Source of the DNA: Armatimonadota bacterium
GTDB taxonomy: Bacteria > Armatimonadota > SYMT01
DNA length: 64,000 nt
Reading direction: 5' to 3'
Assembly: GCA_041690135.1 (NCBI GenBank)
Contig: JAWLHY010000013.1
Coordinates: 84,921 to 148,920, forward strand
Position numbers and translations under genes: made by a program. Under the pieces are notes generated by a model. The model searched no databases. It was not told the origin of the DNA and saw only the letters and a program-made list of their open reading frames with translations. This document shows positions 1-64,000 of the stretch, piece after piece (position 1 is the stretch's first letter; each line of letters begins with the position of its first letter).

Positions 1-75
1 GGTCCCCGCGCGGGGCCCCCCCCCCCCGGCCCCCCCCACGCCCGGCTTTTGATTTTGCCCCGTGAAAAGAGACCC

Positions 76-104
76 TTGACAGGGCTGTTATCCCTCGCTA
101 CACT
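76..104 (+). promoter_or_regulatory. sigma70-type promoter of trp operon
   Basis: TTGACA (76-81), 17-bp spacer, TACACT (99-104), just upstream of the leader ORF. Confidence 0.8.
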
Positions 105-121
105 CCCCACAGAGATTTCGC

Positions 122-175
122 ATGATGAGAAGCACCGCACTTCAACTACAGCTTTCCTGGTGGTGGCAGAGCTAA
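122..175 (+). CDS. trpL: trp operon leader peptide MMRSTALQLQLSWWWQS
   Basis: 17-codon ORF with three tandem TGG codons (158-166), upstream of attenuator and trpE; not in the ORF track. Confidence 0.9.
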   Translation: MMRSTALQLQLSWWWQS

Positions 176-290
176 CCTCTGTCCACTACCCGTTGTGTTG
201 TTTCTCATAAATCAGTCGGGGCCGTGGGCAGAGTTGCCCCGGCCTTCGTTGTTTCCGGAGGTCGGGGCGGCTGCCCCGGCCTCTTTTTGT
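158..290 (+). promoter_or_regulatory. trp transcription attenuator (alternative hairpins plus terminator)
   Basis: Terminator stem GAGGTCGGGGC (258-268)/GCCCCGGCCTC (273-283) followed by TTTTT; competing strand GCCCCGGCCTTC (236-247); further pairings 161-171/177-188, 177-186/224-233, 215-222/236-243. Confidence 0.85.
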
Positions 291-369
291 TGGGCTATTT
301 CCGCTCCGTACTTTCGTGTTGCTACAATAGGCCGTCGGCTGCGGTGGTGCACCGGCGTGAGGGAACGCA

Positions 370-1860
370 ATGTACAGTCCTGACCTCGAAGAGTTCGTTG
401 CCCGCAGCCGGCGAGGCAACCTGATCCCGGTCTACCGGGAGATCCTCGCCGACCTGGAAACCCCGGTCTCGGCGTTCCTCAAGATCGGTGGACGCCCCCA
501 TTCTTTCCTGCTGGAAAGCGTGGCGGGCGGCGAGCAGATCGGGCGCTATTCGTTCATCGGCGGCGATCCGTTCCTGGTGCTCAAAACGCACGGGCGGGAG
601 GTGGAAGTCGTTCGTGACGGACGGTTGGAGACACGCACCCTTGCCGAGGGTCAGGACCCGCTCCACCTGCTGAAGCAGCTCCTGGAGGAGTTCCGGTTCG
701 TTCAGGACCCCGATCTTCCGCCGTTCTGCGGAGGCGCGGTGGGCTACCTGGGGTACGACGTGGTGCGTTTCTTCGAACGCCTTCCGGATCTCAATCCGAA
801 CGACCGGGGCCTGCCCGAGTCGTACTTCGTGTTCACGGACACGCTGCTGATCTTTGACCACGTCAAGCACCGGATCAAGGTTCTGTGCCTGGCACGGGTC
901 GACGGAGATCCCCAGGCCGCGTATTTCCAGGCGGTAGAGAAGATCGAGCAGCTCGTCAACGCGCTCAAGGCACCACTGCCCTACGAACGCCTCGAGCAGG
1001 AGCCGCGTGAGAATGAAGGCGAGCTGCAGGTGAGCTCGATCCCCTCGCGCGAGGATCACGAGGCGGCGGTTCTTAAAGCCAAGGAATACATCGCGGCGGG
1101 AGACATCATTCAGGTGGTCCTCTCCCGCCGGATGGAAGTCGAGGTCAGCGCTTCGCCGTTCCAGATCTACCGGGCGCTCCGTTCGGTCAACCCGTCTCCC
1201 TACATGTTCTTCCTCCAGTTCGAGGACTGCCAGCTCATCGGCGCCTCACCGGAGATCCTGGTCACCGAGAGGCAGGGCCGGGTGGTGACCCGGCCGATTG
1301 CGGGGACGATCCGCCGCGGGAAGACGCCGGAAGAGGACGCTCGCCTCGAAGCCGAATTGCTGGCCGATCCCAAGGAACGGGCCGAGCACATTATGCTGGT
1401 GGACCTCCACCGCAACGACATCGGTCGCGTGTGCGAGTATGGGTCGGTCCATGTGGACCAGCTGATGGTGACGGAGAAGTATTCGCACGTGATTCACATC
1501 GTCTCCAACGTGGTCGGAAAGCTGCGGTCGGAGACGGACGGGTTCGACCTGATCCGCGCGACGTTCCCGGCGGGTACCCTCTCCGGGGCCCCCAAGATCC
1601 GGGCGATGGAGATCATCGAAGAGCTGGAGCCGGTGAAGCGGGGCCCCTATGGCGGCGTGATCGGCTACTTCAGCTTCAGCGGGGACATCGACACGGCCAT
1701 CACCCTGCGCACCATTGTAATGCAGAACCGCAAGGCCTACATCCAGGCCGGCGGCGGCATCGTGGCGGACAGCGATCCCGCCGCGGAATACCAGGAAACG
1801 GTGAACAAGGCGGGCGCCCTGATGCGTGCCATCGAGCTGGCCGAGCGGGGCCTGGAATAG
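370..1860 (+). CDS. trpE: anthranilate synthase component I
   Basis: [36 protein letters not shown] motifs; Trp leader upstream. Confidence 0.97.
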
Positions 1861-1871
1861 GAGCTGGAACG

Positions 1872-2435
1872 ATGATTGTGATGATCGATAACTACGACTC
1901 CTTCACCTACAACCTCGTCCAGTACCTGGGCGAGATGGGCGAAGAGCTGCGGGTGTACCGCAATGACGAGATCACCGTGGAAGAGGTGATGGACATGCAG
2001 CCGGACCAGATCATCATCTCGCCGGGGCCGTGCACGCCGAACGAGGCTGGGATCTCGGTGCCGCTCATCCAGGCCGCCGCGGGCAAGATCCCGCTGCTGG
2101 GCGTATGCCTGGGTCACCAGTCGATCGGGCAGGCCTTTGGGGGCGAGGTGGTGCGGGCCGGCCGGCTGATGCATGGGAAGACCTCACCGGTCTTCCACCG
2201 GGATCTGGGTGTGTTCCACGGTCTCCCGAGCCCGTTCGAGGCCACTCGATACCACTCGCTGGTGATCCGCCGCGAAACCCTCCCGGATTGCCTGGAGATC
2301 ACCGCGGAAACGGAGATCGGCGAAATCATGGGGGTCCGGCACAAGGAACTGCCGGTGGAGGGGGTGCAGTTTCACCCGGAGAGCGTGCTCACCGAGCACG
2401 GGAAGGAACTGCTGCGGAACTTCATCAAGCGGTAA
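1872..2435 (+). CDS. trpG: anthranilate synthase component II (glutamine amidotransferase)
   Basis: [29 protein letters not shown]; true start ATG 1872 after AGGAG. Confidence 0.95.
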
Positions 2436-2476
2436 GCTAACGGCAAAGGTCTGCCATTTGCTTCGGGGGTATCGGA

Positions 2477-3604
2477 ATGAGTGTCGCCACTAGCGGAAGC
2501 CCGGACCTGCGCTGGCGCCAGGCACGGGCTGCGGAGACGTTGCGGTCATTGGGGCTCGATGCGGGCCTCTTCGCGCCGGGGTCGGACTTGTACTACCTCA
2601 CGGGGTTCGAGCACTCCCATGCGGGAGAGCGCCTGCTGGCCCTGGTGCTCCGGGCGGACGGCAGTTCCACCTGGATCGTTCCGGAAATGAACGTCCCCCA
2701 GGTAGTCGAAGCCACAGGCTTGAAGGCTGAGGAACTCCGCCGGTGGTCTGATGCCGAGACGTTCCTGCCCGCGCTCCGGGAAGCGACGTCCGGGTTGACT
2801 TCCCTGGCCTTTGACGACGAAGCACGGGCCGGTTTCTTGCTCGATCTGATGGCTGCCGCGCCTGGGATTTGCGTCCGCAAGGCGGGCGCGATCGCGCGCG
2901 CCCTCCGCGTGTGCAAGGATGCCGATGAGCTGGCGGCCTTGCGGGCAGCGGCGCGCACCGTGGACGAGACGATTCCGGAAGCGATCTCCTTCTGCCGGCC
3001 GGGCCGGCGGGAGAACGAAATCGAAGAGGACCTGAAGCGAGCCCTGCTGCGCCGCTCCTCCGAGAGCACCGTGGCGTTCAGCATCATCGCCAGCGGAGAG
3101 AACTCGGCACTCCCCCACCACGAGACAGGATCTCGGGTTCTGCAGACGGGGGATGTGGTGGTGCTCGACTACGGTACCCGTCTCCACGGCTATCACAGCG
3201 ATATCACCGTCACCTGCTCGGTCGGAGAACCGGCGGATGCCGAGGTGCGGAAGGTCTACCGGACGGTGTGGGAAGCGCAGCAACGGGCCCTGGAAGCGGT
3301 CCGTCCCGGTGTTCCCTGCGAAGCGATTGACCGCGCTGCCCGAGCGCAGATCACCGCCGCGGGGTACGGGGACTACTTCATCCACCGCACGGGCCATGGG
3401 CTGGGTTTGCAGGTCCATGAGGCTCCCTACATGGTCGAAGGCAACTTCGAACCCCTGGAAGAGGGGATGGTCTTCAGCGTCGAACCGGGGATCTACCTGC
3501 CGGGACGCTTCGGGATCCGCCTGGAAGTGATCGCCAGCGTTGCCGCAGACGGGGTGAGCCTGATCAATGCTCCTAGTAGGCCGGATCTACCTACGGTGGA
3601 ATAA
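2477..3604 (+). CDS. Xaa-Pro peptidase, M24B family
   Basis: SALPHH, DYG..YHSDIT, HRTGHGLGLQVHE, FSVEPGIY metal-binding motifs. Confidence 0.9.
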   Translation: MSVATSGSPDLRWRQARAAETLRSLGLDAGLFAPGSDLYYLTGFEHSHAGERLLALVLRADGSSTWIVPEMNVPQVVEATGLKAEELRRWSDAETFLPALREATSGLTSLAFDDEARAGFLLDLMAAAPGICVRKAGAIARALRVCKDADELAALRAAARTVDETIPEAISFCRPGRRENEIEEDLKRALLRRSSESTVAFSIIASGENSALPHHETGSRVLQTGDVVVLDYGTRLHGYHSDITVTCSVGEPADAEVRKVYRTVWEAQQRALEAVRPGVPCEAIDRAARAQITAAGYGDYFIHRTGHGLGLQVHEAPYMVEGNFEPLEEGMVFSVEPGIYLPGRFGIRLEVIASVAADGVSLINAPSRPDLPTVE

Positions 3605-3633
3605 TTGTTCTGAAACAGCAGGAGATAGATGCG

Positions 3634-3912
3634 ATGACACCCGTTAGATCGGAGCAAGATCGGGACCTCGCCGAACGGGCGGTGGAAGTGTACCGGACGC
3701 GGTTGAAGGCGCTTCTCGAACCGTGCCACAACGGCTCGCAGGTGGCAATCCATGTTCCGGATGAGGACTTTGAAGTAGCTCCAACGGCTGCCGAGGCGGT
3801 TACACGTCTCAAAAAACGTCACCCCAACTCCGTTTTTGTGCTGCTTGAGGTCGGTCGTCCTCTGATGGAATGGCCATGGATCAACGAGAATGCTCCTGTC
3901 GGGAAACCTTGA
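3634..3912 (+). CDS. small hypothetical protein (DUF5678-like partner of an aspartic protease)
   Basis: 92 aa with G.xVAI...dfev...EA...l..r.P pattern; overlaps the downstream protease gene. Confidence 0.6.
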   Translation: MTPVRSEQDRDLAERAVEVYRTRLKALLEPCHNGSQVAIHVPDEDFEVAPTAAEAVTRLKKRHPNSVFVLLEVGRPLMEWPWINENAPVGKP

Positions 3913-4255
3913 CGCACGGGGGCATCCCAGAGTCGAATTGACTGTACGCGGACCCTTTGGCTGGTCACGGGTTTCCGCGGTAGTGGATACGGGCTTCACG
4001 GGGGCATTGAGTCTGCCCATGACCACCATCCACCGGCTGGGACTGCGGAACCACAATATTCGACCAAGTATTCTCGCCGATGGATCGATCCGGACCGTCT
4101 ACACTTACCTCGTGGATGTGGACTGGCTAGGGAATACGCTACCATGTGAGGCATTCGCGACGGAAGCCGCAGATGCCACCATTGGTGCGGGCTTGCTGCG
4201 CGGGCGCAAGCTGTTCATCGACTATGGTGAGCCGCAGTTGGTGGAGATCACCTGA
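3890..4255 (+). CDS. clan AA (retropepsin-like) aspartic protease
   Basis: VDTGFTG catalytic motif, LADG flap, IGAGLL C-terminal motif. Confidence 0.85.
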   Translation: MLLSGNLDARGHPRVELTVRGPFGWSRVSAVVDTGFTGALSLPMTTIHRLGLRNHNIRPSILADGSIRTVYTYLVDVDWLGNTLPCEAFATEAADATIGAGLLRGRKLFIDYGEPQLVEIT

Positions 4256-5059
4256 ATGGACAAGCTGCCTCATAGAGAATTCGAGCAGGCGCTTTCGGGA
4301 CTCCCGTACCGCTTCGCGTTTGTCACGTTGAGCGGAGCGCACCTGTACGGCTTCCCCTCACAGGACAGCGACTTCGACCTGCGGGGCAGCCACTTGCTGC
4401 CGGGCGAGGCGTTCTGGGGTCTGGACGAGCCCCGGGAAACGGAAGAGCCGAAGCTCGACAGCCCCTCCGGGCTCGTTGAGATCGTGACCCACGACCTGCG
4501 TAAGTTCACCCGGCTCTTGCTCAAGCGCAACGGCTACGTGCTGGAGCAGCTCACCTCTCCGCTGATCGTCCGCACCTCTCCCCTGCACCGGGAGCTTTTG
4601 CGGTTGGTTCCCGGGCTGCTGACCCGCTATCATTACCACCACTACCGGGGCTTTTATCACAGCGAACGGCGGGCCTACGAACGGTCCGAGCCGAGGTCGG
4701 TGAAGAAGCTGCTCTACTGTTACCGGGTGCTGATGACCGGCTGTGTGCTGCTGAGGGAAGGGGTAGTCGAAGCGAACCTGCAGGAGCTCAACCGCCGCTT
4801 CGACTACCGGTTTCTGGATGAACTGGTGGAGATCAAGCTAGCGGCCGAGCGCATCGGGTTGGACGATGACCGTCCCTACACCGCGGAGTTGGACCGGTTG
4901 GAGGCGGAGCTGGACCGGGCGTTTAACGAGTCCTCGCTGCCGGCGGAGCCGTCGGTGCGGCAGGAGTTGAACCGCCTCATCATCGAGGCGAGAAGAAGTG
5001 GAGAGGATGCGGGATGCTACGTGAGCGAGTCGCGGCTGTGGTCGCGGGAGAAAACCTGA
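4256..5059 (+). CDS. predicted pol-beta-family nucleotidyltransferase (YcgL/RlaP-like)
   Basis: SGAHLYGFPSQDSDFDLRG motif, NGYVLEQL, KKLLY.YRVL. Confidence 0.85.
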   Translation: MDKLPHREFEQALSGLPYRFAFVTLSGAHLYGFPSQDSDFDLRGSHLLPGEAFWGLDEPRETEEPKLDSPSGLVEIVTHDLRKFTRLLLKRNGYVLEQLTSPLIVRTSPLHRELLRLVPGLLTRYHYHHYRGFYHSERRAYERSEPRSVKKLLYCYRVLMTGCVLLREGVVEANLQELNRRFDYRFLDELVEIKLAAERIGLDDDRPYTAELDRLEAELDRAFNESSLPAEPSVRQELNRLIIEARRSGEDAGCYVSESRLWSREKT

Positions 5060-6042
5060 CCGCCGAAGAGGCCGCGGAGGTCATGCATCACCTCGTATCG
5101 GGAGATGCCTCCCCGTCGCTGGCGGGAGCTTTACTGACCGCCATGAAGATCAAGGGTGAGACCGCGGACGAGATCACCGGGTTCGCACGGGCGATGCGCG
5201 AACACGCGGTGCGGGTGGAACCCCGGTGCGAGCGGCTGGTCGATACCTGCGGGACGGGCGGCGGGACGGTCCCCACGTTCAACATCAGCACCACCGCGGC
5301 ATTCGTGGTCGCGGGAGCGGGGGTGTCGGTCGCCAAGCACGGCAACCGTGCCATCACTTCTGCGTGCGGCAGTGTGGACGTGCTGGAAGCGTTGGGGGTC
5401 CGGACTGATCTGCGACCCGAGCAGGTGTGCGCCTGTATCGAGGACGTGGGCATCGGCTTCATGTTCGCCCAGGCCCACCATCCGGCGATGCGGCACGTGG
5501 GTCCGATCCGTCGCGAGTTGCCTTTTCGGACCATCTTTAACTGCCTGGGGCCCCTCACCAACCCGGCGGGCGCAGCAACGCAGGTAGTGGGTGTCTACGA
5601 GGAACGGCTGGTACCGCTTCTCGCGCAGGCCCTGCTCAACCTGGGCTGTCACCGCGCCCTCGTGGTGCACGGGCGGGATGGCCTGGACGAGATCTCCAAC
5701 CTCGGCCCGACCCGGGTGGCGGAGGTCCGCGATGGCGACATCTCCACCTACGAACTGCGCCCCGAAAACCTGGGCTTGCGACGGGCGACGGCCGCGGAGA
5801 TCGGCGGCGGCGCTTCCGCGGCGGAGAGCGCGGATATCACTCGAGGTATTTTGTCCGGCGAGCCCGGCCCTCGTCGCGATATTGTGCTGCTGAACGCGGC
5901 GGCGGCCATCCTGGTAACAGGGGCGGCCGGTTCCCTGGCGGAGGGAATACACAAGGCGGCGGAGAGCATCGATAGCGGCGCCGCAACGGGGAAGTTGGAA
6001 GCGCTGATCGCCGCGACTGCACCAGGAAGCATTGCAAATTGA
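5014..6042 (+). CDS. trpD: anthranilate phosphoribosyltransferase
   Basis: DTCGTGG, FNISTT, AKHGNR, GPLTNP, GLDEIS. Confidence 0.97.
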   Translation: MLRERVAAVVAGENLTAEEAAEVMHHLVSGDASPSLAGALLTAMKIKGETADEITGFARAMREHAVRVEPRCERLVDTCGTGGGTVPTFNISTTAAFVVAGAGVSVAKHGNRAITSACGSVDVLEALGVRTDLRPEQVCACIEDVGIGFMFAQAHHPAMRHVGPIRRELPFRTIFNCLGPLTNPAGAATQVVGVYEERLVPLLAQALLNLGCHRALVVHGRDGLDEISNLGPTRVAEVRDGDISTYELRPENLGLRRATAAEIGGGASAAESADITRGILSGEPGPRRDIVLLNAAAAILVTGAAGSLAEGIHKAAESIDSGAATGKLEALIAATAPGSIAN

Positions 6043-6072
6043 GAATTGGAGAATGCAAATTTCAAATTGGCG
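6031..6072. repeat. degenerate 7-mer array (ATTGCAA)x6, left arm
   Basis: attgcaa attgaga attggag aatgcaa atttcaa attggcg; contains the trpD stop. Confidence 0.85.
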
Positions 6073-6100
6073 CCCGCTCTAGACTAAGAGGTGCGGCAAA

Positions 6101-6463
6101 ATGACGTCGGACGAACTTGAGGAGCGGCTGCTTTGTTTTTCCGTAGCCGTAGGTAAGATCGTGGATGCCCTACCGGAAACGCGCATGGGACGCCATGTGG
6201 CAGGTCAGTTGGTCCGTTGTGGCACCTCCCCTGCCCCGAACTATGCCGAAGGCTGTGCCGCCGAGAGCCGCGCCGACTTTATCCACAAGCTGAGCATCGT
6301 GCTGAAAGAACTTCGAGAAAGCCGCAGTTGGCTCCGCCTCATCGGTCACGCCGAGTTACTTGAGCGGACATCGATCCATCCCACGCTTGACGAGTGCGAA
6401 CAGCTATGCCGGATCATAGCTCAGTCGTTGGTGACCGCAAAAGGTAACACCCGCGGCAGATGA
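6101..6463 (+). CDS. four-helix-bundle protein (23S rRNA IVP / Avd-like fold)
   Basis: GQLVRCGTS..NYAEG..AESRADFIHKLSI.LKELRESR.WL signature. Confidence 0.9.
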   Translation: MTSDELEERLLCFSVAVGKIVDALPETRMGRHVAGQLVRCGTSPAPNYAEGCAAESRADFIHKLSIVLKELRESRSWLRLIGHAELLERTSIHPTLDECEQLCRIIAQSLVTAKGNTRGR

Positions 6464-6503
6464 GGCAGCGTGGGTCCGCAGCCAGTAGTTGTCAACGCGG
6501 CGT

Positions 6504-6545
6504 TCCAAATTTGCAATTTGCAATCACCAATTTGCAATTTGAAAT
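6504..6545. repeat. degenerate 7-mer array (TTGCAAT)x6, right arm, inverted relative to 6031-6072
   Basis: tccaaat ttgcaat ttgcaat caccaat ttgcaat ttgaaat. Confidence 0.85.
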
Positions 6546-6553
6546 CCCTTATT

Positions 6554-7366
6554 ATGAGTATCCCATCGGTTCTTCAGAAAATCGTTGCGCACAAGGTTAA
6601 TGAGGTCGCGGCGCGGAAGGCGGCCCGGCCTACGGTTTCGCTAGATGAGGCTCCACCCGTGCGGGACTTCGCGGCGGCACTGCGCGGGGACACCGTGCGG
6701 CTGATCGCAGAGGTTAAGCAGGCCTCCCCCTCCAAGGGCGTGATCTGCGGTGACTTCCGACCGGTAGAGATCGCGGAAACGTATGCCGGCAATGGTGCGG
6801 CGTGTATTTCGGTGCTCACCGACGAGGAGTTCTTTCGCGGGCACGATCGGTACCTCAGTGAGATTCGGCAGAGTGTCGACGTCCCGCTGCTGCGCAAGGA
6901 GTTCATCATCGACCCGTGGCAGATCGCCGAGTCGCGGGCGTTGGGCGCGGATGCGATCTTGCTCATCGTGGCGATCCTGACGCCGGAGCAGATCCGCGAC
7001 TTCCAGGCTCGTGCCCACGACCTGGGCATGGCTGCCTTGGTGGAAACGCACACCGAAGAAGAACTCCGGATCGCGCTGGAGTTGGAGTCGCCGCTGATTG
7101 GGGTCAATAACCGGAACCTGCACACGTTCGAGACGACGCTGGAGACCACCGAGCGGCTGGCCGCGCTGGTCGGCACCCTGGAAAACCGCTTGCTGGTGAG
7201 CGAGAGTGGGATCTACACCGCCAAAGACGTGGCCCGCGTCGCTGGCTGTGGCGCCCGCGCCATTCTGGTGGGCGAGGCCCTGATGCGCGAGGGGGATCCC
7301 GCGACGAAGGTTCGGGAGCTTTCGTCGGTACCGTCTTGTGTGGGGGCGACTGAAGTCGCAAGCTGA
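6554..7366 (+). CDS. trpC: indole-3-glycerol phosphate synthase
   Basis: IAEVKQASPSKG, ISVLTD, LLRKEFI, GVNNRNL, SESGI; start moved to ATG 6554. Confidence 0.96.
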   Translation: MSIPSVLQKIVAHKVNEVAARKAARPTVSLDEAPPVRDFAAALRGDTVRLIAEVKQASPSKGVICGDFRPVEIAETYAGNGAACISVLTDEEFFRGHDRYLSEIRQSVDVPLLRKEFIIDPWQIAESRALGADAILLIVAILTPEQIRDFQARAHDLGMAALVETHTEEELRIALELESPLIGVNNRNLHTFETTLETTERLAALVGTLENRLLVSESGIYTAKDVARVAGCGARAILVGEALMREGDPATKVRELSSVPSCVGATEVAS

Positions 7367-7550
7367 AACTGCACGAAGTCCGCACCCCCTCGGGGTGTAA
7401 ACCTCCGCGGACTCACACAGTCCCGGAACGTGAGAAGGTTTGCTTGAACGCTGGATCTCGTGTCCGCTCTTGGCGACCGTTTAGCGTGAGGGTGACCTAC
7501 GGCAACCAGGAACAAGTGCGCGGAATGTTGCTGCCCAATACTTAACGGCG

Positions 7551-8432
7551 ATGAACTTTGACAACGGGCCCTGGGAGGTTGCCGGATACGAGGTCCGGAT
7601 TGATTTCGAACGCTCGGTCCGGCTCGTTGCTTCCCGGAAGGGAGAGCGGCTGGCGGCATTGCCGCCGGCGGTACGCGAGAGTGACGAGATCGCCTGGATC
7701 CGGTTGGCGCTCGATGCGGCGAAGGAACACTACCGCGAGATTCGGCGCCTCGTCGATAACGCCTTGATTGAATCGATCCCGCTTTCGAAGCAGGACCTCG
7801 CGCTGCTGGCGGTGGATCCCGCCGGGCGGCCGTTCCTCGGCCAATTGCTGTTCGAAGTGGATGGCGTGGTTGGATGTCCCATCCCGGACGAGTGGCTCCT
7901 GGAGACACTTTCCGGAGACCTGGTGCGTCTCGGGGGCAGCGGGAGAGTGGTGCACCCCATCGAACTCCACCGGCGCGGGCTGCTGGAGCGCTGGGACCGC
8001 TGGCTGAATCGGAAGCCGTTCCGGCAGCCGATCAAGCAGATCCGGCGCGAGCTCTATCAACCCAACGCCGACGACCTGGTGCCGGGGACATTTACGCGCC
8101 GGTTCGCGAACGAAGCCGTTCGCTGGGACCAGGCCCGCGCCTTGCTGGAAGGGCGCGGCTGGCACCGGGTGACGAAGAGCGGAGCCGAGCGCCACTACCG
8201 GCGGGCTCGGCTCACCGCACACGTGGAATTCCGGACACCGGCCACTCGCGGCTTCCCCAAGTCGGCGGTGGTGTTGAACCGGATTTACTTCCTGCCCTAC
8301 GGAGAGCATTGCGTGAACCGCGAGAACCCAGGCTTGTGCCTGACGCAAGTCCCCGCCATACTCTTTTCAGAGACTCTCCGCGATGTCTGTCTCGTGGCCC
8401 GGGTCGCCGGACGGGACCTGGACCACTGGTGA
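7551..8432 (+). CDS. DUF4132-like domain protein
   Basis: HPIEL..W....QPIKQIRRELY and FSETLRDV motifs. Confidence 0.7.
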   Translation: MNFDNGPWEVAGYEVRIDFERSVRLVASRKGERLAALPPAVRESDEIAWIRLALDAAKEHYREIRRLVDNALIESIPLSKQDLALLAVDPAGRPFLGQLLFEVDGVVGCPIPDEWLLETLSGDLVRLGGSGRVVHPIELHRRGLLERWDRWLNRKPFRQPIKQIRRELYQPNADDLVPGTFTRRFANEAVRWDQARALLEGRGWHRVTKSGAERHYRRARLTAHVEFRTPATRGFPKSAVVLNRIYFLPYGEHCVNRENPGLCLTQVPAILFSETLRDVCLVARVAGRDLDHW

Positions 8433-8454
8433 TGTCTACCGAACCCCTCCACTG

Positions 8455-9753
8455 ATGGCTCTTTCCTCTCTCCCCTATTCCCTGGTCGAAACGGTCCAGG
8501 CGCTGCGAGCAGGTAATCTCGACCTCGCGACCTACCTGGCTGCATTGTGCGACCGCATCGATGCCGTGGAGCCCCGTATCCAGGCGCTGCTTCCCGAGCC
8601 GGGGCGGCGAGAAAGATTGCATGCGGAGTCGCACGTGCTGCAGAACCGCTACCCCGAGGCGGCCTCGCGCCCTTCGATGTTCGGCGTGCCCGTGGGGGTG
8701 AAGGACATCTTTCGGGTAGAGGGATTCCCAACCCGCTGCGGCTCCGCTCTGCCTGCCGACCTGTTCGAGGGGCCGGAAGCAGAGACCGTCTCCCGGTTGA
8801 AGGCGGCGGGTGCGTTGATTCTGGGTAAGACAGTGACCACGGAGTTCGCGTATTTCGAGCCGGGTCCTACCCGCAACCCACGGAACCCGCAGCACACGCC
8901 GGGAGGTTCGAGCAGCGGTTCGGCAGCCGCGGTCGCAGCCAGGTACTGTCCCCTCGCACTCGGCTCGCAGACGGTGGGCTCCGTGATCCGTCCCGCCGCC
9001 TTCTGCGGGGTCGTCGGCATCAAGCCCTCCTCCGGACTCCTATCCCTGCAAGGGATCATTCCCTACTCGCCGTCGATAGACCATCCCGGGTTCTTTGTCC
9101 CGAAGGCGGCGGACCTGGACCTGGCGATGCAGGTGCTCGCGCCCGGATATGCGCCGCGGATGCCAGCCTCCGGAGTGCTGGGTGTGCCGGAGGGTCCTTA
9201 TCTGCGGCAGGCGACCACCGAGGTGCTGGTGGCCTTCGAGAAGCAGGTGGCGCACCTGCGAGCCCGAGGCTGGGAAGTACGCCGGGTTACGGCGATGGAA
9301 GATATCGAGGCGATCAACCACCGTCACAATCGCCTCGCAGCCGCCGAGTTGGCGGAGGTCCATGCCGGGTGGTTTGCCCGGTACGCCGAACAATATCGCC
9401 CGCGGACCGCGGCCTGGATCCGGGAAGGCCAGAACATCCCGGACGACGAAGTCCGCGAAGCGCGACAGGGGCGGGAGAGGCTGCGCACCGAGCTGACCGA
9501 TCTGATGGACCGGCACGCCATAGACGCCTGGATCAGCCCGGCCGCCACCGGACCCGCTCCGGCCGGGATCGAGTCGACCGGGAGCCCGGCGATGAACCTG
9601 CCCTGGACGCATGCCGGCATGCCGGTGGTGTCATTGCCCGCAGGCTGCGCGAGCAACGGCCTTCCGCTGGGGCTGCAGGTGGTTGGGCGGTTCGGGGAAG
9701 ATGCGCGTCTGACCGCCCAGGCGGTCCTGCTTGAGGAGGCCCTGGGTGAGTGA
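8455..9753 (+). CDS. amidase-signature family enzyme
   Basis: GVKD, GKTVTTEF, PGGSSSGSAAAV, GSQTVGSVIRPAAFCG. Confidence 0.93.
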   Translation: MALSSLPYSLVETVQALRAGNLDLATYLAALCDRIDAVEPRIQALLPEPGRRERLHAESHVLQNRYPEAASRPSMFGVPVGVKDIFRVEGFPTRCGSALPADLFEGPEAETVSRLKAAGALILGKTVTTEFAYFEPGPTRNPRNPQHTPGGSSSGSAAAVAARYCPLALGSQTVGSVIRPAAFCGVVGIKPSSGLLSLQGIIPYSPSIDHPGFFVPKAADLDLAMQVLAPGYAPRMPASGVLGVPEGPYLRQATTEVLVAFEKQVAHLRARGWEVRRVTAMEDIEAINHRHNRLAAAELAEVHAGWFARYAEQYRPRTAAWIREGQNIPDDEVREARQGRERLRTELTDLMDRHAIDAWISPAATGPAPAGIESTGSPAMNLPWTHAGMPVVSLPAGCASNGLPLGLQVVGRFGEDARLTAQAVLLEEALGE

Positions 9754-10546
9754 TGCGATCGACATCCGCCACCGGAGCACGGGGGAAGTGCTGCTCCGCC
9801 TGGAGGGGAAAGCTCTGGAGCGCCGCGACCTCTCAGGAAAGAACCTGGCGGGCGCGGACCTGCGGGGCTGGCACCTGGCCCAGGCGCTGCTGGAAGAAAC
9901 CGTCCTCGAAGGGGCGGACCTGCGCAACGCCGACCTGAGCTACGCCGACCTGCGAGGGGCCAATCTTTCCCAGGCGGAGTTGGACGGGACCAACCTGGAT
10001 TATGCGGTCCTGCGGGGCGCCAACCTCCATGCCGCGGATTTGCAAAAGGCGCGTCTCTTCGCCGCCCGCCTGCGCAGGGCCGATCTCTCTTCCGCGTGCC
10101 TGAACGGGGTTTACGCGCCCAATGCCGACTTCCGCAGTGCGAACATGGTCGAGGCCTCGCTGATCGACGCGAACCTCTACTGGGCCGACCTGGGCGGCGC
10201 CAATCTGAAAGGCGCCCAGGTGCGTGCCACGAACCTGGAAGGCGCTACGCTGGAAGAAGCGGTACTGGCGGGCGCCGACCTGTCCCAGTGCAACCTCATG
10301 CGGGCGGACCTGCGGCTGGTGCGCGCGCAAGAGGCCCGCTTCCAGGAGGCAATCCTCTTGCGGGCCGAACTGCACGGCGGTGACTTCCGGCGCGCGCTCC
10401 TGGTCGAAGCGAACCTGCGGGGTACCCGTCTGCACGAAGCCGACTTCCGGGAAGCGGATCTGCGGGGTGCTCACTTCTCCGCTGCGAAATACAATGGGAA
10501 GACACAGTGGCCGGAGGGGTTTCATCCTGCAAGGCGTGAGGCGTGA
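9746..10546 (+). CDS. pentapeptide repeat protein
   Basis: Many A(D/N)Lxx repeats; GTG start after GAGGAGG. Confidence 0.92.
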   Translation: MSDAIDIRHRSTGEVLLRLEGKALERRDLSGKNLAGADLRGWHLAQALLEETVLEGADLRNADLSYADLRGANLSQAELDGTNLDYAVLRGANLHAADLQKARLFAARLRRADLSSACLNGVYAPNADFRSANMVEASLIDANLYWADLGGANLKGAQVRATNLEGATLEEAVLAGADLSQCNLMRADLRLVRAQEARFQEAILLRAELHGGDFRRALLVEANLRGTRLHEADFREADLRGAHFSAAKYNGKTQWPEGFHPARREA

Positions 10547-10680
10547 GGCGTATTGCGTGTTGCGTAAATCGACGTGCGGGGTAGGTGCGGTGACAGAAGT
10601 GCAACCTCGGGGGGGTATGCGTGACGCGTAATGCGTGAGGCAGAATTTGGGCTGGGTTGGCAGGTTAGGAGGGTGGGCAA

Positions 10681-11286
10681 CTGGTACGGGTTAAGATTTG
10701 CGGGATAACCAGTGTTGAGGATGCGCTGGGGGCCGTGGATGCGGGGGCGGATGCGCTGGGGTTTGTGTTCGCACCGAGCCCACGGCAGGTGACGCCGGAG
10801 GTGGTGGGGGCAATCCTTCGCGAGTTGCCACCGTTCGTGACTACGGTGGGGTTGGTGGTGAACCAGGACCCCCTCCCCATCCTCCAGGCTTGCCCGCTCG
10901 ACGTGATCCAGTTCCACGGGGACGAGACACCGGAGATCGTGGCACGCCTGGGGCGGCGGGCGCTCAAGGCGTTCCGGGTACGCTCAGGCGAGGATCTCCA
11001 GGTGCTGCCGCGGTACGGAGCCGTCTCCGCTTTCCTGCTGGATGCTTACGTGCCGGGAGTGGCGGGGGGAACCGGTCATCGCTTTCCGTGGGAGTTGGCG
11101 CAGCAGGCAGAGCAGTATGGGAAGCCGGTGATTGTCGCGGGCGGGCTGACTCCGGAGAACGTCGCCCTTTGCGTGGAGACTACCCGTCCCTACGGAGTGG
11201 ACGTATCCAGCGGAGTGGAGGCGGTGCCCGGCAAGAAAGACCCCTCGAAGGTTCGGGACTTCATCCAGGCGGTTCGGCAGGCTTAG
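10681..11286 (+). CDS. trpF: phosphoribosylanthranilate isomerase (CTG start)
   Basis: VKICGIT N-terminus, GADALGF, QFHGDE, GGTG..F.W, GVDVSSGVE; the only in-frame start candidate after AGGAGG is CTG 10681. Confidence 0.93.
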   Translation: MVRVKICGITSVEDALGAVDAGADALGFVFAPSPRQVTPEVVGAILRELPPFVTTVGLVVNQDPLPILQACPLDVIQFHGDETPEIVARLGRRALKAFRVRSGEDLQVLPRYGAVSAFLLDAYVPGVAGGTGHRFPWELAQQAEQYGKPVIVAGGLTPENVALCVETTRPYGVDVSSGVEAVPGKKDPSKVRDFIQAVRQA

Positions 11287-11332
11287 CAATGAGCGACCGC
11301 CGGCGCCTTCTCCGGTTGGCCTGGGACAATCA

Positions 11333-11397
11333 GGAATGGGGGAATGGGCGTGTCTCCGTGCGAGCATCCCCCCGCTCCCCCATTCTTCACTTTTCCC
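11333..11397. repeat. 8-mer repeat hairpin between convergent genes
   Basis: GGAATGGGGGAATGGG pairs with CCCGCTCCCCCATTC. Confidence 0.5.
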
Positions 11398-11433
11398 GTT
11401 CGCTTCGGTGAACGGAACCGCCGCTACTGACCC

Positions 11434-14400
11434 TTACGGCCAGTAACGCTCGTCGAGGTTGCAGGCGGGACAGCGGAACTGGGCGTCGAGGAGCTTCTGG
11501 ATGTCGCCGCCGAGCCAGCCGTGACAGCGGGGGCAGTAGTAGCCGTCGGTGGGATAGAACTCCGCGGAACGTCCCTCGATGGGCATTCCCTGCAGGCGGC
11601 GGAGGTGGGCGAACTCCGCCGGGTTCTGGAGCCCCTCGGTGCGGAACTCGAAGAACGAGCGGGTGAGCGCATCGTTGCGGCGGTAGGCCCGCCGGAGGAT
11701 GCGGTCAGCCTTGCGCAGGTCGAGGTCCGTAACGCCGAAGATCGTGAGCGATTTGACCGCCTGGTCGATCAGCCGGATCACGTGCGCGTGCCCCTGCGTG
11801 TCGCAGTAGGTGCTGAAGCGCATCGCGAGGGTGCGGCGCAGAAGCGTGTAGTCCGGCAGGAGCAGCTTGGCGACCGCGGCCGGGAAGGGCAGCGGCAGGG
11901 TGGCGCCGCGCTCCGTGGCATCCGTTCCGGTGGCGTAGAAGACGTAGAACTCTCCGGAAACGATCTGATACCAGCCCTCGGACGGGATCTCCCCACGTGT
12001 CGACGGCAGCCAGGGGAGAGCCTCATCGGCGGGACGGCCGAGCAGCAGTGTAAGAAGCCAGGCTTCCTCCGTCGCTTCGACCTGGCTGGGCGGCACCAGT
12101 GCGTCGATCCAATCGACGTCGCGGCGAGTGTGCCAGAACTTGAAGTCGGTATCCCCTTCCGCGCTCTGCAAGGCGTGGTTGTCGTACTGGTTGGCGCGGA
12201 CGACGCCCTCCATCTGACCCAGCGTGAAACCGTGCTTTTCGCGGATGATGAGCAGCCGGAACGGGTCGTCGCTGTCGATCAGGCCGCCGCGACGAAGCTC
12301 CATGCTGTTGCGGACCCGCTGCTCCACCCGCGCAATGGAAGGGCGCTGTCCCTCCCCGCTCCCCGTATCCATGAAGGCGAGGTAGGACTGCATCGGGTTC
12401 GCGCCCCGGACCCCAGCGAGCTGGTCGCTGACCTGGGCCGCGGAGACGCCGAGGCGCGGCTCGCTGGACTGAACGACGGTGTCGAGGTCGGCGTCGGCGG
12501 CCTTGTCGGCGATGTGGACCTGCTCGCGGAGCGGGGTGAACATGGCGCGGGCGCGGGTCTCGGCGGCGGCGCGCAGGTCGCCGGGGATCATGTCGCGGGC
12601 GCTCTGGATGCCGGGCCGTGGGTCGAAGGCCGCCTGTCCGTCGTCGCGGGTGAGCTCCTGGCGCAGCGAGTCGAGCGCGCGGAGCACTTCGCGCATGGCG
12701 GCGGCTTCTTTCTGCGCGTCGTCCCAGCCGGTGGCGGGCTCGTCCGGCCACCGCTGCTGCCGGAGCAGCTTGTAGTATTCCTCGGTTACGGTACCGCGCG
12801 GGGAAGGCGGCTCCGCGTCGAAGTAAACCTTTCCGTTCACGCTGGGCGACTGGGCCGCCAGCTCCTTCCAGGCACCTTCTAACTCGGTGGCTTCCTGCCC
12901 AAAAGCGGCCTGGATCTGGTCGAGGCGGCGCAGCAGCGGGGCAGTGAGCTTGCGGTACTGGTCCACCATCTCGCGGATGACGTCCTTGCGCTGGACGTGC
13001 GTGGCCGCCTGGATGCGCAGTTCCGTGTTAAGGTAGCTGTTGATCTGGCCGCTGGCCGTCTCCCAACTCTGGCGGAGGCGGTCCCGCTTGTTCCAGACCA
13101 GCGGGTTGTTCTGGACTTTCTCGATCTCGTCGAGCTGGCGGTTCAGGATGTCCCGCATCATCTCCGCGTCCTGCCGCTGCTCGGGGAGAGCGGTCTGCGC
13201 TTTCTCGGACCACTGCTCCAGGTCGGCGAGGAACTGCCGCGTGACGGCCGAGATGAGCCCCGGTCCGCCGGAGAGGCTGAAGAGGTACTGCTCCAGGAAC
13301 CGGTCGACGTCGCGACGGATGCTTTCCAGCAGCCGGGCGTGGTTGTTCTGGATGATCTGCGCCAGGGTCGGGAGGCTGGAGGCTCCGGCGGCCGGCGGGG
13401 TGACGGTCCCCGTCAGGGCCGTCTCCTGGGCGGTGAAGCGGGTATCGACTTCTCGCAGGAGTTGGCGGATCTGCTCCACTTTGGGGACCGCGCCCTCCGC
13501 CATTGGCTTGAAAGCCTCCTGAAAGAGGTGGGTGCTGACCTGGTCCGCGCCCTGGGTGAGGCGTTGGAGGAGGGCATCGAAGTCGGTGCCGCCCAGGAGT
13601 TGCAGCGCGGCGGAGAATTCATCCGAGTCGGTGCGGTGGCGGCACCAGCGCCCGTAGGCCCCGGCAAGGAGGCGGTTGGTGGCCGCCCGCTGGATGTGCT
13701 CGCCGGGATACTCCAGGGCCGCCACGCCCATGGTGCTGAAGAGCGGGCGCATGAAGCCGATGCTCTCGGAGCCCTCCATCTTCCCGAAGGCGTCCACGTC
13801 GCTGGCCGCGATCTCGAACCCGGCGGGGCCGACGGCCGCCGCCAGGTACTGGCCGATCATGGCGTTCAGGCGCTGGACGTCCTCTCCCGAGGGGCCCTGC
13901 GGCATCACTACGCGGCAGATGTCGTAGGGGCGCTCGGAGCGGACCTCCGGGTTGAGGAACTCCGGCAGCTTTTGCTTCCAGAGGGTGTTGTCGAGCTGGT
14001 AGTAGTTCAGCTCCTTGAGGGCATAGTAAGCGTTCTTCTTATAGCGGCGGGAGAGCGCATGGCTGAAGCCCGGGTGCGGAATGGTGAAGATCGCCTGGCG
14101 GCGCGCGCGGTCCTTGCTCCAAACGGCGGTGAGGTATCCCAGATCCGAACAGCCGCCGCTGCCGGTGCCGCCGCAAAGGGTGCCGACGACATAGACGACC
14201 GTTCCGCCCTCGTGGATCTTCACCGTGAGCCCCGCCTCGCCCAGGGAGTCCGCGATGTTCTGGGGCGTGAGCCGCTCCAGGTAAGCCAGGTCCTCGGTGA
14301 CGCGGCGACGGAGCCCCTCGTAGGTGCGGGGGTGGAAGAGGCAGAGACGCCCGAGCATCCGGCTGTTGCCCGCGCCGTCGGCCGGGTTGTTGATGTCGCG

Positions 14401-14688
14401 GAGGGTGGGCCCGTCCTGCCACTCGTAGAAGCCGAACTCCGCGCCGCTGGTCCGCGGGCTATTCAGGTACGGGAGGTACTCCTCGCGGGTCATTCCGCCC
14501 CACATCACCCGATCGCCCAGGATCGAATGCGGCTGGGCTGTCTCCAGCACCAGCAACCGCACCCAGGCGGCGCGCTCGAAGCTGCCGTATTGCCAGTTGA
14601 GGTGCTCCGCAAGCTGCTCGGCCACCCGGAGACCGGTGCTGCCGAGGCCGATCACGAGCGTTTTGCGGACGGGGAGGACACCCTTCAT
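11434..14688 (-). CDS. tubulin/FtsZ-like GTPase (Tubulin_2-like) with long helical region and C-terminal Zn finger
   Basis: LVIGLGSTG, GAGNSRMLGR, TLCGGTGSG tubulin-signature variant; CPRC..CPAC at C-terminus. Confidence 0.85.
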   Translation of the reverse strand: MKGVLPVRKTLVIGLGSTGLRVAEQLAEHLNWQYGSFERAAWVRLLVLETAQPHSILGDRVMWGGMTREEYLPYLNSPRTSGAEFGFYEWQDGPTLRDINNPADGAGNSRMLGRLCLFHPRTYEGLRRRVTEDLAYLERLTPQNIADSLGEAGLTVKIHEGGTVVYVVGTLCGGTGSGGCSDLGYLTAVWSKDRARRQAIFTIPHPGFSHALSRRYKKNAYYALKELNYYQLDNTLWKQKLPEFLNPEVRSERPYDICRVVMPQGPSGEDVQRLNAMIGQYLAAAVGPAGFEIAASDVDAFGKMEGSESIGFMRPLFSTMGVAALEYPGEHIQRAATNRLLAGAYGRWCRHRTDSDEFSAALQLLGGTDFDALLQRLTQGADQVSTHLFQEAFKPMAEGAVPKVEQIRQLLREVDTRFTAQETALTGTVTPPAAGASSLPTLAQIIQNNHARLLESIRRDVDRFLEQYLFSLSGGPGLISAVTRQFLADLEQWSEKAQTALPEQRQDAEMMRDILNRQLDEIEKVQNNPLVWNKRDRLRQSWETASGQINSYLNTELRIQAATHVQRKDVIREMVDQYRKLTAPLLRRLDQIQAAFGQEATELEGAWKELAAQSPSVNGKVYFDAEPPSPRGTVTEEYYKLLRQQRWPDEPATGWDDAQKEAAAMREVLRALDSLRQELTRDDGQAAFDPRPGIQSARDMIPGDLRAAAETRARAMFTPLREQVHIADKAADADLDTVVQSSEPRLGVSAAQVSDQLAGVRGANPMQSYLAFMDTGSGEGQRPSIARVEQRVRNSMELRRGGLIDSDDPFRLLIIREKHGFTLGQMEGVVRANQYDNHALQSAEGDTDFKFWHTRRDVDWIDALVPPSQVEATEEAWLLTLLLGRPADEALPWLPSTRGEIPSEGWYQIVSGEFYVFYATGTDATERGATLPLPFPAAVAKLLLPDYTLLRRTLAMRFSTYCDTQGHAHVIRLIDQAVKSLTIFGVTDLDLRKADRILRRAYRRNDALTRSFFEFRTEGLQNPAEFAHLRRLQGMPIEGRSAEFYPTDGYYCPRCHGWLGGDIQKLLDAQFRCPACNLDERYWP

Positions 14689-14691
14689 AAA

Positions 14692-16104
14692 CTAGCCTTC
14701 TCTGGAATAAATGAACTCCAGCCGCACAGGCGGCCGGGCGGAAGCGGCGGAAGCGACCCGGCAGACCAGGCGGTCTCCCGGCGCGAGGTTGAGCTGACGG
14801 CTGTTGCTGGCGGTAACGTTGATGCCCTTGAGCTCCAGGAAGCTGGTATCCCCTTCCGCCTGGACCTGCATCCGTCCCTTCTCATCCCATGATACTGCGG
14901 CGAGACGGGTGCCCGACCCATTTCCACCGGCCGGACCTTCCGTATCCTCTTTCAGCGTGGGGCCCGCGTCGCCATCCTGAACGAGAGCCCAGCGGCTTGC
15001 AGTGGTGAGGCCCTTGAGCGGCACGCGGGTTTCGTGCGGCGCGGCCCCGATCACCGCGGTAACAGAACCCGGGAGCGGGCGACCCTTCTTTACCGGCTCC
15101 GGCTTTTTCCCCTGCGCCGTGCCGGGCTTGCGTCGCATCGCCAGCACCGCCGCTATGATCCCGGCGAGAACGAGCAGACCGATCACCAGCGGCCACGGGA
15201 ACCCGCCGCCGCGCTCGCGCTCCACGGTCCGTTCCGTCGTGGTGCTGGTGTGGGTCTCGGTGCTGCTGCCTCCCGGCCCCGGTGTCGCGGCCTGCACCGG
15301 ATTGGGCAGCGTCTCGCTCGGAGCGGGACGGTCTGCCGGGGGCTGCCAGGTCTCCACGGGGAATCCGGGATAGCGCGCCGTGTTGGGTGTTCCCGGCAGC
15401 GGTTTCGCCTTCTGCGGGAAGAGCGCGGTGACGTCGATGTTCAGCGGCCCCGACTTCGACTGAGCGGTGAACGAATGCCGCACCGGCTGCCGGTAGTTGT
15501 AGGCCTTCAGCGCATCCTTCAGCAGGGGGTTATTGGCCCCGAACAGGGTGGCGCGCTGCCCAGTCGGCCCCTGGCTCTGGTTGGTGTTGGTGAGGAGCAG
15601 GACGAGGGTGCTGGGCGCCTCCTGCTTCGACACCACGTTGGTGAGCGTTTCGTAGAGCGCCCGCTCGGTATCGTGCCCGCCCCGGCTACCCGCCGCCGGT
15701 GCGTACGGGACGTCGTCCACGAAGGCAGCGCGGGTCTGTGGATCTTCCGTGAGCTTGATGCGGTCGCCCGTGTGCCAGAGCTTCATCTCCCAGCCGAGGG
15801 GCGTGACCTGGTCGCCGGGGGCCAGCCCGTTGTTGAGCAGCGAGAAGGCCAGGCGCCGCATAGCGATGGCGTGGACCGGGTCCGACCCGTAGTGGCCCGT
15901 GGAGAAGCCAACCACGAAGTGATAGCGCTCGTTCTCCAGGTCGCCGCCGCTGCGCCGGACCTCGTCTTTGAGCCAGCGGTCGAGCTCCGCGCGCGGGACC
16001 TGGGTAATGATGCGGTAGTCGTTGGGGTCGGGGGTCTGGGCGCGGGCGGCGGCTGGGGCGAGCAATACTGTGGCGAGGAGGGCGGAAGCAAGTCGGTGAT
16101 GCAT
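14692..16104 (-). CDS. single-pass membrane protein: signal peptide, degenerate vWA-like domain, Pro/Thr linker, TM helix, FHA-like cytoplasmic domain
   Basis: MHHRLASALLATVLLAPAAARA signal; LAPGDQV, DTERALYETL, LVLLLTN vWA-like strands; TM followed by RRK; LAPGDRL tail; stop 3 nt before the tubulin-like gene start. Confidence 0.6.
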   Translation of the reverse strand: MHHRLASALLATVLLAPAAARAQTPDPNDYRIITQVPRAELDRWLKDEVRRSGGDLENERYHFVVGFSTGHYGSDPVHAIAMRRLAFSLLNNGLAPGDQVTPLGWEMKLWHTGDRIKLTEDPQTRAAFVDDVPYAPAAGSRGGHDTERALYETLTNVVSKQEAPSTLVLLLTNTNQSQGPTGQRATLFGANNPLLKDALKAYNYRQPVRHSFTAQSKSGPLNIDVTALFPQKAKPLPGTPNTARYPGFPVETWQPPADRPAPSETLPNPVQAATPGPGGSSTETHTSTTTERTVERERGGGFPWPLVIGLLVLAGIIAAVLAMRRKPGTAQGKKPEPVKKGRPLPGSVTAVIGAAPHETRVPLKGLTTASRWALVQDGDAGPTLKEDTEGPAGGNGSGTRLAAVSWDEKGRMQVQAEGDTSFLELKGINVTASNSRQLNLAPGDRLVCRVASAASARPPVRLEFIYSREG

Positions 16105-16142
16105 GATGCATGATGCGTGATGCGTGATGCGTAATGCGTAAT
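16097..16142. repeat. 7-mer array (TGATGCR/TAATGCG)x6
   Basis: tgatgca tgatgca tgatgcg tgatgcg tgatgcg taatgcg. Confidence 0.9.
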
Positions 16143-16989
16143 CGGAACCGCCTTCGGCACGACGGGTGCGGTCGTCAGGGCATGCGGTGTTGGGAGTGAG
16201 AGGTGCGGTCTGTTCGGCTAGCACGCGCGTTACCCGGTTCCGTATTCGTTCGATCAGCATTTTCGGGTCCACTCCCCAACCCTGCTCTTCACCTGTTTCA
16301 CCGCGGCGCAGGACGCTCGCGAGTTTCCAACGCAGTACACCGCTGTATAGATACGCCTTCGAGGGGCTCCGGTACTTCTTGCTACGCGGATTAGGACCAG
16401 GATTACGATGAGGATGAGGATGGGAGTGCGGGGAAAGGGATGACGTTCGTTTCGCAATGTCCGGGGTTCGGCTTCGACACAGAGGGACACGAGAGGGACA
16501 CGAGAGGGCTACGAGAGGGAATACGGAGCCGGAATGGGAGAGGACCCCGAAACCGCATGACTCTCCGGGGCAAGCACGGATGGGAAGGGAAGGATGCAGT
16601 CCGTTGCCCAGAAGGCAAGTGCGGGGTACTGCCAGGTGGGAGCCCAGCGCTGGCTGCGGATCCTGTAAGGAGGCGCTGCGCGGTCCAACACGAAAACACG
16701 AAAAATCCCAGAGGGAGCCCTCCACTTTGGCTGGGTGGAGAACTTGGGCAGCGGTCGCAGGGGCGAGATCCGAGGTGATGCCTGGTTGGGCGGAACGGGA
16801 GGCGGAGACAAGGTCGCAAGGCGCCGATGCAATCGGCGAGTCCACACTGAGGGGCATGGCGGGTGTTGGTTTGGCAGGGCGGGAGACGGAGGAGATTGCG
16901 CGAGGGCTCGCGCACCTCGTCTGTGAGGGCGCAGAGTTGTGGGGCACGGGTGGCGTGATGTCCATTGGGCGCCCAGGGGTGGATCTCCG

Positions 16990-18861
16990 ATGACAGCCGT
17001 GAAAACCTGTGATTTGAACTGGCGGGTGGTGTTGCCCGGAGTGTACCTGTTTCCGGATAGCTGCAATGTATACGCGGTGGCGGGACCGGAAGGGCTGCTG
17101 ATCGTGAACGCTGGCACGGGGGCGTGGCTGGAGCACCTGGAGGAACTGCCGGGGCGGCCGGCGGCGCTGGCGTGCACGCATTTTTTCCGGGACCACTCCG
17201 CGGGGGCGGTGCGGGCGGCGGAACGGGGGATTCCGGTGTTCGTGCCGGAGGGCGACGAGGCGTTGTTTGCCGATCCCGTTCAGCACTTCCGGGAGCGGCA
17301 GACGTACATCATCTACGACAACCTCTGGAACCTCTTCGCGCCGATCGAGGCGACGCCGGTGGCTGGAGTGCTGCGGGACTACGAGCGGCGGACCCTGGCG
17401 GGGCTGGAGGTCGAAGTGATCCCGCTGCCGGGGGTGACCCTGATGCAGAGCGGGCTGGAACTGCGGCTGCCGGGGGACGGACGGAAGGTGGTGTTCTGCG
17501 GCGAGGCGATCCACTCGCCGGGGCGGCTGGCCCGAATCGCACCACTGCAGTACCAATACAACGACCTCTCGGGAGCCGTGAATTGCCACCACTCCGCGCA
17601 GGCGCTCCGGGACCGGCAGCCTGACGCGCTACTGCCGAGCCTGGGGAGTCCCATCCTGGAAAACCCGGATGGAGCCCTGGCGCAACTGCAGGACTCGCTT
17701 GGCGGGCTGTGTGCCGGCCGTCCCGAGGAATCGGCGGCGATCGCGAACCTGGCGGAGGCGCCGCTGGAGCGGGTGACGGACCACGTCTGGATGGCGCCGC
17801 AGTCGGAGGCGCTTTCGTGGTTCGTGATCAGCGAGTCGGGTAAGGCGCTGGTCCTGGACTACGGGTACAGCAAGCGCGGGACGATGCTGCAGGGGTACCC
17901 CACGCCGCAGCGGCGGCGGGCACTGCTCCACAGCCTCACGGCGCTCCGGCGGCAGTTCGGTATCGACCGGATTGATGTGGCGCTGCTGAGCCACTTCCAC
18001 GACGACCACGTGTGCGGGGTGCCGGTGCTGCAGCGGTTGTTCGGGACGGAGTGCTGGGCGTCGGAGGCGTTCGCGGACCTGCTGGAGCACCCGGAGGCGC
18101 ACTGTTTCCCCTGCGACTGGCCGACGCCGTGCCGGATCGACCGCCGGATCCCGGTGGACGGCTCGGTGCAGTGGGAGGAGTACACCTTCCACTTTGCCCC
18201 GATGAACGGCCACACGCGGTTCGCCGCCCTCATTGGGTTCGAGGCGGACGGCCGGCGGTTCGCCCACACTGGAGACCAGTACTTCTTCCAGAAAGGCGTG
18301 GGCGATTGGGAGAACAATCCCATCGCGCAGAACCACGTGTACCGGAACGGCGCACTGTTGGATGGCTACCGGCAGAGCGGCGAGTGGATGTGTCGCTGGC
18401 AGCCGGAGGTCGTGCTGTCCGGCCATCGGCCGGCGATGTTCACGGATGCCGCCTTCTTCCGGCGGATCACCGACTGGAGTGAGGAGTACGCGGCGCTGCA
18501 CCAGCAGGCGATGGTGTTGGGCGACGACGAGGCGCACTTCAACCTGGATAGCTGGGGCGGATGGATCTGGCCGTACCGGACGCACCTGCGGGAGCCGGGC
18601 CCGGCGCGGGTGTGGGTGACGGTCCGCAACCCCCTCCCCCACCCCGCGACACTCCAGGTCCGGCTGGCGGTCCCGCGCGGCTGGGAGGGAACGGGCGCCG
18701 AACTCCAGGCGGAGGCACGGGCGGAGGTGAGCTGCGAGTTGACTTTCACGCCGGGTGGACCTTGTCGCCGGCAACCGATGGCGGTGGAGTTGTGGGCGAA
18801 CGGGAGACCTTTTGGCCAGGTGGCGGAGGCTCAGGTCACCGTCGGGGGTGAGCGGTTTTGA
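16990..18861 (+). CDS. tandem metallo-beta-lactamase-fold hydrolase
   Basis: THFFRDH (degenerate) and SHFHDDH motifs; GHT, HTGD. Confidence 0.8.
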   Translation: MTAVKTCDLNWRVVLPGVYLFPDSCNVYAVAGPEGLLIVNAGTGAWLEHLEELPGRPAALACTHFFRDHSAGAVRAAERGIPVFVPEGDEALFADPVQHFRERQTYIIYDNLWNLFAPIEATPVAGVLRDYERRTLAGLEVEVIPLPGVTLMQSGLELRLPGDGRKVVFCGEAIHSPGRLARIAPLQYQYNDLSGAVNCHHSAQALRDRQPDALLPSLGSPILENPDGALAQLQDSLGGLCAGRPEESAAIANLAEAPLERVTDHVWMAPQSEALSWFVISESGKALVLDYGYSKRGTMLQGYPTPQRRRALLHSLTALRRQFGIDRIDVALLSHFHDDHVCGVPVLQRLFGTECWASEAFADLLEHPEAHCFPCDWPTPCRIDRRIPVDGSVQWEEYTFHFAPMNGHTRFAALIGFEADGRRFAHTGDQYFFQKGVGDWENNPIAQNHVYRNGALLDGYRQSGEWMCRWQPEVVLSGHRPAMFTDAAFFRRITDWSEEYAALHQQAMVLGDDEAHFNLDSWGGWIWPYRTHLREPGPARVWVTVRNPLPHPATLQVRLAVPRGWEGTGAELQAEARAEVSCELTFTPGGPCRRQPMAVELWANGRPFGQVAEAQVTVGGERF

Positions 18862-19015
18862 TCCGCAAGGGGGATCCTTCGCCCATACCGGCGGGCTTAC
18901 GACGCTCCACCCCTCGGGGCACAAGCCTCGCGTTTCGCTCGGGATGGCGTCCCCATAACAACGAGCTGTACTCAAGCGGTGAAAGCGTCAATCTGAATCG
19001 TCTGCAAGCTGTTCT

Positions 19016-19666
19016 CTATGCAGGACGACCGGCGGGCTCGGTGAGGCCATGTTCGAGGGCGTAGCGGATGAGCTCGGCCGTGGTCTCGACTTCGAGTTTT
19101 TCCAGGATGCGAGCGCGGTAGGTGCTGACGGTCTTCACGCTGACGCAGAGCTGGTTCCCGATTTCGGAGACGGTACGGCCGGTAGCCAGGAGGCGGAGCA
19201 CCTCGAACTCGCGGTTGGAGAGGGTTTCGTGACGTCGGTGGGCGGGCCGGCCGGCCACCTCGTCGGCGAGCAATTCGGCCAGGGTCGGGCTGATGTATCT
19301 TTTCCCGGAGGCCACCTGCCGGATGGCACGAGCCAGTTCTTCCGGTGCCGTTTCTTTGGTCATGTAGCCTGCCGCTCCGGACCGCAGGAGGCGGACTGCG
19401 AACTGGTCTTCCGGGTGCATGCTCAAGATCAACACCGGCAGGTCGGAGCGCTCGGACTTCAGCTCTCGCAATAGGTCCAGGCCGCTGCGGCCCGGCATGG
19501 TAATGTCGAGTACCAGAACATCACAGGGGTTGCGGATCATCAGTTGCAACAATTCCGCGGCGTTCGATGCCTCGCCGCAGACCTGGATGTCGGGTTCGCG
19601 CGAGAGGATCATCCGCACACCGCACCGCAGCAGGGCATGATCGTCGGCGATGATGGTGCGGATCAT
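19016..19666 (-). CDS. NarL/FixJ-family response regulator
   Basis: ADDH, LDITMP receiver; LSNREFEVL..KTVSTYR LuxR HTH. Confidence 0.95.
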   Translation of the reverse strand: MIRTIIADDHALLRCGVRMILSREPDIQVCGEASNAAELLQLMIRNPCDVLVLDITMPGRSGLDLLRELKSERSDLPVLILSMHPEDQFAVRLLRSGAAGYMTKETAPEELARAIRQVASGKRYISPTLAELLADEVAGRPAHRRHETLSNREFEVLRLLATGRTVSEIGNQLCVSVKTVSTYRARILEKLEVETTAELIRYALEHGLTEPAGRPA

Positions 19667-21120
19667 CCGGTGATCCCCCCATTCATAGTAGTTGCCAGAA
19701 GCGTCTCCTGTGAGTGTCTCTGGGTCGGGAGGCTCACCTGCACCCGGGTCCCACCTTCCGGATGCAAACCGATCTCCAACTGGCCGCCAACCGCAATAGC
19801 CCTTTCCCTCATTCCAACAATTCCCAGCCCCACTGATCCGGAGAGGGTTTCCTCACTGATTCCCCGGCCATCGTCGTGTATCTCCAGTGTGACGGTCTCC
19901 GAATCCGAAGCGAGACGCACGTCCACCCGCGTGGCGCGCGCGTGGCGCAGGATATTAGTGAGCGATTCCTGGAGGATTCGGAACAACGCGGTCTCTGCCT
20001 CCTTGTCCAATTCCAGGCGCGAACGCTCGGCGTTCAGCACGCAGTGGATCCCCGTCTGTCCGGTGAACGCCTCGGCCTGCCATTCGATGGCGGCGGCGAG
20101 CCCCAGCTCATCGAGCACGCTGGGCCGCAGATCCGCGGCGATGCGCCGGATACTCCGAACGCTGGCGTCCAAAGTTCGATTAAGCTGGGTGACGGTCTCC
20201 ACAGCCCGTTCGGGCACTTCCCCTTTCAGCCAGGCCAGGCCCATCTTGAGGAAGGAAAGGGACTGACCGAGCTCGTCGTGGATCTCCCGCGCGATGCGGG
20301 TCCGCTCCTCTTCCCGCACGGACTGGAGATGGACCGAAAGTTCTCGCAGTTTGCTTTCCGAAGCCCGCAACTGTTCTTCTGCCCTCCGCCGCTCCGTGAT
20401 GTCCCGGGTGATCAGGGCGTATCCGGTCAACTCACCACTTTCCCGTTCGAGCGGAGTGATGACGGAATTGGCCCAGAAGGGTTCGCCGTCCCGTTTGCGG
20501 TGCCAGGTTTCCCACTCGAACCGCCCGCCTTCCCTGGCCATCGCGAGCGCATTGTCCAGGCCGAGCCGTATCGCGTCATCCCACCGGAAGAATTGAAGGT
20601 AGGATCGCCCCAACACCTCCTCCGCGGTATAGCCCGTGATCCGTTCTGCTCCCGGCATCCAGTGCACCACGGCTCCCGTCCGGTCCAGGCTGGCAATTGC
20701 ATAATCCCGGATACCGTCGAGCAACCGGTGGAACCGGGCCTCGGTGCGGACCAATTCCCATCCGGCCTCCCTCGTTCGACACTGCTGTCGGTGTAGGGCC
20801 TCATTCAACACGCTGATAATGCCGCCGGCGCTGACGAAAATGCAGAGACTAACGGCTTCCTTGACACTGGGGAAATCGAAGGCCGTGGGTGGATCCACCA
20901 GGTAATAGTGGCCGGCGGTCGCCCCCAACACCGTGGCGAGCAGGCCAGGCCCGAGGCCGCCGTACCACGCGCTTACCATCACTGCAGGAGCGAAGGTGAT
21001 CAGCAGGGCGGAGTCACCCACCACCGGATCCACGAAGTGGCGCAGCAACAGGGACACCATGGGTAGGATGATGGCCAGACCGTAGCGTCGACGCCAGGGA
21101 CGAAAGGGTGGGGAGTGCAT
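19663..21120 (-). CDS. sensor histidine kinase (DUF4118-like TM, PAS, HisKA_3, HATPase)
   Basis: RIAREIHDELGQ, QESLTNILRH, DDGRG, GLGIVGMRER; 4-nt overlap with the regulator. Confidence 0.92.
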   Translation of the reverse strand: MHSPPFRPWRRRYGLAIILPMVSLLLRHFVDPVVGDSALLITFAPAVMVSAWYGGLGPGLLATVLGATAGHYYLVDPPTAFDFPSVKEAVSLCIFVSAGGIISVLNEALHRQQCRTREAGWELVRTEARFHRLLDGIRDYAIASLDRTGAVVHWMPGAERITGYTAEEVLGRSYLQFFRWDDAIRLGLDNALAMAREGGRFEWETWHRKRDGEPFWANSVITPLERESGELTGYALITRDITERRRAEEQLRASESKLRELSVHLQSVREEERTRIAREIHDELGQSLSFLKMGLAWLKGEVPERAVETVTQLNRTLDASVRSIRRIAADLRPSVLDELGLAAAIEWQAEAFTGQTGIHCVLNAERSRLELDKEAETALFRILQESLTNILRHARATRVDVRLASDSETVTLEIHDDGRGISEETLSGSVGLGIVGMRERAIAVGGQLEIGLHPEGGTRVQVSLPTQRHSQETLLATTMNGGITG

Positions 21121-21532
21121 GGTCTGTTGTGCGAGCGGGAAGTGTGAGTGGTGAGGTGCAAAGTGCGAGTTGCGGACTCCGCGCCCAACGTGCACCTCCG
21201 AGCTGGCGCGCATTGCCAGGGGACGCGAACGCCAGGTCCGGACACATCCCGCGAGTTGGGTAATGACTTGGACAAATGAAGGGATGCGGCAGCGGGCACT
21301 TCGCGAAAGCTCCGGCATCGGCGAAACGGGAATCGAGGCGCCGCCACACCATGAAAATCTACCCACGGTGGGCGTGTGTTAGGCATGGTTAGGGAATAAG
21401 TATCGCGCCTGTTTGGGGAGTGGGTGCCTGGCCCGAGAGCATGCTTGTAGGAGAAAACTGACAGGAGAGTTGGCGGGAGGACGACAGGAGAGCACCTACG
21501 CTCGTTGCATTCTCCTCGTGCGGAGGAGAAAC

Positions 21533-22936
21533 ATGCATCTACTGGATTTGCTTTGCTGCCCTTCTTGTGGGGGATCTCTGGGCTGGGAGCGGCGGTGCCC
21601 GGGGGATCACCAGGAAATCTACGGCGTCCTGCGCTGCGGCTGCCATGCCTATCCGGTCGTGGCGGGCATCCCCATTATGGTTCGCGATGCGGAAGAGTTG
21701 CTGGAGGCGCTGCGGGGAGACCGCTGCCGGGAGGCGCTCTTGAGAGCGCTCAATACGCGGCCGAAGTCGAACTTGCAAAAAATCGTCGAACGCTCGGTAC
21801 TCGGAAGGGTCCCCGTCGGGCAGCGATGGCTCCGCAGCCGCCTGGAGAAGCGCCGCTTTGCGCGAGCCCACCATCTGCGTGCGGTGGTGGAAGCAGGTGC
21901 GCCCTTCCGCGAGCTGTTCAATGCGGCCTATGCCTATCCGGGTAAACCCCAGGTTGCGGACTACTTCTACTACAAGTTCGGTCAGCCCCGTCACCTGGGC
22001 GCACTGGCCTGGACCCCCACCCTGGTGGAAGCCCCCGGCCCGGTCCTGGACTTCGCGTGCGGTCCAGGCCACCTGACCTGGACGCTTGCGAAGAACGGCG
22101 CGGCCGGCCGTGTTGTGGGGGCCGATCTCTACTTCAAATCCGTTTTCCTGGCATCGCGCCTTGCGGGGCCGGACGCGGCTTTCGTCTGCTGCAATGCCGA
22201 CAACGGGCTGCCTTTCCGCGACGGAGCCTTTGGAGCGATCATCGCAGCCGACGCCTTGCATGTGCTGCCGTATCCGGCACCCTGCCTGCGGGAACTCCAT
22301 CGCTCACTGAACGATGACGGCTTGCTGGTTGTTACATCCGTTCCGAACAGCCAGGCGCGAAATCCGGTCGCCCATTTGGGCCATCCGCCGGCACCGGCAA
22401 ATTGGAGCATCCTGTTGAAGGGTATGCAAACGCGTCTGCTATGCAGCCGGGAGATCGTCAACCGGTATCTGTGCGGCGAGGGCCCGAATACAACGGAGGC
22501 CGTCAGTGCCACGGAGTGTCTCGATCTTCCGATGTACACGGCGGTTGCATCGCGAGGGTCTCACTGGTTCCAGCCTTCCAGGCCGTTCGAGCGCTGGCCC
22601 CACGCTTGCGGGAACCTGGCCATCAACCCCCTCTATCGCCGGACTCAAGGAGGTGAGTACCGCTTGACAGTGCCTTCGCCGGACTACGATGCGGAGAATG
22701 CGCTGGCCTGGACCTACATGCCGGGCTCAGTGAAGCTGCCGCCGGAAGGCTTCACGGAAGGTGAGTTCGCCAGGCTGGTGGCGCAGTGGGTGCTGGTAGG
22801 TGTGCCGGACAATTATGGGGCGGAACCTTGCGCGGGCCTCTCCGTGGAGGGTGCGACGTATCCGGGACTTTCATCAGGGGTCTGCGGGGCACCAGGTCTT
22901 TCCGGGGCGGTCGCGCTTGGCACTCTCCGCAGCTAA
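21533..22936 (+). CDS. SAM-dependent methyltransferase with N-terminal Trm112-like Zn domain
   Basis: LCCPSC..LRCGC..YPVVAGIP; VLDFACGPG; LPFRDGAF. Confidence 0.8.
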   Translation: MHLLDLLCCPSCGGSLGWERRCPGDHQEIYGVLRCGCHAYPVVAGIPIMVRDAEELLEALRGDRCREALLRALNTRPKSNLQKIVERSVLGRVPVGQRWLRSRLEKRRFARAHHLRAVVEAGAPFRELFNAAYAYPGKPQVADYFYYKFGQPRHLGALAWTPTLVEAPGPVLDFACGPGHLTWTLAKNGAAGRVVGADLYFKSVFLASRLAGPDAAFVCCNADNGLPFRDGAFGAIIAADALHVLPYPAPCLRELHRSLNDDGLLVVTSVPNSQARNPVAHLGHPPAPANWSILLKGMQTRLLCSREIVNRYLCGEGPNTTEAVSATECLDLPMYTAVASRGSHWFQPSRPFERWPHACGNLAINPLYRRTQGGEYRLTVPSPDYDAENALAWTYMPGSVKLPPEGFTEGEFARLVAQWVLVGVPDNYGAEPCAGLSVEGATYPGLSSGVCGAPGLSGAVALGTLRS

Positions 22937-22980
22937 AAGCCGCTATCGGGAGTGGTGCCGGCGGCAAGAGTGTGGGGGGC

Positions 22981-23022
22981 AATTGCCGATTGAGAATTGC
23001 AAATTGCAGATTTCAAATTGTC
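22981..23022. repeat. 7-mer array of the ATTGCAA family
   Basis: aattgcc gattgag aattgca aattgca gatttca aattgtc; contains the stop of ORF 23013-24470. Confidence 0.85.
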
Positions 23023-24470
23023 GGTTGGCGGAGGCGAATCACGCCGCGGGTGTGGGCAATGTAGAGATCGTTACCCACCGGGAGCAGGGCGCGGGGCTCG
23101 AGATCGATTTGCCGCCAGAGGAGGTCCTGGGCGCCGGAAGACATGCGCACGGCAGTGAGGGTGGCGAAACCGCCCTCGACGGTCAGGGCGAGAAAGCGTG
23201 GTTCGCCGTCGGGCGCCGAAGCGAGCGCCCCGTCGACCCAGCGCCCCGGCGGTCGAAGAGCCTCGCAGAGGCGTTCGCCGGAGCGTGGATGGAAGGCGAT
23301 GAGGCGGTCCGCGGCGACCACCACCAGTTGCGAGTGGTCGAACACGCCCCGCAACGGTCCGGCCCCGACCGGCGCGCCAGGGCCGGCCGCTCCCTCTTCC
23401 GGGATCGCCAGTGTGAGATAGACCTGGCCCCGGCGCTCCCGGACTAAACGGGCGCCTCTTTCGAACGCCCAGGTCCAGAGGAAGCCGTCCTCCGGTGCCG
23501 CCACCACGTCGGCCTCGCCCGTTGCACAGCGGAGCCGCCACACGGCCCCGGTGGCAGCCGGCCAGTAGAGCATGTCGTCGCGGAGGGCCATGCGCCCCCC
23601 TTGGGCCAGCGCCGCTTCCGCGGGAAGGGCGACGGGCTGCGGTGGGGAGAGGTCGCCGGTCGCCTGGACACGCGCAATTCGCAACTCAGGGCTCCCCTCG
23701 CCGGAAGTCCCGCGGGACCAGCCGGCCCACCAGGCGGGGCCGGCGACCTGGGCCAGGGGGAGGCCCCCTTCCAGGGCATAGGTATCCCCCCGATGGCGGA
23801 GGCCGACCTGCACGAAACAGCGCTCCATCGCAAGGACGGCACACGCCCCTGCCACGGTTGCCCGTTCGATGAACGGTACTCCGGCTGCCGGTACTCCGGT
23901 GGACCCCAGCGGGCACTGCCAGGCGGCTCCGGCGTCGCCCGCGGGTGCGGCGAGGGGCCGGCCCGCCTCATCGACACGGACCCAACCCAGGACCGGATCG
24001 GGCGAGAGCAGGCTGTTGCCCGCCCATGCAAACAGGAGACCGTGCGCCACGAAGGCGGTGTGGAGGGGTTCCTCGCAGGGCCACTCTTCCGCAACCGGCG
24101 CACGGTACTCCGGGTGGGCGCGGTCCCAGATCGGTGGCCAACTCCAGACGACCGCCGTGCCGCGAGCATCCCAGCGACGCCCCGTGTGTTGGGGAAGCAC
24201 CGGCAGGGCGCGGGAGGCGCACTGGGGGTCGGGGCAGAGCCGAATGCCGGGGAGTAGCCAGCGCCCGCATCGCTCGCAGGCATACAGTAGAGCCTCGCAT
24301 GCCTCGCACCACGGCTGCTGCGTAGTGGTCTCATCCGTCATCGACGCCAGCCACCGGGGAGCGCCGCCGCAGGAAGGACAGGGAGGACGGACCTCCACGC
24401 CGCACTGGGTGCAGAAGAATGCTTCGGGGTGCAGCCGGACGCGACAGGCGGGACAGGTCTCAGGCGTCAA
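23013..24470 (-). CDS. multi-zinc-ribbon protein with beta-rich (propeller-like) C-terminus
   Basis: Six Cys pairs (CPAC, CTQC, CPSC, CEAC, CERC, CPDPQC); Trp-rich beta strands; TTGA overlap with upstream gene. Confidence 0.7.
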   Translation of the reverse strand: MTPETCPACRVRLHPEAFFCTQCGVEVRPPCPSCGGAPRWLASMTDETTTQQPWCEACEALLYACERCGRWLLPGIRLCPDPQCASRALPVLPQHTGRRWDARGTAVVWSWPPIWDRAHPEYRAPVAEEWPCEEPLHTAFVAHGLLFAWAGNSLLSPDPVLGWVRVDEAGRPLAAPAGDAGAAWQCPLGSTGVPAAGVPFIERATVAGACAVLAMERCFVQVGLRHRGDTYALEGGLPLAQVAGPAWWAGWSRGTSGEGSPELRIARVQATGDLSPPQPVALPAEAALAQGGRMALRDDMLYWPAATGAVWRLRCATGEADVVAAPEDGFLWTWAFERGARLVRERRGQVYLTLAIPEEGAAGPGAPVGAGPLRGVFDHSQLVVVAADRLIAFHPRSGERLCEALRPPGRWVDGALASAPDGEPRFLALTVEGGFATLTAVRMSSGAQDLLWRQIDLEPRALLPVGNDLYIAHTRGVIRLRQPTI

Positions 24471-25873
24471 TAGTTTTCTCCGGCCTCATAGCGGACCACG
24501 CGCGCCGGAACGAGCACTTCCGAACCCCGGCGCAGCCCCGGCGTCTCCAGGCGGGCCACCGTGCCCCATTCGTGCGGGTGTGCCGAGCGGCGTTCACCTG
24601 CAATCTCCATCGTCTCCGCGCAGAAGGGCGAGCCTACTCCCGGCTGGAGTACCTCTACCTGCAACACTTCTTCGAGCCAGTGGAGCAACTCCGGTCGGAT
24701 TTGCTGGAACAGTTCGCCCCATGCCGGCGGAAGGTCGGCTCTCCAGAGTCCCCCGCCTGCCCCCAGCAACGGGAGCAACGGCGCCAGGGCCAGGTTCAAC
24801 TCGTAAGCACTGGGAACACTTCCCCGTTCCACCTGGGCGCAGATCTTCGATAGCCCGCGGAGGACCTCTCCGGCAGTGCCGCCGTCTCCCTCCGGGGTCC
24901 GGCGACCGAGGAGGCGGAGCCAGTCCGGAAATGGATGAGGATTGGCCTGCGGCAGATTAGGACTGGCCTGCGGCCGATTAAGATGAAGATTAGGATTAGG
25001 ATAAGGACGTTCGGGGTCGGGGTGGGTAGCGGGGGTGGACTGCTGCGGAATGAGTGTGAGAGTAGGAGTAGGACTGGCGTGAGGCTGATCTGGATTCCGA
25101 TCGTGATCGTGATCACGATCACGATCACGAGTGGGATTGGTCGAGGGGGCGGAGGGCTGGAGGCTTTCCGGTTGGATGCTACCTGGCTGGCGGGTAACGA
25201 GGGCGGGGAGAAGGAGTTGCCCCTGCCAGCGGAAGCCCCGCCGGTGGCAGCGGACGATCTTTCCTGCCGGGACGCCGCTTACGGATTCCTCCCCCACGAT
25301 GGAGTGCGCTTCCGTGATCGGATCGCCGGGTTTGGGCCCGATCCACTCAATGCCCATCCGCCTCAGCGTGTTCAGGGCCTCGTACCGCGCCTCCCCCAGG
25401 GTGGTTTGGACCACTTCTTCCTCGGGACCGGAGGCCGTAATTTCGTCGTCCCTATCCAGCGCGGTCACGGCGTCGATGAAGACGGATGGGTAGCCGGTGA
25501 ACCAGCGCTCGAGTTCGCCTTCGTGCCGCAGCAGCCGGAGCAATTCCGCCGCCTCGCTCACGATCGGCTGATAGGGGCTGTCAGGGCCCAGGAGTCCCTG
25601 AAGGAACTGTAGGCGCGCCGCTAGGGGCGCCGACTGCCACACCTGCTCGAGAAGCGAGGAGCCGGGCGTAGAATTCGGGGCGGGCGAGGGCACGGCTCCT
25701 GTGTCGCTCCCGCGCGCGGAACGGACCTCTTCCCGAAGGGCACGTAACTCCTCCTCCAGCACACGGATCCGCGGCTCCGACGCGGAGGCGGACTCTAGAG
25801 CCGTCAACCGGCGCTGCAGCGCGGAGATCTCCCTGGCCCAGTCGTAGCCGGGGGTGTGCGATGAGTCGCTCAA
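24467..25873 (-). CDS. protein with N-terminal coiled coil and two GrpE-like domains
   Basis: LRRMGIEWI..PGDP..H.IV....GKIV..RRGF....LLPALV and LQVEVL.P..G.PF....M.....GTV....PGL....VLVPARV; TTG start overlaps the Hsp70-like stop. Confidence 0.7.
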   Translation of the reverse strand: MSDSSHTPGYDWAREISALQRRLTALESASASEPRIRVLEEELRALREEVRSARGSDTGAVPSPAPNSTPGSSLLEQVWQSAPLAARLQFLQGLLGPDSPYQPIVSEAAELLRLLRHEGELERWFTGYPSVFIDAVTALDRDDEITASGPEEEVVQTTLGEARYEALNTLRRMGIEWIGPKPGDPITEAHSIVGEESVSGVPAGKIVRCHRRGFRWQGQLLLPALVTRQPGSIQPESLQPSAPSTNPTRDRDRDHDHDRNPDQPHASPTPTLTLIPQQSTPATHPDPERPYPNPNLHLNRPQASPNLPQANPHPFPDWLRLLGRRTPEGDGGTAGEVLRGLSKICAQVERGSVPSAYELNLALAPLLPLLGAGGGLWRADLPPAWGELFQQIRPELLHWLEEVLQVEVLQPGVGSPFCAETMEIAGERRSAHPHEWGTVARLETPGLRRGSEVLVPARVVRYEAGENY

Positions 25874-28563
25874 TCCTCTCCCTCCACCAGGGCAAAGCGC
25901 CACTGATCGCGCCGGTCCGGGCCGACCTGGAGTTCCGCAACCTGACCCTTTTCACGGCTGGTTGTCAGGCGCAAAGTGGCCTCCTGAGGGACCGGGGTGT
26001 CATTCCGGTAAAAGGATCGGCAGACAATCACTGGTTCCGGCAGATCGCTCCCCTCGGCGACGAGATAGGCGTTGAGTTCTTCCCCCGGATCGACGATCTC
26101 CGTGAAGAACTTCGGGGAAGCCACGCCGACTGGAACGAGGGCAGCCCCTTCCGGAATGATTACCTCCTCTACGGTGCCGATCCGCAGCAACAACGTTACA
26201 GGCGAAGGCGCGTAGAGTTGCTCGTCGTACCACACGGCTCCCTCCACCACGGCGTTCAGTCGTTCCGCGATACGGGCGTCGCTCTGGGAATTGGGATCGT
26301 TCTCCTGTGGAGCCAGCGGGAAGGAGCGGGAAAAGTGCTGCCGCACGAACGGGTCGATGTTGGTGCCGCCCACGTAGAAGACGCGGCGGACTTCGGTGCT
26401 GCGGGGGCGCGTTGTGAAGGATGAAAGATGAGGGATGAAGGATGAATTGGAGCCGTCATTCACGGCTTCCGCCGGTGCTGAGGAGGGGGAATTATCCGAT
26501 GCTCCAGCAGTTGACGGCGAACTTGAACCGAGAGCCTCCCGGTCCTGCAATTCTGCTCCACTGGCTTTGCCTCCCAACTCTGGAGATCGCACGCCGGCCC
26601 CCTGATCCCTGGCCCCTGACCCCTGACCCCTGGCCTCTGACCCCTGGCCCCTAACCCCTGCCCCCCCATGGCGGTTGATGCGTTCGACCAGTTCCTCGGC
26701 CACGGGGCGGAGGGTGGGCGCGAGGATGTGTTCGTCGAAGTGGGCGTGGACCAGGTAAATGCCCTGCAGGTCGGGGCGATTGGGGAAGGGCAGCACCTCG
26801 CCCGCTTCCCGTGGCTGGCCGGGAGTCCGGTTCAGGTATTGGGTGCTCGCCCGCGCAAACCTCTCCTTCATCTGGCGGCAGATCAGGACAAAATCGCGCA
26901 TCTGGGCGGCCGCCAGGTTTCGGTCTGCCGGGGGGCGCCAGAGCGAGTCCGGTACCGGGCGTCCCCCTTCCCCTTCGAGCAGCGGCGCGGCATTGCGCAT
27001 CAGCGCATGGGTCAGGGCCCAGTCGAGGACATTGCCGCCGACCTGCCGGTCGCGGACGCCATAGTATTGGAGCGCCGTCATCACCGGGTTGTCCGGGGCG
27101 AGGTGGAGGGCGTAGCTTCCGGTAATATCGAGGGAAACCCGCCCCGCTTCGAGACGAACCCGGGCCAGCGCCACGTCGGTGGTGCCTCCACCGCTGTCCA
27201 CAATGGCCAGCGCCGTCCCATCCGGTAGGGCCAGCAGCTCATCGCGCCGGCGAGCCACGCCGATGGCCGCGGCCACGGGCTCGTGGATAAAAGTCACCTG
27301 TCGCTCGGCAATCCCACAGCTCCCCAGGGCGGAGAGCAGCGCTGCCTCGTACCGCTTTCCCTCCACATCCCCCTCGTTGGCGTCTAGAACCGGCCGGCAG
27401 AGGACGTAGCGGACGTCGAGATGGGCGCGGTTCACCGGGTGCTCCGGGTCGGCCGTGCGCAGGTACTCGTCCAGGCGGTGGATGATGCGCTCGAAGTACC
27501 GGCGGACCAGCTCGGCGTTGGTCCACTCCGTCCGGACCTGGGTGTACCGTTCGTCGCCCTCACGGAGATACGTCTTGAGGTTCATCACCGGAACCTCTTC
27601 CGCCGTCATCCGGCTGGCGGCGATGTAGTCGGCGGCGTCCGAGCCCCAGCGGAAGGTGCGATCGCTGCGATGCAGGACCATCTGCGTTGGAAAGCGGGCC
27701 GCCTGGCCGCGGTCGCCGATGGCGTCCACCGTACCGGCGGGCTTCGCGGGTACCAGGGTTCGGCGCCACCGCACCCGGATGCCGGTGTTTCGCGTGCCGA
27801 AATCGATCGCCACCACCAGGTCGCAACCTTTCTCCGGTCGCGAGCTGCGCATCCGGTAAATCGGTAGGCGCTCTGCTTCGGGTCCGGCGCGCCACACGGT
27901 GAGCGGACCCTCGGTTCGGCCGCCCACCGGCTCCATGGCGAGCTGGAGCGATCCACCCGGAGAGAGAAGCAGCGGGTTGGGACCGAGGGGCACACCCAAC
28001 GCAGTGACCTTGCAGTCGGCGGGCGTCTCGCTCTGGAAGGTCCGCTCTACCTCCGAGTCGTTCCATATCCGGACGAACTGGCGGCGCACTTCGGGAGGAA
28101 ACAGGACGGCGGGGCTGCCCACGACCCACCGCTCCGCCCGGACTTTGACCGTACCGGCCAGGCGGAGAGCCCTTTCCCGCCAACTCCGGCGCTCCCACCA
28201 CTGCTCTCGAAGCCCGTCGTCGCTGCGGACGCGCAGGAGCCCCAAAATCTCTTCACCGGCCAGGTGCCGGAATTCGAAGGCCTGAACCTGGCCGGGAGCG
28301 ACCCGTCGAAAGGGAGCCCCTTCCAGGCGGAGCCCACGCGCCGCCGTGGGGTCTACTTCCGCACGGACGGATGCTACTCCGATGTTCCTTGCGACGAGGT
28401 AGAAACCGTCGCCGTCCCGGACCCACACAGCTCCACTTCCCGGATTTCGGTCGGCAGAGAACGACCACTCGATTCGACCGGCCGGGCGGCCGCAGCGGGC
28501 ACAAAAGATATCGGCGGGGTCAAGGGCCAAACCGCATTCGGTACAGGCGGGGGATTCGGGCAT
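25870..28563 (-). CDS. atypical Hsp70/actin-fold ATPase with N-terminal zinc ribbon and beta-rich domains
   Basis: IDFGTRNT, EPVAAA, DSGGGTTD, VGGNVLD, YVGG, AVVEGA; CTEC..FCARC; no canonical substrate-binding domain. Confidence 0.85.
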   Translation of the reverse strand: MPESPACTECGLALDPADIFCARCGRPAGRIEWSFSADRNPGSGAVWVRDGDGFYLVARNIGVASVRAEVDPTAARGLRLEGAPFRRVAPGQVQAFEFRHLAGEEILGLLRVRSDDGLREQWWERRSWRERALRLAGTVKVRAERWVVGSPAVLFPPEVRRQFVRIWNDSEVERTFQSETPADCKVTALGVPLGPNPLLLSPGGSLQLAMEPVGGRTEGPLTVWRAGPEAERLPIYRMRSSRPEKGCDLVVAIDFGTRNTGIRVRWRRTLVPAKPAGTVDAIGDRGQAARFPTQMVLHRSDRTFRWGSDAADYIAASRMTAEEVPVMNLKTYLREGDERYTQVRTEWTNAELVRRYFERIIHRLDEYLRTADPEHPVNRAHLDVRYVLCRPVLDANEGDVEGKRYEAALLSALGSCGIAERQVTFIHEPVAAAIGVARRRDELLALPDGTALAIVDSGGGTTDVALARVRLEAGRVSLDITGSYALHLAPDNPVMTALQYYGVRDRQVGGNVLDWALTHALMRNAAPLLEGEGGRPVPDSLWRPPADRNLAAAQMRDFVLICRQMKERFARASTQYLNRTPGQPREAGEVLPFPNRPDLQGIYLVHAHFDEHILAPTLRPVAEELVERINRHGGAGVRGQGSEARGQGSGARDQGAGVRSPELGGKASGAELQDREALGSSSPSTAGASDNSPSSAPAEAVNDGSNSSFIPHLSSFTTRPRSTEVRRVFYVGGTNIDPFVRQHFSRSFPLAPQENDPNSQSDARIAERLNAVVEGAVWYDEQLYAPSPVTLLLRIGTVEEVIIPEGAALVPVGVASPKFFTEIVDPGEELNAYLVAEGSDLPEPVIVCRSFYRNDTPVPQEATLRLTTSREKGQVAELQVGPDRRDQWRFALVEGED

Positions 28564-28712
28564 CTAGCGACAGGTCCGGCCAGTGGGAGAATCGGTCTTG
28601 ATAGCAAGAATACCATATCGCGGTTGCCGGAGTGGGGCCAGTGGGCAGAAGGGGCCTTCGGCCGATTAGGATAAGGGAGGCGAGGCTTTTGAAGGATGAT
28701 GGCGGAAGGGGC

Positions 28713-28806
28713 GGCAGAAGGCAGGGGGAAGTGGGCAGTGGGCAGAAGGCAGTGGACAGTAAGCACTGGGCGGCAGGCAGTGGGAGTAGGAGTAAGAGTA
28801 AGATGG
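28713..28806. repeat. 7-mer array (GGCAGWR)x10 followed by 6-mers (GGAGTA)
   Basis: ggcagaa ggcaggg ggaagtg ggcagtg ggcagaa ggcagtg gacagta agcactg ggcggca ggcagtg. Confidence 0.85.
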
Positions 28807-28989
28807 GGTGGTGGCGCGGGAACTGGATGGAGGCGGAGTTCAGAATGCGGGATGCAGGGCTCCGGGTGTTCCACGATTCTGCAGAGCGACCTCATCCCAC
28901 AGCTTGCGTAGTAGCTCTTGGAGTTACGGTGACCGTGGTTTACGCACTTCCGCGTGCGTGAAAAGTGGCTGATACGGTGACCGGAGTGA

Positions 28990-29030
28990 CCTCACCCCCC
29001 GGCCCCCTCTCCGACGCAGAGAGGGGGAGT
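28990..29030. repeat. REP-like palindrome
   Basis: CCTCACCCCCCGGCCCCCTCTC-cgacgca-GAGAGGGGG. Confidence 0.55.
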
Positions 29031-29164
29031 CTGTACACAAGACTGGGTGGTTTTCAACTTTGCCAATGCTACGGCCCCACCGTCCAGCATTCGATCCAGA
29101 GAGTGACCGTTCCGCTTCCCTTGGTTATCGGCACCTCTCCGCGAACATCGGTGGGAGTGTGCGC

Positions 29165-29365
29165 TCAGGAAGACTCCGTCGCCCCTAGCTGGTTGGCGGC
29201 GGCCTGGTTTAGCGGCTGCTGCGTCGTGTACTGGTGATTGTGCTGTGGGCAGATGCACTCCTCGCCGTTGGAGCATGGCTCACAACAATACTCGTACCCT
29301 CGCACCTCCACGCCGGGCCAGTCAAACTCCATCATGCAGTTCTCACACATCTTCATCTCGGCCAT
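29165..29365 (-). CDS. small Cys-rich metallothionein-like protein
   Basis: 66 aa, CENC..YCCEPC..CIC..H.H; AAGGAG upstream. Confidence 0.65.
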   Translation of the reverse strand: MAEMKMCENCMMEFDWPGVEVRGYEYCCEPCSNGEECICPQHNHQYTTQQPLNQAAANQLGATESS

Positions 29366-29550
29366 CCCACCGCTCCTTTCGACGCCCATGGCAGGGCTGA
29401 CGTAAGGGTGTTACCGCGCGGGCGGTTCCGTTAACCGTAGGTAGCTGTTTAGCGGATTTGCGGATGGAGGCGATAGGAGGGAACAGATGATGTGAGATTG
29501 GGCTCGCGGGCGGTTGCCAGGAGTTCGTGTTTTTGGGTATCGTACCGGCA

Positions 29551-30729
29551 ATGGCAAAGAATATGATCCGGACAGAACAGCAGCCGGACCGAGCGGTTCT
29601 GGTTGCGGTGGAGCGGAAGGGCGAGCAGTTCGACGCGGACCTGGAGGAACTTCAGGAACTCGTGCGCACTGCCGGCGGGAAAGCCGTCGACATCGTCACC
29701 CAGAAGCGGCAGTCACCAAGCCCCGGCACCTACTTCGGTACGGGCAAGGTTGGGGAGATCAAGGAGGTGGCGATCGCGCACCAGGCAGACGTTGTCATCG
29801 TGGATGATGAACTGACGCCGGTCCAGCAGCGGAACCTGGGCGAGATGCTGGAGCTGCGGGTGATCGACCGCACCCAGTTGATCCTCGACATCTTCGCGCA
29901 GCGGGCCCAAACGCGAGAAGGCAAGCTCCAGGTGGAGCTGGCCCAGCTCAACTACCTGTTGCCGCGCATTTCAGGCCTGTATACCAAATTTGAGCGGCAG
30001 CAGGGTGGTATCGGCACGCGGGGTCCGGGTGAAACCAAGCTGGAAGCGGACCGGCGCCGGATCCGGCAGCGAATCTCCGACTTGAACCGTCAGATTGGGG
30101 AGGTGCAGAAGCACCGCCGCGTGCAGCGCGCAGCGCGGGAGCAACATGGGTTTCCCAAGGCAGCCCTGGTGGGCTATACCAGCGCCGGGAAATCGACGCT
30201 GCTCAACGCCCTGACGAGCTCGGAAGTGTACGCCGACCCGAAGCTGTTTGCCACCCTGGACCCAACGACCCGCCGGGCGACATTGCCGAGCGGGAAACCG
30301 ATCCTGGTAACCGACACGGTGGGATTCATCCGGCGCCTCCCCCACTACCTGGTGGCCGCGTTCCGGGCCACGCTGGAAGAGACGGTGGAAGCCGATGTGT
30401 TGCTCCACGTGGTGGACGCCAGCAGCCCGGAGATGGCGGACCAGATGGAAGCCGTTGTTGAGGTGCTCACCGATCTGCACATTCAAGACAAGCCGATCGT
30501 CACGGTGCTCAACAAGATCGACTTGGTGAGCGACACCTATTCGTTGCGCGAGATGGTGGCGAAGTACCCGGACACGGTTTACCTCTCCGCGCTGACCGGC
30601 GACGGCCTGAAGCAGTTGATGATCACGGTGGAACGGGTGCTGGCGCACGCGGAACGCCGGAGGCGCCAGGAACAGATCGAAGCCCAGGAAATGGAAGCGG
30701 AACGCAGGCGTGCGCTTAGAACTCTTTGA
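29551..30729 (+). CDS. hflX: GTPase HflX
   Basis: LILDIFAQRA, GPGETKLE, GYTSAGKST, LFATLDPT, DTVGFI, NKID. Confidence 0.97.
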   Translation: MAKNMIRTEQQPDRAVLVAVERKGEQFDADLEELQELVRTAGGKAVDIVTQKRQSPSPGTYFGTGKVGEIKEVAIAHQADVVIVDDELTPVQQRNLGEMLELRVIDRTQLILDIFAQRAQTREGKLQVELAQLNYLLPRISGLYTKFERQQGGIGTRGPGETKLEADRRRIRQRISDLNRQIGEVQKHRRVQRAAREQHGFPKAALVGYTSAGKSTLLNALTSSEVYADPKLFATLDPTTRRATLPSGKPILVTDTVGFIRRLPHYLVAAFRATLEETVEADVLLHVVDASSPEMADQMEAVVEVLTDLHIQDKPIVTVLNKIDLVSDTYSLREMVAKYPDTVYLSALTGDGLKQLMITVERVLAHAERRRRQEQIEAQEMEAERRRALRTL

Positions 30730-31867
30730 TTACCCGCTGCCCGAAGAGCGCATCGCCCAATTTCCCATCGAACCGCGCGACGCGTCCCGTCTGCTGGTCC
30801 TGAAGGCGGACGGGACGCGGGAACACCGCCGGTTTCTCGACCTGCCGGAGTATCTTCACCCCGGCGACCTGCTCGTATTCAACGACACCCGGGTCCTTCC
30901 CGCGCGCCTTCATGGCCGTAAGGAGACGGGAGCGCGGGTGGAGGCGCTGTTGCTTCAGCGCCTGGCTCCCGGAAAGTGGGAGGCGCTCGCCTATCCGGGC
31001 CGTCGACTCGGTCCCCGCGCCCGCCTGACCTTCGGCGAGGGCGAGTTGCGTGCGGAAGTCGTCAGTCGCGGCGAGGAGGGCACCCGGATCCTGCAGTTCG
31101 AAGCGGACGAGGGTCCCCACGCCGCGGACGAGCTCATCCACCGGATCGGTGAGATGCCGCTGCCGCCCTACATCCACGAGCGGCTGGAAGACCCGGAGCG
31201 GTACCAGACGATCTACGCCCGCGAGGAAGGCTCCGCGGCCGCGCCCACGGCCGGCCTCCACTTCACGCCGCGCGTGTTCGAGATGCTGCGGGAGAAGGGG
31301 GTGGGGATCGCCTACGTGACGCTGCACGTGGGAATCGGGACTTTCCGGCCCGTGAAGGTGGACAACGTCGAAGAGCACGAAATGCACGCGGAGTGGTACA
31401 GCGTGCCCCCGGAGACGGCGGAGGCGATCAACCGCTGTACCGGTCGTGTGATCGCCGTGGGGACCACCACGGTGCGCTGTCTGGAATCGGCAGTCCGAAG
31501 TTCCGGCAAAGCGGAGCTTGGGCAACCCGTTCCGCCGCGGGTTGAAACCGCGCGGCTAACGGACCCCGAGGCAGGAGGCAGAAGGCAGAAGGCAGAAGGC
31601 AGTCCTCTCGGAACCGAGAACTCGGAACTCGGAACTCGGGTGGAGCCGGGGTCGGGGGTGACGCGGCTTTACCTCCGTCCGGGGGATGAGCTGCGGCTGG
31701 TGGAGGGGATCGTGACGAACTTCCACATGCCGAAGAGCAGCCTGTTAATCCTGATCAGTGCGTTTGCCGGGCTGGAGCCGGTCCGGGCCGCTTACGAGGA
31801 GGCGCTGGCGCAAGGTTATCGCTTCCTGAGCTTCGGCGACGCGATGTTCATCGAGAAGCCGGAGTAG
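30710..31867 (+). CDS. queA: S-adenosylmethionine:tRNA ribosyltransferase-isomerase
   Basis: FNDTRV.PARL, PLPPYI, AAPTAGLHF, TNFHMP, YRFLSFGDAM. Confidence 0.96.
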   Translation: MRLELFDYPLPEERIAQFPIEPRDASRLLVLKADGTREHRRFLDLPEYLHPGDLLVFNDTRVLPARLHGRKETGARVEALLLQRLAPGKWEALAYPGRRLGPRARLTFGEGELRAEVVSRGEEGTRILQFEADEGPHAADELIHRIGEMPLPPYIHERLEDPERYQTIYAREEGSAAAPTAGLHFTPRVFEMLREKGVGIAYVTLHVGIGTFRPVKVDNVEEHEMHAEWYSVPPETAEAINRCTGRVIAVGTTTVRCLESAVRSSGKAELGQPVPPRVETARLTDPEAGGRRQKAEGSPLGTENSELGTRVEPGSGVTRLYLRPGDELRLVEGIVTNFHMPKSSLLILISAFAGLEPVRAAYEEALAQGYRFLSFGDAMFIEKPE

Positions 31868-31964
31868 GCAAGGCGCATCTTCCGTTATGGTGGCTGCGGT
31901 ACTGCGAGCCGGGGCTCGGTTGGATATTCAGGACGGGATCCGGGGGCACTGAGCGCAAGGGAAC

Positions 31965-31984
31965 GCGGGCTGAAGCCACGCTAC
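31965..31984 (-). repeat. GTAG-type REP-like element
   Basis: Reverse complement GTAGCGTGGCTTCAGCCCGC: GTAG foot plus short imperfect hairpin. Confidence 0.55.
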
Positions 31985-31998
31985 TACCAGCCGGGGCG

Positions 31999-32484
31999 GG
32001 ACGATAGTCCGGTTCCCTTTGCGATCACCAAATCGAAATCCCGGGCTGGCGTCTGGACTCCCCTCTCGAACCAAGCCGGGTTCGGCGGTGTGAAACAAGC
32101 TTGCATTCCGTAGTGGTTGTTCTAGAACCCACTTTCAATCAGTGCGAGGTGGGAGTCCGGACGGTTGTCCGGTTCTCTTTGCGACCACCGCACCCGAACC
32201 CCGGACTATCGTCTGGACTCCCCTATCGGGCCTCGGCAGGTTTGGGAGCGCGGAGGAAGCACACGTTCCGTGGTGGTTGTTCTGAAAACCAACTCACTCT
32301 CAGTGCGGGATGGGAGTCCCGACGATAGTCGGGTTCCCCTTGCGACCACCGAGTCCGCACCCCGGACTGGCGTCCGGACTCCCCTCTCGAACCAAGGCGG
32401 GTTCGGGGGCGTGAGAGAAGCTTACGTTCCGTAGTGGTTGTTTTGGAACTCACCTTCTATCAGGGAGGGAAAGGAGTCCGGACG
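31999..32484. repeat. three tandem ~160-bp palindromic units (BIME/MITE-like)
   Basis: Units start near 31999, 32159, 32320, partial at 32480; arms GGGAGTCCGGACG.. / ..CGTCTGGACTCCC. Confidence 0.85.
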
Positions 32485-32499
32485 TGCAGGGAAACCTTC

Positions 32500-35400
32500 T
32501 TACTTTTTCCGCAGAGGTTTGGGCGGAGGCTTGGGCGCTCCGGATTTTCCGGGGGATTTCGCTGCCGGGTTGGTTTTGGGCCATGGGGTGGGCTTCACGG
32601 TTACAGGTACCGGGAGAGGTGCCGGAGCCGTGCCGGTGGGTTGAGGCTGGAGTAGATAGGGAATCCGAACTGTGGCCTCGTTTCCGGCAGCGTCACGGGC
32701 ACGGACCTCCAGCGTATGCCGGCCGACGGTGAGCCTGGCGACGTCGATGCGGAGGGTCTCCTGGGCGGAGTCGAAAATGCCGTCGGAGGAAGCGGCGGCG
32801 ATCCAATCGCCTTCGTCCACCCGGTACTCGGCGGATGCGATGTAGGCGCCTTGATCTTCGACGGGAACTTCCGCCGGCGGAGCGAGACCTTTTCGGAATG
32901 CCCGCTGCGGGTAGATCCGCGGGCCGGAGTTGTCGATCTGAACTACTTCGGAGATCACTTCCGCCGTGGCCGCCTCGTCCGGGCTGGTGTAAGCGTCGCT
33001 GGCAACGACCTTGAGGCGGTAGCGACCGTCGGGTACTTTCTTCGTGTTCCAGTTCAGGGAGGAGGGGCCGCCGGGCAGATCCTCTGCTTCGGCCGCTTCA
33101 TTCAACAGTTCGGAAATGTCGATCTCGGACTCCACGTCCGCTCCCGCGGAAGCGACGCCGACCTGGGGCCCCTGGAGAACGACTTTGCCTCTTATACCCT
33201 GCTTGGGTGCTGGGATTGAAGGTTGGAAGGTTGAAGGTTGAAGGTTGGGGACCTTAGGGGCAGATGCAGGTACGGTCTGGCGCGAGGTAAGAGCTGGGTT
33301 GGAAGGTTTGAAGGTTGAAGGTTGAAGGTTGGGAACCCGTCGGGCCAGGGGTTGAAGGTTGTGAGTCCGACGTGCAGTGGGGGTGGGTTGTGGGGTTCGG
33401 GCATTTCGGGTTGCGAAGGTCGGACGTCGAGTCACGTTCGCTTTCGCTGCGGTGCGGGGTGAGCGAGCGGGGGATGTAGCCGTCGAGGCTTCCAGGTCGA
33501 GCTCGTCCGGCTCGTCGGAGGATTTAGGGGTGCGAGTGCCGATCTTCACCCACTCATTCGATCCTTCGCCCGCATAGAAGAGATCGTAGGTGAGGTGATC
33601 CCCATCCGGGTCCTTGCCGCGCCAGCGGATGGCACGCGTGCCGGAGAGCACTGCTCCCGCCGCGGGAGCGGTGAGGGTCACTTCGGGGGCGCGGTTGCGG
33701 GGGCGGTAGAAAAGTTCCATGCTCCGCAGCTTCGGTCCGGCGCCGGCTGCCTGCCCTCCGTCCTGCGACCGGAGGACAACGCGATACTGGAGATACTGGC
33801 CTGCGGGAGAGGACACGGTTTCGCCCGTGCTCTTCCGGTAGGCGGCAGACCAATCACTCCAGGTGGCATCGGGATAACCGGTGTTGCCGGTGCGCGTCTG
33901 GATCTCCAGGCCGTCCGTCGAACCGTTCCAGCGCAGGGTGCCCCACCGGGCCAGGTTGCCGGCATCGAGCACCCGGGAAACGTAACTGCCCGTGCCGGAA
34001 GGTCGCGCGCCCAGTCGGACAATCTGCGTCGGTCCTGCCGTGGTGGCGCAGAGGCTTCCCGAGGCATCGCGGGTGAGTGAGAGCACGTAGGCGGCCTGTG
34101 GTTCCCAGAGCGTGCTCACCGTACGGTCGGGAGCGATGCGGTACACGCGCGCCGGAGTGCCGACCCCGGCGTAGACGCTGCCGTCCGGATCCACGATCAG
34201 GCCGAAGACGTGCTTCTCCTTGGACTGGAAAAGGGTGGAGACGTTGCCGGAAGGATCGATGCGGACCACCGAAGCGCGGGGAGAAGTGCCGACGTAAAGG
34301 TTCCCCCTGGCATCGCCGGCCAGGGCCGTGACCGTGGAGTTAGGGAGTTCGTAGACGGGTTCGACCCGCTCGTTGCGGAGCCGGAAGAGCTTGCCCCGGG
34401 GATAAGTGCCGATGTACAGGGTGCCGTCCGGACTTCCGGTGAGAGCGAAGACGTGCCGGTCGGGGGCGGTGAAGACTGCCGTCGCCTTCCCGTCCATGGT
34501 GATCCGGTACAGATGTCCCTGACTCCCGGTGCCGGCATAAAGGACATCCCCCTGCTTGCGGAGCACCCAAACGCGCTCTCCGGGCAGCCGGCAAAGCGCG
34601 GACGCTCTGCCCGAAGGATCGATGCGGTAGATCGTACCGCTGGGCTCCGCGGAAGCAAAGAGGGTGCCGGCGTCGTCCACCGTCAGCGCGGAGATGGCGA
34701 TCTCCCCCTGCCCCTCAAAGTACCGGCTGGTGGTTCCCGAGGAGTCGATCTTGAGAATACTGCCTTCCAGCCAGCCTCCCACATAAACGTTGCCGGAGCG
34801 GTCTCCCGCCTGCGCCCAGAAGAAGCGGTCCGGTGAGGAGAGGAGCGGGCTGGCTTTCGGGGCCAGTGCTAGCTCGCCCCGGCTGGAGATCAGCACTCCT
34901 TCCAGCTTTCCGCCCTGGAGGTCCTGGGCCGTGCTCATCCGCCACACGCCGGGGGCGCGGGCGAGACCCTTGCGGATGGTGGTAGCCGTCCCGCCTTCGC
35001 TTCCGGTCGCACCTCCGGGAGTCTCTCCCTCCAGCAGGCGCTGCAGTTCTTCGAAGGAGGGCATGGCGGGTTCGTTGGGGAGGTCCGGCGCAGCGGAAGG
35101 GCGCTTCTGTGGGCCCTGGGCAAAGGGCAAGGCGCCAACCGGTCCCCCTACCCCCGTTTCGTCTCCGCCGATCTCACCCTGCAGTTCGCCGCCGAACCCC
35201 TGCCGAAAAAGGTCGAGTAGCGAGCCCAGGCCGAAACTGCCCGCGGCCCCGGGAGCGAGTGCGGGGCCGGTCTTGTCTTTCTCGTCGGCATCGACCTGCA
35301 GGGTGAGGATCTGCGCCCCAGCGAGGACCCAAGGCGTGGTGTTCTTGCGGAGGTCGTGGCTGCGGATCATGCGAATGCCGGAGGGATTGGCGCCGGTGAG

Positions 35401-37167
35401 CACCTCCACCACCACGTTCGGCAGATTCGGAAACTCTCGTCCCGCCACGGAAACGCCGACCACCGGCTGGGCCACTTCCAGGCACAGCTCGTTGTTCTGC
35501 TCGCGGTCGGTGATCTGATCCAGCATCTGCGCGAGTGTCTTGGCGGGGGGGCGGTTGATCTGCATGAACTGCCGCACCCGCTCGGCACCGCCGCCGCCGG
35601 AAACGCCGATCTGGAGACGGCCACCGGGTATGTTGCGGGGAATCTCCACCTCCAGCTCGCGGACTTCGCGGGTGCCGTCGGTGGGTTGGATCACGACGCC
35701 GATCTTGACCTTTTCTCCCGGCTTGACCCGTTTGCGGTCGGCGTAGGCCCGCTCGATGGTGGCCGTCTGCCGCTTCTCCGAGACTTCCACGGCCACGCGC
35801 AGCCGCTCGATAGGAACCGAGCCGAAGGTGTTGTTCTCCAGCACATCCAGCACCTGGAGCAGCTCCACCATCGGGAGCCCCGCAAACGGATCGCCGAAGA
35901 GCTGCTCCAGGGCCGAGCGACGCTCTCCCACGGAGAAGACGTTCTCCCGGCGGATCACCGGCATGCCCTTCGGCCAGACCTCCATGACGCCGCGGGTAGT
36001 GCCGGACATGGGCGGGGAGACACTCCCGACGGCGTTGAGCAAGGAGCTGTAGAGGAGGTTGGGCGTCATGTCTCGGTGGACGGCGGAGACGACACGGTAG
36101 TCCCGCTTCACGCCGCGGTCCCGGTCGGCAACACTGAACTCTGCCTGGACCGTGCGGGCCGTCTCCCCCACCCGGCCGCCGATGCTCCAGTTACGGTCTT
36201 GCGTGATGTGCCCCACGGTCTCGACGGGCGCTCCCATCTTGAACGAGACCTCCTGGGTAGAGATGACCCCGTGGATGAAGGCGGTGGTCATCGGCATGTC
36301 GATGGTGCCCAGGCCGAACATGGGATGCCCGAATGCGAGGACGTGGTTACCCTTGACGTAGGTGACCGTGCCGATGGCAGTGGCGTCCACGTCGCCACCC
36401 AGGAGTTGCACACCCACCGCCGCGCCGGGTTCCAGTTTGGGTCGTTCGCCGGGCGGGAGTTGCACGGCGCCGGGGCCCGGCTGAACCAGCACCGGATAGC
36501 GGTTCCAGCGGCGGCGCAGCTCGTCGAGGGCGGTCCGGCCCATTCCGGATACCATCAGGGGGGCGGATACAGGGGTCAGGTAGAGGGTCCCCGACCCGGA
36601 CCCGGCCGCGAGCCCTCGTTCGGGCACGACCTCGGCGCGAGCGAAGAGTTTTCCATCCAGCTTCAGCGGTCCCCCATCCGGCCGGAGTACGCCGCTCTGG
36701 GCGACCGCGGGCGGCGCGGAGCCGGGCCGGTAGTTCTCCAGCATCTGCGCGATGGGAGTAACGCCGGCTACAGGGTCCTTCGCGAACGGCCAGGCGAAGG
36801 CGAGAGCGCCGATGAGCTTTCCGTCCACGTAAATGGGGCTGCCGCTCATTCCGGAGGAGACCCCGGCGCGTGACGTGACCGGGATACCGTCGTCAATCCG
36901 GATGAGGATCATGTCCCCTCCGAAGTCGATCTTTCGCAGCACTCCCAGCACGGTCACGTTGAAGCGCTCGATCTTTGTGCCCTCGAAGACGCTGAGCCCG
37001 TGCCCCTTCATCCCGGGCCGGACCTGGTCGACCGACAGCATCTCTTCGGGGGAGATCAGCGGTCCGGCCTCCGTCGCCACCGGCTGGTCGGCCCATGCCC
37101 CCGGCAGCAGTGGCAGCAGCGCCAGCCCGAGAACCAGCCACAGGACCCATCCATTCTTCTTACTCAT
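32500..37167 (-). CDS. secreted SpoIVB (S55) peptidase fused to beta-propeller and Ig/FN3-like domains
   Basis: Signal peptide; GMSGSP.Y.DGKLIGA, AFGHP; repeated G.LY.GT...G.lyri blades; start moved to ATG 37167. Confidence 0.85.
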   Translation of the reverse strand: MSKKNGWVLWLVLGLALLPLLPGAWADQPVATEAGPLISPEEMLSVDQVRPGMKGHGLSVFEGTKIERFNVTVLGVLRKIDFGGDMILIRIDDGIPVTSRAGVSSGMSGSPIYVDGKLIGALAFAWPFAKDPVAGVTPIAQMLENYRPGSAPPAVAQSGVLRPDGGPLKLDGKLFARAEVVPERGLAAGSGSGTLYLTPVSAPLMVSGMGRTALDELRRRWNRYPVLVQPGPGAVQLPPGERPKLEPGAAVGVQLLGGDVDATAIGTVTYVKGNHVLAFGHPMFGLGTIDMPMTTAFIHGVISTQEVSFKMGAPVETVGHITQDRNWSIGGRVGETARTVQAEFSVADRDRGVKRDYRVVSAVHRDMTPNLLYSSLLNAVGSVSPPMSGTTRGVMEVWPKGMPVIRRENVFSVGERRSALEQLFGDPFAGLPMVELLQVLDVLENNTFGSVPIERLRVAVEVSEKRQTATIERAYADRKRVKPGEKVKIGVVIQPTDGTREVRELEVEIPRNIPGGRLQIGVSGGGGAERVRQFMQINRPPAKTLAQMLDQITDREQNNELCLEVAQPVVGVSVAGREFPNLPNVVVEVLTGANPSGIRMIRSHDLRKNTTPWVLAGAQILTLQVDADEKDKTGPALAPGAAGSFGLGSLLDLFRQGFGGELQGEIGGDETGVGGPVGALPFAQGPQKRPSAAPDLPNEPAMPSFEELQRLLEGETPGGATGSEGGTATTIRKGLARAPGVWRMSTAQDLQGGKLEGVLISSRGELALAPKASPLLSSPDRFFWAQAGDRSGNVYVGGWLEGSILKIDSSGTTSRYFEGQGEIAISALTVDDAGTLFASAEPSGTIYRIDPSGRASALCRLPGERVWVLRKQGDVLYAGTGSQGHLYRITMDGKATAVFTAPDRHVFALTGSPDGTLYIGTYPRGKLFRLRNERVEPVYELPNSTVTALAGDARGNLYVGTSPRASVVRIDPSGNVSTLFQSKEKHVFGLIVDPDGSVYAGVGTPARVYRIAPDRTVSTLWEPQAAYVLSLTRDASGSLCATTAGPTQIVRLGARPSGTGSYVSRVLDAGNLARWGTLRWNGSTDGLEIQTRTGNTGYPDATWSDWSAAYRKSTGETVSSPAGQYLQYRVVLRSQDGGQAAGAGPKLRSMELFYRPRNRAPEVTLTAPAAGAVLSGTRAIRWRGKDPDGDHLTYDLFYAGEGSNEWVKIGTRTPKSSDEPDELDLEASTATSPARSPRTAAKANVTRRPTFATRNARTPQPTPTARRTHNLQPLARRVPNLQPSTFKPSNPALTSRQTVPASAPKVPNLQPSTFQPSIPAPKQGIRGKVVLQGPQVGVASAGADVESEIDISELLNEAAEAEDLPGGPSSLNWNTKKVPDGRYRLKVVASDAYTSPDEAATAEVISEVVQIDNSGPRIYPQRAFRKGLAPPAEVPVEDQGAYIASAEYRVDEGDWIAAASSDGIFDSAQETLRIDVARLTVGRHTLEVRARDAAGNEATVRIPYLLQPQPTGTAPAPLPVPVTVKPTPWPKTNPAAKSPGKSGAPKPPPKPLRKK

Positions 37168-37171
37168 GGTT

Positions 37172-38035
37172 CTACTTTCGGCTGCCGGCCGCCGGCGTGA
37201 GGTACTGCACGACATTGATCTTGGTGGCGCTAACGATTTCACCCCCTTCGGGGTTGAGCGCGCTGAGGTCGGTACGAGAGGTGGAGATCATGGAGCCGGT
37301 GGAGTAGACGTCCACTCCCGCCGCCGGATCGAAATAGGTGGTGAGCGTGGCCGTGAAGCGCCCGGAACTGGGAAGGCCCAATTCGCCGCGAACTCCGCCG
37401 GTCGTTTCATCGTTTCCCGAACCATGGGTGACAGTCGTCACGAACTTGGCGCACTTCCGACCGCGGAAGGTTTCATGACCAACGTAACGCCCCGTCATGG
37501 TGACTTTCAGTGGGCTCTCGCGCGGGCCCACGGTGAGCGTGTCCTGCCAGGTATCTCCTGGCTTGAGATCTCGGTCCGGGAAGTTGAGGCCGAAGAGCGC
37601 CTCCGCCGCCGCCATATCGTCACCTGGCCCACCTGCCAGCTCCAGTTCGGCCTCCATGGCGCCACCGGACGGGATCTCCTTCCGGCTTAAGAACTTGCCG
37701 CGTTCGGTGAGGCGCACGACCGCTCGCGTCGGCGGCCGGTCAAGCGCCTGACTTTCACCCATCGCCATCATCTTGCCGGAGATCGGTGTGTCCGTGACCT
37801 GCAGCGTCACCACCCCACCCTTCACGGAAAGGACCCTGGCGGTCTGCTTGATCGAGACCCGGAATTGCATCTTGAGCGGGTCGCCGGTGGTGGGGCCTAC
37901 CAGCGAGGCCCCGGCCATCCCCGCGCGAGATTGGACCACCTGGCCGGCCCGGTACTTATAGCGGAATTTCTCCGCCCGGGCTGCGGTGGGCAGCGCCAGG
38001 AGCAGGCAGAGCGTGAGAGGTGGTAGAGGGCGCAT
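37172..38035 (-). CDS. secreted beta-rich hypothetical protein
   Basis: Signal peptide MRPLPPLTLCLLLALPTAARA; FPDRDLKPGDTW motif; adjacent to the SpoIVB gene. Confidence 0.7.
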   Translation of the reverse strand: MRPLPPLTLCLLLALPTAARAEKFRYKYRAGQVVQSRAGMAGASLVGPTTGDPLKMQFRVSIKQTARVLSVKGGVVTLQVTDTPISGKMMAMGESQALDRPPTRAVVRLTERGKFLSRKEIPSGGAMEAELELAGGPGDDMAAAEALFGLNFPDRDLKPGDTWQDTLTVGPRESPLKVTMTGRYVGHETFRGRKCAKFVTTVTHGSGNDETTGGVRGELGLPSSGRFTATLTTYFDPAAGVDVYSTGSMISTSRTDLSALNPEGGEIVSATKINVVQYLTPAAGSRK

Positions 38036-38859
38036 AGGTGTGGACTGAAGTCTTGAGTTGAAGGTTGAAAGTTGAAGGTCGGGGACCCCCACGGGTCTGT
38101 TAGGGGTACGGTTTGGCGTGAGATGGGAGCTGAGTTGGAAGGTTTGCAGGTTACAGGTTGAAAGTTGCAAACCCCTCGCGGGGGTCAGTGGTTGACGCTC
38201 CTGTCGGGGCCAGGTTTGAAAGGTAGAGATGCGAGAGGCCGCGTCGCGTGGAAAGGGTGCGCTCTTCCAGTGTAGCAGCGCGGGGCTCTCTATTGAAGGT
38301 TCCCGCTGGGAGTGCGGAACCTCCTCCGGCGATGACGATAATGACTATGATTACGATTAGGGTCGCGAATGGCCTTTGTAATAACGGGAATTTATGCCCG
38401 CACGGTTCGGTCCGGATCTGGATTGGGGTTGACTGGGGCGGGAATTGCCGCTAACCTTCGGATTCTTTGCGCCGGCAGCCATGGCCGCTATATGGAGGCG
38501 GTACGGTGTTCCCGCCCTTCCGTGTCACCTTCTGGTGGAGAGTGTTGTCCGGAGAGCAGGCAACGATCGGCGGCGGACTTCCGACTACCGATGGGGCAGG
38601 CCGCTATCAGATGAATGCTGGGGAGGCCTGTGAACCTGCCGACGATCAGGAACAGGTATGTTGCCTGGCCCCGTAGACCTCGATGGCAGTGTTCTAGAGC
38701 GGTCCAGGCAGCACTGATACGAATACAACAATATCCCATCCGGGAGATATAGGGAACCTCGAACTCCCGGATCGGGTCTTTACCCTGGCAGCGCGATAAA
38801 CCCCCCAAGCCGCGTTCCCCGTAACTAGGCCCAGGAATATCTGCGTCTCCGGAAATTTA

Positions 38860-41800
38860 ATGGTTAAAAATCGACACATTGGGAATAAGCTCCGTTGGCC
38901 TCTAATTACTCTCTCCTGCGTAACGGGCGTGGGAGTGACGGTTGGGGGACTGAGAATCCGCGCCCTGATTCAGGACCAGCTTCCGGATATATTGCGAAGC
39001 CGGCTGGAAACGGCGCTCGGACATAAGATCGCATTCGGTGAGTTGACCGTATTGCCGACCGGCGTGTGGGTGAATGACCTGCGCGTGCTGCGGAACGGCA
39101 GTGAGTCCGTAGACCCCCTCTTCGCGCGCCGGGTGGGCGCTTCCCTCGACTGGTGGCAGCTCCTAACGGAGCGCAAGGTACGGATCACCGGCGTCGACGT
39201 GGTTGACGGCAAGGTCCGCCTTTCGCCGGTCGTGGACTCCCGCAAGCGCGAGCCGTGGACGGCCCAGCTTCTTTCCCTTTCTCGTTCGGGCGTCGAGCGG
39301 TTCCGGGTGCGCAACACCTCCGTGGAGATGTTGGGCGGCAATTCCGGGGCATGGGCCGCACGCGGCGTAACCGGCGACCTCGTGGTCCGCCCGGAAGAGT
39401 TTCTCTATCAACTGCGGCTGGCCTCGCTGGCTGCCGCCGGCACGGAAGTCACCGGCCTGCGTCTGGAAGGCACGGGCGACGCGAAGGGCGTGCGCCTGCG
39501 CAAGAGCCTGGCGGAGTACGCGGGTGGCCGCTTCGAGGCGACCGGTACGGTTGCCGCTGAGAAGAATTCCGCGGACCTGAAGGTGCGCGTTCAGCGCCTC
39601 CCGCTCCAGCGCCTGGCTTCGCAGCTTGGCATCCCCGCCGAATGGGCGATGAAGGGTACGATCACCGGCGACGTTACCGTTGGCGCCGATGACAATACCC
39701 TGCGTGCCGTGCGGGGGAAGCTGCACCTGAACCGGGGCTCGTTCTCCCACGACGGTAGCGTATTCCCCTGGTCTGCGGCGGATGCGAAGGTGGATTGGAC
39801 GCCGGAGCGGACCGCCCTACAGGATGTGCGGGTACGTGGTAACGGCCTGGATCTAACCCTGGCGGGCCGGGTCGACCTGGCCAATGGGCAACCGTTCACC
39901 GCCGGCAAGTTCCAGGCCAACGGACAGTTGGTCGCCAGCCGCCGGGAGGCGGTGGCACAGATTGCCGAGCTATTGGCGTTCCGGAAGGCACTGGACGGAC
40001 GGTGGAACGCGGACCGCGCCTCGATCCAGTTCCGGGCCAATGGCACCGTCGGAGAGCTTGCCCGGGCCGCCGCCACCGGAAAGGTCCAGGTAGATGGTCT
40101 GAAGCTCCGGCCGACCCCCGAGAGCGACCAGGTATCCGTGAAGCAGCTTGTTGCCGACCTGGACCGCAATGCGGAACGGCTGGCGCTCACCAACCTGCGC
40201 CTGCGGACCGACGGCGTCTCCGTGGACGGTGGGCTCACACTGACCAACGATCAGCCCAGCGGAACCTTTGCCGCGCAGGGGCGGGCGACCATTCATGACC
40301 TCAAGGCGCTCAAGAAGGCGGTGCCCGAAGCCTCGCTGTGGAAGTGGGTTCCCTCCGTTTCCTCCTCCGCCACCGCGCAGGTGGACTTCAATGTAGGTGG
40401 TCCTGCCGCGGACCTGGCACAGTGGAAGAGCCGGGGGTCTTTCGAGCTGCATAATTTCCGCCTCGGCGCGCGCTCGCCCCTGCCCAATAAGGCGATGTTC
40501 TTCATACCGGTGAACACGGCCGCGGGCGAGTTCCGCCACTCGGGCGCCCAGGTAGACCTTGTCGGTCTCCGCCTCGATACCCCATCGTTCCAGGCGAGCG
40601 GCGAAGTGGGGCTGGGCTTTCACGGTCCGGACCCGGCGTTCCGCACGGCGCTTCGCGTCGTTACCGACGACTGGCGCGCCCTCCCCGCAATGCCCGTCGG
40701 TACGCTGCCGGGTCTGGAGGGTGGGAGATTTGAAGCGGAAGTCCAACTCGCGGGTCTTTATTCCCGCCTCTCGGAAGCCCCGGTGGAGGGCTCGTTCCGG
40801 CTCCTGAATGCCACCTATGCCGTGGGTTCGGAAGCGCCTGAGGGTGTGCAAAGCGCCCGGGAGAAGCAGCCGATTCCGGTCCGCGAGCTGGCGGCCCGGT
40901 TCCGATGGGCCCGCCCGGAAGGCGCAGACCGCTCGGAGCTGAACATTGATTCCCTGAATCTGGACACGCCGGTCTTCACCGCGGAAGCGACTGGCCGCGC
41001 GGTCCCGTCGCCGGATCGCTACGCGCTGGCTCTGGACATCGTGGGCCGCACGGAGAACGCCGGTATCCTGGCCGATCGCCTGGCTCCGGAGCTGAAATTG
41101 TCCGGCGGTAGCGCCGACGTGCGGGTCCAACTGACCAGCCCGCTCGACGGCAGCGAGAGCCCCGTCGTCGCCGGCACGCTGGCGCTGAAGGACGGTCGCC
41201 TCCACCACGCCGCCGAGATCCTGGGCGTGACCGCGGCCGAAGGGCTGGAAGCGCGCGAGTTGAACGTGGATTTCCGTCAGGAAGGCCAGGCGTGGACGGT
41301 GAACCGGGCCGAACTGAACGCCCCCGGCCTCGTCGCGCGGCTGGAAGGCTCTTTCGCGGATGGCAAGATCGATGCCGACCTCGACGCCAGCGTGGCGAGT
41401 TGGGCGGCGTCCGCGAACCTCCCCGTGGCCGGCGGCAGCGTGGCCCTGAAGGGTCGCCTGGCCGGCGCGGCGGCGGAGCCGGAGAAGCTGACCTACAACG
41501 GCAGCCTCTCCCTTACCGGCGCCCAGGCGCGTTACGCCGCGAAGAACGTCTCCGTGGCCGGGGGTCGCCTGAACCTGACCGCCGCCGGCGAAGGGCGGAT
41601 CGCAGACGTGATGAGCTGGCTGCGCTCGGGAACCGTGGAGTTGGCGGGCGTGCAAACGACCCTGGCCGGCAAGTCGCCCCGCACGTTGAACGTGAGCCTG
41701 GCTCCGACGCCGTTCCGCCGCGAAGGGGCGGGCTTTGCCTGGAAGAATGCCCGCCTGACCACCGGAACCCTCGCCGCGACGCTCGCCGGCCAGTGGAACC

Positions 41801-43581
41801 CGGACCGTCACCAGGTGAGCATCAAGACCCGCGTGCGGGACCTGGCGGAGCTCGGCGTGACCCTCCCGCAGGGGGTGAGTGCCGCGGAGTACGCCGTGCA
41901 GGCCACCCTGGAAGGGACGGCGAAGGAACTGCTCCGGAAGGCCGAGGGAACGGTGGAGCTCACCGGCGTGCGGTTTGCGCCGCAGGGAGCTCCCGCGCAG
42001 GCACTGGACCGCGTGACCGGCGAGCTGAAGTACGCGGACGGCGGCCTCCGGTTCAACAACGTAAAGGGTGAAGGCCCCGCGGGCGTCCTCACGGCGAGCG
42101 GCGAGTGGTCGAAGGCCCGGCGCCAGATCGCGGTGACCCTGGCTGGAGATGACTTCTCCCGCCTGGGTTACGCACTGCCCGAAGGTTTCCGGATTGGGGG
42201 CTACCGGCTCCAGGCGGACGTGACCGGCTCGGAGCAGGCTCCCCTGTCGAAGGCCGTGGGCACGCTGCAGGTGAAGGGTGCCCAATTCCCCTTCGGGCCG
42301 GGCCAGCCGCACCACATCGAGACGGGCTCCACGAAGGTCGCCTTCGACGGAAAGCGCGTGACCCTGACCGACCTGGTGCTGGACGGCGGCGTGGGGCGGT
42401 TCACCGGAACCGGCGAACTGGCCGGCGGGAACTACCGATTAGCCCTGGCCTCCGACGCGGCGAACGGCGACCTGGTGCGGTGGCTGGTCCCCGGCAAGGT
42501 CGCGGGCGGCCATCTCTCCGGCACCGTGGTGCTCGAAGGAAACGGCAAGCAGCCCATGAGCCAGATTTCGGGGCGGTTCGTGGTGAAGAACGCCACCTAC
42601 ACGCTGCCGAAGGAGCTGGGACTGCTGGGCAGCCCGGCTCGGATCGAGCAACTGGCCGGCGACTACCGCTGGAAGGACGGCCGAACCACGCTGAACGGTC
42701 TGCAACTGGCCTCGGACCTGGGCAACGGCACCGGAACGCTTACCGTAGCGGACGCGCGCGGCGAGATGACCGCCGAGCTCAAGACCGCCAATGCCGGCCG
42801 GATCTCCGACTTCTGGCCCGTGCTCCTGGGCCGGCTGAAGGGCGGCGCCGGTGAGGGTTCCCTCCGGGCGACCTTCGACAAGACGGGCATCCGCGGCACG
42901 ATTGCGCTGCGGGCGCAGGGCGGCACCGCAGTGGTCCCGGGCGCGCCGGCCGAGTATGCCGAGCATCCCATTGAGACCGCGAGCATGCTCCTGGGCTTCG
43001 AACCGGGCAAGCTGACATTCACCGACGTGAAGATGCGCGGACCGAAGGCCAACGTGGACGGAAACGGCGCCTGGGCCGACGGCGGAACGGTGTTCGGCAA
43101 AGGCAAGGCGTGGTTCTCCAAGAGCTACACGTCGAAACTGATCAAGCCGAGCGGCTGGGGCTGGCTGGCCAAGCTGGTGGGGATCCGCGAGATCAAGAGC
43201 GACTTCACGGTCAGCGGTACCTCCGACCGGGTGATGCTGAACGCCGGCATCACGAAGGGGCTGATGTGGAAGTTCGCCAAGGGCCGCGTGCCGAAGGAGT
43301 TCCAGCAGATCGCCTCCGGCAAGAGCCCGCTATGGGTGGCCACCGTGGAAGACGGCGCCTCGGTAGCGACGACCCAGAGCACGCCGGCCAAGCCGAAGCA
43401 GGAAGTACCTGCTCCGGTGGCTCCCGCCCCGGCGATGCCTGCTTCCGAAAAGCCGCAGCCACAACTCGCGCCGGCCGCCGCGGCCGCCAAGCCCGCGGAA
43501 CCGACCGTGGCGGGCGCCTCGCCGGCGGAACCGGTCGAAGCGGACCCACAGGGCGAGGCAGGTCCGAGCGCCAGCCTGTAA
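38860..43581 (+). CDS. AsmA/TamB-like membrane-anchored beta-taco protein
   Basis: 1573 aa, single N-terminal TM segment, continuous alternating amphipathic beta strands, internal repeats. Confidence 0.75.
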   Translation: MVKNRHIGNKLRWPLITLSCVTGVGVTVGGLRIRALIQDQLPDILRSRLETALGHKIAFGELTVLPTGVWVNDLRVLRNGSESVDPLFARRVGASLDWWQLLTERKVRITGVDVVDGKVRLSPVVDSRKREPWTAQLLSLSRSGVERFRVRNTSVEMLGGNSGAWAARGVTGDLVVRPEEFLYQLRLASLAAAGTEVTGLRLEGTGDAKGVRLRKSLAEYAGGRFEATGTVAAEKNSADLKVRVQRLPLQRLASQLGIPAEWAMKGTITGDVTVGADDNTLRAVRGKLHLNRGSFSHDGSVFPWSAADAKVDWTPERTALQDVRVRGNGLDLTLAGRVDLANGQPFTAGKFQANGQLVASRREAVAQIAELLAFRKALDGRWNADRASIQFRANGTVGELARAAATGKVQVDGLKLRPTPESDQVSVKQLVADLDRNAERLALTNLRLRTDGVSVDGGLTLTNDQPSGTFAAQGRATIHDLKALKKAVPEASLWKWVPSVSSSATAQVDFNVGGPAADLAQWKSRGSFELHNFRLGARSPLPNKAMFFIPVNTAAGEFRHSGAQVDLVGLRLDTPSFQASGEVGLGFHGPDPAFRTALRVVTDDWRALPAMPVGTLPGLEGGRFEAEVQLAGLYSRLSEAPVEGSFRLLNATYAVGSEAPEGVQSAREKQPIPVRELAARFRWARPEGADRSELNIDSLNLDTPVFTAEATGRAVPSPDRYALALDIVGRTENAGILADRLAPELKLSGGSADVRVQLTSPLDGSESPVVAGTLALKDGRLHHAAEILGVTAAEGLEARELNVDFRQEGQAWTVNRAELNAPGLVARLEGSFADGKIDADLDASVASWAASANLPVAGGSVALKGRLAGAAAEPEKLTYNGSLSLTGAQARYAAKNVSVAGGRLNLTAAGEGRIADVMSWLRSGTVELAGVQTTLAGKSPRTLNVSLAPTPFRREGAGFAWKNARLTTGTLAATLAGQWNPDRHQVSIKTRVRDLAELGVTLPQGVSAAEYAVQATLEGTAKELLRKAEGTVELTGVRFAPQGAPAQALDRVTGELKYADGGLRFNNVKGEGPAGVLTASGEWSKARRQIAVTLAGDDFSRLGYALPEGFRIGGYRLQADVTGSEQAPLSKAVGTLQVKGAQFPFGPGQPHHIETGSTKVAFDGKRVTLTDLVLDGGVGRFTGTGELAGGNYRLALASDAANGDLVRWLVPGKVAGGHLSGTVVLEGNGKQPMSQISGRFVVKNATYTLPKELGLLGSPARIEQLAGDYRWKDGRTTLNGLQLASDLGNGTGTLTVADARGEMTAELKTANAGRISDFWPVLLGRLKGGAGEGSLRATFDKTGIRGTIALRAQGGTAVVPGAPAEYAEHPIETASMLLGFEPGKLTFTDVKMRGPKANVDGNGAWADGGTVFGKGKAWFSKSYTSKLIKPSGWGWLAKLVGIREIKSDFTVSGTSDRVMLNAGITKGLMWKFAKGRVPKEFQQIASGKSPLWVATVEDGASVATTQSTPAKPKQEVPAPVAPAPAMPASEKPQPQLAPAAAAAKPAEPTVAGASPAEPVEADPQGEAGPSASL

Positions 43582-43612
43582 GAAGTCCGCTCATCAGGAG
43601 TTAACATTGCTC

Positions 43613-43651
43613 AGAGGGGAGACCGGCAGCCGCCGGACTCCCCTCTTTTTT
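43613..43651 (+). terminator. intrinsic terminator
   Basis: AGAGGGGAGACCGGC / GCCGGACTCCCCTCT followed by T tract. Confidence 0.85.
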
Positions 43652-43826
43652 GCCTGGAGCGCGCTTTGCCTCCATCCCACCAGGTCGTCGGAGGGTTTAC
43701 GGGCAGGCGCCGTGTGGGAGTAGTCATTCGGGAGTGGAACTACCCGGACTTTTGCACCCGGTGATAAGACAGGTGGGGTGCGCCGGGGGAGACTCCGGCG
43801 ATCGTACGACGAACAGGAGGGATACG

Positions 43827-44744
43827 ATGCAACGCCGCCACCTGCTCTTGCTGCTGCTCTCACTGCCGCTTCTTTGCGTGGCACGCGTGAGCGCCGCGGC
43901 CCCCGCTCTCGACCTCCAGCCCCTGATGGGCCGGGACTTCGAGGGCTTCGAGGCGGTGCTGGGGCCGCCCGTGCGGACGCTCCCGCACGGTTCGCGGGAA
44001 TACCGGGCGCCAGGCCTGGAGAAGGTGTTCCTCGCGCGGACCGGAACCCCCCAGCAGCCCATGATGAACGTGATCCTGGTATTCCCGCGGGATACCGGAA
44101 CCACGTGGCAGAACGCGCTGAGTCGCGTGGGGCTCTCCCCGGAAAGCCTCCGCCCCGTGCGGGCCGCGGGCACCCTGAACCTGACCCGTGGAGAGGAATA
44201 CTACTGCTACCTTCCGCCCGCTAAAGGCCGGAAGGTCACCCAGCGGAACGTCAGCTTTGACGGCGCGATCCATCTCTTCCGGGGCAGCCCCAACCCAACC
44301 CAGTTCGCGCTGCTCCTCGTGGAGACCCCCATCATCGTAGGGCGCCTCACTCCCATGGATCTCCGGACAGCCCTCGGAAAGGGGTTCGAGGCCTACGAAG
44401 CGTTCCTCGGGGAAGCGGCGGAGCGGCTGGAGGAGAACGGGAGCGAGCGACGTCTCTATCGACGCGAAGGCCTGACCCGCCTCCAGTTGCAGCGGTCCAA
44501 TGCTGCTTTCGTAACGGAAGTCCAGGTCGGGTTCTCCAACGAGCAGGTCGGGAGTTGGAAGGAAGCCCTGATGCAGGTTGGCTTACCGACAGAGGGCGTA
44601 TCGGCATCGAAGACCGACTACACCTACACCCTGGAGGGTGCGCTGCCCGCCGGCTGGAGCCTAACGTGGGTGCCGAACAACCCCGAGCATCCGGGGGAGC
44701 ACACGCTCATCCTGGCGATGGAGCCGGGTAGGGAGATGCCGTAG
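43827..44744 (+). CDS. secreted hypothetical protein with an internally duplicated domain
   Basis: AGGAGG RBS, signal peptide; DLQPLMGRDFEGFEAVLG vs DLRTALGKGFEAYEAFLG; WQNALSRVGL vs WKEALMQVGL. Confidence 0.75.
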   Translation: MQRRHLLLLLLSLPLLCVARVSAAAPALDLQPLMGRDFEGFEAVLGPPVRTLPHGSREYRAPGLEKVFLARTGTPQQPMMNVILVFPRDTGTTWQNALSRVGLSPESLRPVRAAGTLNLTRGEEYYCYLPPAKGRKVTQRNVSFDGAIHLFRGSPNPTQFALLLVETPIIVGRLTPMDLRTALGKGFEAYEAFLGEAAERLEENGSERRLYRREGLTRLQLQRSNAAFVTEVQVGFSNEQVGSWKEALMQVGLPTEGVSASKTDYTYTLEGALPAGWSLTWVPNNPEHPGEHTLILAMEPGREMP

Positions 44745-44850
44745 GAAGTGCGAGGTCGCCCTGATGGCGTGCCGGGTGTCGCCGCGAAGGCACGTGCCCC
44801 GAGTGGGACGAAGAAGAGATGCAACGGCGACCGCTCAGGGTGAGGATTGT

Positions 44851-45552
44851 TTATCCCGCAGATGCCACCCGGGTAGCGAATTCCGCATGTTCCGGGGTGC
44901 CGATTCCCTGCTGGAGGACGCGCAGAACTCCAGCGAGATCTCCCTGGATCAGGGCTCGCGGATCGAGCCAGAGACCCGGAAAGACTTCGCTGCGGTAGAT
45001 GCCGTCCGGCGGTGGAGTAACTAGAACGTATTCCCCGCCCTGGAGCACGAACCAGTCGACTTCACGGTCGAGGACCCGCCACACCACGTACTCGCGAACT
45101 CCTTTGCGGCGGTAGGCGACGCGCTTCTTGTGCAGGTCCATACTGACGGTGCTCGCTGCCACCTCTACCACCAACTCCGGAGCCCCGGCCACATAGTCGT
45201 CGGTATCGATGATCGTCTGTCCGCCCAGTGAAGGAGGGAGCATCAGGAGGACGTCCGGCTGTGGCTCGTTATCGAGATCCAGACGTATGGAGCCGTCAGT
45301 ACCGATCCGCACCCCAGGAGTAGCGGCTTTGTAAACACCCAGCCATGTGGTGATGTGGGCGTGCGGCTCCGAGTGTGCGTTGAAATGGACAGGGGAGGGC
45401 ATGTAAACGACCCCTTCGATCAGTTCCGCTTTCTTGATGCCCGGCATGGCCGCATAGCGGCGCTCGAACTCATCGCGAGAGAGGTGGTCGCCGTTCTGGA
45501 GAGGCGGAACCTGGGGTCCCGGCGGTTGGATCGGAGAAGGCGCAAGTGCCAT
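44851..45552 (-). CDS. Uma2 family endonuclease
   Basis: AELIEGVVYM, QPDV, APELVVEVA, GVREYVVW. Confidence 0.9.
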   Translation of the reverse strand: MALAPSPIQPPGPQVPPLQNGDHLSRDEFERRYAAMPGIKKAELIEGVVYMPSPVHFNAHSEPHAHITTWLGVYKAATPGVRIGTDGSIRLDLDNEPQPDVLLMLPPSLGGQTIIDTDDYVAGAPELVVEVAASTVSMDLHKKRVAYRRKGVREYVVWRVLDREVDWFVLQGGEYVLVTPPPDGIYRSEVFPGLWLDPRALIQGDLAGVLRVLQQGIGTPEHAEFATRVASAG

Positions 45553-45778
45553 TTCACTTCCTTTCGGCGGTCGGATGCCTGGAGTATTGTACTCGAGCGA
45601 GCGGTACTTGCACAAACCCGGGACGGACCGCCGTAGGCGCGGAAAAGGGGGATCCGGAGAAGAAGGAGCCTGGTAGGTCGAAGGCTTATGTATGGAAGGA
45701 TTGGGTCGTGTGTGGGCGAGTCCCTTCTCGCACATCCTCCAACCGGACCTCCTTATCTGACCCGAGATACGACTCCCG

Positions 45779-47200
45779 ATGGCCTCCACTCCAGATTCTG
45801 CCTGTCCACCCTCCGTTTCCGGGTGCAACCGACCGTCTCCCACCCTGCCGCGCGTTGGAAAGTGTCGTCGCCGTGCGTGGGGTGCCTGGCTTGTACTGGC
45901 CTCCATGGCCCTCTCCCCCACCCCGATGTGGGCGGAAGGTGCGGAGGGTACTCCCGAGCCGACCGTGGCTTACATCGCCGGGAATGTCTCGTTGGAGAGG
46001 GTGATTGTCACTCTCTTCAAGCAGGCAGATCGGGCCTACCGGGTGGAAGGCCGGGTCCCCTCGGCAAGCGTTACGGTGGCTTTGAACGGGGTTCCGCTCA
46101 CCACCGCACTGAAGCGGCTCGCCGCGGAAGCCGGTTCGACTCTGGAGATCAAGATGATGGGTGACACCTACATCTTGACCTGGAAAGGGCCGGAGGCTGC
46201 TACGCCGGCTCCGGTGACCGGATCTCCTGTTCCGGAAGCACCGGCCGATCCGCCCGTACTTCCGCCGCTGCCGCCCCAGTTTCCCGAGATCCGGTACGAC
46301 GTGAAGGGGATCCCGATCGTGCCGATGGTCTTCCCGGTCCTGGGGAACGTCTCCTGGAGCGACACCTGGGGAGCACCGCGGGGCGGTGGGACGCGCAAGC
46401 ACCAGGGCCAGGATCTGATGGCGCCCAAGATGCGCCCGCTGGTGGCGGCGTTCGACGGGGTCGTGTACCTGAGCCCCCGTCCGAGCCACTATACGATCTC
46501 GCTGCGGAGCGACTTCGGTTACAGTGCCGCCTACATGCACGTGAACAACGACACCCCCGGCACGGACGACGGTCAGGGCGGACTGGAGTACGCGTTCGCC
46601 CCTGGGCTGAAGTCAGGTGACCGGGTGGTCGCGGGACAGCTTCTCGGCTGGGTGGGCGACAGCGGCAATGCGGAGAGTACTGCTCCCCACTGCCACTTCG
46701 AGTTGAGCGGTCCCGAAGGCGTGTTCAATGCTGCGGCGTCCCTGCGTTCCGCGGTGAAGATCGAGGCTCCATTGGTGAACGTCCCCGACCTCGCGGAAGA
46801 ACCCGCGCCAGGGGAGACCCGCTGGGACGGCATCGTCCGGGAGTTTCAGCCGGAGTGGAACCTGGCTGTGATTGACCTCATCGCGCACGGGTCGTCGCGG
46901 AACAAGATGACGGCGGTGACCACCCCCCACCGGCAATGGGTCCGCCTGGGGAAGGCGCGCATTATCCTGCCGGGCGAACCGGTTGCCGGCTGCGAGCCCA
47001 CCGCAATCCTGCCCAACACATTGACGCCGGGGATGCGGGTCACCATTTTCGGCGAGGCGGGACCGAAAGGCAAGGCGGGGACCGCTAGGGTGGCGGTGCT
47101 CCATTCCGCGCCCCCGATGGTGGCCAGCCGGAGGATGGATACTCCGATGGTCGCCATGCCGGCGGTGTCGGATGGGGCCGCAATGGTAAACGGCCGGTGA
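45779..47200 (+). CDS. M23 metallopeptidase with N-terminal secretin/STN-like segment
   Basis: HQGQD (HxxxD), YMH, GDSGNA..TAPHCHF (HxH); start uncertain. Confidence 0.8.
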   Translation: MASTPDSACPPSVSGCNRPSPTLPRVGKCRRRAWGAWLVLASMALSPTPMWAEGAEGTPEPTVAYIAGNVSLERVIVTLFKQADRAYRVEGRVPSASVTVALNGVPLTTALKRLAAEAGSTLEIKMMGDTYILTWKGPEAATPAPVTGSPVPEAPADPPVLPPLPPQFPEIRYDVKGIPIVPMVFPVLGNVSWSDTWGAPRGGGTRKHQGQDLMAPKMRPLVAAFDGVVYLSPRPSHYTISLRSDFGYSAAYMHVNNDTPGTDDGQGGLEYAFAPGLKSGDRVVAGQLLGWVGDSGNAESTAPHCHFELSGPEGVFNAAASLRSAVKIEAPLVNVPDLAEEPAPGETRWDGIVREFQPEWNLAVIDLIAHGSSRNKMTAVTTPHRQWVRLGKARIILPGEPVAGCEPTAILPNTLTPGMRVTIFGEAGPKGKAGTARVAVLHSAPPMVASRRMDTPMVAMPAVSDGAAMVNGR

Positions 47201-47371
47201 GCCTGGATCGCACGGGTCCGCCTCTCCCGGCACCACCGAATTCCGCCGAGCCAGTTGTCTTAGTCGCGTAACGTTCGGGTAACGCCCGCAATATAACGTT
47301 AAGGAGAGTTCAAGCCCCCGTAGTACATATTCTCCTTCGCCGTCACGCCCGCCAGACCCGTACATTCCTCA

Positions 47372-48319
47372 ATGCAGCACCGGTTGTGTCGAGTAGAAAT
47401 GCTTGGTGGGCTGACACTTTACCGCGACCGCGACCGCATTCCCCTGGGTCGAGTGGTCAATGCCGCTCGCTTACTGGCGTATCTGGCGTATCATCTCGGT
47501 CGCGAACTGCCGCGAGAGCACCTCCGGGAGATTCTGTGGCCTGACGACGAGTTTGACGACAAGCATGACGACGGCCCACCGGACCGCCGCGGAAACCTCC
47601 GGCGGGCTTTACACGACTTGCGACGTCTCCTTACTCCGGCCGGACAAGAGTGCACGACCGTTTTGCGCACGGACGGGGACCGCGTCTACCTGGACCCGGA
47701 GGCGGTCAGCACCGACGTAGCGGAGTTCCGTAACGCTTGGCGATTGGCGACACGCCATCCCAGTATTCTCCGTGGGGGGGCGCCACAAGGTGAGGAACCG
47801 AAGGAGTTACCCTCATTCGCCGATGGCCCGGGGTGCGGAGCCGTGGCACCGCAGAGCGAACCTTCGGACACATCCCAGGTGCGCGTCCTGACCGAAGCCA
47901 TAGAACTGTATCAGGGCCGGTTTCTGCTTGGTTACTCAGATAGATGGATCGAGGCTGCGGCGGAAGAGCTAGAGGTTATCTATCGCAAGGCGCTTCGCCA
48001 ACTCCTGACTTCCCTGCGGGAATCGAACCCCCAACAAGCCTTCGTCTATGCGCAGAAGGCCCTGGAAACGAGTTACCGGGATGAAGAAGACTACCTGGCA
48101 GCCATGCGCCTGGCTCTCGATCTGGGCCGCGCCGATCGTACGCTGTCCCTCCACCGCGAATTAGCGCGTTGGCTCGCCCGGATTCCCGGCCGAAATCCCG
48201 GCGATGAGGCCCAGCAACTGCTGGCGGAGGCACGGCGGCGAGAAGACGTCCGGGTATCGGAAGACGGATACCGTCCGCACCCGGTCACTGGAATAAAAGG
48301 TTACTCGGCCCCCAAGTAA
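47372..48319 (+). CDS. SARP-like transcriptional activator (wHTH + BTAD)
   Basis: LLAYLA..REHL..ILWP, LRRAL..LRR, TDVAEF, LYQGRFL.GY.D.W. Confidence 0.8.
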   Translation: MQHRLCRVEMLGGLTLYRDRDRIPLGRVVNAARLLAYLAYHLGRELPREHLREILWPDDEFDDKHDDGPPDRRGNLRRALHDLRRLLTPAGQECTTVLRTDGDRVYLDPEAVSTDVAEFRNAWRLATRHPSILRGGAPQGEEPKELPSFADGPGCGAVAPQSEPSDTSQVRVLTEAIELYQGRFLLGYSDRWIEAAAEELEVIYRKALRQLLTSLRESNPQQAFVYAQKALETSYRDEEDYLAAMRLALDLGRADRTLSLHRELARWLARIPGRNPGDEAQQLLAEARRREDVRVSEDGYRPHPVTGIKGYSAPK

Positions 48320-48457
48320 CGGACAGGTAACGCTCTCCTGTTAAAGTGTTCCCATCGAGGTGGATGTACCCTCACCGCTATGCCGTTCCAGAGGAGAGTG
48401 CGGTAGCGCGATTCGCCTCGTTCTACTTTGAAATCCCTTGAAGCGAAGGCAAGACAA

Positions 48458-49351
48458 ATGAAACACCTTAACGAGCACTTGTCGTTGGCAAACCGTCCAG
48501 GCATTCATTCGATTTCCAGGTGTGCGTACGCCTGGATCCTCGCCGTGCCTGTCTTGGGGAGTGCGGCGCCTGCGGCCGCCCAGTGCGCCAATTTCGCGCG
48601 AACCACGGACACTATCCGCGTAGCGGGGGATATCGCCCTGGGAAACCAGGCCACCTATGAGGCCCGGGTGCTGTTCACTGCTCCTGGTGCCGAGGGCAAC
48701 ATCTTCAACGAATGGATCCAATCCGAGAAGGACCGGATTCTACAGGGCAGTCAATCCACGGTGTGGGCTTACACACACAACACGGCAGGCCCCTCACACC
48801 TGGAAGCGGCCGTCTCGCTGAACGACAACGCCTTCCACCATCTTGCCTATGTCCTGAGTGCAGGGACGGAGACCCTGTTCCTTGACGGCGCCGTGGTTGC
48901 GCAGCGGGCCGCTGGTGGCGGCGTAGGAAACGGGACCGGAAGCATTGCCACCGTTGGGGCGATTTCTCGCGACGTTTTCTTCCCCTCGTTTCTCGGCAAA
49001 ATCGATACGCTGCGGATCTCCTCCACGGCGCGCTACACCTCCAGCTTTGCACCACCGGGAGGTGATCTTGGCAGCGATGCCTTCACGGAGTTGCTCTACA
49101 ACTTCAATGAGGCCGAAGGGAGCACTACAATCTCCGACCTGAGCGGCAAAGGTCACACCGGCACCCTAGGCGTTGGGTTCACGGGCGCCACGGCCCCTAC
49201 CCTTGGGGGTTCCGACACCATCGTCGTACCGGAGGGAGGCTCATTCCCGCTGTTCGGTGCAGGCATCGCAGCCCTGGCACTGCTCCGCCTGCGTCGCGGG
49301 CGGACAACGCACGACTCGAGTGAATGCCGCGAGCCAGATGATCTTGCGTAA
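48458..49351 (+). CDS. LamG/ConA-like protein with PEP-CTERM-like sorting signal
   Basis: FHHLAYV..LFLDG..F.GKID.LRIS; C-terminal VPEG + hydrophobic stretch + RLRR. Confidence 0.8.
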   Translation: MKHLNEHLSLANRPGIHSISRCAYAWILAVPVLGSAAPAAAQCANFARTTDTIRVAGDIALGNQATYEARVLFTAPGAEGNIFNEWIQSEKDRILQGSQSTVWAYTHNTAGPSHLEAAVSLNDNAFHHLAYVLSAGTETLFLDGAVVAQRAAGGGVGNGTGSIATVGAISRDVFFPSFLGKIDTLRISSTARYTSSFAPPGGDLGSDAFTELLYNFNEAEGSTTISDLSGKGHTGTLGVGFTGATAPTLGGSDTIVVPEGGSFPLFGAGIAALALLRLRRGRTTHDSSECREPDDLA

Positions 49352-49525
49352 ACAATGCCCTGGGGGTTAAATGACCACCAGATCTAGCATGGCAATCAGT
49401 ACACCGTCGTGGAGAGGTGCTCGCATCAATAGCTGTCCTCGTCACGCAGGCGATCGATCAGATCGTTGGTGACAGGTCCATCCCGGCTGGCGAACGGTCG
49501 GAACCCGCAGACCTCCTCCACGTGT

Positions 49526-50275
49526 TCATAACGCGCGGAGAATGGCGTCGTCCGGGCTCACGGGACAGGGCCGGTCCTCGGTCATTTTGCGGGGGCCGAC
49601 CTGGGGGTTGGCTAGGGCGTTGTAACAGATGATGAACGAGCGGCGGTGGCGATCCGACTCGTTCGCCGCGGACGTGTGCAGCAGGTTGCAGTGGAAGAAG
49701 AGGACGGAGCCGGGGCTCATCTCGCACCACACCCGCTCGAACATTCCCTCGACCTGGTGGATGCGCTCCGGGTCGGCGCCGGTTTGCGTGCCGACCTGCC
49801 CGTGGTTCAGGCGTTCCAGCCGGTGGGAGCCGCGCAGCACCTGCAGGCAGCCGTTCTCGCGGGTGGCCGGGTCCAGGGCCACGAAGGCGCTCATCATCCG
49901 GGGGAAAACGAACCCCTGGTTGTACCAGTAGCCGTAGTCCTGGTGCCATTCCCAGGCGCCCCCTGCACCCGCTTCTTTGAGCATCACCTTGCCGTGGAAG
50001 AAAGCGATCTCCTCCCCCATCAGGATCCGCACGTTATTGACGATGCGCGGGCAAGTGGAGGCCGCCGCCCAGATATCGTCGCCTAGCTCATGCCAGATGG
50101 CGAGCTTGGTGGTTCGCCCGCCGGCATCTGCCTTCCCGCGCGTGGCTTCGGCTACCCGGCCGCCCCCCTCGATTTTGGCGAGCAGTGCCTGCACCTCCGC
50201 CGGTGTGAACAACTCGGGCACCAGGACATAGCCGTCCCGGTGGTAACGCTCGACATCATGCTGCGCAAGGTACAT
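49526..50275 (-). CDS. phytanoyl-CoA dioxygenase (PhyH) family 2OG-Fe(II) oxygenase
   Basis: WHQD, ENGCL.V..GSH, PGSVLFFH..LLH.S..N.S..R. Confidence 0.9.
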   Translation of the reverse strand: MYLAQHDVERYHRDGYVLVPELFTPAEVQALLAKIEGGGRVAEATRGKADAGGRTTKLAIWHELGDDIWAAASTCPRIVNNVRILMGEEIAFFHGKVMLKEAGAGGAWEWHQDYGYWYNQGFVFPRMMSAFVALDPATRENGCLQVLRGSHRLERLNHGQVGTQTGADPERIHQVEGMFERVWCEMSPGSVLFFHCNLLHTSAANESDRHRRSFIICYNALANPQVGPRKMTEDRPCPVSPDDAILRAL

Positions 50276-50427
50276 CTACTCCCGTTCCTCCCAAACAATG
50301 GTATCCGAACGGCGTATGCCGCATGCATTCCCGCTCTCCACAAACTGCACCGTCACCACCCGTCCCGCAAGGGTGGGCTTCCAGAGTCTTAAAAACCGAA
50401 ACGAGAATACTTGCACGGTTACCAGTC

Positions 50428-50456
50428 TTGACCCACGTTGCAAATACTGATACAGT
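50428..50456 (+). promoter_or_regulatory. sigma70-type promoter of ilv-leu operon
   Basis: TTGACC, 17-bp spacer, TACAGT with TG extended -10. Confidence 0.65.
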
Positions 50457-50479
50457 GGACCGAGATTTGAATACTGGAA

Positions 50480-50862
50480 CAGGCGTTGACGAGGACCAGT
50501 AGGCGGGACCGTTGAGTCCCAGAGAGCCGTCCCCAGGCTGTGAGGACGGTACCAGCCCCCGCCGAAACTCACCTCCGAGCCGGAGCCCTGAACCCAGGAC
50601 TGCGAGTGAGGTTGTCTGAAGGCATTTCTTCTCAACTCTCACTTCTCACCTCGCACCTGTCATTAAGGGTTCCCGGGTAGCGACCGTTATCGCGCTTTTG
50701 AGTGCCGGATGGATCGAGTGACCGATCCGACTGCGAAGCCATGGGCTCAGAGCCCGGAGGACCTTCGCCATCGGATAGGTCCGGGTGACCACCGGAACCA
50801 GGGTGGTACCGCGAAGGCCAGGCCTCTCGTCCCTCGGATGGATGAGGGGTTTTTGTGTTTTT
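50480..50862 (+). ncRNA. T-box riboswitch, Leu (CUC) specifier
   Basis: AGTA loop, AGAGAG (50521), GCTGTGA, GAAA-CTC-ACCTC (CTC 50568-50570), CCGTTA, GGGTGGTACCGCG (50801-50813), terminator 50823-50849 plus T tract. Confidence 0.92.
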
Positions 50863-50898
50863 GGGCCATAAGAGCTGAGTGAGGGAAGGCGGCACGCG

Positions 50899-52590
50899 AT
50901 GAAGATGACAGGCAGTAAGGCGATCCTCGAACAGTTGAAGCTCCACGGGGTGCAGGTGATGTTCGGCTACCCCGGCGGAGCGGTCATTCCTCTTTACGAT
51001 GCGATCTACGAAGAGGAAGAGATCCGCCACGTCCTGGTCCGCCACGAGCAGGGGGCGGGTCACATGGCGGAAGGGTACGCCAAGGTAACGGGTAAGGTCG
51101 GCGTATGTATCGCCACCTCCGGTCCGGGCGCCACCAACCTGGTTACCCCCATCGCCGACGCCTACATGGACAACGTCCCGATCGTCGCCATTACGGGGCA
51201 GGTCTCGACCTGGGCCATCGGCACCGACGCGTTCCAGGAGTCGGACATCACCGGCATCACCATGCCGATTACGAAGCACAACCGCCTCCTGAAGCGGGTG
51301 GAGGAGATCCCCGAAGCGATCGCCGAGGCGTTCTACATCGCCTCGACCGGCCGCCCGGGCCCGGTGCTCGTAGATATCCCGCGCGACCTTCAGGTGGCCG
51401 AGATCGACTACCGCCCGGTGAGCCACCTCGACCTCCGCAGCTACAAGCCGACCTACAAGGGGCATCCGCTCCAGATCGTGAAGGCGGCGAAGGCGATCGA
51501 AGAGGCCAAGCACCCGGTGCTGTATCTGGGCGGCGGCTGCGTCTATTCCGGAGCTCAAAAGGAGCTGACGGAGCTGATGGAGCGGGCCAGTATCATGGCC
51601 ACGAACACCCTCCTCGGCAAGGGCGCCGTGCCGGAAACGCACGAGCTCTCCCTCGGCATGCTGGGCATGCACGGCTCCGAATATGCGAACTATGCCGTTC
51701 ATCACTGCGACCTCCTCATCGCGGTGGGCGCCCGCTTCGACGACCGCGTGACCGGGAAGCTGGAGGCCTTCGCACCGAACGCGAAGGTGATCCACATCGA
51801 CATCGATCCCGCGGAGATCAGCAAGAACATCCAGGCGCACATCCCCATCGTCGGAGACGCCAAGCTGGTGCTGCAGGAACTGCTGAAGCACGTGAAGCCG
51901 CGCCCGCAGGACGCCTGGACGCAGGAGCTGAAGGACCGGCGCGCACAGTACCCCTATCGCTACCAGCAGGGTGGCGCGGAGCTGTCGCCGCAGTGGGTGC
52001 TGGAGCAGGTGTACAAGCACACGCGCGGCGAGGCGATCGTGGCGACGGACGTGGGACAGCACCAGATGTGGGCCGCCCAGTACTACCCGTGCGATTACGA
52101 GCGCCAGTGGGTGACCTCGGGCGGTCTTGGGACCATGGGCTTCGGCCTCCCGGCCGCGATCGGCGCGAAGCTCGGTCGGCCGGATAAGGACGTGTGGCTC
52201 GTCACCGGCGACGGCAGCTTCCAGATGACACTGAAGGAGTTGATGACGGCCGCCGCGGAAGGCGTCTGCGTGAAGGTGGTCATCCTCAACAACCGCAGCC
52301 TGGGTATGGTCCGGCAGTGGCAGCAGCTCTTCTGGCAGAACCGCTACAGTGCCGTGGACCTGGGCGATTATCCGGACTTCGTCCGGTTGGCCGAGGCCTA
52401 CGGCTGCATTGGTATGCGGGTCACCAGCCCCGAAGATCTGGCCGATGCCCTGGACCAGAGCGACCGCGTGAAGAACGTGCCGATGGTGATCGACGTGCGG
52501 GTGGCCGCCCAGGAAAACGTCTACCCGATGATCCCCTCGGGCCAGACCTACAACGACCTGGTGCTCGGCCCCACGCAACCAGCCGAGTAG
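50899..52590 (+). CDS. ilvB: acetolactate synthase large subunit
   Basis: [36 protein letters not shown]. Confidence 0.97.
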
Positions 52591-52606
52591 TTCGTAGTTC
52601 AGTTCA

Positions 52607-52694
52607 GGTTCAAAGTTGAAAGTTGGCAGGTTGAAGGTGGAAGGTTGCCGAGCCGACCAGCCAACTTTCAACCTTCAACTTTCCACCTTCAACC
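52607..52694. repeat. inverted 7-mer arrays forming an empty hairpin
   Basis: (GTTGAAR)n at 52607-52647 faces (CAACYTT)n at 52662-52694. Confidence 0.85.
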
Positions 52695-52739
52695 CTGTCC
52701 CCGGTGTGGTACAGGGACAAAGATCGAGAATTAAACAAG

Positions 52740-53246
52740 GTGCAGCATACAATCACCGCACTGGTTGAAAACACACCCGGCGTGCTGGCGCGGGTGGCCG
52801 GCCTCTTTTCCCGCCGTGGCTTTAACATCGAGTCGCTGGCGGTGAGCATCACCGAAGATCCTAACGTATCGCGCATGACGATCGTGGTGGGTGGGGATGA
52901 CCGCGCGCTTGAGCAGATCGAGAAGCAGCTCAACAAGCTGATCGAGGTCATCAAGGTCTACGACTACGCGGAGACTGCTTCCGTCGAGCGCGAACTGGCG
53001 CTCATCAAGGTGACGGCGGGGCCGGACAAGCGCGCCGAGATCATGCAGATCATCGACATCTTCCGCGGCAAGATCATCGACGTGAGCGAGCGCACGCTGA
53101 CCCTGGAAGTTACGGGCCAGCCGGACAAGATCAGCGCCCTTCAGGGCCTGCTCACCCCTTATGGGATCAAGGAGCTGGTCCGGACCGGCAAGATCGCCCT
53201 GTCGCGAGGAGCGCGCTCCGCGGCGGAGATGAAGGGCAGCCAGTAA
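52740..53246 (+). CDS. ilvN: acetolactate synthase small subunit
   Basis: EN.PGVLARVAGLFSRRGFNIESL, KQLNKLI.V, RELALIKV; GTG start. Confidence 0.96.
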   Translation: MQHTITALVENTPGVLARVAGLFSRRGFNIESLAVSITEDPNVSRMTIVVGGDDRALEQIEKQLNKLIEVIKVYDYAETASVERELALIKVTAGPDKRAEIMQIIDIFRGKIIDVSERTLTLEVTGQPDKISALQGLLTPYGIKELVRTGKIALSRGARSAAEMKGSQ

Positions 53247-53364
53247 GCCTCCTGATTAGCAAATGCGACACCTGCGGCGAAGTACTTCGAGCGGGACGCG
53301 AATGACACGCTGGCGGCTGCCGAGAAGTTGATCGAGGCGGCGCGAGCCGCGATGCTGGAGTGGG

Positions 53365-54782
<1,418 letters not shown>

Positions 54783-54836
54783 GATGGGTTGCGGGCATGG
54801 AGAGGCACTGGACCGCCCCTCCATGCCTCTCCTCCT

Positions 54837-55418
54837 ATGGATTTCACGGAGACGCAGATGGAAGCAGCTGCTCGGGACCCTCTACTTACCGCCGAGGAGT
54901 TCTGGGACGTCTGCGCCCACCTGGACGTTGACGCGGAACTGGTCGACGGAAGGGTCCGCACCATGGCTCCCACAGGACCCGAGCATGGACGGGTGGACCG
55001 CAAGCTGGTGATCCCGCTGGGCTCCTTTGTGGAGCAACATGGGCTCGGAGAAGTTTTCCTGAGTACGGACTTCATTCTCCGGCGCAACCCGGATGTGACC
55101 CGCGGTCCGGATCAAGCCTTTGTATCCGCCCGGCGCATGGCGGAAAACCCGCCGCCCGAGCGCGGCTTCTGGGAGTTGGTGCCGGACCTGGTAGTGGAGA
55201 TCGTCTCTCCCAACGATACGGCGGTCGAAGTCAACGAGAAGGTCGGCGATTATCTCGCTGCCGGGGTGCGACTCACCTGGGTGGTTCATCCCAGGCAAAG
55301 ACAGGTGCACGTTTACTATCCCTGCGGCGATGCGCGGATCCTGTTCAGTGACGGTGCGCTCGACGGCGAAGATGTCATCCCGGGGTTTCGCCTCCCGCTA
55401 CGCGATTTCTTGGGCTGA
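54837..55418 (+). CDS. Uma2 family endonuclease
   Basis: ELVDG, RGPD.AFVS, PDLVVEIVSP, YLAAGV.L.WVV.P. Confidence 0.9.
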   Translation: MDFTETQMEAAARDPLLTAEEFWDVCAHLDVDAELVDGRVRTMAPTGPEHGRVDRKLVIPLGSFVEQHGLGEVFLSTDFILRRNPDVTRGPDQAFVSARRMAENPPPERGFWELVPDLVVEIVSPNDTAVEVNEKVGDYLAAGVRLTWVVHPRQRQVHVYYPCGDARILFSDGALDGEDVIPGFRLPLRDFLG

Positions 55419-55721
55419 GTGAGATTCCGGGTATGATCGAAATGGGGCAACGGGTTGTGAAGGTCATGACGAAAAGAGGAAACTCGCCGGGAAGGGCACC
55501 CGCAAGGGCAGCCGCCCGGCGCGTCCTGGAGCTGCCGGCGTCCCCCACCCGTTGATCGGGGGCCGGAGTTTGGGAGTGGAGGGAAGCGGTCGCGCCACGA
55601 CGTGATCCGGTGGTTCGAGGCCGTCTCCCCCACCCTACCGCGCTGGTCTCGCGAGGCCGCGAAACCGCGTGGTCACCGCCGGTAACGGCGGCAGTTTCCT
55701 TGACCCAAGAATGAGGTTGTA

Positions 55722-57272
55722 ATGGACCGAAAGATCAGGATCTTCGATACCACGCTCCGCGACGGCGAGCAGTGCCCCGGCGCGAGCATGACGGCCGACG
55801 AGAAGATGGAAGTCGCGCGGCAGCTGGCGCGCCTGAACGTGGATGTCATCGAGGCCGGGTTCCCCATCTCGTCTCCCGGCGACTTCGAGTCCGTGCGCCA
55901 GATCGCCCGGGAAATCCACGGGCCAATCATTTGCGGCCTGGCCCGTTCCGTCGAAAAGGACATCGACCGCGCGGGTGAAGCCATCCGCGACGCGGAGCGC
56001 GGACGTATCCACACCTTTATCGCCACGTCCGACATCCATCTCCGGCACAAGCTCCGCAAGTCGCGCGAGGAAGTCCTGGAGATGGCCGTGGCGGCGGTCA
56101 AGCGCGCCCGGCAGTACACGGACGACGTGGAGTTCTCGCCCGAAGACGCGGCGCGCTCCGACCTGGACTACCTTTGCCAAGTAGTGGAAGCCGTGATCAA
56201 GGCCGGCGCCACCACGATCAATATTCCGGACACGGTCGGCTACGCCACGCCGGAGATCTACGGGAACATCTTCAGCACGCTCCTTAACAAGGTTCCCGGC
56301 GCGGAGAACGTGATCTTCTCCTGCCACTGCCACAACGACTTGGGGCTTGCGGTCGCCAACTCGCTCGCGGCCGTTCAGGCCGGCGCAGGGCAGATCGAGT
56401 GTACGATCAACGGAATCGGAGAGCGGGCCGGAAACACCTCGCTCGAGGAGGTGGTGATGGCCCTGCGCACCCGCAAGGACTACTACCACGCAGACACGCG
56501 CATCAATGCGGCGGAGATCATCCGCACGAGCCGCCTCGTCAGCCGCGTAACCGGGTTCGTCGTCCAGCCGAACAAGGCGATCGTCGGTGCCAATGCCTTC
56601 GCGCACGCAGCCGGCATCCACCAGGACGGCGTGCTCAAGGAGCAGACCACCTACGAGATCATGAAGCCGGAGGACGTGGGCCTCGACAGCAACAAGCTGG
56701 TCCTCTCCAGCCGCAGCGGTCGTCACGCGTTCAAGGTCCGGATGGAGGCGCTCGGCTTCGCCACCGAGGGTGAAGATCTGGAGCGGGCCTATCTCCGCTT
56801 CCTGGAAGTGGCCGATAAGAAGAAGGTCGTCTACGACGAAGATCTCATCGCGCTCATGGTCGAGGACGAGGGTCTCCACGACGAGGAGTACACGCTCGAG
56901 TATATGACAGTGATGACGGGCCTCGAAGGCGTTCCGACCGCGACGGTCCGCCTCAAGCGCGGCGACAAGCAGCTCATCGAAGTCGGTACCGGCGTGGGCA
57001 GTGTCGATGCCGTCTACCGCACGATCGACAAGCTGGTGCCGGTGGAGCACTCGCTCATCGACTACATCGTCAGCGCGGTGACCGGCGGCACGGACGCCCT
57101 GGCGGAAGTGACGGTGCGCCTCGGCCGCGGCGAGCAGGTCTTCACGGGCCGTAACGCCAGTCTCGACGTGATCGAAGCCAGCGCGAAGGCTTACTTGCAG
57201 GCATTGAACAAGCTGCTTTACTATGGCAGCCGGCGCAGCGAGACCGAGCGGTTGGCCGCGCACGAGGTATAG
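55722..57272 (+). CDS. leuA: 2-isopropylmalate synthase
   Basis: [31 protein letters not shown]; C-terminal regulatory domain. Confidence 0.96.
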
Positions 57273-57338
57273 CGGTTTTGGATTCTGCGCCTGGGATGGG
57301 CAACTCGCCCCTCCCAGGCGTATCCGGAGCACCCGCCG

Positions 57339-57836
57339 ATGACTCTGACTATCCAACTCTCACCCGAAGAGGAGCGTCGCCTCCACGAACTTGCCGCGGA
57401 GCGGGGGCAACCGGTAGAGGACTTCGCGCATGATGTCCTCGGCCGTTTGCTTGGCAATGCGCCGATCAACCATAGTGATCCGGAGAATGGCTCGCATTCA
57501 CGTGTTGAGAGAGAATGGATCACGGCGGAAGAAGTAGCGGCGGAGTGGGATCGGATCCGGAGAAGCGGACTCAAAGCATCGTCACCGGAGTATCAGCGGC
57601 TCCTGGAGCGGGTTGGCGCCCGTGACTCATACATTTGGGAAACGTTCGGCCCACGGCTGATGGAGCGTTTCCCGGGAAAGTGGGCAGCCATTGCTCCAGG
57701 CGGTGAATTCGAGATCGCCGACAGCCAGGTCGAGGCTCTGCGCCGAGCCCGTGAGCGGTTTGGGGACGGTGGCGCCTGTGTGGTTTGCCTCACTCCCGAT
57801 CGCGGGGAATCCCGACTGAGGCCCCGTAAGGGCTGA
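57339..57836 (+). CDS. RHH/antitoxin-like N-terminus plus DUF5678-like C-terminus
   Basis: MTLTIQLSPEEERRL...A..RG....; PGKWAAI...FEIAD...EA...A. Confidence 0.6.
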   Translation: MTLTIQLSPEEERRLHELAAERGQPVEDFAHDVLGRLLGNAPINHSDPENGSHSRVEREWITAEEVAAEWDRIRRSGLKASSPEYQRLLERVGARDSYIWETFGPRLMERFPGKWAAIAPGGEFEIADSQVEALRRARERFGDGGACVVCLTPDRGESRLRPRKG

Positions 57837-58173
57837 CGCCGGAGTATCCGCTGGTGGAAGTTGCCGTTGTGGTCGGAAATGAGACCCTCTTCGGAGAGGC
57901 GATTCCGGACACAGGCTACGACGGGGCGATGATCATTCCCGCCGACTTGAGCGTTGAATTTCCTGGCTTCGGAGCGGCTGGAACGATCCGAGTTGCGGAC
58001 GGGTATGCCGTCACTGTGCAAACATGGAACGGGCAGGTCCACCTCGCCGACCGATGCATGAACGGGAGGTCCACTGCTTCGGCGACGAGTGGATTGTCGG
58101 CCGGAAGGTACTGGACCAGTTTGAGGTCTGTTTCCACTTCGGCAAGGAAGTGCGAATCAGATCCGCGGAGTAA
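57833..58173 (+). pseudogene. frameshifted clan AA aspartic protease
   Basis: PDTGYDG in one frame; C-terminal IVGRKVLDQF..* in the -1 frame from about 58057; may be a sequencing error. Confidence 0.7.
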
Positions 58174-58178
58174 GAGAT

Positions 58179-59276
58179 TTGGCATCTGAGACACCGAAGA
58201 TAGCGCTCCTGCCGGGGGACGGCATTGGAGTGGAAGTGATTATCGAGGGCCGCAAGGTCCTGGAGCGGGTCGGAGAAGTCTTCGGCCGGCGCTTCGAGTT
58301 CACCGAGGCCCCGATCGGCTGGGCCGCCGTCGACGCCACGGGCAGCGCCCTCCCCGAGGAGACGGTGCGCATTTGCCGCGAGGCCGACGCGATCTACTTC
58401 GGCGCGGTGGGCGACCCGGCGCGCGACGCGACGCTGCCGCCGCGGGAGCGCCCGGAGCCGGTGGCGCTCCTGGGGCTGCGCAAAGGGCTGTACGCGAACC
58501 TGCGCCCCGCCATTCTGAACCCGGCGCTCGTCGACTCTTGCCCGCTCCGCCGCGACATCGTCGAGAAGGGCGTGGACATCCTCATCGTTCGCGAGCTGAC
58601 CGGCGGAATGTACTACGGACAACCAAAAGGGCCGACCGAAGTGGATGGAGTCCGGGGGGCCGTGGATACCATGGTCTACACCGTGCCGGAGATCGAGCGC
58701 ATTGCCCGCGTGGGCTTCGACGCCGCCCGCAAGCGGCGTGGTCGCCTTTGCTCCGTTGATAAGGCCAACATCCTCGCCTGCTCGCAGTTGTGGCGGGAGG
58801 TGGTGACCCGGATCGGCAAGGACGAGTTCCCGGACATCGCTTTGAGCCATCTCTACGTCGACAACTGCGCGATGCAGCTCATCCGGAACCCCGGTGAGTT
58901 CGACGTGATCGTGACCGAGAACACCTTCGGGGATATCCTCAGCGACGAAGCCAGCATGCTGGCGGGTTCCATGGGCCTGCTGCCGTCGGCCTGCCTGGGT
59001 GACGGCAGCGTCACGCCGTTCTACGAGCCGATCCACGGGTCCGCTCCGGACATCGCGGGCAAGGGGATCGCCAACCCGATCGCCGCGATCCTTACGGCGG
59101 CGATGATGCTGCGCTACTCGTTCGATATGCATCAGGAAGCGGACGCCATCGAGCGCGCCGTCAACGATGCACTCACGGCCGGTTACCGCACGGCCGATCT
59201 CGTGCTGCCTGGAGGTGCGCCCATCTCGACATCCGAGATGGGCAATGTCATTGCCGAACGTATAGCTGCCGCCTGA
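58179..59276 (+). CDS. leuB: 3-isopropylmalate dehydrogenase
   Basis: PGDGIG.E, ANLRP, RELTGG.Y, VDKAN, FGDILSDE, EPIHGSAPDI. Confidence 0.97.
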   Translation: MASETPKIALLPGDGIGVEVIIEGRKVLERVGEVFGRRFEFTEAPIGWAAVDATGSALPEETVRICREADAIYFGAVGDPARDATLPPRERPEPVALLGLRKGLYANLRPAILNPALVDSCPLRRDIVEKGVDILIVRELTGGMYYGQPKGPTEVDGVRGAVDTMVYTVPEIERIARVGFDAARKRRGRLCSVDKANILACSQLWREVVTRIGKDEFPDIALSHLYVDNCAMQLIRNPGEFDVIVTENTFGDILSDEASMLAGSMGLLPSACLGDGSVTPFYEPIHGSAPDIAGKGIANPIAAILTAAMMLRYSFDMHQEADAIERAVNDALTAGYRTADLVLPGGAPISTSEMGNVIAERIAAA

Positions 59277-59526
59277 TCGGATCGCCGGGCGGAAGGAGCG
59301 CACCCCAGTGGTGCCGAACGCATCTTCCTTCCGTCCGGACGACTCCGAGGCGGCCGGGATCCGGCTACCTGCCGCTTCGAGAGGACACCGATTGGCCCAT
59401 CGGCCCGGGATCAAGCAGAAGAGACGCGGGGGTTGGCGCCGGCCGATCCCCGCGTTCGCTTAGCCGGCGGTCCCCCACCCTCCGGGACCGCCGCCAGATC
59501 GCTTTTGGACGAGAACCGAGAATCGA

Positions 59527-61089
59527 ATGATCCAGCTATACGATACGACGCTCCGGGACGGGAGCCAGGGAGAAGGAGTCAGCTTCACCGTCCAGGACAA
59601 GTTGCGCGTGGCCCAGCGGCTTGACCAACTGGGGGTCCACTACATCGAAGGAGGATGGCCCGGGTCCAACCCAAAGGACATCGCCTTCTTTGAAGCAGCC
59701 CGGGACCTGAAGTTGTCGCAGGCGAAGATGTGCGCCTTTGGGAGCACCCGCCGCAAAGGGATGAAGGCGGCGGAAGACCCGCTCATCCTGCAGCTCGTCG
59801 ATGCCGAAACGCCCGTGATCACCATCTTCGGGAAGTCGTGGATGCTCCACGTGACCGAGGTCATCGGCGCCACCGCCGACGAGAACCTCGAGATGATCGC
59901 GGACACCGTCGGCTTCCTGAAGTCGCGCGGCCGGGAAGTCGTTTACGACGCCGAGCACTTCTTCGACGGCTACAAGGACGATCCGGAGTACGCCCTGGCC
60001 ACCCTGAAGGCCGCGGCCGGGGCCGGCGCCGACATCGTGGTGCTCTGCGATACCAACGGCGGAACGATGCCCTGGGAGATCGCCCAGATCGTGCGGCAGG
60101 TGATCGAGCAGGTCGAGGTGCCCGTCGGGATCCACACGCACAACGACTGCGAGTTGGGAGTCGCCAACAGCATCGCGGCCGTGCAGGCGGGTGCGGTCCA
60201 CGTGCAGGGGACGATGAACGGGTTCGGGGAGCGGACCGGCAACGCCAATCTCTGCTCCATCATCCCCATCCTCAAGTTGAAGATGGGCCTGGAATGCATC
60301 AGCGACACGGAGTTGGCGCGCCTCGCGGAGGTCTCTGCCTTCGTGGACGAGGCCGCCAACATGCCGCCGAACGAGCACCGGCCGTTTGTGGGCCGTTCGG
60401 CGTTCGCGCACAAAGCGGGTACCCACGCCGATGCTGTCCGCAAGAACCCGCGGGCCTGCGAGCACATGGACCCGACGCTGATTGGCAACCGCCGGCGGAT
60501 ATTGGTCTCGGAACTTTCCGGGGGCAGTACTATCGTCTGGAAGGCGGAAGACCTGGGCGTCAACCTCCAGAAGAAGTCGCCGGAGACCCGCCGCATCCTG
60601 GACAAGATCGCCCGGATGGAAGCGGACGGCTACGTGTTCGAGGGTGCCGAGGCCTCGTTCGACCTGCTGGTGAAAAAGGAGACGGGGGCCTACCAGAAGC
60701 TGTTCGACCTGGTCGGCTTCCGTGTGATCGTCGAAAAGCGGGGTCACGACAAAGAGCCGATCACCGAAGCGACCCTGAAGATCGAGGTCAACGGCCGGCA
60801 GATGCTGACCGTGGCGGAAGGCGACGGGCCCGTCCACGCCCTGGATGGCGCTTTGCGCAACGCCCTGATGCACTTCTACCCGGAGTTGAAGGACGTTCGC
60901 CTCACGGACTTTAAGGTCCGCGTGGTCGACGCCGCCGAGGGAACCGCCGCCAAGGTCCGGGTGCTGGTGGAGGGCGCCGACTCCCACGGAAGCTGGAGCA
61001 CCATCGGGGTCTCCACCAACGTGATCGAGGCCTCCTGGCAGGCCCTCGCCGACAGCGTGGAATATGCCCTGCTGAAGAGCCGCGCCTGA
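59527..61089 (+). CDS. cimA: citramalate synthase (LeuA paralog)
   Basis: DTTLRDGSQGEG, IEGGWPGSNPKD, FGSTRR, DAEHFFDGY, AHKAG.H. Confidence 0.88.
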   Translation: MIQLYDTTLRDGSQGEGVSFTVQDKLRVAQRLDQLGVHYIEGGWPGSNPKDIAFFEAARDLKLSQAKMCAFGSTRRKGMKAAEDPLILQLVDAETPVITIFGKSWMLHVTEVIGATADENLEMIADTVGFLKSRGREVVYDAEHFFDGYKDDPEYALATLKAAAGAGADIVVLCDTNGGTMPWEIAQIVRQVIEQVEVPVGIHTHNDCELGVANSIAAVQAGAVHVQGTMNGFGERTGNANLCSIIPILKLKMGLECISDTELARLAEVSAFVDEAANMPPNEHRPFVGRSAFAHKAGTHADAVRKNPRACEHMDPTLIGNRRRILVSELSGGSTIVWKAEDLGVNLQKKSPETRRILDKIARMEADGYVFEGAEASFDLLVKKETGAYQKLFDLVGFRVIVEKRGHDKEPITEATLKIEVNGRQMLTVAEGDGPVHALDGALRNALMHFYPELKDVRLTDFKVRVVDAAEGTAAKVRVLVEGADSHGSWSTIGVSTNVIEASWQALADSVEYALLKSRA

Positions 61090-61143
61090 GCTGCGGATTG
61101 TGTTTGCCCGCTGAACACGCGGAAAAACGCGGAAATGAGGAAT

Positions 61144-61181
61144 AAGGGAGGGGTGCGGAAGTCCGCCCCCTCCCTTTTCTT
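61144..61181 (+). terminator. intrinsic terminator of the ilv-leu-cimA unit
   Basis: GGGAGGGGTGCGGA / TCCGCCCCCTCCC followed by TTTTCTT. Confidence 0.7.
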
Positions 61182-61267
61182 GTGGCACTCGGATGCAACG
61201 CCGAGGATCGTGCATTCGTCCAATGGAAGGACCACCCGTCTGTCCGGGCGCTACTAAGGGTAGGCCG

Positions 61268-62947
61268 ATGCGCTCCACGTCGCGAAACACCTGGTTCATT
61301 CTCCTTGCTGTTGCCACACTTTGCTGCGTGCCACACCCGTCGCTGGCCTACGATTTGGGGCCGTCTATGGATGACGCGGCTGTGGCTCCCCCGCCTGAAA
61401 TCATCGAAGAGCCTGTTGAGCCTCCGCCATTCGGGTGGCTCGCGGACGAGGAAGTTCCCCTCCTCCGTGGTGCGCTGGATGCTGGATTGAATCCCAACTT
61501 CCGCGACTCGGAGGGGAACACACTATTGATGATGGCTGCGGCCGCATGGGGTCGCCCGGGGCTCGCGTTTCAACTCCTGTTGGAGCGGGGCGCGGACGTT
61601 AACGCTCGTTCTCGTGAGGGCAAGACAGCGCTCATGTTCGCCGCGGCGAGTTTCAATCCCGAGTCGGTTCGGAAACTTCTGGATCGAGGCGCAGACATCC
61701 GTGCACGAGACCGTTGGGGGCAGACTTCCCTTCATTGGTGTGCGAATTGGTACCAGGGCGATCTCTACATCGGCAGCAAGGAAACCAGGCATGCGGAATG
61801 TGCCCGCACCCTCTTGAAGGCGGGAGCCGAGGTCAACGCTCCCGATAAGGCCGGTATGACCCCGCTGATGCACGCGGCTGCCGGCGGACACGGGCGCATC
61901 GTGAGCACGCTGCTGGAGCACGGGGCTAATGCCAATCTCCGGGACCGGAGGAAGCGGAGTGCGCTAACGTGGTGTGCCAGGGCAGGCACAACCCATCCGG
62001 TGGTCAGCGAACTGTTAGAGGCCGGTGCGCGGGTCGGGCTGATGGAGGCCCTGCTCCTGCGGGATCTGAAGTTGGCCCGTGAGCGCGTGGGCGTAGCGGA
62101 TGCTCTTGGTGGACGGGATCCATGCGGTCGAACCGTCCTGCACCTCGCCGCCCTGGAAGGGGATCTCCAACTGGTTCGGCAACTCGTTGCCGCCGGCGCG
62201 AATCTCGACGCCCGCGACAGGGACGAAAATACGGTCTTGATGTACGCGACCGGGGCCGAACCACGTGCCAATGTACACGGATTTCGCTATTTCGAAGAAC
62301 GGCCCGTGGAAAGCCGGGAAGAATTGATCCGCTGGCTTGCGGCCCGTACAGGGGCGATTAACAAGACCAACTCGCTGGGAGAGGCGCCGCTCCATTGGGC
62401 AATTGCCCTAAAGAGGCCGGACCTCGTGCGGCTGCTGGTCCGTCACGGAGCAAACGTTAACTTGCCGATGAGGTATTCCTTCACCCGGCCCCCGTTGATT
62501 TCCGCCATAGAACGCCGCGACCTCCCGACAATTGAAGTACTCCTCGACCTCGGTGCCGACCCTAACCGGGTCAACGGACTGGCGACCGCATGCGGCGCCG
62601 GTGACGAGGCAGTTGCAGTGGTTGAGGCGCTTCTGCGCGCCGGGGCATGGCCGAACGGGCCCAATTGGGACCTGGGAGGCACATTGCGCAGCGCGGCTTG
62701 GTCGGGCAACCTGCGGTTGGCTCGTATACTTCTAGCACACGGGGCGAAGGTGGGTCATCCGGGAGACTTCACCGCACTGGCTATCGCTGCGTATGGGGGC
62801 CATCTGGAGATGGTCAACCTCCTGCTGGGTGCCGGGGCCGACGTCAACCAGCAGTGTAGAGATGGGCGAACTCCGCTGGAGTTGGCTCGTGCTAAGGGAC
62901 ACACGGCTATTGTGGACCGCCTCCTGGCAGCAGGTGCCCTTCCCTAA
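61268..62947 (+). CDS. secreted ankyrin repeat protein
   Basis: Signal peptide; many G.T(P/A)L..Aa..g...v..LL..GAdvN repeats. Confidence 0.9.
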   Translation: MRSTSRNTWFILLAVATLCCVPHPSLAYDLGPSMDDAAVAPPPEIIEEPVEPPPFGWLADEEVPLLRGALDAGLNPNFRDSEGNTLLMMAAAAWGRPGLAFQLLLERGADVNARSREGKTALMFAAASFNPESVRKLLDRGADIRARDRWGQTSLHWCANWYQGDLYIGSKETRHAECARTLLKAGAEVNAPDKAGMTPLMHAAAGGHGRIVSTLLEHGANANLRDRRKRSALTWCARAGTTHPVVSELLEAGARVGLMEALLLRDLKLARERVGVADALGGRDPCGRTVLHLAALEGDLQLVRQLVAAGANLDARDRDENTVLMYATGAEPRANVHGFRYFEERPVESREELIRWLAARTGAINKTNSLGEAPLHWAIALKRPDLVRLLVRHGANVNLPMRYSFTRPPLISAIERRDLPTIEVLLDLGADPNRVNGLATACGAGDEAVAVVEALLRAGAWPNGPNWDLGGTLRSAAWSGNLRLARILLAHGAKVGHPGDFTALAIAAYGGHLEMVNLLLGAGADVNQQCRDGRTPLELARAKGHTAIVDRLLAAGALP

Positions 62948-63053
62948 CGTGGCATTTCCCCTACCGGCTCTTGCCCTCTTTTGGTGCCACTCGGCGCGTG
63001 CGCCGGGCATGGGCCAGATGCTGCCTCGGCAATGAGGATTCGATCCTGGTTCA

Positions 63054-63248
63054 TGCCCGGAGTCCCCGAGATATCGGGGTATTGATCGCATCCAGAGGAT
63101 TCCGGACCTCGCCGAAACTGGTGCCGGTGAGGATCCAGGAGTTAGCTCTTGCCGAGATATCTCTCGGACTCCGGGCAGGGTACATGATCAAGTCTTGCTT
63201 ACCAGGATGGCTTCTTGATATTTGCCCGGAGTCCCCGAGATATCGGGG
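63054..63248. repeat. three alternating 26-bp REP-like elements
   Basis: Identical TGCCCGGAGTCCCCGAGATATCGGGG at 63054-63079 and 63223-63248; inverted variant at 63152-63177. Confidence 0.85.
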
Positions 63249-63343
63249 CTTGGATCAGCCCCCGAGGGATCCAGACTACGCTGGAACGGCTGCCAGCGAA
63301 AGCACAACAGCCGGCTGATGTATGTCCGGGGGCCGTCTCCTGT

Positions 63344-63544
63344 TTAGGGGACGGGGCCGATGTAGTGCGGCGCGTTCTCGGTGGGCTCTTCCTCTATCTT
63401 TTCGGCCCGAACGTTGACGATGCGCTCGTGCCAGTCCGCCTCGCCGGTGATCATCCGTTCGACGTCGATCTCGTCCATGTGCTGGTCGCCCTCGTCCTCA
63501 TTCACGACCAATTCCACGCGGTAGACCTGCTTTACTTCTGCCAT
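63344..63544 (-). CDS. small acidic hypothetical protein
   Basis: 66 aa from MAEVKQ; GGGAGG RBS; protein-like composition. Confidence 0.6.
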   Translation of the reverse strand: MAEVKQVYRVELVVNEDEGDQHMDEIDVERMITGEADWHERIVNVRAEKIEEEPTENAPHYIGPVP

Positions 63545-63776
63545 GCTCTTCCCTCCCTTTCGCGTGGAGGCTTTACCCGGTAAGCGGCCCGTCAAATCGT
63601 GCTCCCCATACGCCGTCCGGCACCCCGAAGAGGTGAGGACCCCTTGAGCCGGCGTTCGGTCTCGGGGGTAGAAACCGGCAACGGCCGCGTGATCCGAACC
63701 TCGTATGCCCATGATCGAGGGCTAAGAAGACATGGTGCACGGTACGGTGGGTAAGATGCCTGGTAGAGATGAACCT

Positions 63777-64000
63777 ATGAAACGCTCGACCTTCCACATT
63801 CCCGGCATGTGCTGCCCCAGCGAGGAGCAGATGATCCGCGTGCGCCTGCAAAACGTGGATCGCATCGAGCGCCTCGACGTTGACTTCCTCTCCCGGGAGT
63901 TGACCGTTACCCATCGCCTGGATGACGAGCGTGAGATCCTGACGGCCCTGGAAGCCCTGGGAATGGATGCCGAGCTCAAGGTCGAGCCTCCGCCCACGGG
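63777..64000 (+). CDS. HMA-domain protein, probably N-terminus of a heavy-metal transporter (partial)
   Basis: MKRSTFHIPGMCCPSEEQMIR..LDVDFLSRELTVTH; runs off the window. Confidence 0.75.
   Translation, partial: MKRSTFHIPGMCCPSEEQMIRVRLQNVDRIERLDVDFLSRELTVTHRLDDEREILTALEALGMDAELKVEPPPT

Follow-up and report, generated by a model that had tools for sequence, protein, structure and literature searches.

A five-gene operon conserved in Armatimonadota combines an FtsZl1/Tubulin_2 GTPase and a vWA/FHA-like membrane protein with an Hsp70-like ATPase, a GrpE-like protein and a Zn-ribbon beta-propeller

Five genes, encoding an Hsp70-like ATPase, a GrpE-like protein, a Zn-ribbon beta-propeller protein, a vWA/FHA-like membrane protein and an FtsZl1/Tubulin_2 GTPase, make up one system, organized as an operon which is conserved in the little-studied phylum Armatimonadota. 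In the window (the whole stretch of 64 kb of Armatimonadota DNA that was analyzed) the operon is split into block A (Hsp70-like, GrpE-like and propeller genes) and block B (vWA and tubulin genes). The features are the following.

25870-28563, minus strand: Hsp70-like ATPase gene, ORF of 897 aa
24467-25903, minus strand: GrpE-like gene, 478 aa at most
23013-24470, minus strand: Zn-ribbon beta-propeller gene, 485 aa, TTG start
22981-23020, no strand: heptamer array AATTGCA, imperfect, at and after the propeller stop codon; x3.7 at 22995-23020
16105-23012, no strand: intervening segment of ~6.9 kb, outside the system
21413-22936, plus strand: SAM methyltransferase (Pfam)
19663-21366, minus strand: PAS histidine kinase (Pfam)
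19016-19666, minus strand: LuxR-type response regulator (Pfam)
within 16939-18861, plus strand: MBL-fold hydrolase (Pfam)
16096-16139, no strand: heptamer array GTGATGC x6.3, overlapping the vWA start codon
14692-16104, minus strand: vWA/FHA-like membrane protein gene, 470 aa, inside a longer open frame
11434-14688, minus strand: FtsZl1/Tubulin_2 GTPase gene, 1084 aa

The five minus-strand ORFs lie in two blocks where the original prediction, made from the letters of the window, had placed them, and the two TTGA overlaps and the 3-nt gap it described are seen in the sequence. TTGA joins the Hsp70-like and GrpE-like genes at 25873-25870, and the GrpE-like and propeller genes at 24470-24467; 3 nt separate the vWA stop (14692) from the tubulin start (14688). 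Translation of the GrpE-like gene may begin at GTG 25903, or at TTG 25873 in the same frame, where this start and the Hsp70 stop share the TTGA. Alignment of 10 homologues at their N-termini backs 16104 as the vWA start, from which a signal-peptide-like sequence (MHHRLAS...) is read. The five ORFs are all intact, free of internal stops, and their products are 48-67% identical to orthologues. CxxC ribbons, predicted for three of the five proteins, were located in the Hsp70-like, propeller and tubulin proteins, and are absent from the GrpE-like and vWA-like ones. None of the five features a Walker A pattern, and a transmembrane (TM) helix with a signal-like N-terminus is found in the vWA protein only.

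The segment between the blocks holds unrelated genes, as predicted, and lies outside the system. Its GC content is 0.62-0.64 at 19000-22500, vs. 0.66-0.72 in the flanks. The histidine kinase and the methyltransferase have no close homologue in five relatives of the same family. At the propeller-vWA junction relatives carry either nothing or other genes; one relative, G001, has different genes inserted at the very same junction. The 6.9 kb are lineage-specific, and cut the operon at this junction into two transcription units; since the inserted genes lie on both strands, a single transcript for the five genes is no longer possible. A heptamer array was noted at each edge, and both arrays are present. 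As insertion scars they were rejected, because their units differ and the window contains 15 period-7 arrays of at least three copies, the two at the edges included. No Rfam match was found in the whole window, and promoter and terminator sites are no more numerous than in shuffled sequences. The genes flanking the system in the window (trpF-like, amidase, HflX) are housekeeping genes, and the region is therefore not a defence island.

Linkage of the two blocks was monitored in 36 fetched loci (L008-L043), each holding a long Hsp70-like relative; L009 duplicates the L001 contig, and L025 the L006 contig. A Tubulin_2-like gene resides in 20 of the 36 loci, 13 end at a contig end first, and three (L010, L017, L026) lack it over at least 7 kb downstream; both blocks are thus held by 20 of the 23 loci with enough flank. 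The order Hsp70, GrpE, propeller, vWA, tubulin is found uninterrupted and on the same strand in L012, L013, L014, L015, L019 and L021, and is kept in L027, L042 and L006, where a small additional ORF precedes the tubulin gene. L002 keeps the four-gene order and misses the Hsp70 gene, in L016 no GrpE gene separates the Hsp70 gene from the propeller gene, and the linkage survives a permuted order in L033, G203, G267 and G288. Overlaps of 4 nt mark the GrpE-propeller junction in L002, L012-L015, L019, L027 and L042, and the propeller-vWA junction, which is broken in the window, in L012, L015 and L042. Contiguous, co-directional genes in relatives, overlapping junctions, and a kinase and methyltransferase with no close counterpart there bear out the proposal of one operon split by an insertion. 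All-versus-all clustering of ORFs from 31 loci and the window, antisense shadow ORFs set aside, yielded only the families of these five genes in at least 11 loci, with no sixth widely conserved family.

The phylum was sampled through 301 Armatimonadota genomes, in which tables of Hsp70-like and Tubulin_2 matches were crossed by hand. The Hsp70-like profile finds members in 32 of the 301 genomes (27 of 159 genera), Tubulin_2 in 109. Among the 32 Hsp70-like genomes, Tubulin_2 lies on the same contig within 12 kb in 22, on different contigs in 9, and is missing in one; Tubulin_2 is thus found in 31/32 Hsp70-like-positive genomes, vs. 109/301 overall. Being recurrent in many genomes, the linkage goes far beyond chance. 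The reverse does not hold: 77 of the 109 Tubulin_2-positive genomes have no Hsp70-like gene, so the Tubulin_2 family as such does not need one. In G003 the Hsp70-like gene sits on a separate contig from the other four, and in G164, an assembly of 10 contigs, Hsp70-like and Tubulin_2 genes are on different contigs. In G006, the closest relative (94% complete), the orthologous tubulin occurs on its own, and neither an Hsp70-like nor an orthologous vWA gene was found with the queries used. Between orders the Hsp70-like proteins are ~25-30% identical, and the gene order is retained. A MotA/ExbB-coiled-coil and OmpA pair, which presumably resembles the Zorya defence stator, adjoins the cluster in four loci. 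Among sequencing runs, block A was listed for one DNA data set (a soil metagenome, share 0.06) and for no RNA data set. Further Tubulin_2 subfamilies in Armatimonadota (L060-L063), looked at briefly, have neighbours mostly devoid of Pfam domains.

Within the tubulin/FtsZ superfamily, FtsZl1/Tubulin_2 proteins form the branch that has diverged most. The protein of the window matches Pfam PF13809 (E 2.7e-39, 135.9 bits, cut-off 27) with residues 11-344, which cover positions 1-354 of the 356 of the profile; after this tubulin-like domain come a long C-terminal stretch and a Zn ribbon at the C-terminus (C1052, C1055, C1073, C1076; C1052 and C1073 are nearly invariant). The GTP loop CGGTGSGG, by its sequence a variant spelling of the tubulin/FtsZ signature GGGTG(S/T)G, has G173, G174, T175, S177 and G178 invariant in 16 homologues, as are G14, G16 and G19. 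Profile and loops bear out the tubulin-like GTPase of the original prediction. The vWA partner that characterizes FtsZl1 operons is encoded 3 nt upstream (vWA fold, Z 10.3).

The vWA protein consists of a signal-peptide-like N-terminus, a vWA fold (~56-235), a Pro-rich linker, a TM helix (~299-326) and an FHA-like domain (~344-468). Foldseek found no match at E <=0.001 for the whole AF2 model (pLDDT 82.2), and a wide search with VIA-align was therefore required. The vWA region matches the CLCA1 VWA domain (Z 10.3, rmsd 3.3 A, 138 aligned residues) and the bacterial vWA 4fx5 (Z 9.6), and the top of the list is mostly made up by vWA and integrin I-domains. The FHA-like region (344-468) matches M. 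tuberculosis Rv1747 FHA-1 over 89 of 98 residues (rmsd 3.3 A) with a Z of 8.2, close to the stated background of 7-8; FHA rows were also returned by Foldseek at probability 0.80-0.98, but E >0.01, and ESM feature neighbours of the protein are vWA and FHA+vWA clusters. These folds and the single TM helix agree with the vWA-like/FHA-like membrane protein that had been proposed; the predicted topology puts the vWA domain outside and the FHA-like domain in the cytoplasm. Sequence searches were silent, as none of the 11 members of the alignment (A2) matches Pfam, and the A2 profile hits nothing meaningful among PDB sequences. The MIDAS motif (DxSxS...T...D) is degenerate: GFSTG is found in the window protein where DxSxS is expected, G-F-S-T-G or A-F-[SA]-T-G follows strand 62-68 in the family, and Asp occupies the first MIDAS position in none of the 11 sequences. 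Canonical FHA domains bind phosphothreonine through Arg, Ser, His and Asn residues; in A2, inspected by eye, only a Ser and a PGD turn recur, and the Arg and His positions vary.

The Hsp70-like protein comprises an N-terminal Zn ribbon (C7, C10, C21, C24), ~200 beta-rich residues, a nucleotide-binding domain (NBD) of actin/Hsp70 fold, a low-complexity insert and a C-terminal beta-rich region; the insert is repeat-derived, and is missing from most homologues. D254-x-G256-T257, E428-P429, D456-x-GGGTT (458-462) and V731-G732-G733 are invariant in the family alignment (A1), and the conserved motifs correspond to the phosphate-1, phosphate-2 and adenosine motifs. The best matches of the A1 profile in PDB are DnaK NBDs (E 2.6e-6), profile positions 416-531 aligning with DnaK 159-267 at this E value, and a second stretch, 626-738, with 298-402. 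MreB matches are weaker (E 0.0043), and Pfam and NCBIfam yield weak MreB/chaperone matches only. DnaK matches and invariant motifs sustain the predicted Hsp70 fold for the NBD. No match was found in PDB outside this domain and no helical lid was detected; the C-terminal 120 beta-rich residues have an SBD-beta-like pattern, recognized by eye only. Residues 28-245 gave weak Ig-like leads in the ESM Atlas (scores <=0.81), and an Ig-like nature of this beta-rich region is a lead only. No DnaJ Pfam match was found among the cluster genes scanned, and the cluster encodes no J-domain protein. This is a rare family, with 88 representative clusters at E <=1e-30 among 1.84 billion, and a tblastn search of plasmids with the Hsp70-like protein gave no match.

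The GrpE-like protein scores 30.8 bits against Pfam GrpE (cut-off 25.8) at residues 176-236. Two GrpE-like modules, separated by a Pro/Asp/His-rich low-complexity linker, match each other by BLASTP (E 0.006), and GrpE accounts for five of the seven PDB matches of the alignment profile (A4; best E 8.4e-4). Orthologues score 58.8 bits in two stretches (L021, E 7e-16), 34.0 bits through the C-terminal module (L012) and 28.6 bits (L013); the distant L042, L027 and L033 proteins fall below the Pfam cut-off, and those of L039, L030, L035 and L043 have no match. The double-GrpE assignment is borne out.

The propeller protein, described earlier as multi-Zn-ribbon and beta-rich, proved to be just that, and more specific. 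CxxC pairs at 6, 20, 31, 55 and 65, with CPDPQC at 79, form three N-terminal Zn ribbons (26.2 bits against Pfam DZR, just below the cut-off), followed by a beta-propeller. The all-beta AF2 model (pLDDT 87.1, pTM 0.88) retrieves with Foldseek BamB, WD40 and designed 8-bladed propellers (E 1.7e-8, probability 1.00), and its ~32 strands suggest 7-8 blades. Complex prediction of the propeller with the FHA-like tail (residues 338-470) returned 0.00 in both runs, made without controls, and is uninformative either way.

The whole is somewhat better explained than not by one phylum-conserved operon, split here, which would provide a chaperone-served FtsZl1 assembly in an envelope-linked response, and could serve as a defence, sensing or cytoskeletal device. 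The vWA domain of the sole membrane component would lie outside the cytoplasm as sensor or anchor, the FHA-like domain of the same protein reaching inside; FtsZl1 would form a GTP-dependent assembly at that site, which the Hsp70-like ATPase, cycled by its own GrpE-like factor, would load, remodel or dismantle, working as a threshold or a reset. The propeller may be an adaptor, and the Zn ribbons of three proteins may be docking modules of a common type. The conserved members of the cluster include no effector such as a nuclease, protease, pore or other enzyme, and the output would thus be the assembly itself; the patchy distribution makes a conflict or stress role likelier than a housekeeping one. 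Against this explanation, the modules are separable (G003, G006, G164, L016), MIDAS is not conserved, nor by eye are the usual FHA residues, no kinase resides in the locus, no PADLOC match was found, the flanks are housekeeping, and the 77 of 109 Tubulin_2 genomes mentioned above do without the Hsp70-like gene. A bolder form, quite unlikely to be right as a whole, makes the operon a self-contained, chaperone-gated tubulin machine for immunity or envelope surveillance, its effector being a cytoskeletal polymer rather than an enzyme. The extracellular vWA sensor would trigger GTP-dependent FtsZl1 assembly at the membrane via the FHA-like tail, and the Hsp70/GrpE cycle, docked through Zn ribbons and the propeller adaptor, would set the threshold and reset the polymer; such a machine, if real, would work without the DO-GTPase/GAP1 core thought to organize modules of this kind.

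Three other explanations were weighed. The five genes may form a single system with no conflict role, a housekeeping cytoskeletal or membrane-remodelling machine for shape, envelope growth, vesicle or appendage formation. Membrane remodelling is what the main text of PMC2875224 predicts for FtsZl1 operons, and the lack of a conserved enzymatic effector and of PADLOC matches and the housekeeping neighbours in the window fit as well; the system also looks old in the phylum, since the Hsp70-like proteins have diverged to ~25-30% identity between orders while the gene order was kept. Occurrence of the Hsp70-like gene in 32 of 301 genomes and 27 of 159 genera is however patchy for a housekeeping machine, the cluster has been repeatedly rearranged or lost inside one family, and the MotA/ExbB-coiled-coil and OmpA pair stands beside it in four loci; the housekeeping role is held rather unlikely.

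Decay in this particular genome, leaving uncoupled halves which no longer cooperate, would account for inserted genes on both strands, for the closest relative (G006) seemingly retaining the tubulin gene only, and for the repeat-derived insert of the Hsp70-like protein that most homologues lack. It is improbable, given five intact ORFs 48-67% identical to orthologues, the presence of catalytic and Zn-binding residues, and the different insertion tolerated by G001 at the same junction. That blocks A and B are independent and merely tend to adjoin is largely refuted by synteny and deserves very little credence: 6.9 kb between the blocks in the window, different contigs for Hsp70-like and Tubulin_2 genes in 9 of 32 genomes, and the non-overlapping tubulin/vWA and HSP70/GrpE themes of the main text of PMC7159879 are set against both blocks in 20 of 23 loci with enough flank, 4-nt overlaps across the A-B junction in three loci, Tubulin_2 in 31/32 Hsp70-like-positive genomes vs. 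109/301 overall, and a linkage which survives permuted order (L033, G203, G267, G288).

Compared with the DnaK-GrpE cycle, the locus encodes an Hsp70-type NBD with conserved nucleotide-binding motifs and, in an adjoining, translationally coupled gene, a protein scoring above the Pfam GrpE cut-off. It differs because the ATPase carries a Zn ribbon and ~200 residues before the NBD, a helical lid and a J-domain protein were not detected in the protein and the cluster, respectively, and the GrpE-like protein is internally duplicated around a long low-complexity linker.

The set of vWA, FHA and Zn-ribbon folds is also combined in TerY-P triads (described in PMC11090510, main text) and in ArnA/ArnB of Sulfolobus. 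ArnB-type vWA structures are among the VIA-align matches (8s05_B, Z 8.9; 5a8j_A, Z 8.2). Unlike in those systems, no kinase or PP2C phosphatase resides in the locus, the vWA domain is predicted to be exported, with a TM helix linking it to the FHA-like domain, and MIDAS is degenerate. Functional kinship is assumed here as an analogy only.

Closer are the FtsZl1 operons with vWA proteins, predicted to encode membrane-remodelling complexes (Makarova and Koonin 2010, PMC2875224). The main text of that paper describes proteins of ~1050-1100 aa in which a diverged FtsZ/tubulin GTPase domain at the N-terminus precedes a long C-terminal part, an adjoining gene for a secreted or membrane-bound vWA protein, further genes without recognizable domains, and a predicted membrane-associated multi-protein complex as product. 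These features are shared by the Armatimonadota operon, whose tubulin of 1084 aa is of fitting length. Frequent partners named there are protein kinases, a diverged P-loop GTPase and OmpA proteins, Hsp70, DnaK and GrpE occurring zero times in the main text; here their place is taken by the Hsp70-like ATPase, the GrpE-like factor and the Zn-ribbon propeller, and MIDAS, intact in most vWA partners there, is degenerate. No experimental function for FtsZl1/Tubulin_2 was found in the literature searched since the 2010 description.

Tubulin+vWA and HSP70+GrpE were described as modules that form assemblies in the GAP1-N2-type DO-GTPase conflict systems of Kaur, Burroughs, Iyer and Aravind (2020, PMC7159879). 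A DO-GTPase and a GAP1 protein define these systems, which also have components with FNIII repeats. The DO-GTPases, one or two per system, are P-loop GTPases of the TRAFAC clade and often bear Zn ribbons at the N-terminus, and the GAP1 protein, composed of GAP1-N2, GAP1-M and GAP1-C, is encoded next to them. According to the main text, tubulins of the tubulin theme have a C-terminal helical region, the membrane protein has an extracellular vWA or beta-strand-rich domain, the HSP70 of the HSP70+GrpE theme sometimes lacks the peptide-binding domain, Zn ribbons are common, and membrane action through regulated, cytoskeleton-like assemblies is predicted; the Armatimonadota operon resembles these systems in both themes, in its Zn ribbons and in a predicted membrane action through assemblies. 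The paper however calls the three themes non-overlapping and reports them largely from Actinobacteria and Firmicutes; 'armatimonad' and 'Chthonomonas' are absent from its main text. Tubulin/vWA and HSP70/GrpE co-occur here, in Armatimonadota, the five proteins include no P-loop GTPase, and a sixth widely conserved family was not seen. Membership in the DO-GTPase systems was rejected on the lack of Walker A in the five proteins and of a further family in the loci, a result which covers the five proteins and 31 loci plus the window; a copy diverged beyond recognition might lie in other parts of the genome. PADLOC-DB 2.0 gave no meaningful match for the five proteins, the only row being a Cas6 model (E 0.0094).

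The claim that no described system has this combination stands for the five parts without a P-loop GTPase, not found in print in main texts (supplements may list such neighbourhoods), and falls for the linked modules, described in PMC2875224 and PMC7159879. FtsZl1-vWA operons (2010) and tubulin/vWA or HSP70/GrpE themes (2020) were known; the five-part combination, not found in print, appears to be new. In the operon a tubulin-like GTPase comes together with a dedicated Hsp70-type ATPase and exchange factor, and the small parts list makes FtsZl1 polymerization and its control directly testable in vitro. To judge from gene content, tubulin/vWA and HSP70/GrpE modules, described as alternatives, can probably work together without a DO-GTPase core, the Armatimonadota operon being a compact, fixed version: five proteins, one membrane anchor, no accessory enzymes.

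All five minus-strand ORFs of the original prediction are present, in two blocks separated by ~6.9 kb:

25870-28563, minus strand, Hsp70-like protein
24467-25903, minus strand, GrpE-like protein
23013-24470, minus strand, propeller protein
14692-16104, minus strand, vWA/FHA protein
11434-14688, minus strand, tubulin-like protein (FtsZl1, the Pfam Tubulin_2 family)

The two TTGA overlaps are found as described, the first (25873-25870) made up by the stop of the Hsp70-like gene and a TTG of the GrpE-like frame, the second (24470-24467) lying where the GrpE-like gene stops and the propeller gene starts with its TTG. CxxC pairs occur in exactly three of the five proteins, as had been claimed for the ribbons.

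The five-gene finding is real, and the central inference of the original prediction, that the five genes make up one system, is right. A profile scan at one genome per species yielded 52 loci, 36 of which carry a long relative of the Hsp70-like gene. A Tubulin_2-like gene resides in the same locus in 20 of the 36, 13 loci reach a contig end before the tubulin could appear, and three (L010, L017 and L026) have room yet lack it. In an evenly drawn sample of 301 Armatimonadota genomes the Hsp70-like profile matches 32 and Tubulin_2 109; when the two match tables were crossed by hand, both genes were on one contig within 12 kb in 22 of the 32 genomes and on separate contigs in nine, mostly fragmented assemblies, but one (G164) of only 10 contigs; a single genome lacks Tubulin_2. 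Loci and genomes partly overlap and relatives are not independent, so these counts are descriptive and do not amount to a statistical test.

Chthonomonadales and other Armatimonadota, as well as a relative with a GC content of 34% (locus L021), repeat the one-strand order Hsp70, GrpE, propeller, vWA, tubulin. Tblastn detected the Hsp70-like and tubulin genes in relatives from Fimbriimonadales and Abditibacteriales, together with the propeller gene in most loci; the genes occupying the places of GrpE and vWA there mostly gave no match. More distant operons carry an extra short ORF, 128-169 aa long and without a Pfam match, between vWA and tubulin (L042:15956-16342, L027:9847-10356, L035:15930-16430, L039:16223-16669 and L033:4276-4680), and in L033 the gene order is permuted. 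The extra ORF is missing in the window, where the predicted 3 nt separate the vWA-like stop from the tubulin ATG. Clustering of all ORFs from 31 loci and the window revealed no further widely conserved family beyond the five. In a Chthonomonas-labelled MAG (L016:9980-13915) the propeller gene directly follows the Hsp70-like gene, with no GrpE-like gene in between.

The propeller/vWA junction is a 4-nt overlap in three relatives (L012, L015, L042), and is broken in the window. The intervening stretch (16105-23012) holds, as anticipated, unrelated genes on both strands, encoding an MBL-fold hydrolase, a LuxR-type response regulator, a PAS histidine kinase and a SAM methyltransferase; its G+C content is below that of the flanks, the window as a whole being ~67% G+C. 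Across five members of the same family, the histidine kinase and the methyltransferase are both without close counterparts. A different insertion marks the same junction in a related genus (G001, contig C18, L001:7724-10598), formed by three co-directional sugar-modification genes (PglD-like acetyltransferase, DegT aminotransferase, GT2 glycosyltransferase). In a further relative (G003) the junction is intact and the Hsp70-like gene lies on a different contig, and in a third (G006) the orthologous tubulin gene is found alone. On the strength of these arrangements, the cluster is conserved phylum-wide and is undergoing rearrangement in the family of the window.

The 7-mer arrays noted at both edges of the insert exist, but their reading as marks of insertion is ruled out, since the two units differ and 15 period-7 arrays of at least three copies, both edge arrays included, are found in the window. 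For the same reasons heptamer arrays are taken to characterise this DNA in general. They are short, made up by many different units and dispersed (e.g. at 6508, 28720, 31569, 33216 and 52606), a pattern that may resemble the cyanobacterial STRR repeats.

Single-sequence matches of the 897-aa Hsp70-like protein are weak and of MreB type. The best matches of a 16-sequence profile are DnaK nucleotide-binding domains (E 2.6e-6), in keeping with the predicted Hsp70-like ATPase. Because the DxGT, EP, DxGGGTT and VGG motifs are invariant in the alignment, the protein looks, by its sequence, like an active Hsp70-type ATPase. A Zn ribbon and ~200 beta-rich residues, whose Ig-like nature is a lead only, precede the nucleotide-binding domain. 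The copy found in a protein collection (P0006) is 852 aa long, 95% of the ORF, the start region being window 28429-28563. The N-terminal CxxC...CxxC is kept in homologues, C21 and C24 being invariant, which makes the ATG at 28563 the more likely true start. A CCCCTGA array (9.6 copies, 26599-26665) lies within the coding region and corresponds to a Gly/Gln/Ser/Ala-rich low-complexity insert at alignment columns ~760-860, missing in most homologues; heptamer expansion seems to create in-frame disordered protein segments. The family is rare: of 1.84 billion representative clusters, 88 match at E up to 1e-30 and 212 at E up to 1e-10. Close homologues, at 43-55% identity, were found in MAGs labelled Actinomycetota or Bacillota (L008, L010 and L017), and result from either mis-binned contigs or gene transfer.

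The double-GrpE architecture was borne out: module 1 is above the Pfam GrpE cut-off, and modules 1 and 2 align mutually (E 0.006). Orthologues match Pfam GrpE via module 2 in L012 and via both modules in L021 (E 7e-16), and GrpE accounted for five of the seven matches when a profile of the family was searched against PDB. The linker between the modules, rich in Pro, Asn, Asp and His, is encoded by 21-nt and 6-nt repeats (24934-25130).

The assignment of the 1084-aa protein as a tubulin-like GTPase holds, with a Pfam Tubulin_2 match at E 2.7e-39 and glycine-rich GTP loops invariant across 16 homologues; a conserved Zn ribbon closes its C-terminus. The genome, 9.1 Mb in size and assigned to the Armatimonadota order Chthonomonadales by the names that its close homologues bear, encodes one more Tubulin_2 protein, 1428 aa long (L064:10059-14345, contig C1), with a fused C-terminal AAA_22 P-loop ATPase domain. 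The 485-aa protein, expected to be beta-rich with multiple Zn ribbons, was modelled from a 19-sequence alignment (pLDDT 87, pTM 0.88) as a beta-propeller (Foldseek BamB/WD40, E 1.7e-8) with three Zn ribbons in front of it.

Pfam gave no match for the 470-aa vWA/FHA protein and its 10 aligned homologues. Structure comparison of the model (pLDDT 82) agrees with the proposed membrane vWA-like/FHA-like protein, detecting a vWA fold at ~56-235 (Z up to 10.3) and, over residues 344-468, an FHA-like sandwich (Z 8.2); its nearest neighbours by ESM features belong to vWA and FHA+vWA clusters. In the alignment of the vWA domain, the MIDAS motif lacks conservation. The protein begins with a signal-like N-terminus and has one TM helix separating its two domains, so that the modelled vWA domain should be outside the cytoplasm, the FHA-like domain inside.

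The system comprises a predicted cytoplasmic tubulin-superfamily GTPase with intact GTP loops, a predicted cytoplasmic ATPase of Hsp70 type, likewise intact in its motifs and paired with a putative exchange factor of its own, a cytoplasmic propeller protein, and one membrane protein joining an exported vWA fold to a cytoplasmic FHA-like fold; the cluster has no conserved enzyme effector. The membrane protein may anchor or trigger GTP-dependent assembly of FtsZl1, which the Hsp70/GrpE pair would remodel or reset, docking being possibly mediated by the propeller and the Zn ribbons. In four loci (L042:6378-8608, L040, L033:10476-12954 and L005:6669-9049) the system, or its vWA+tubulin paralogue, adjoins genes for a MotA/ExbB-like, long-coiled-coil protein (~500 aa) and a member of the OmpA family (~240 aa), a pair which we take to resemble a Zorya-type stator. 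This association and the patchy distribution incline us to a role in conflict or envelope stress; the housekeeping nature of the flanking genes in the window, and a PADLOC search with no meaningful match for the five proteins, point away from such a role.

FtsZl1, and operons in which it is found with vWA proteins, kinases, a P-loop GTPase and OmpA proteins, were defined by Makarova and Koonin 2010 (PMC2875224), in the main text of which Hsp70, DnaK and GrpE are absent, whereas the window operon has both Hsp70-like and GrpE-like genes. Tubulin+vWA and HSP70+GrpE are, where Kaur et al. 2020 (PMC7159879) set out DO-GTPase/GAP1-N2 systems, separate members of three 'non-overlapping' themes, which the present system unites. 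The systems treated there are DO-GTPase-based, whereas the five window proteins lack a Walker A motif; Armatimonadota are unmentioned in the main text. A 2023 survey (PMC9871819) uses Tubulin_2 proteins, in the sections concerned, as outgroup only, and the relevant part of the CoCoNuT paper (PMC11090510) deals with unrelated Hsp70-like fusions with degenerate motifs. Nothing further on the five-part combination was found in the literature searched; the supplementary tables of the 2010 and 2020 papers may list relevant neighbourhoods. Knowledge of the parts, and of the links between pairs of them, has so far come from comparative genomics; what is new, to judge by this literature, is the five-part Armatimonadota operon without a P-loop GTPase.
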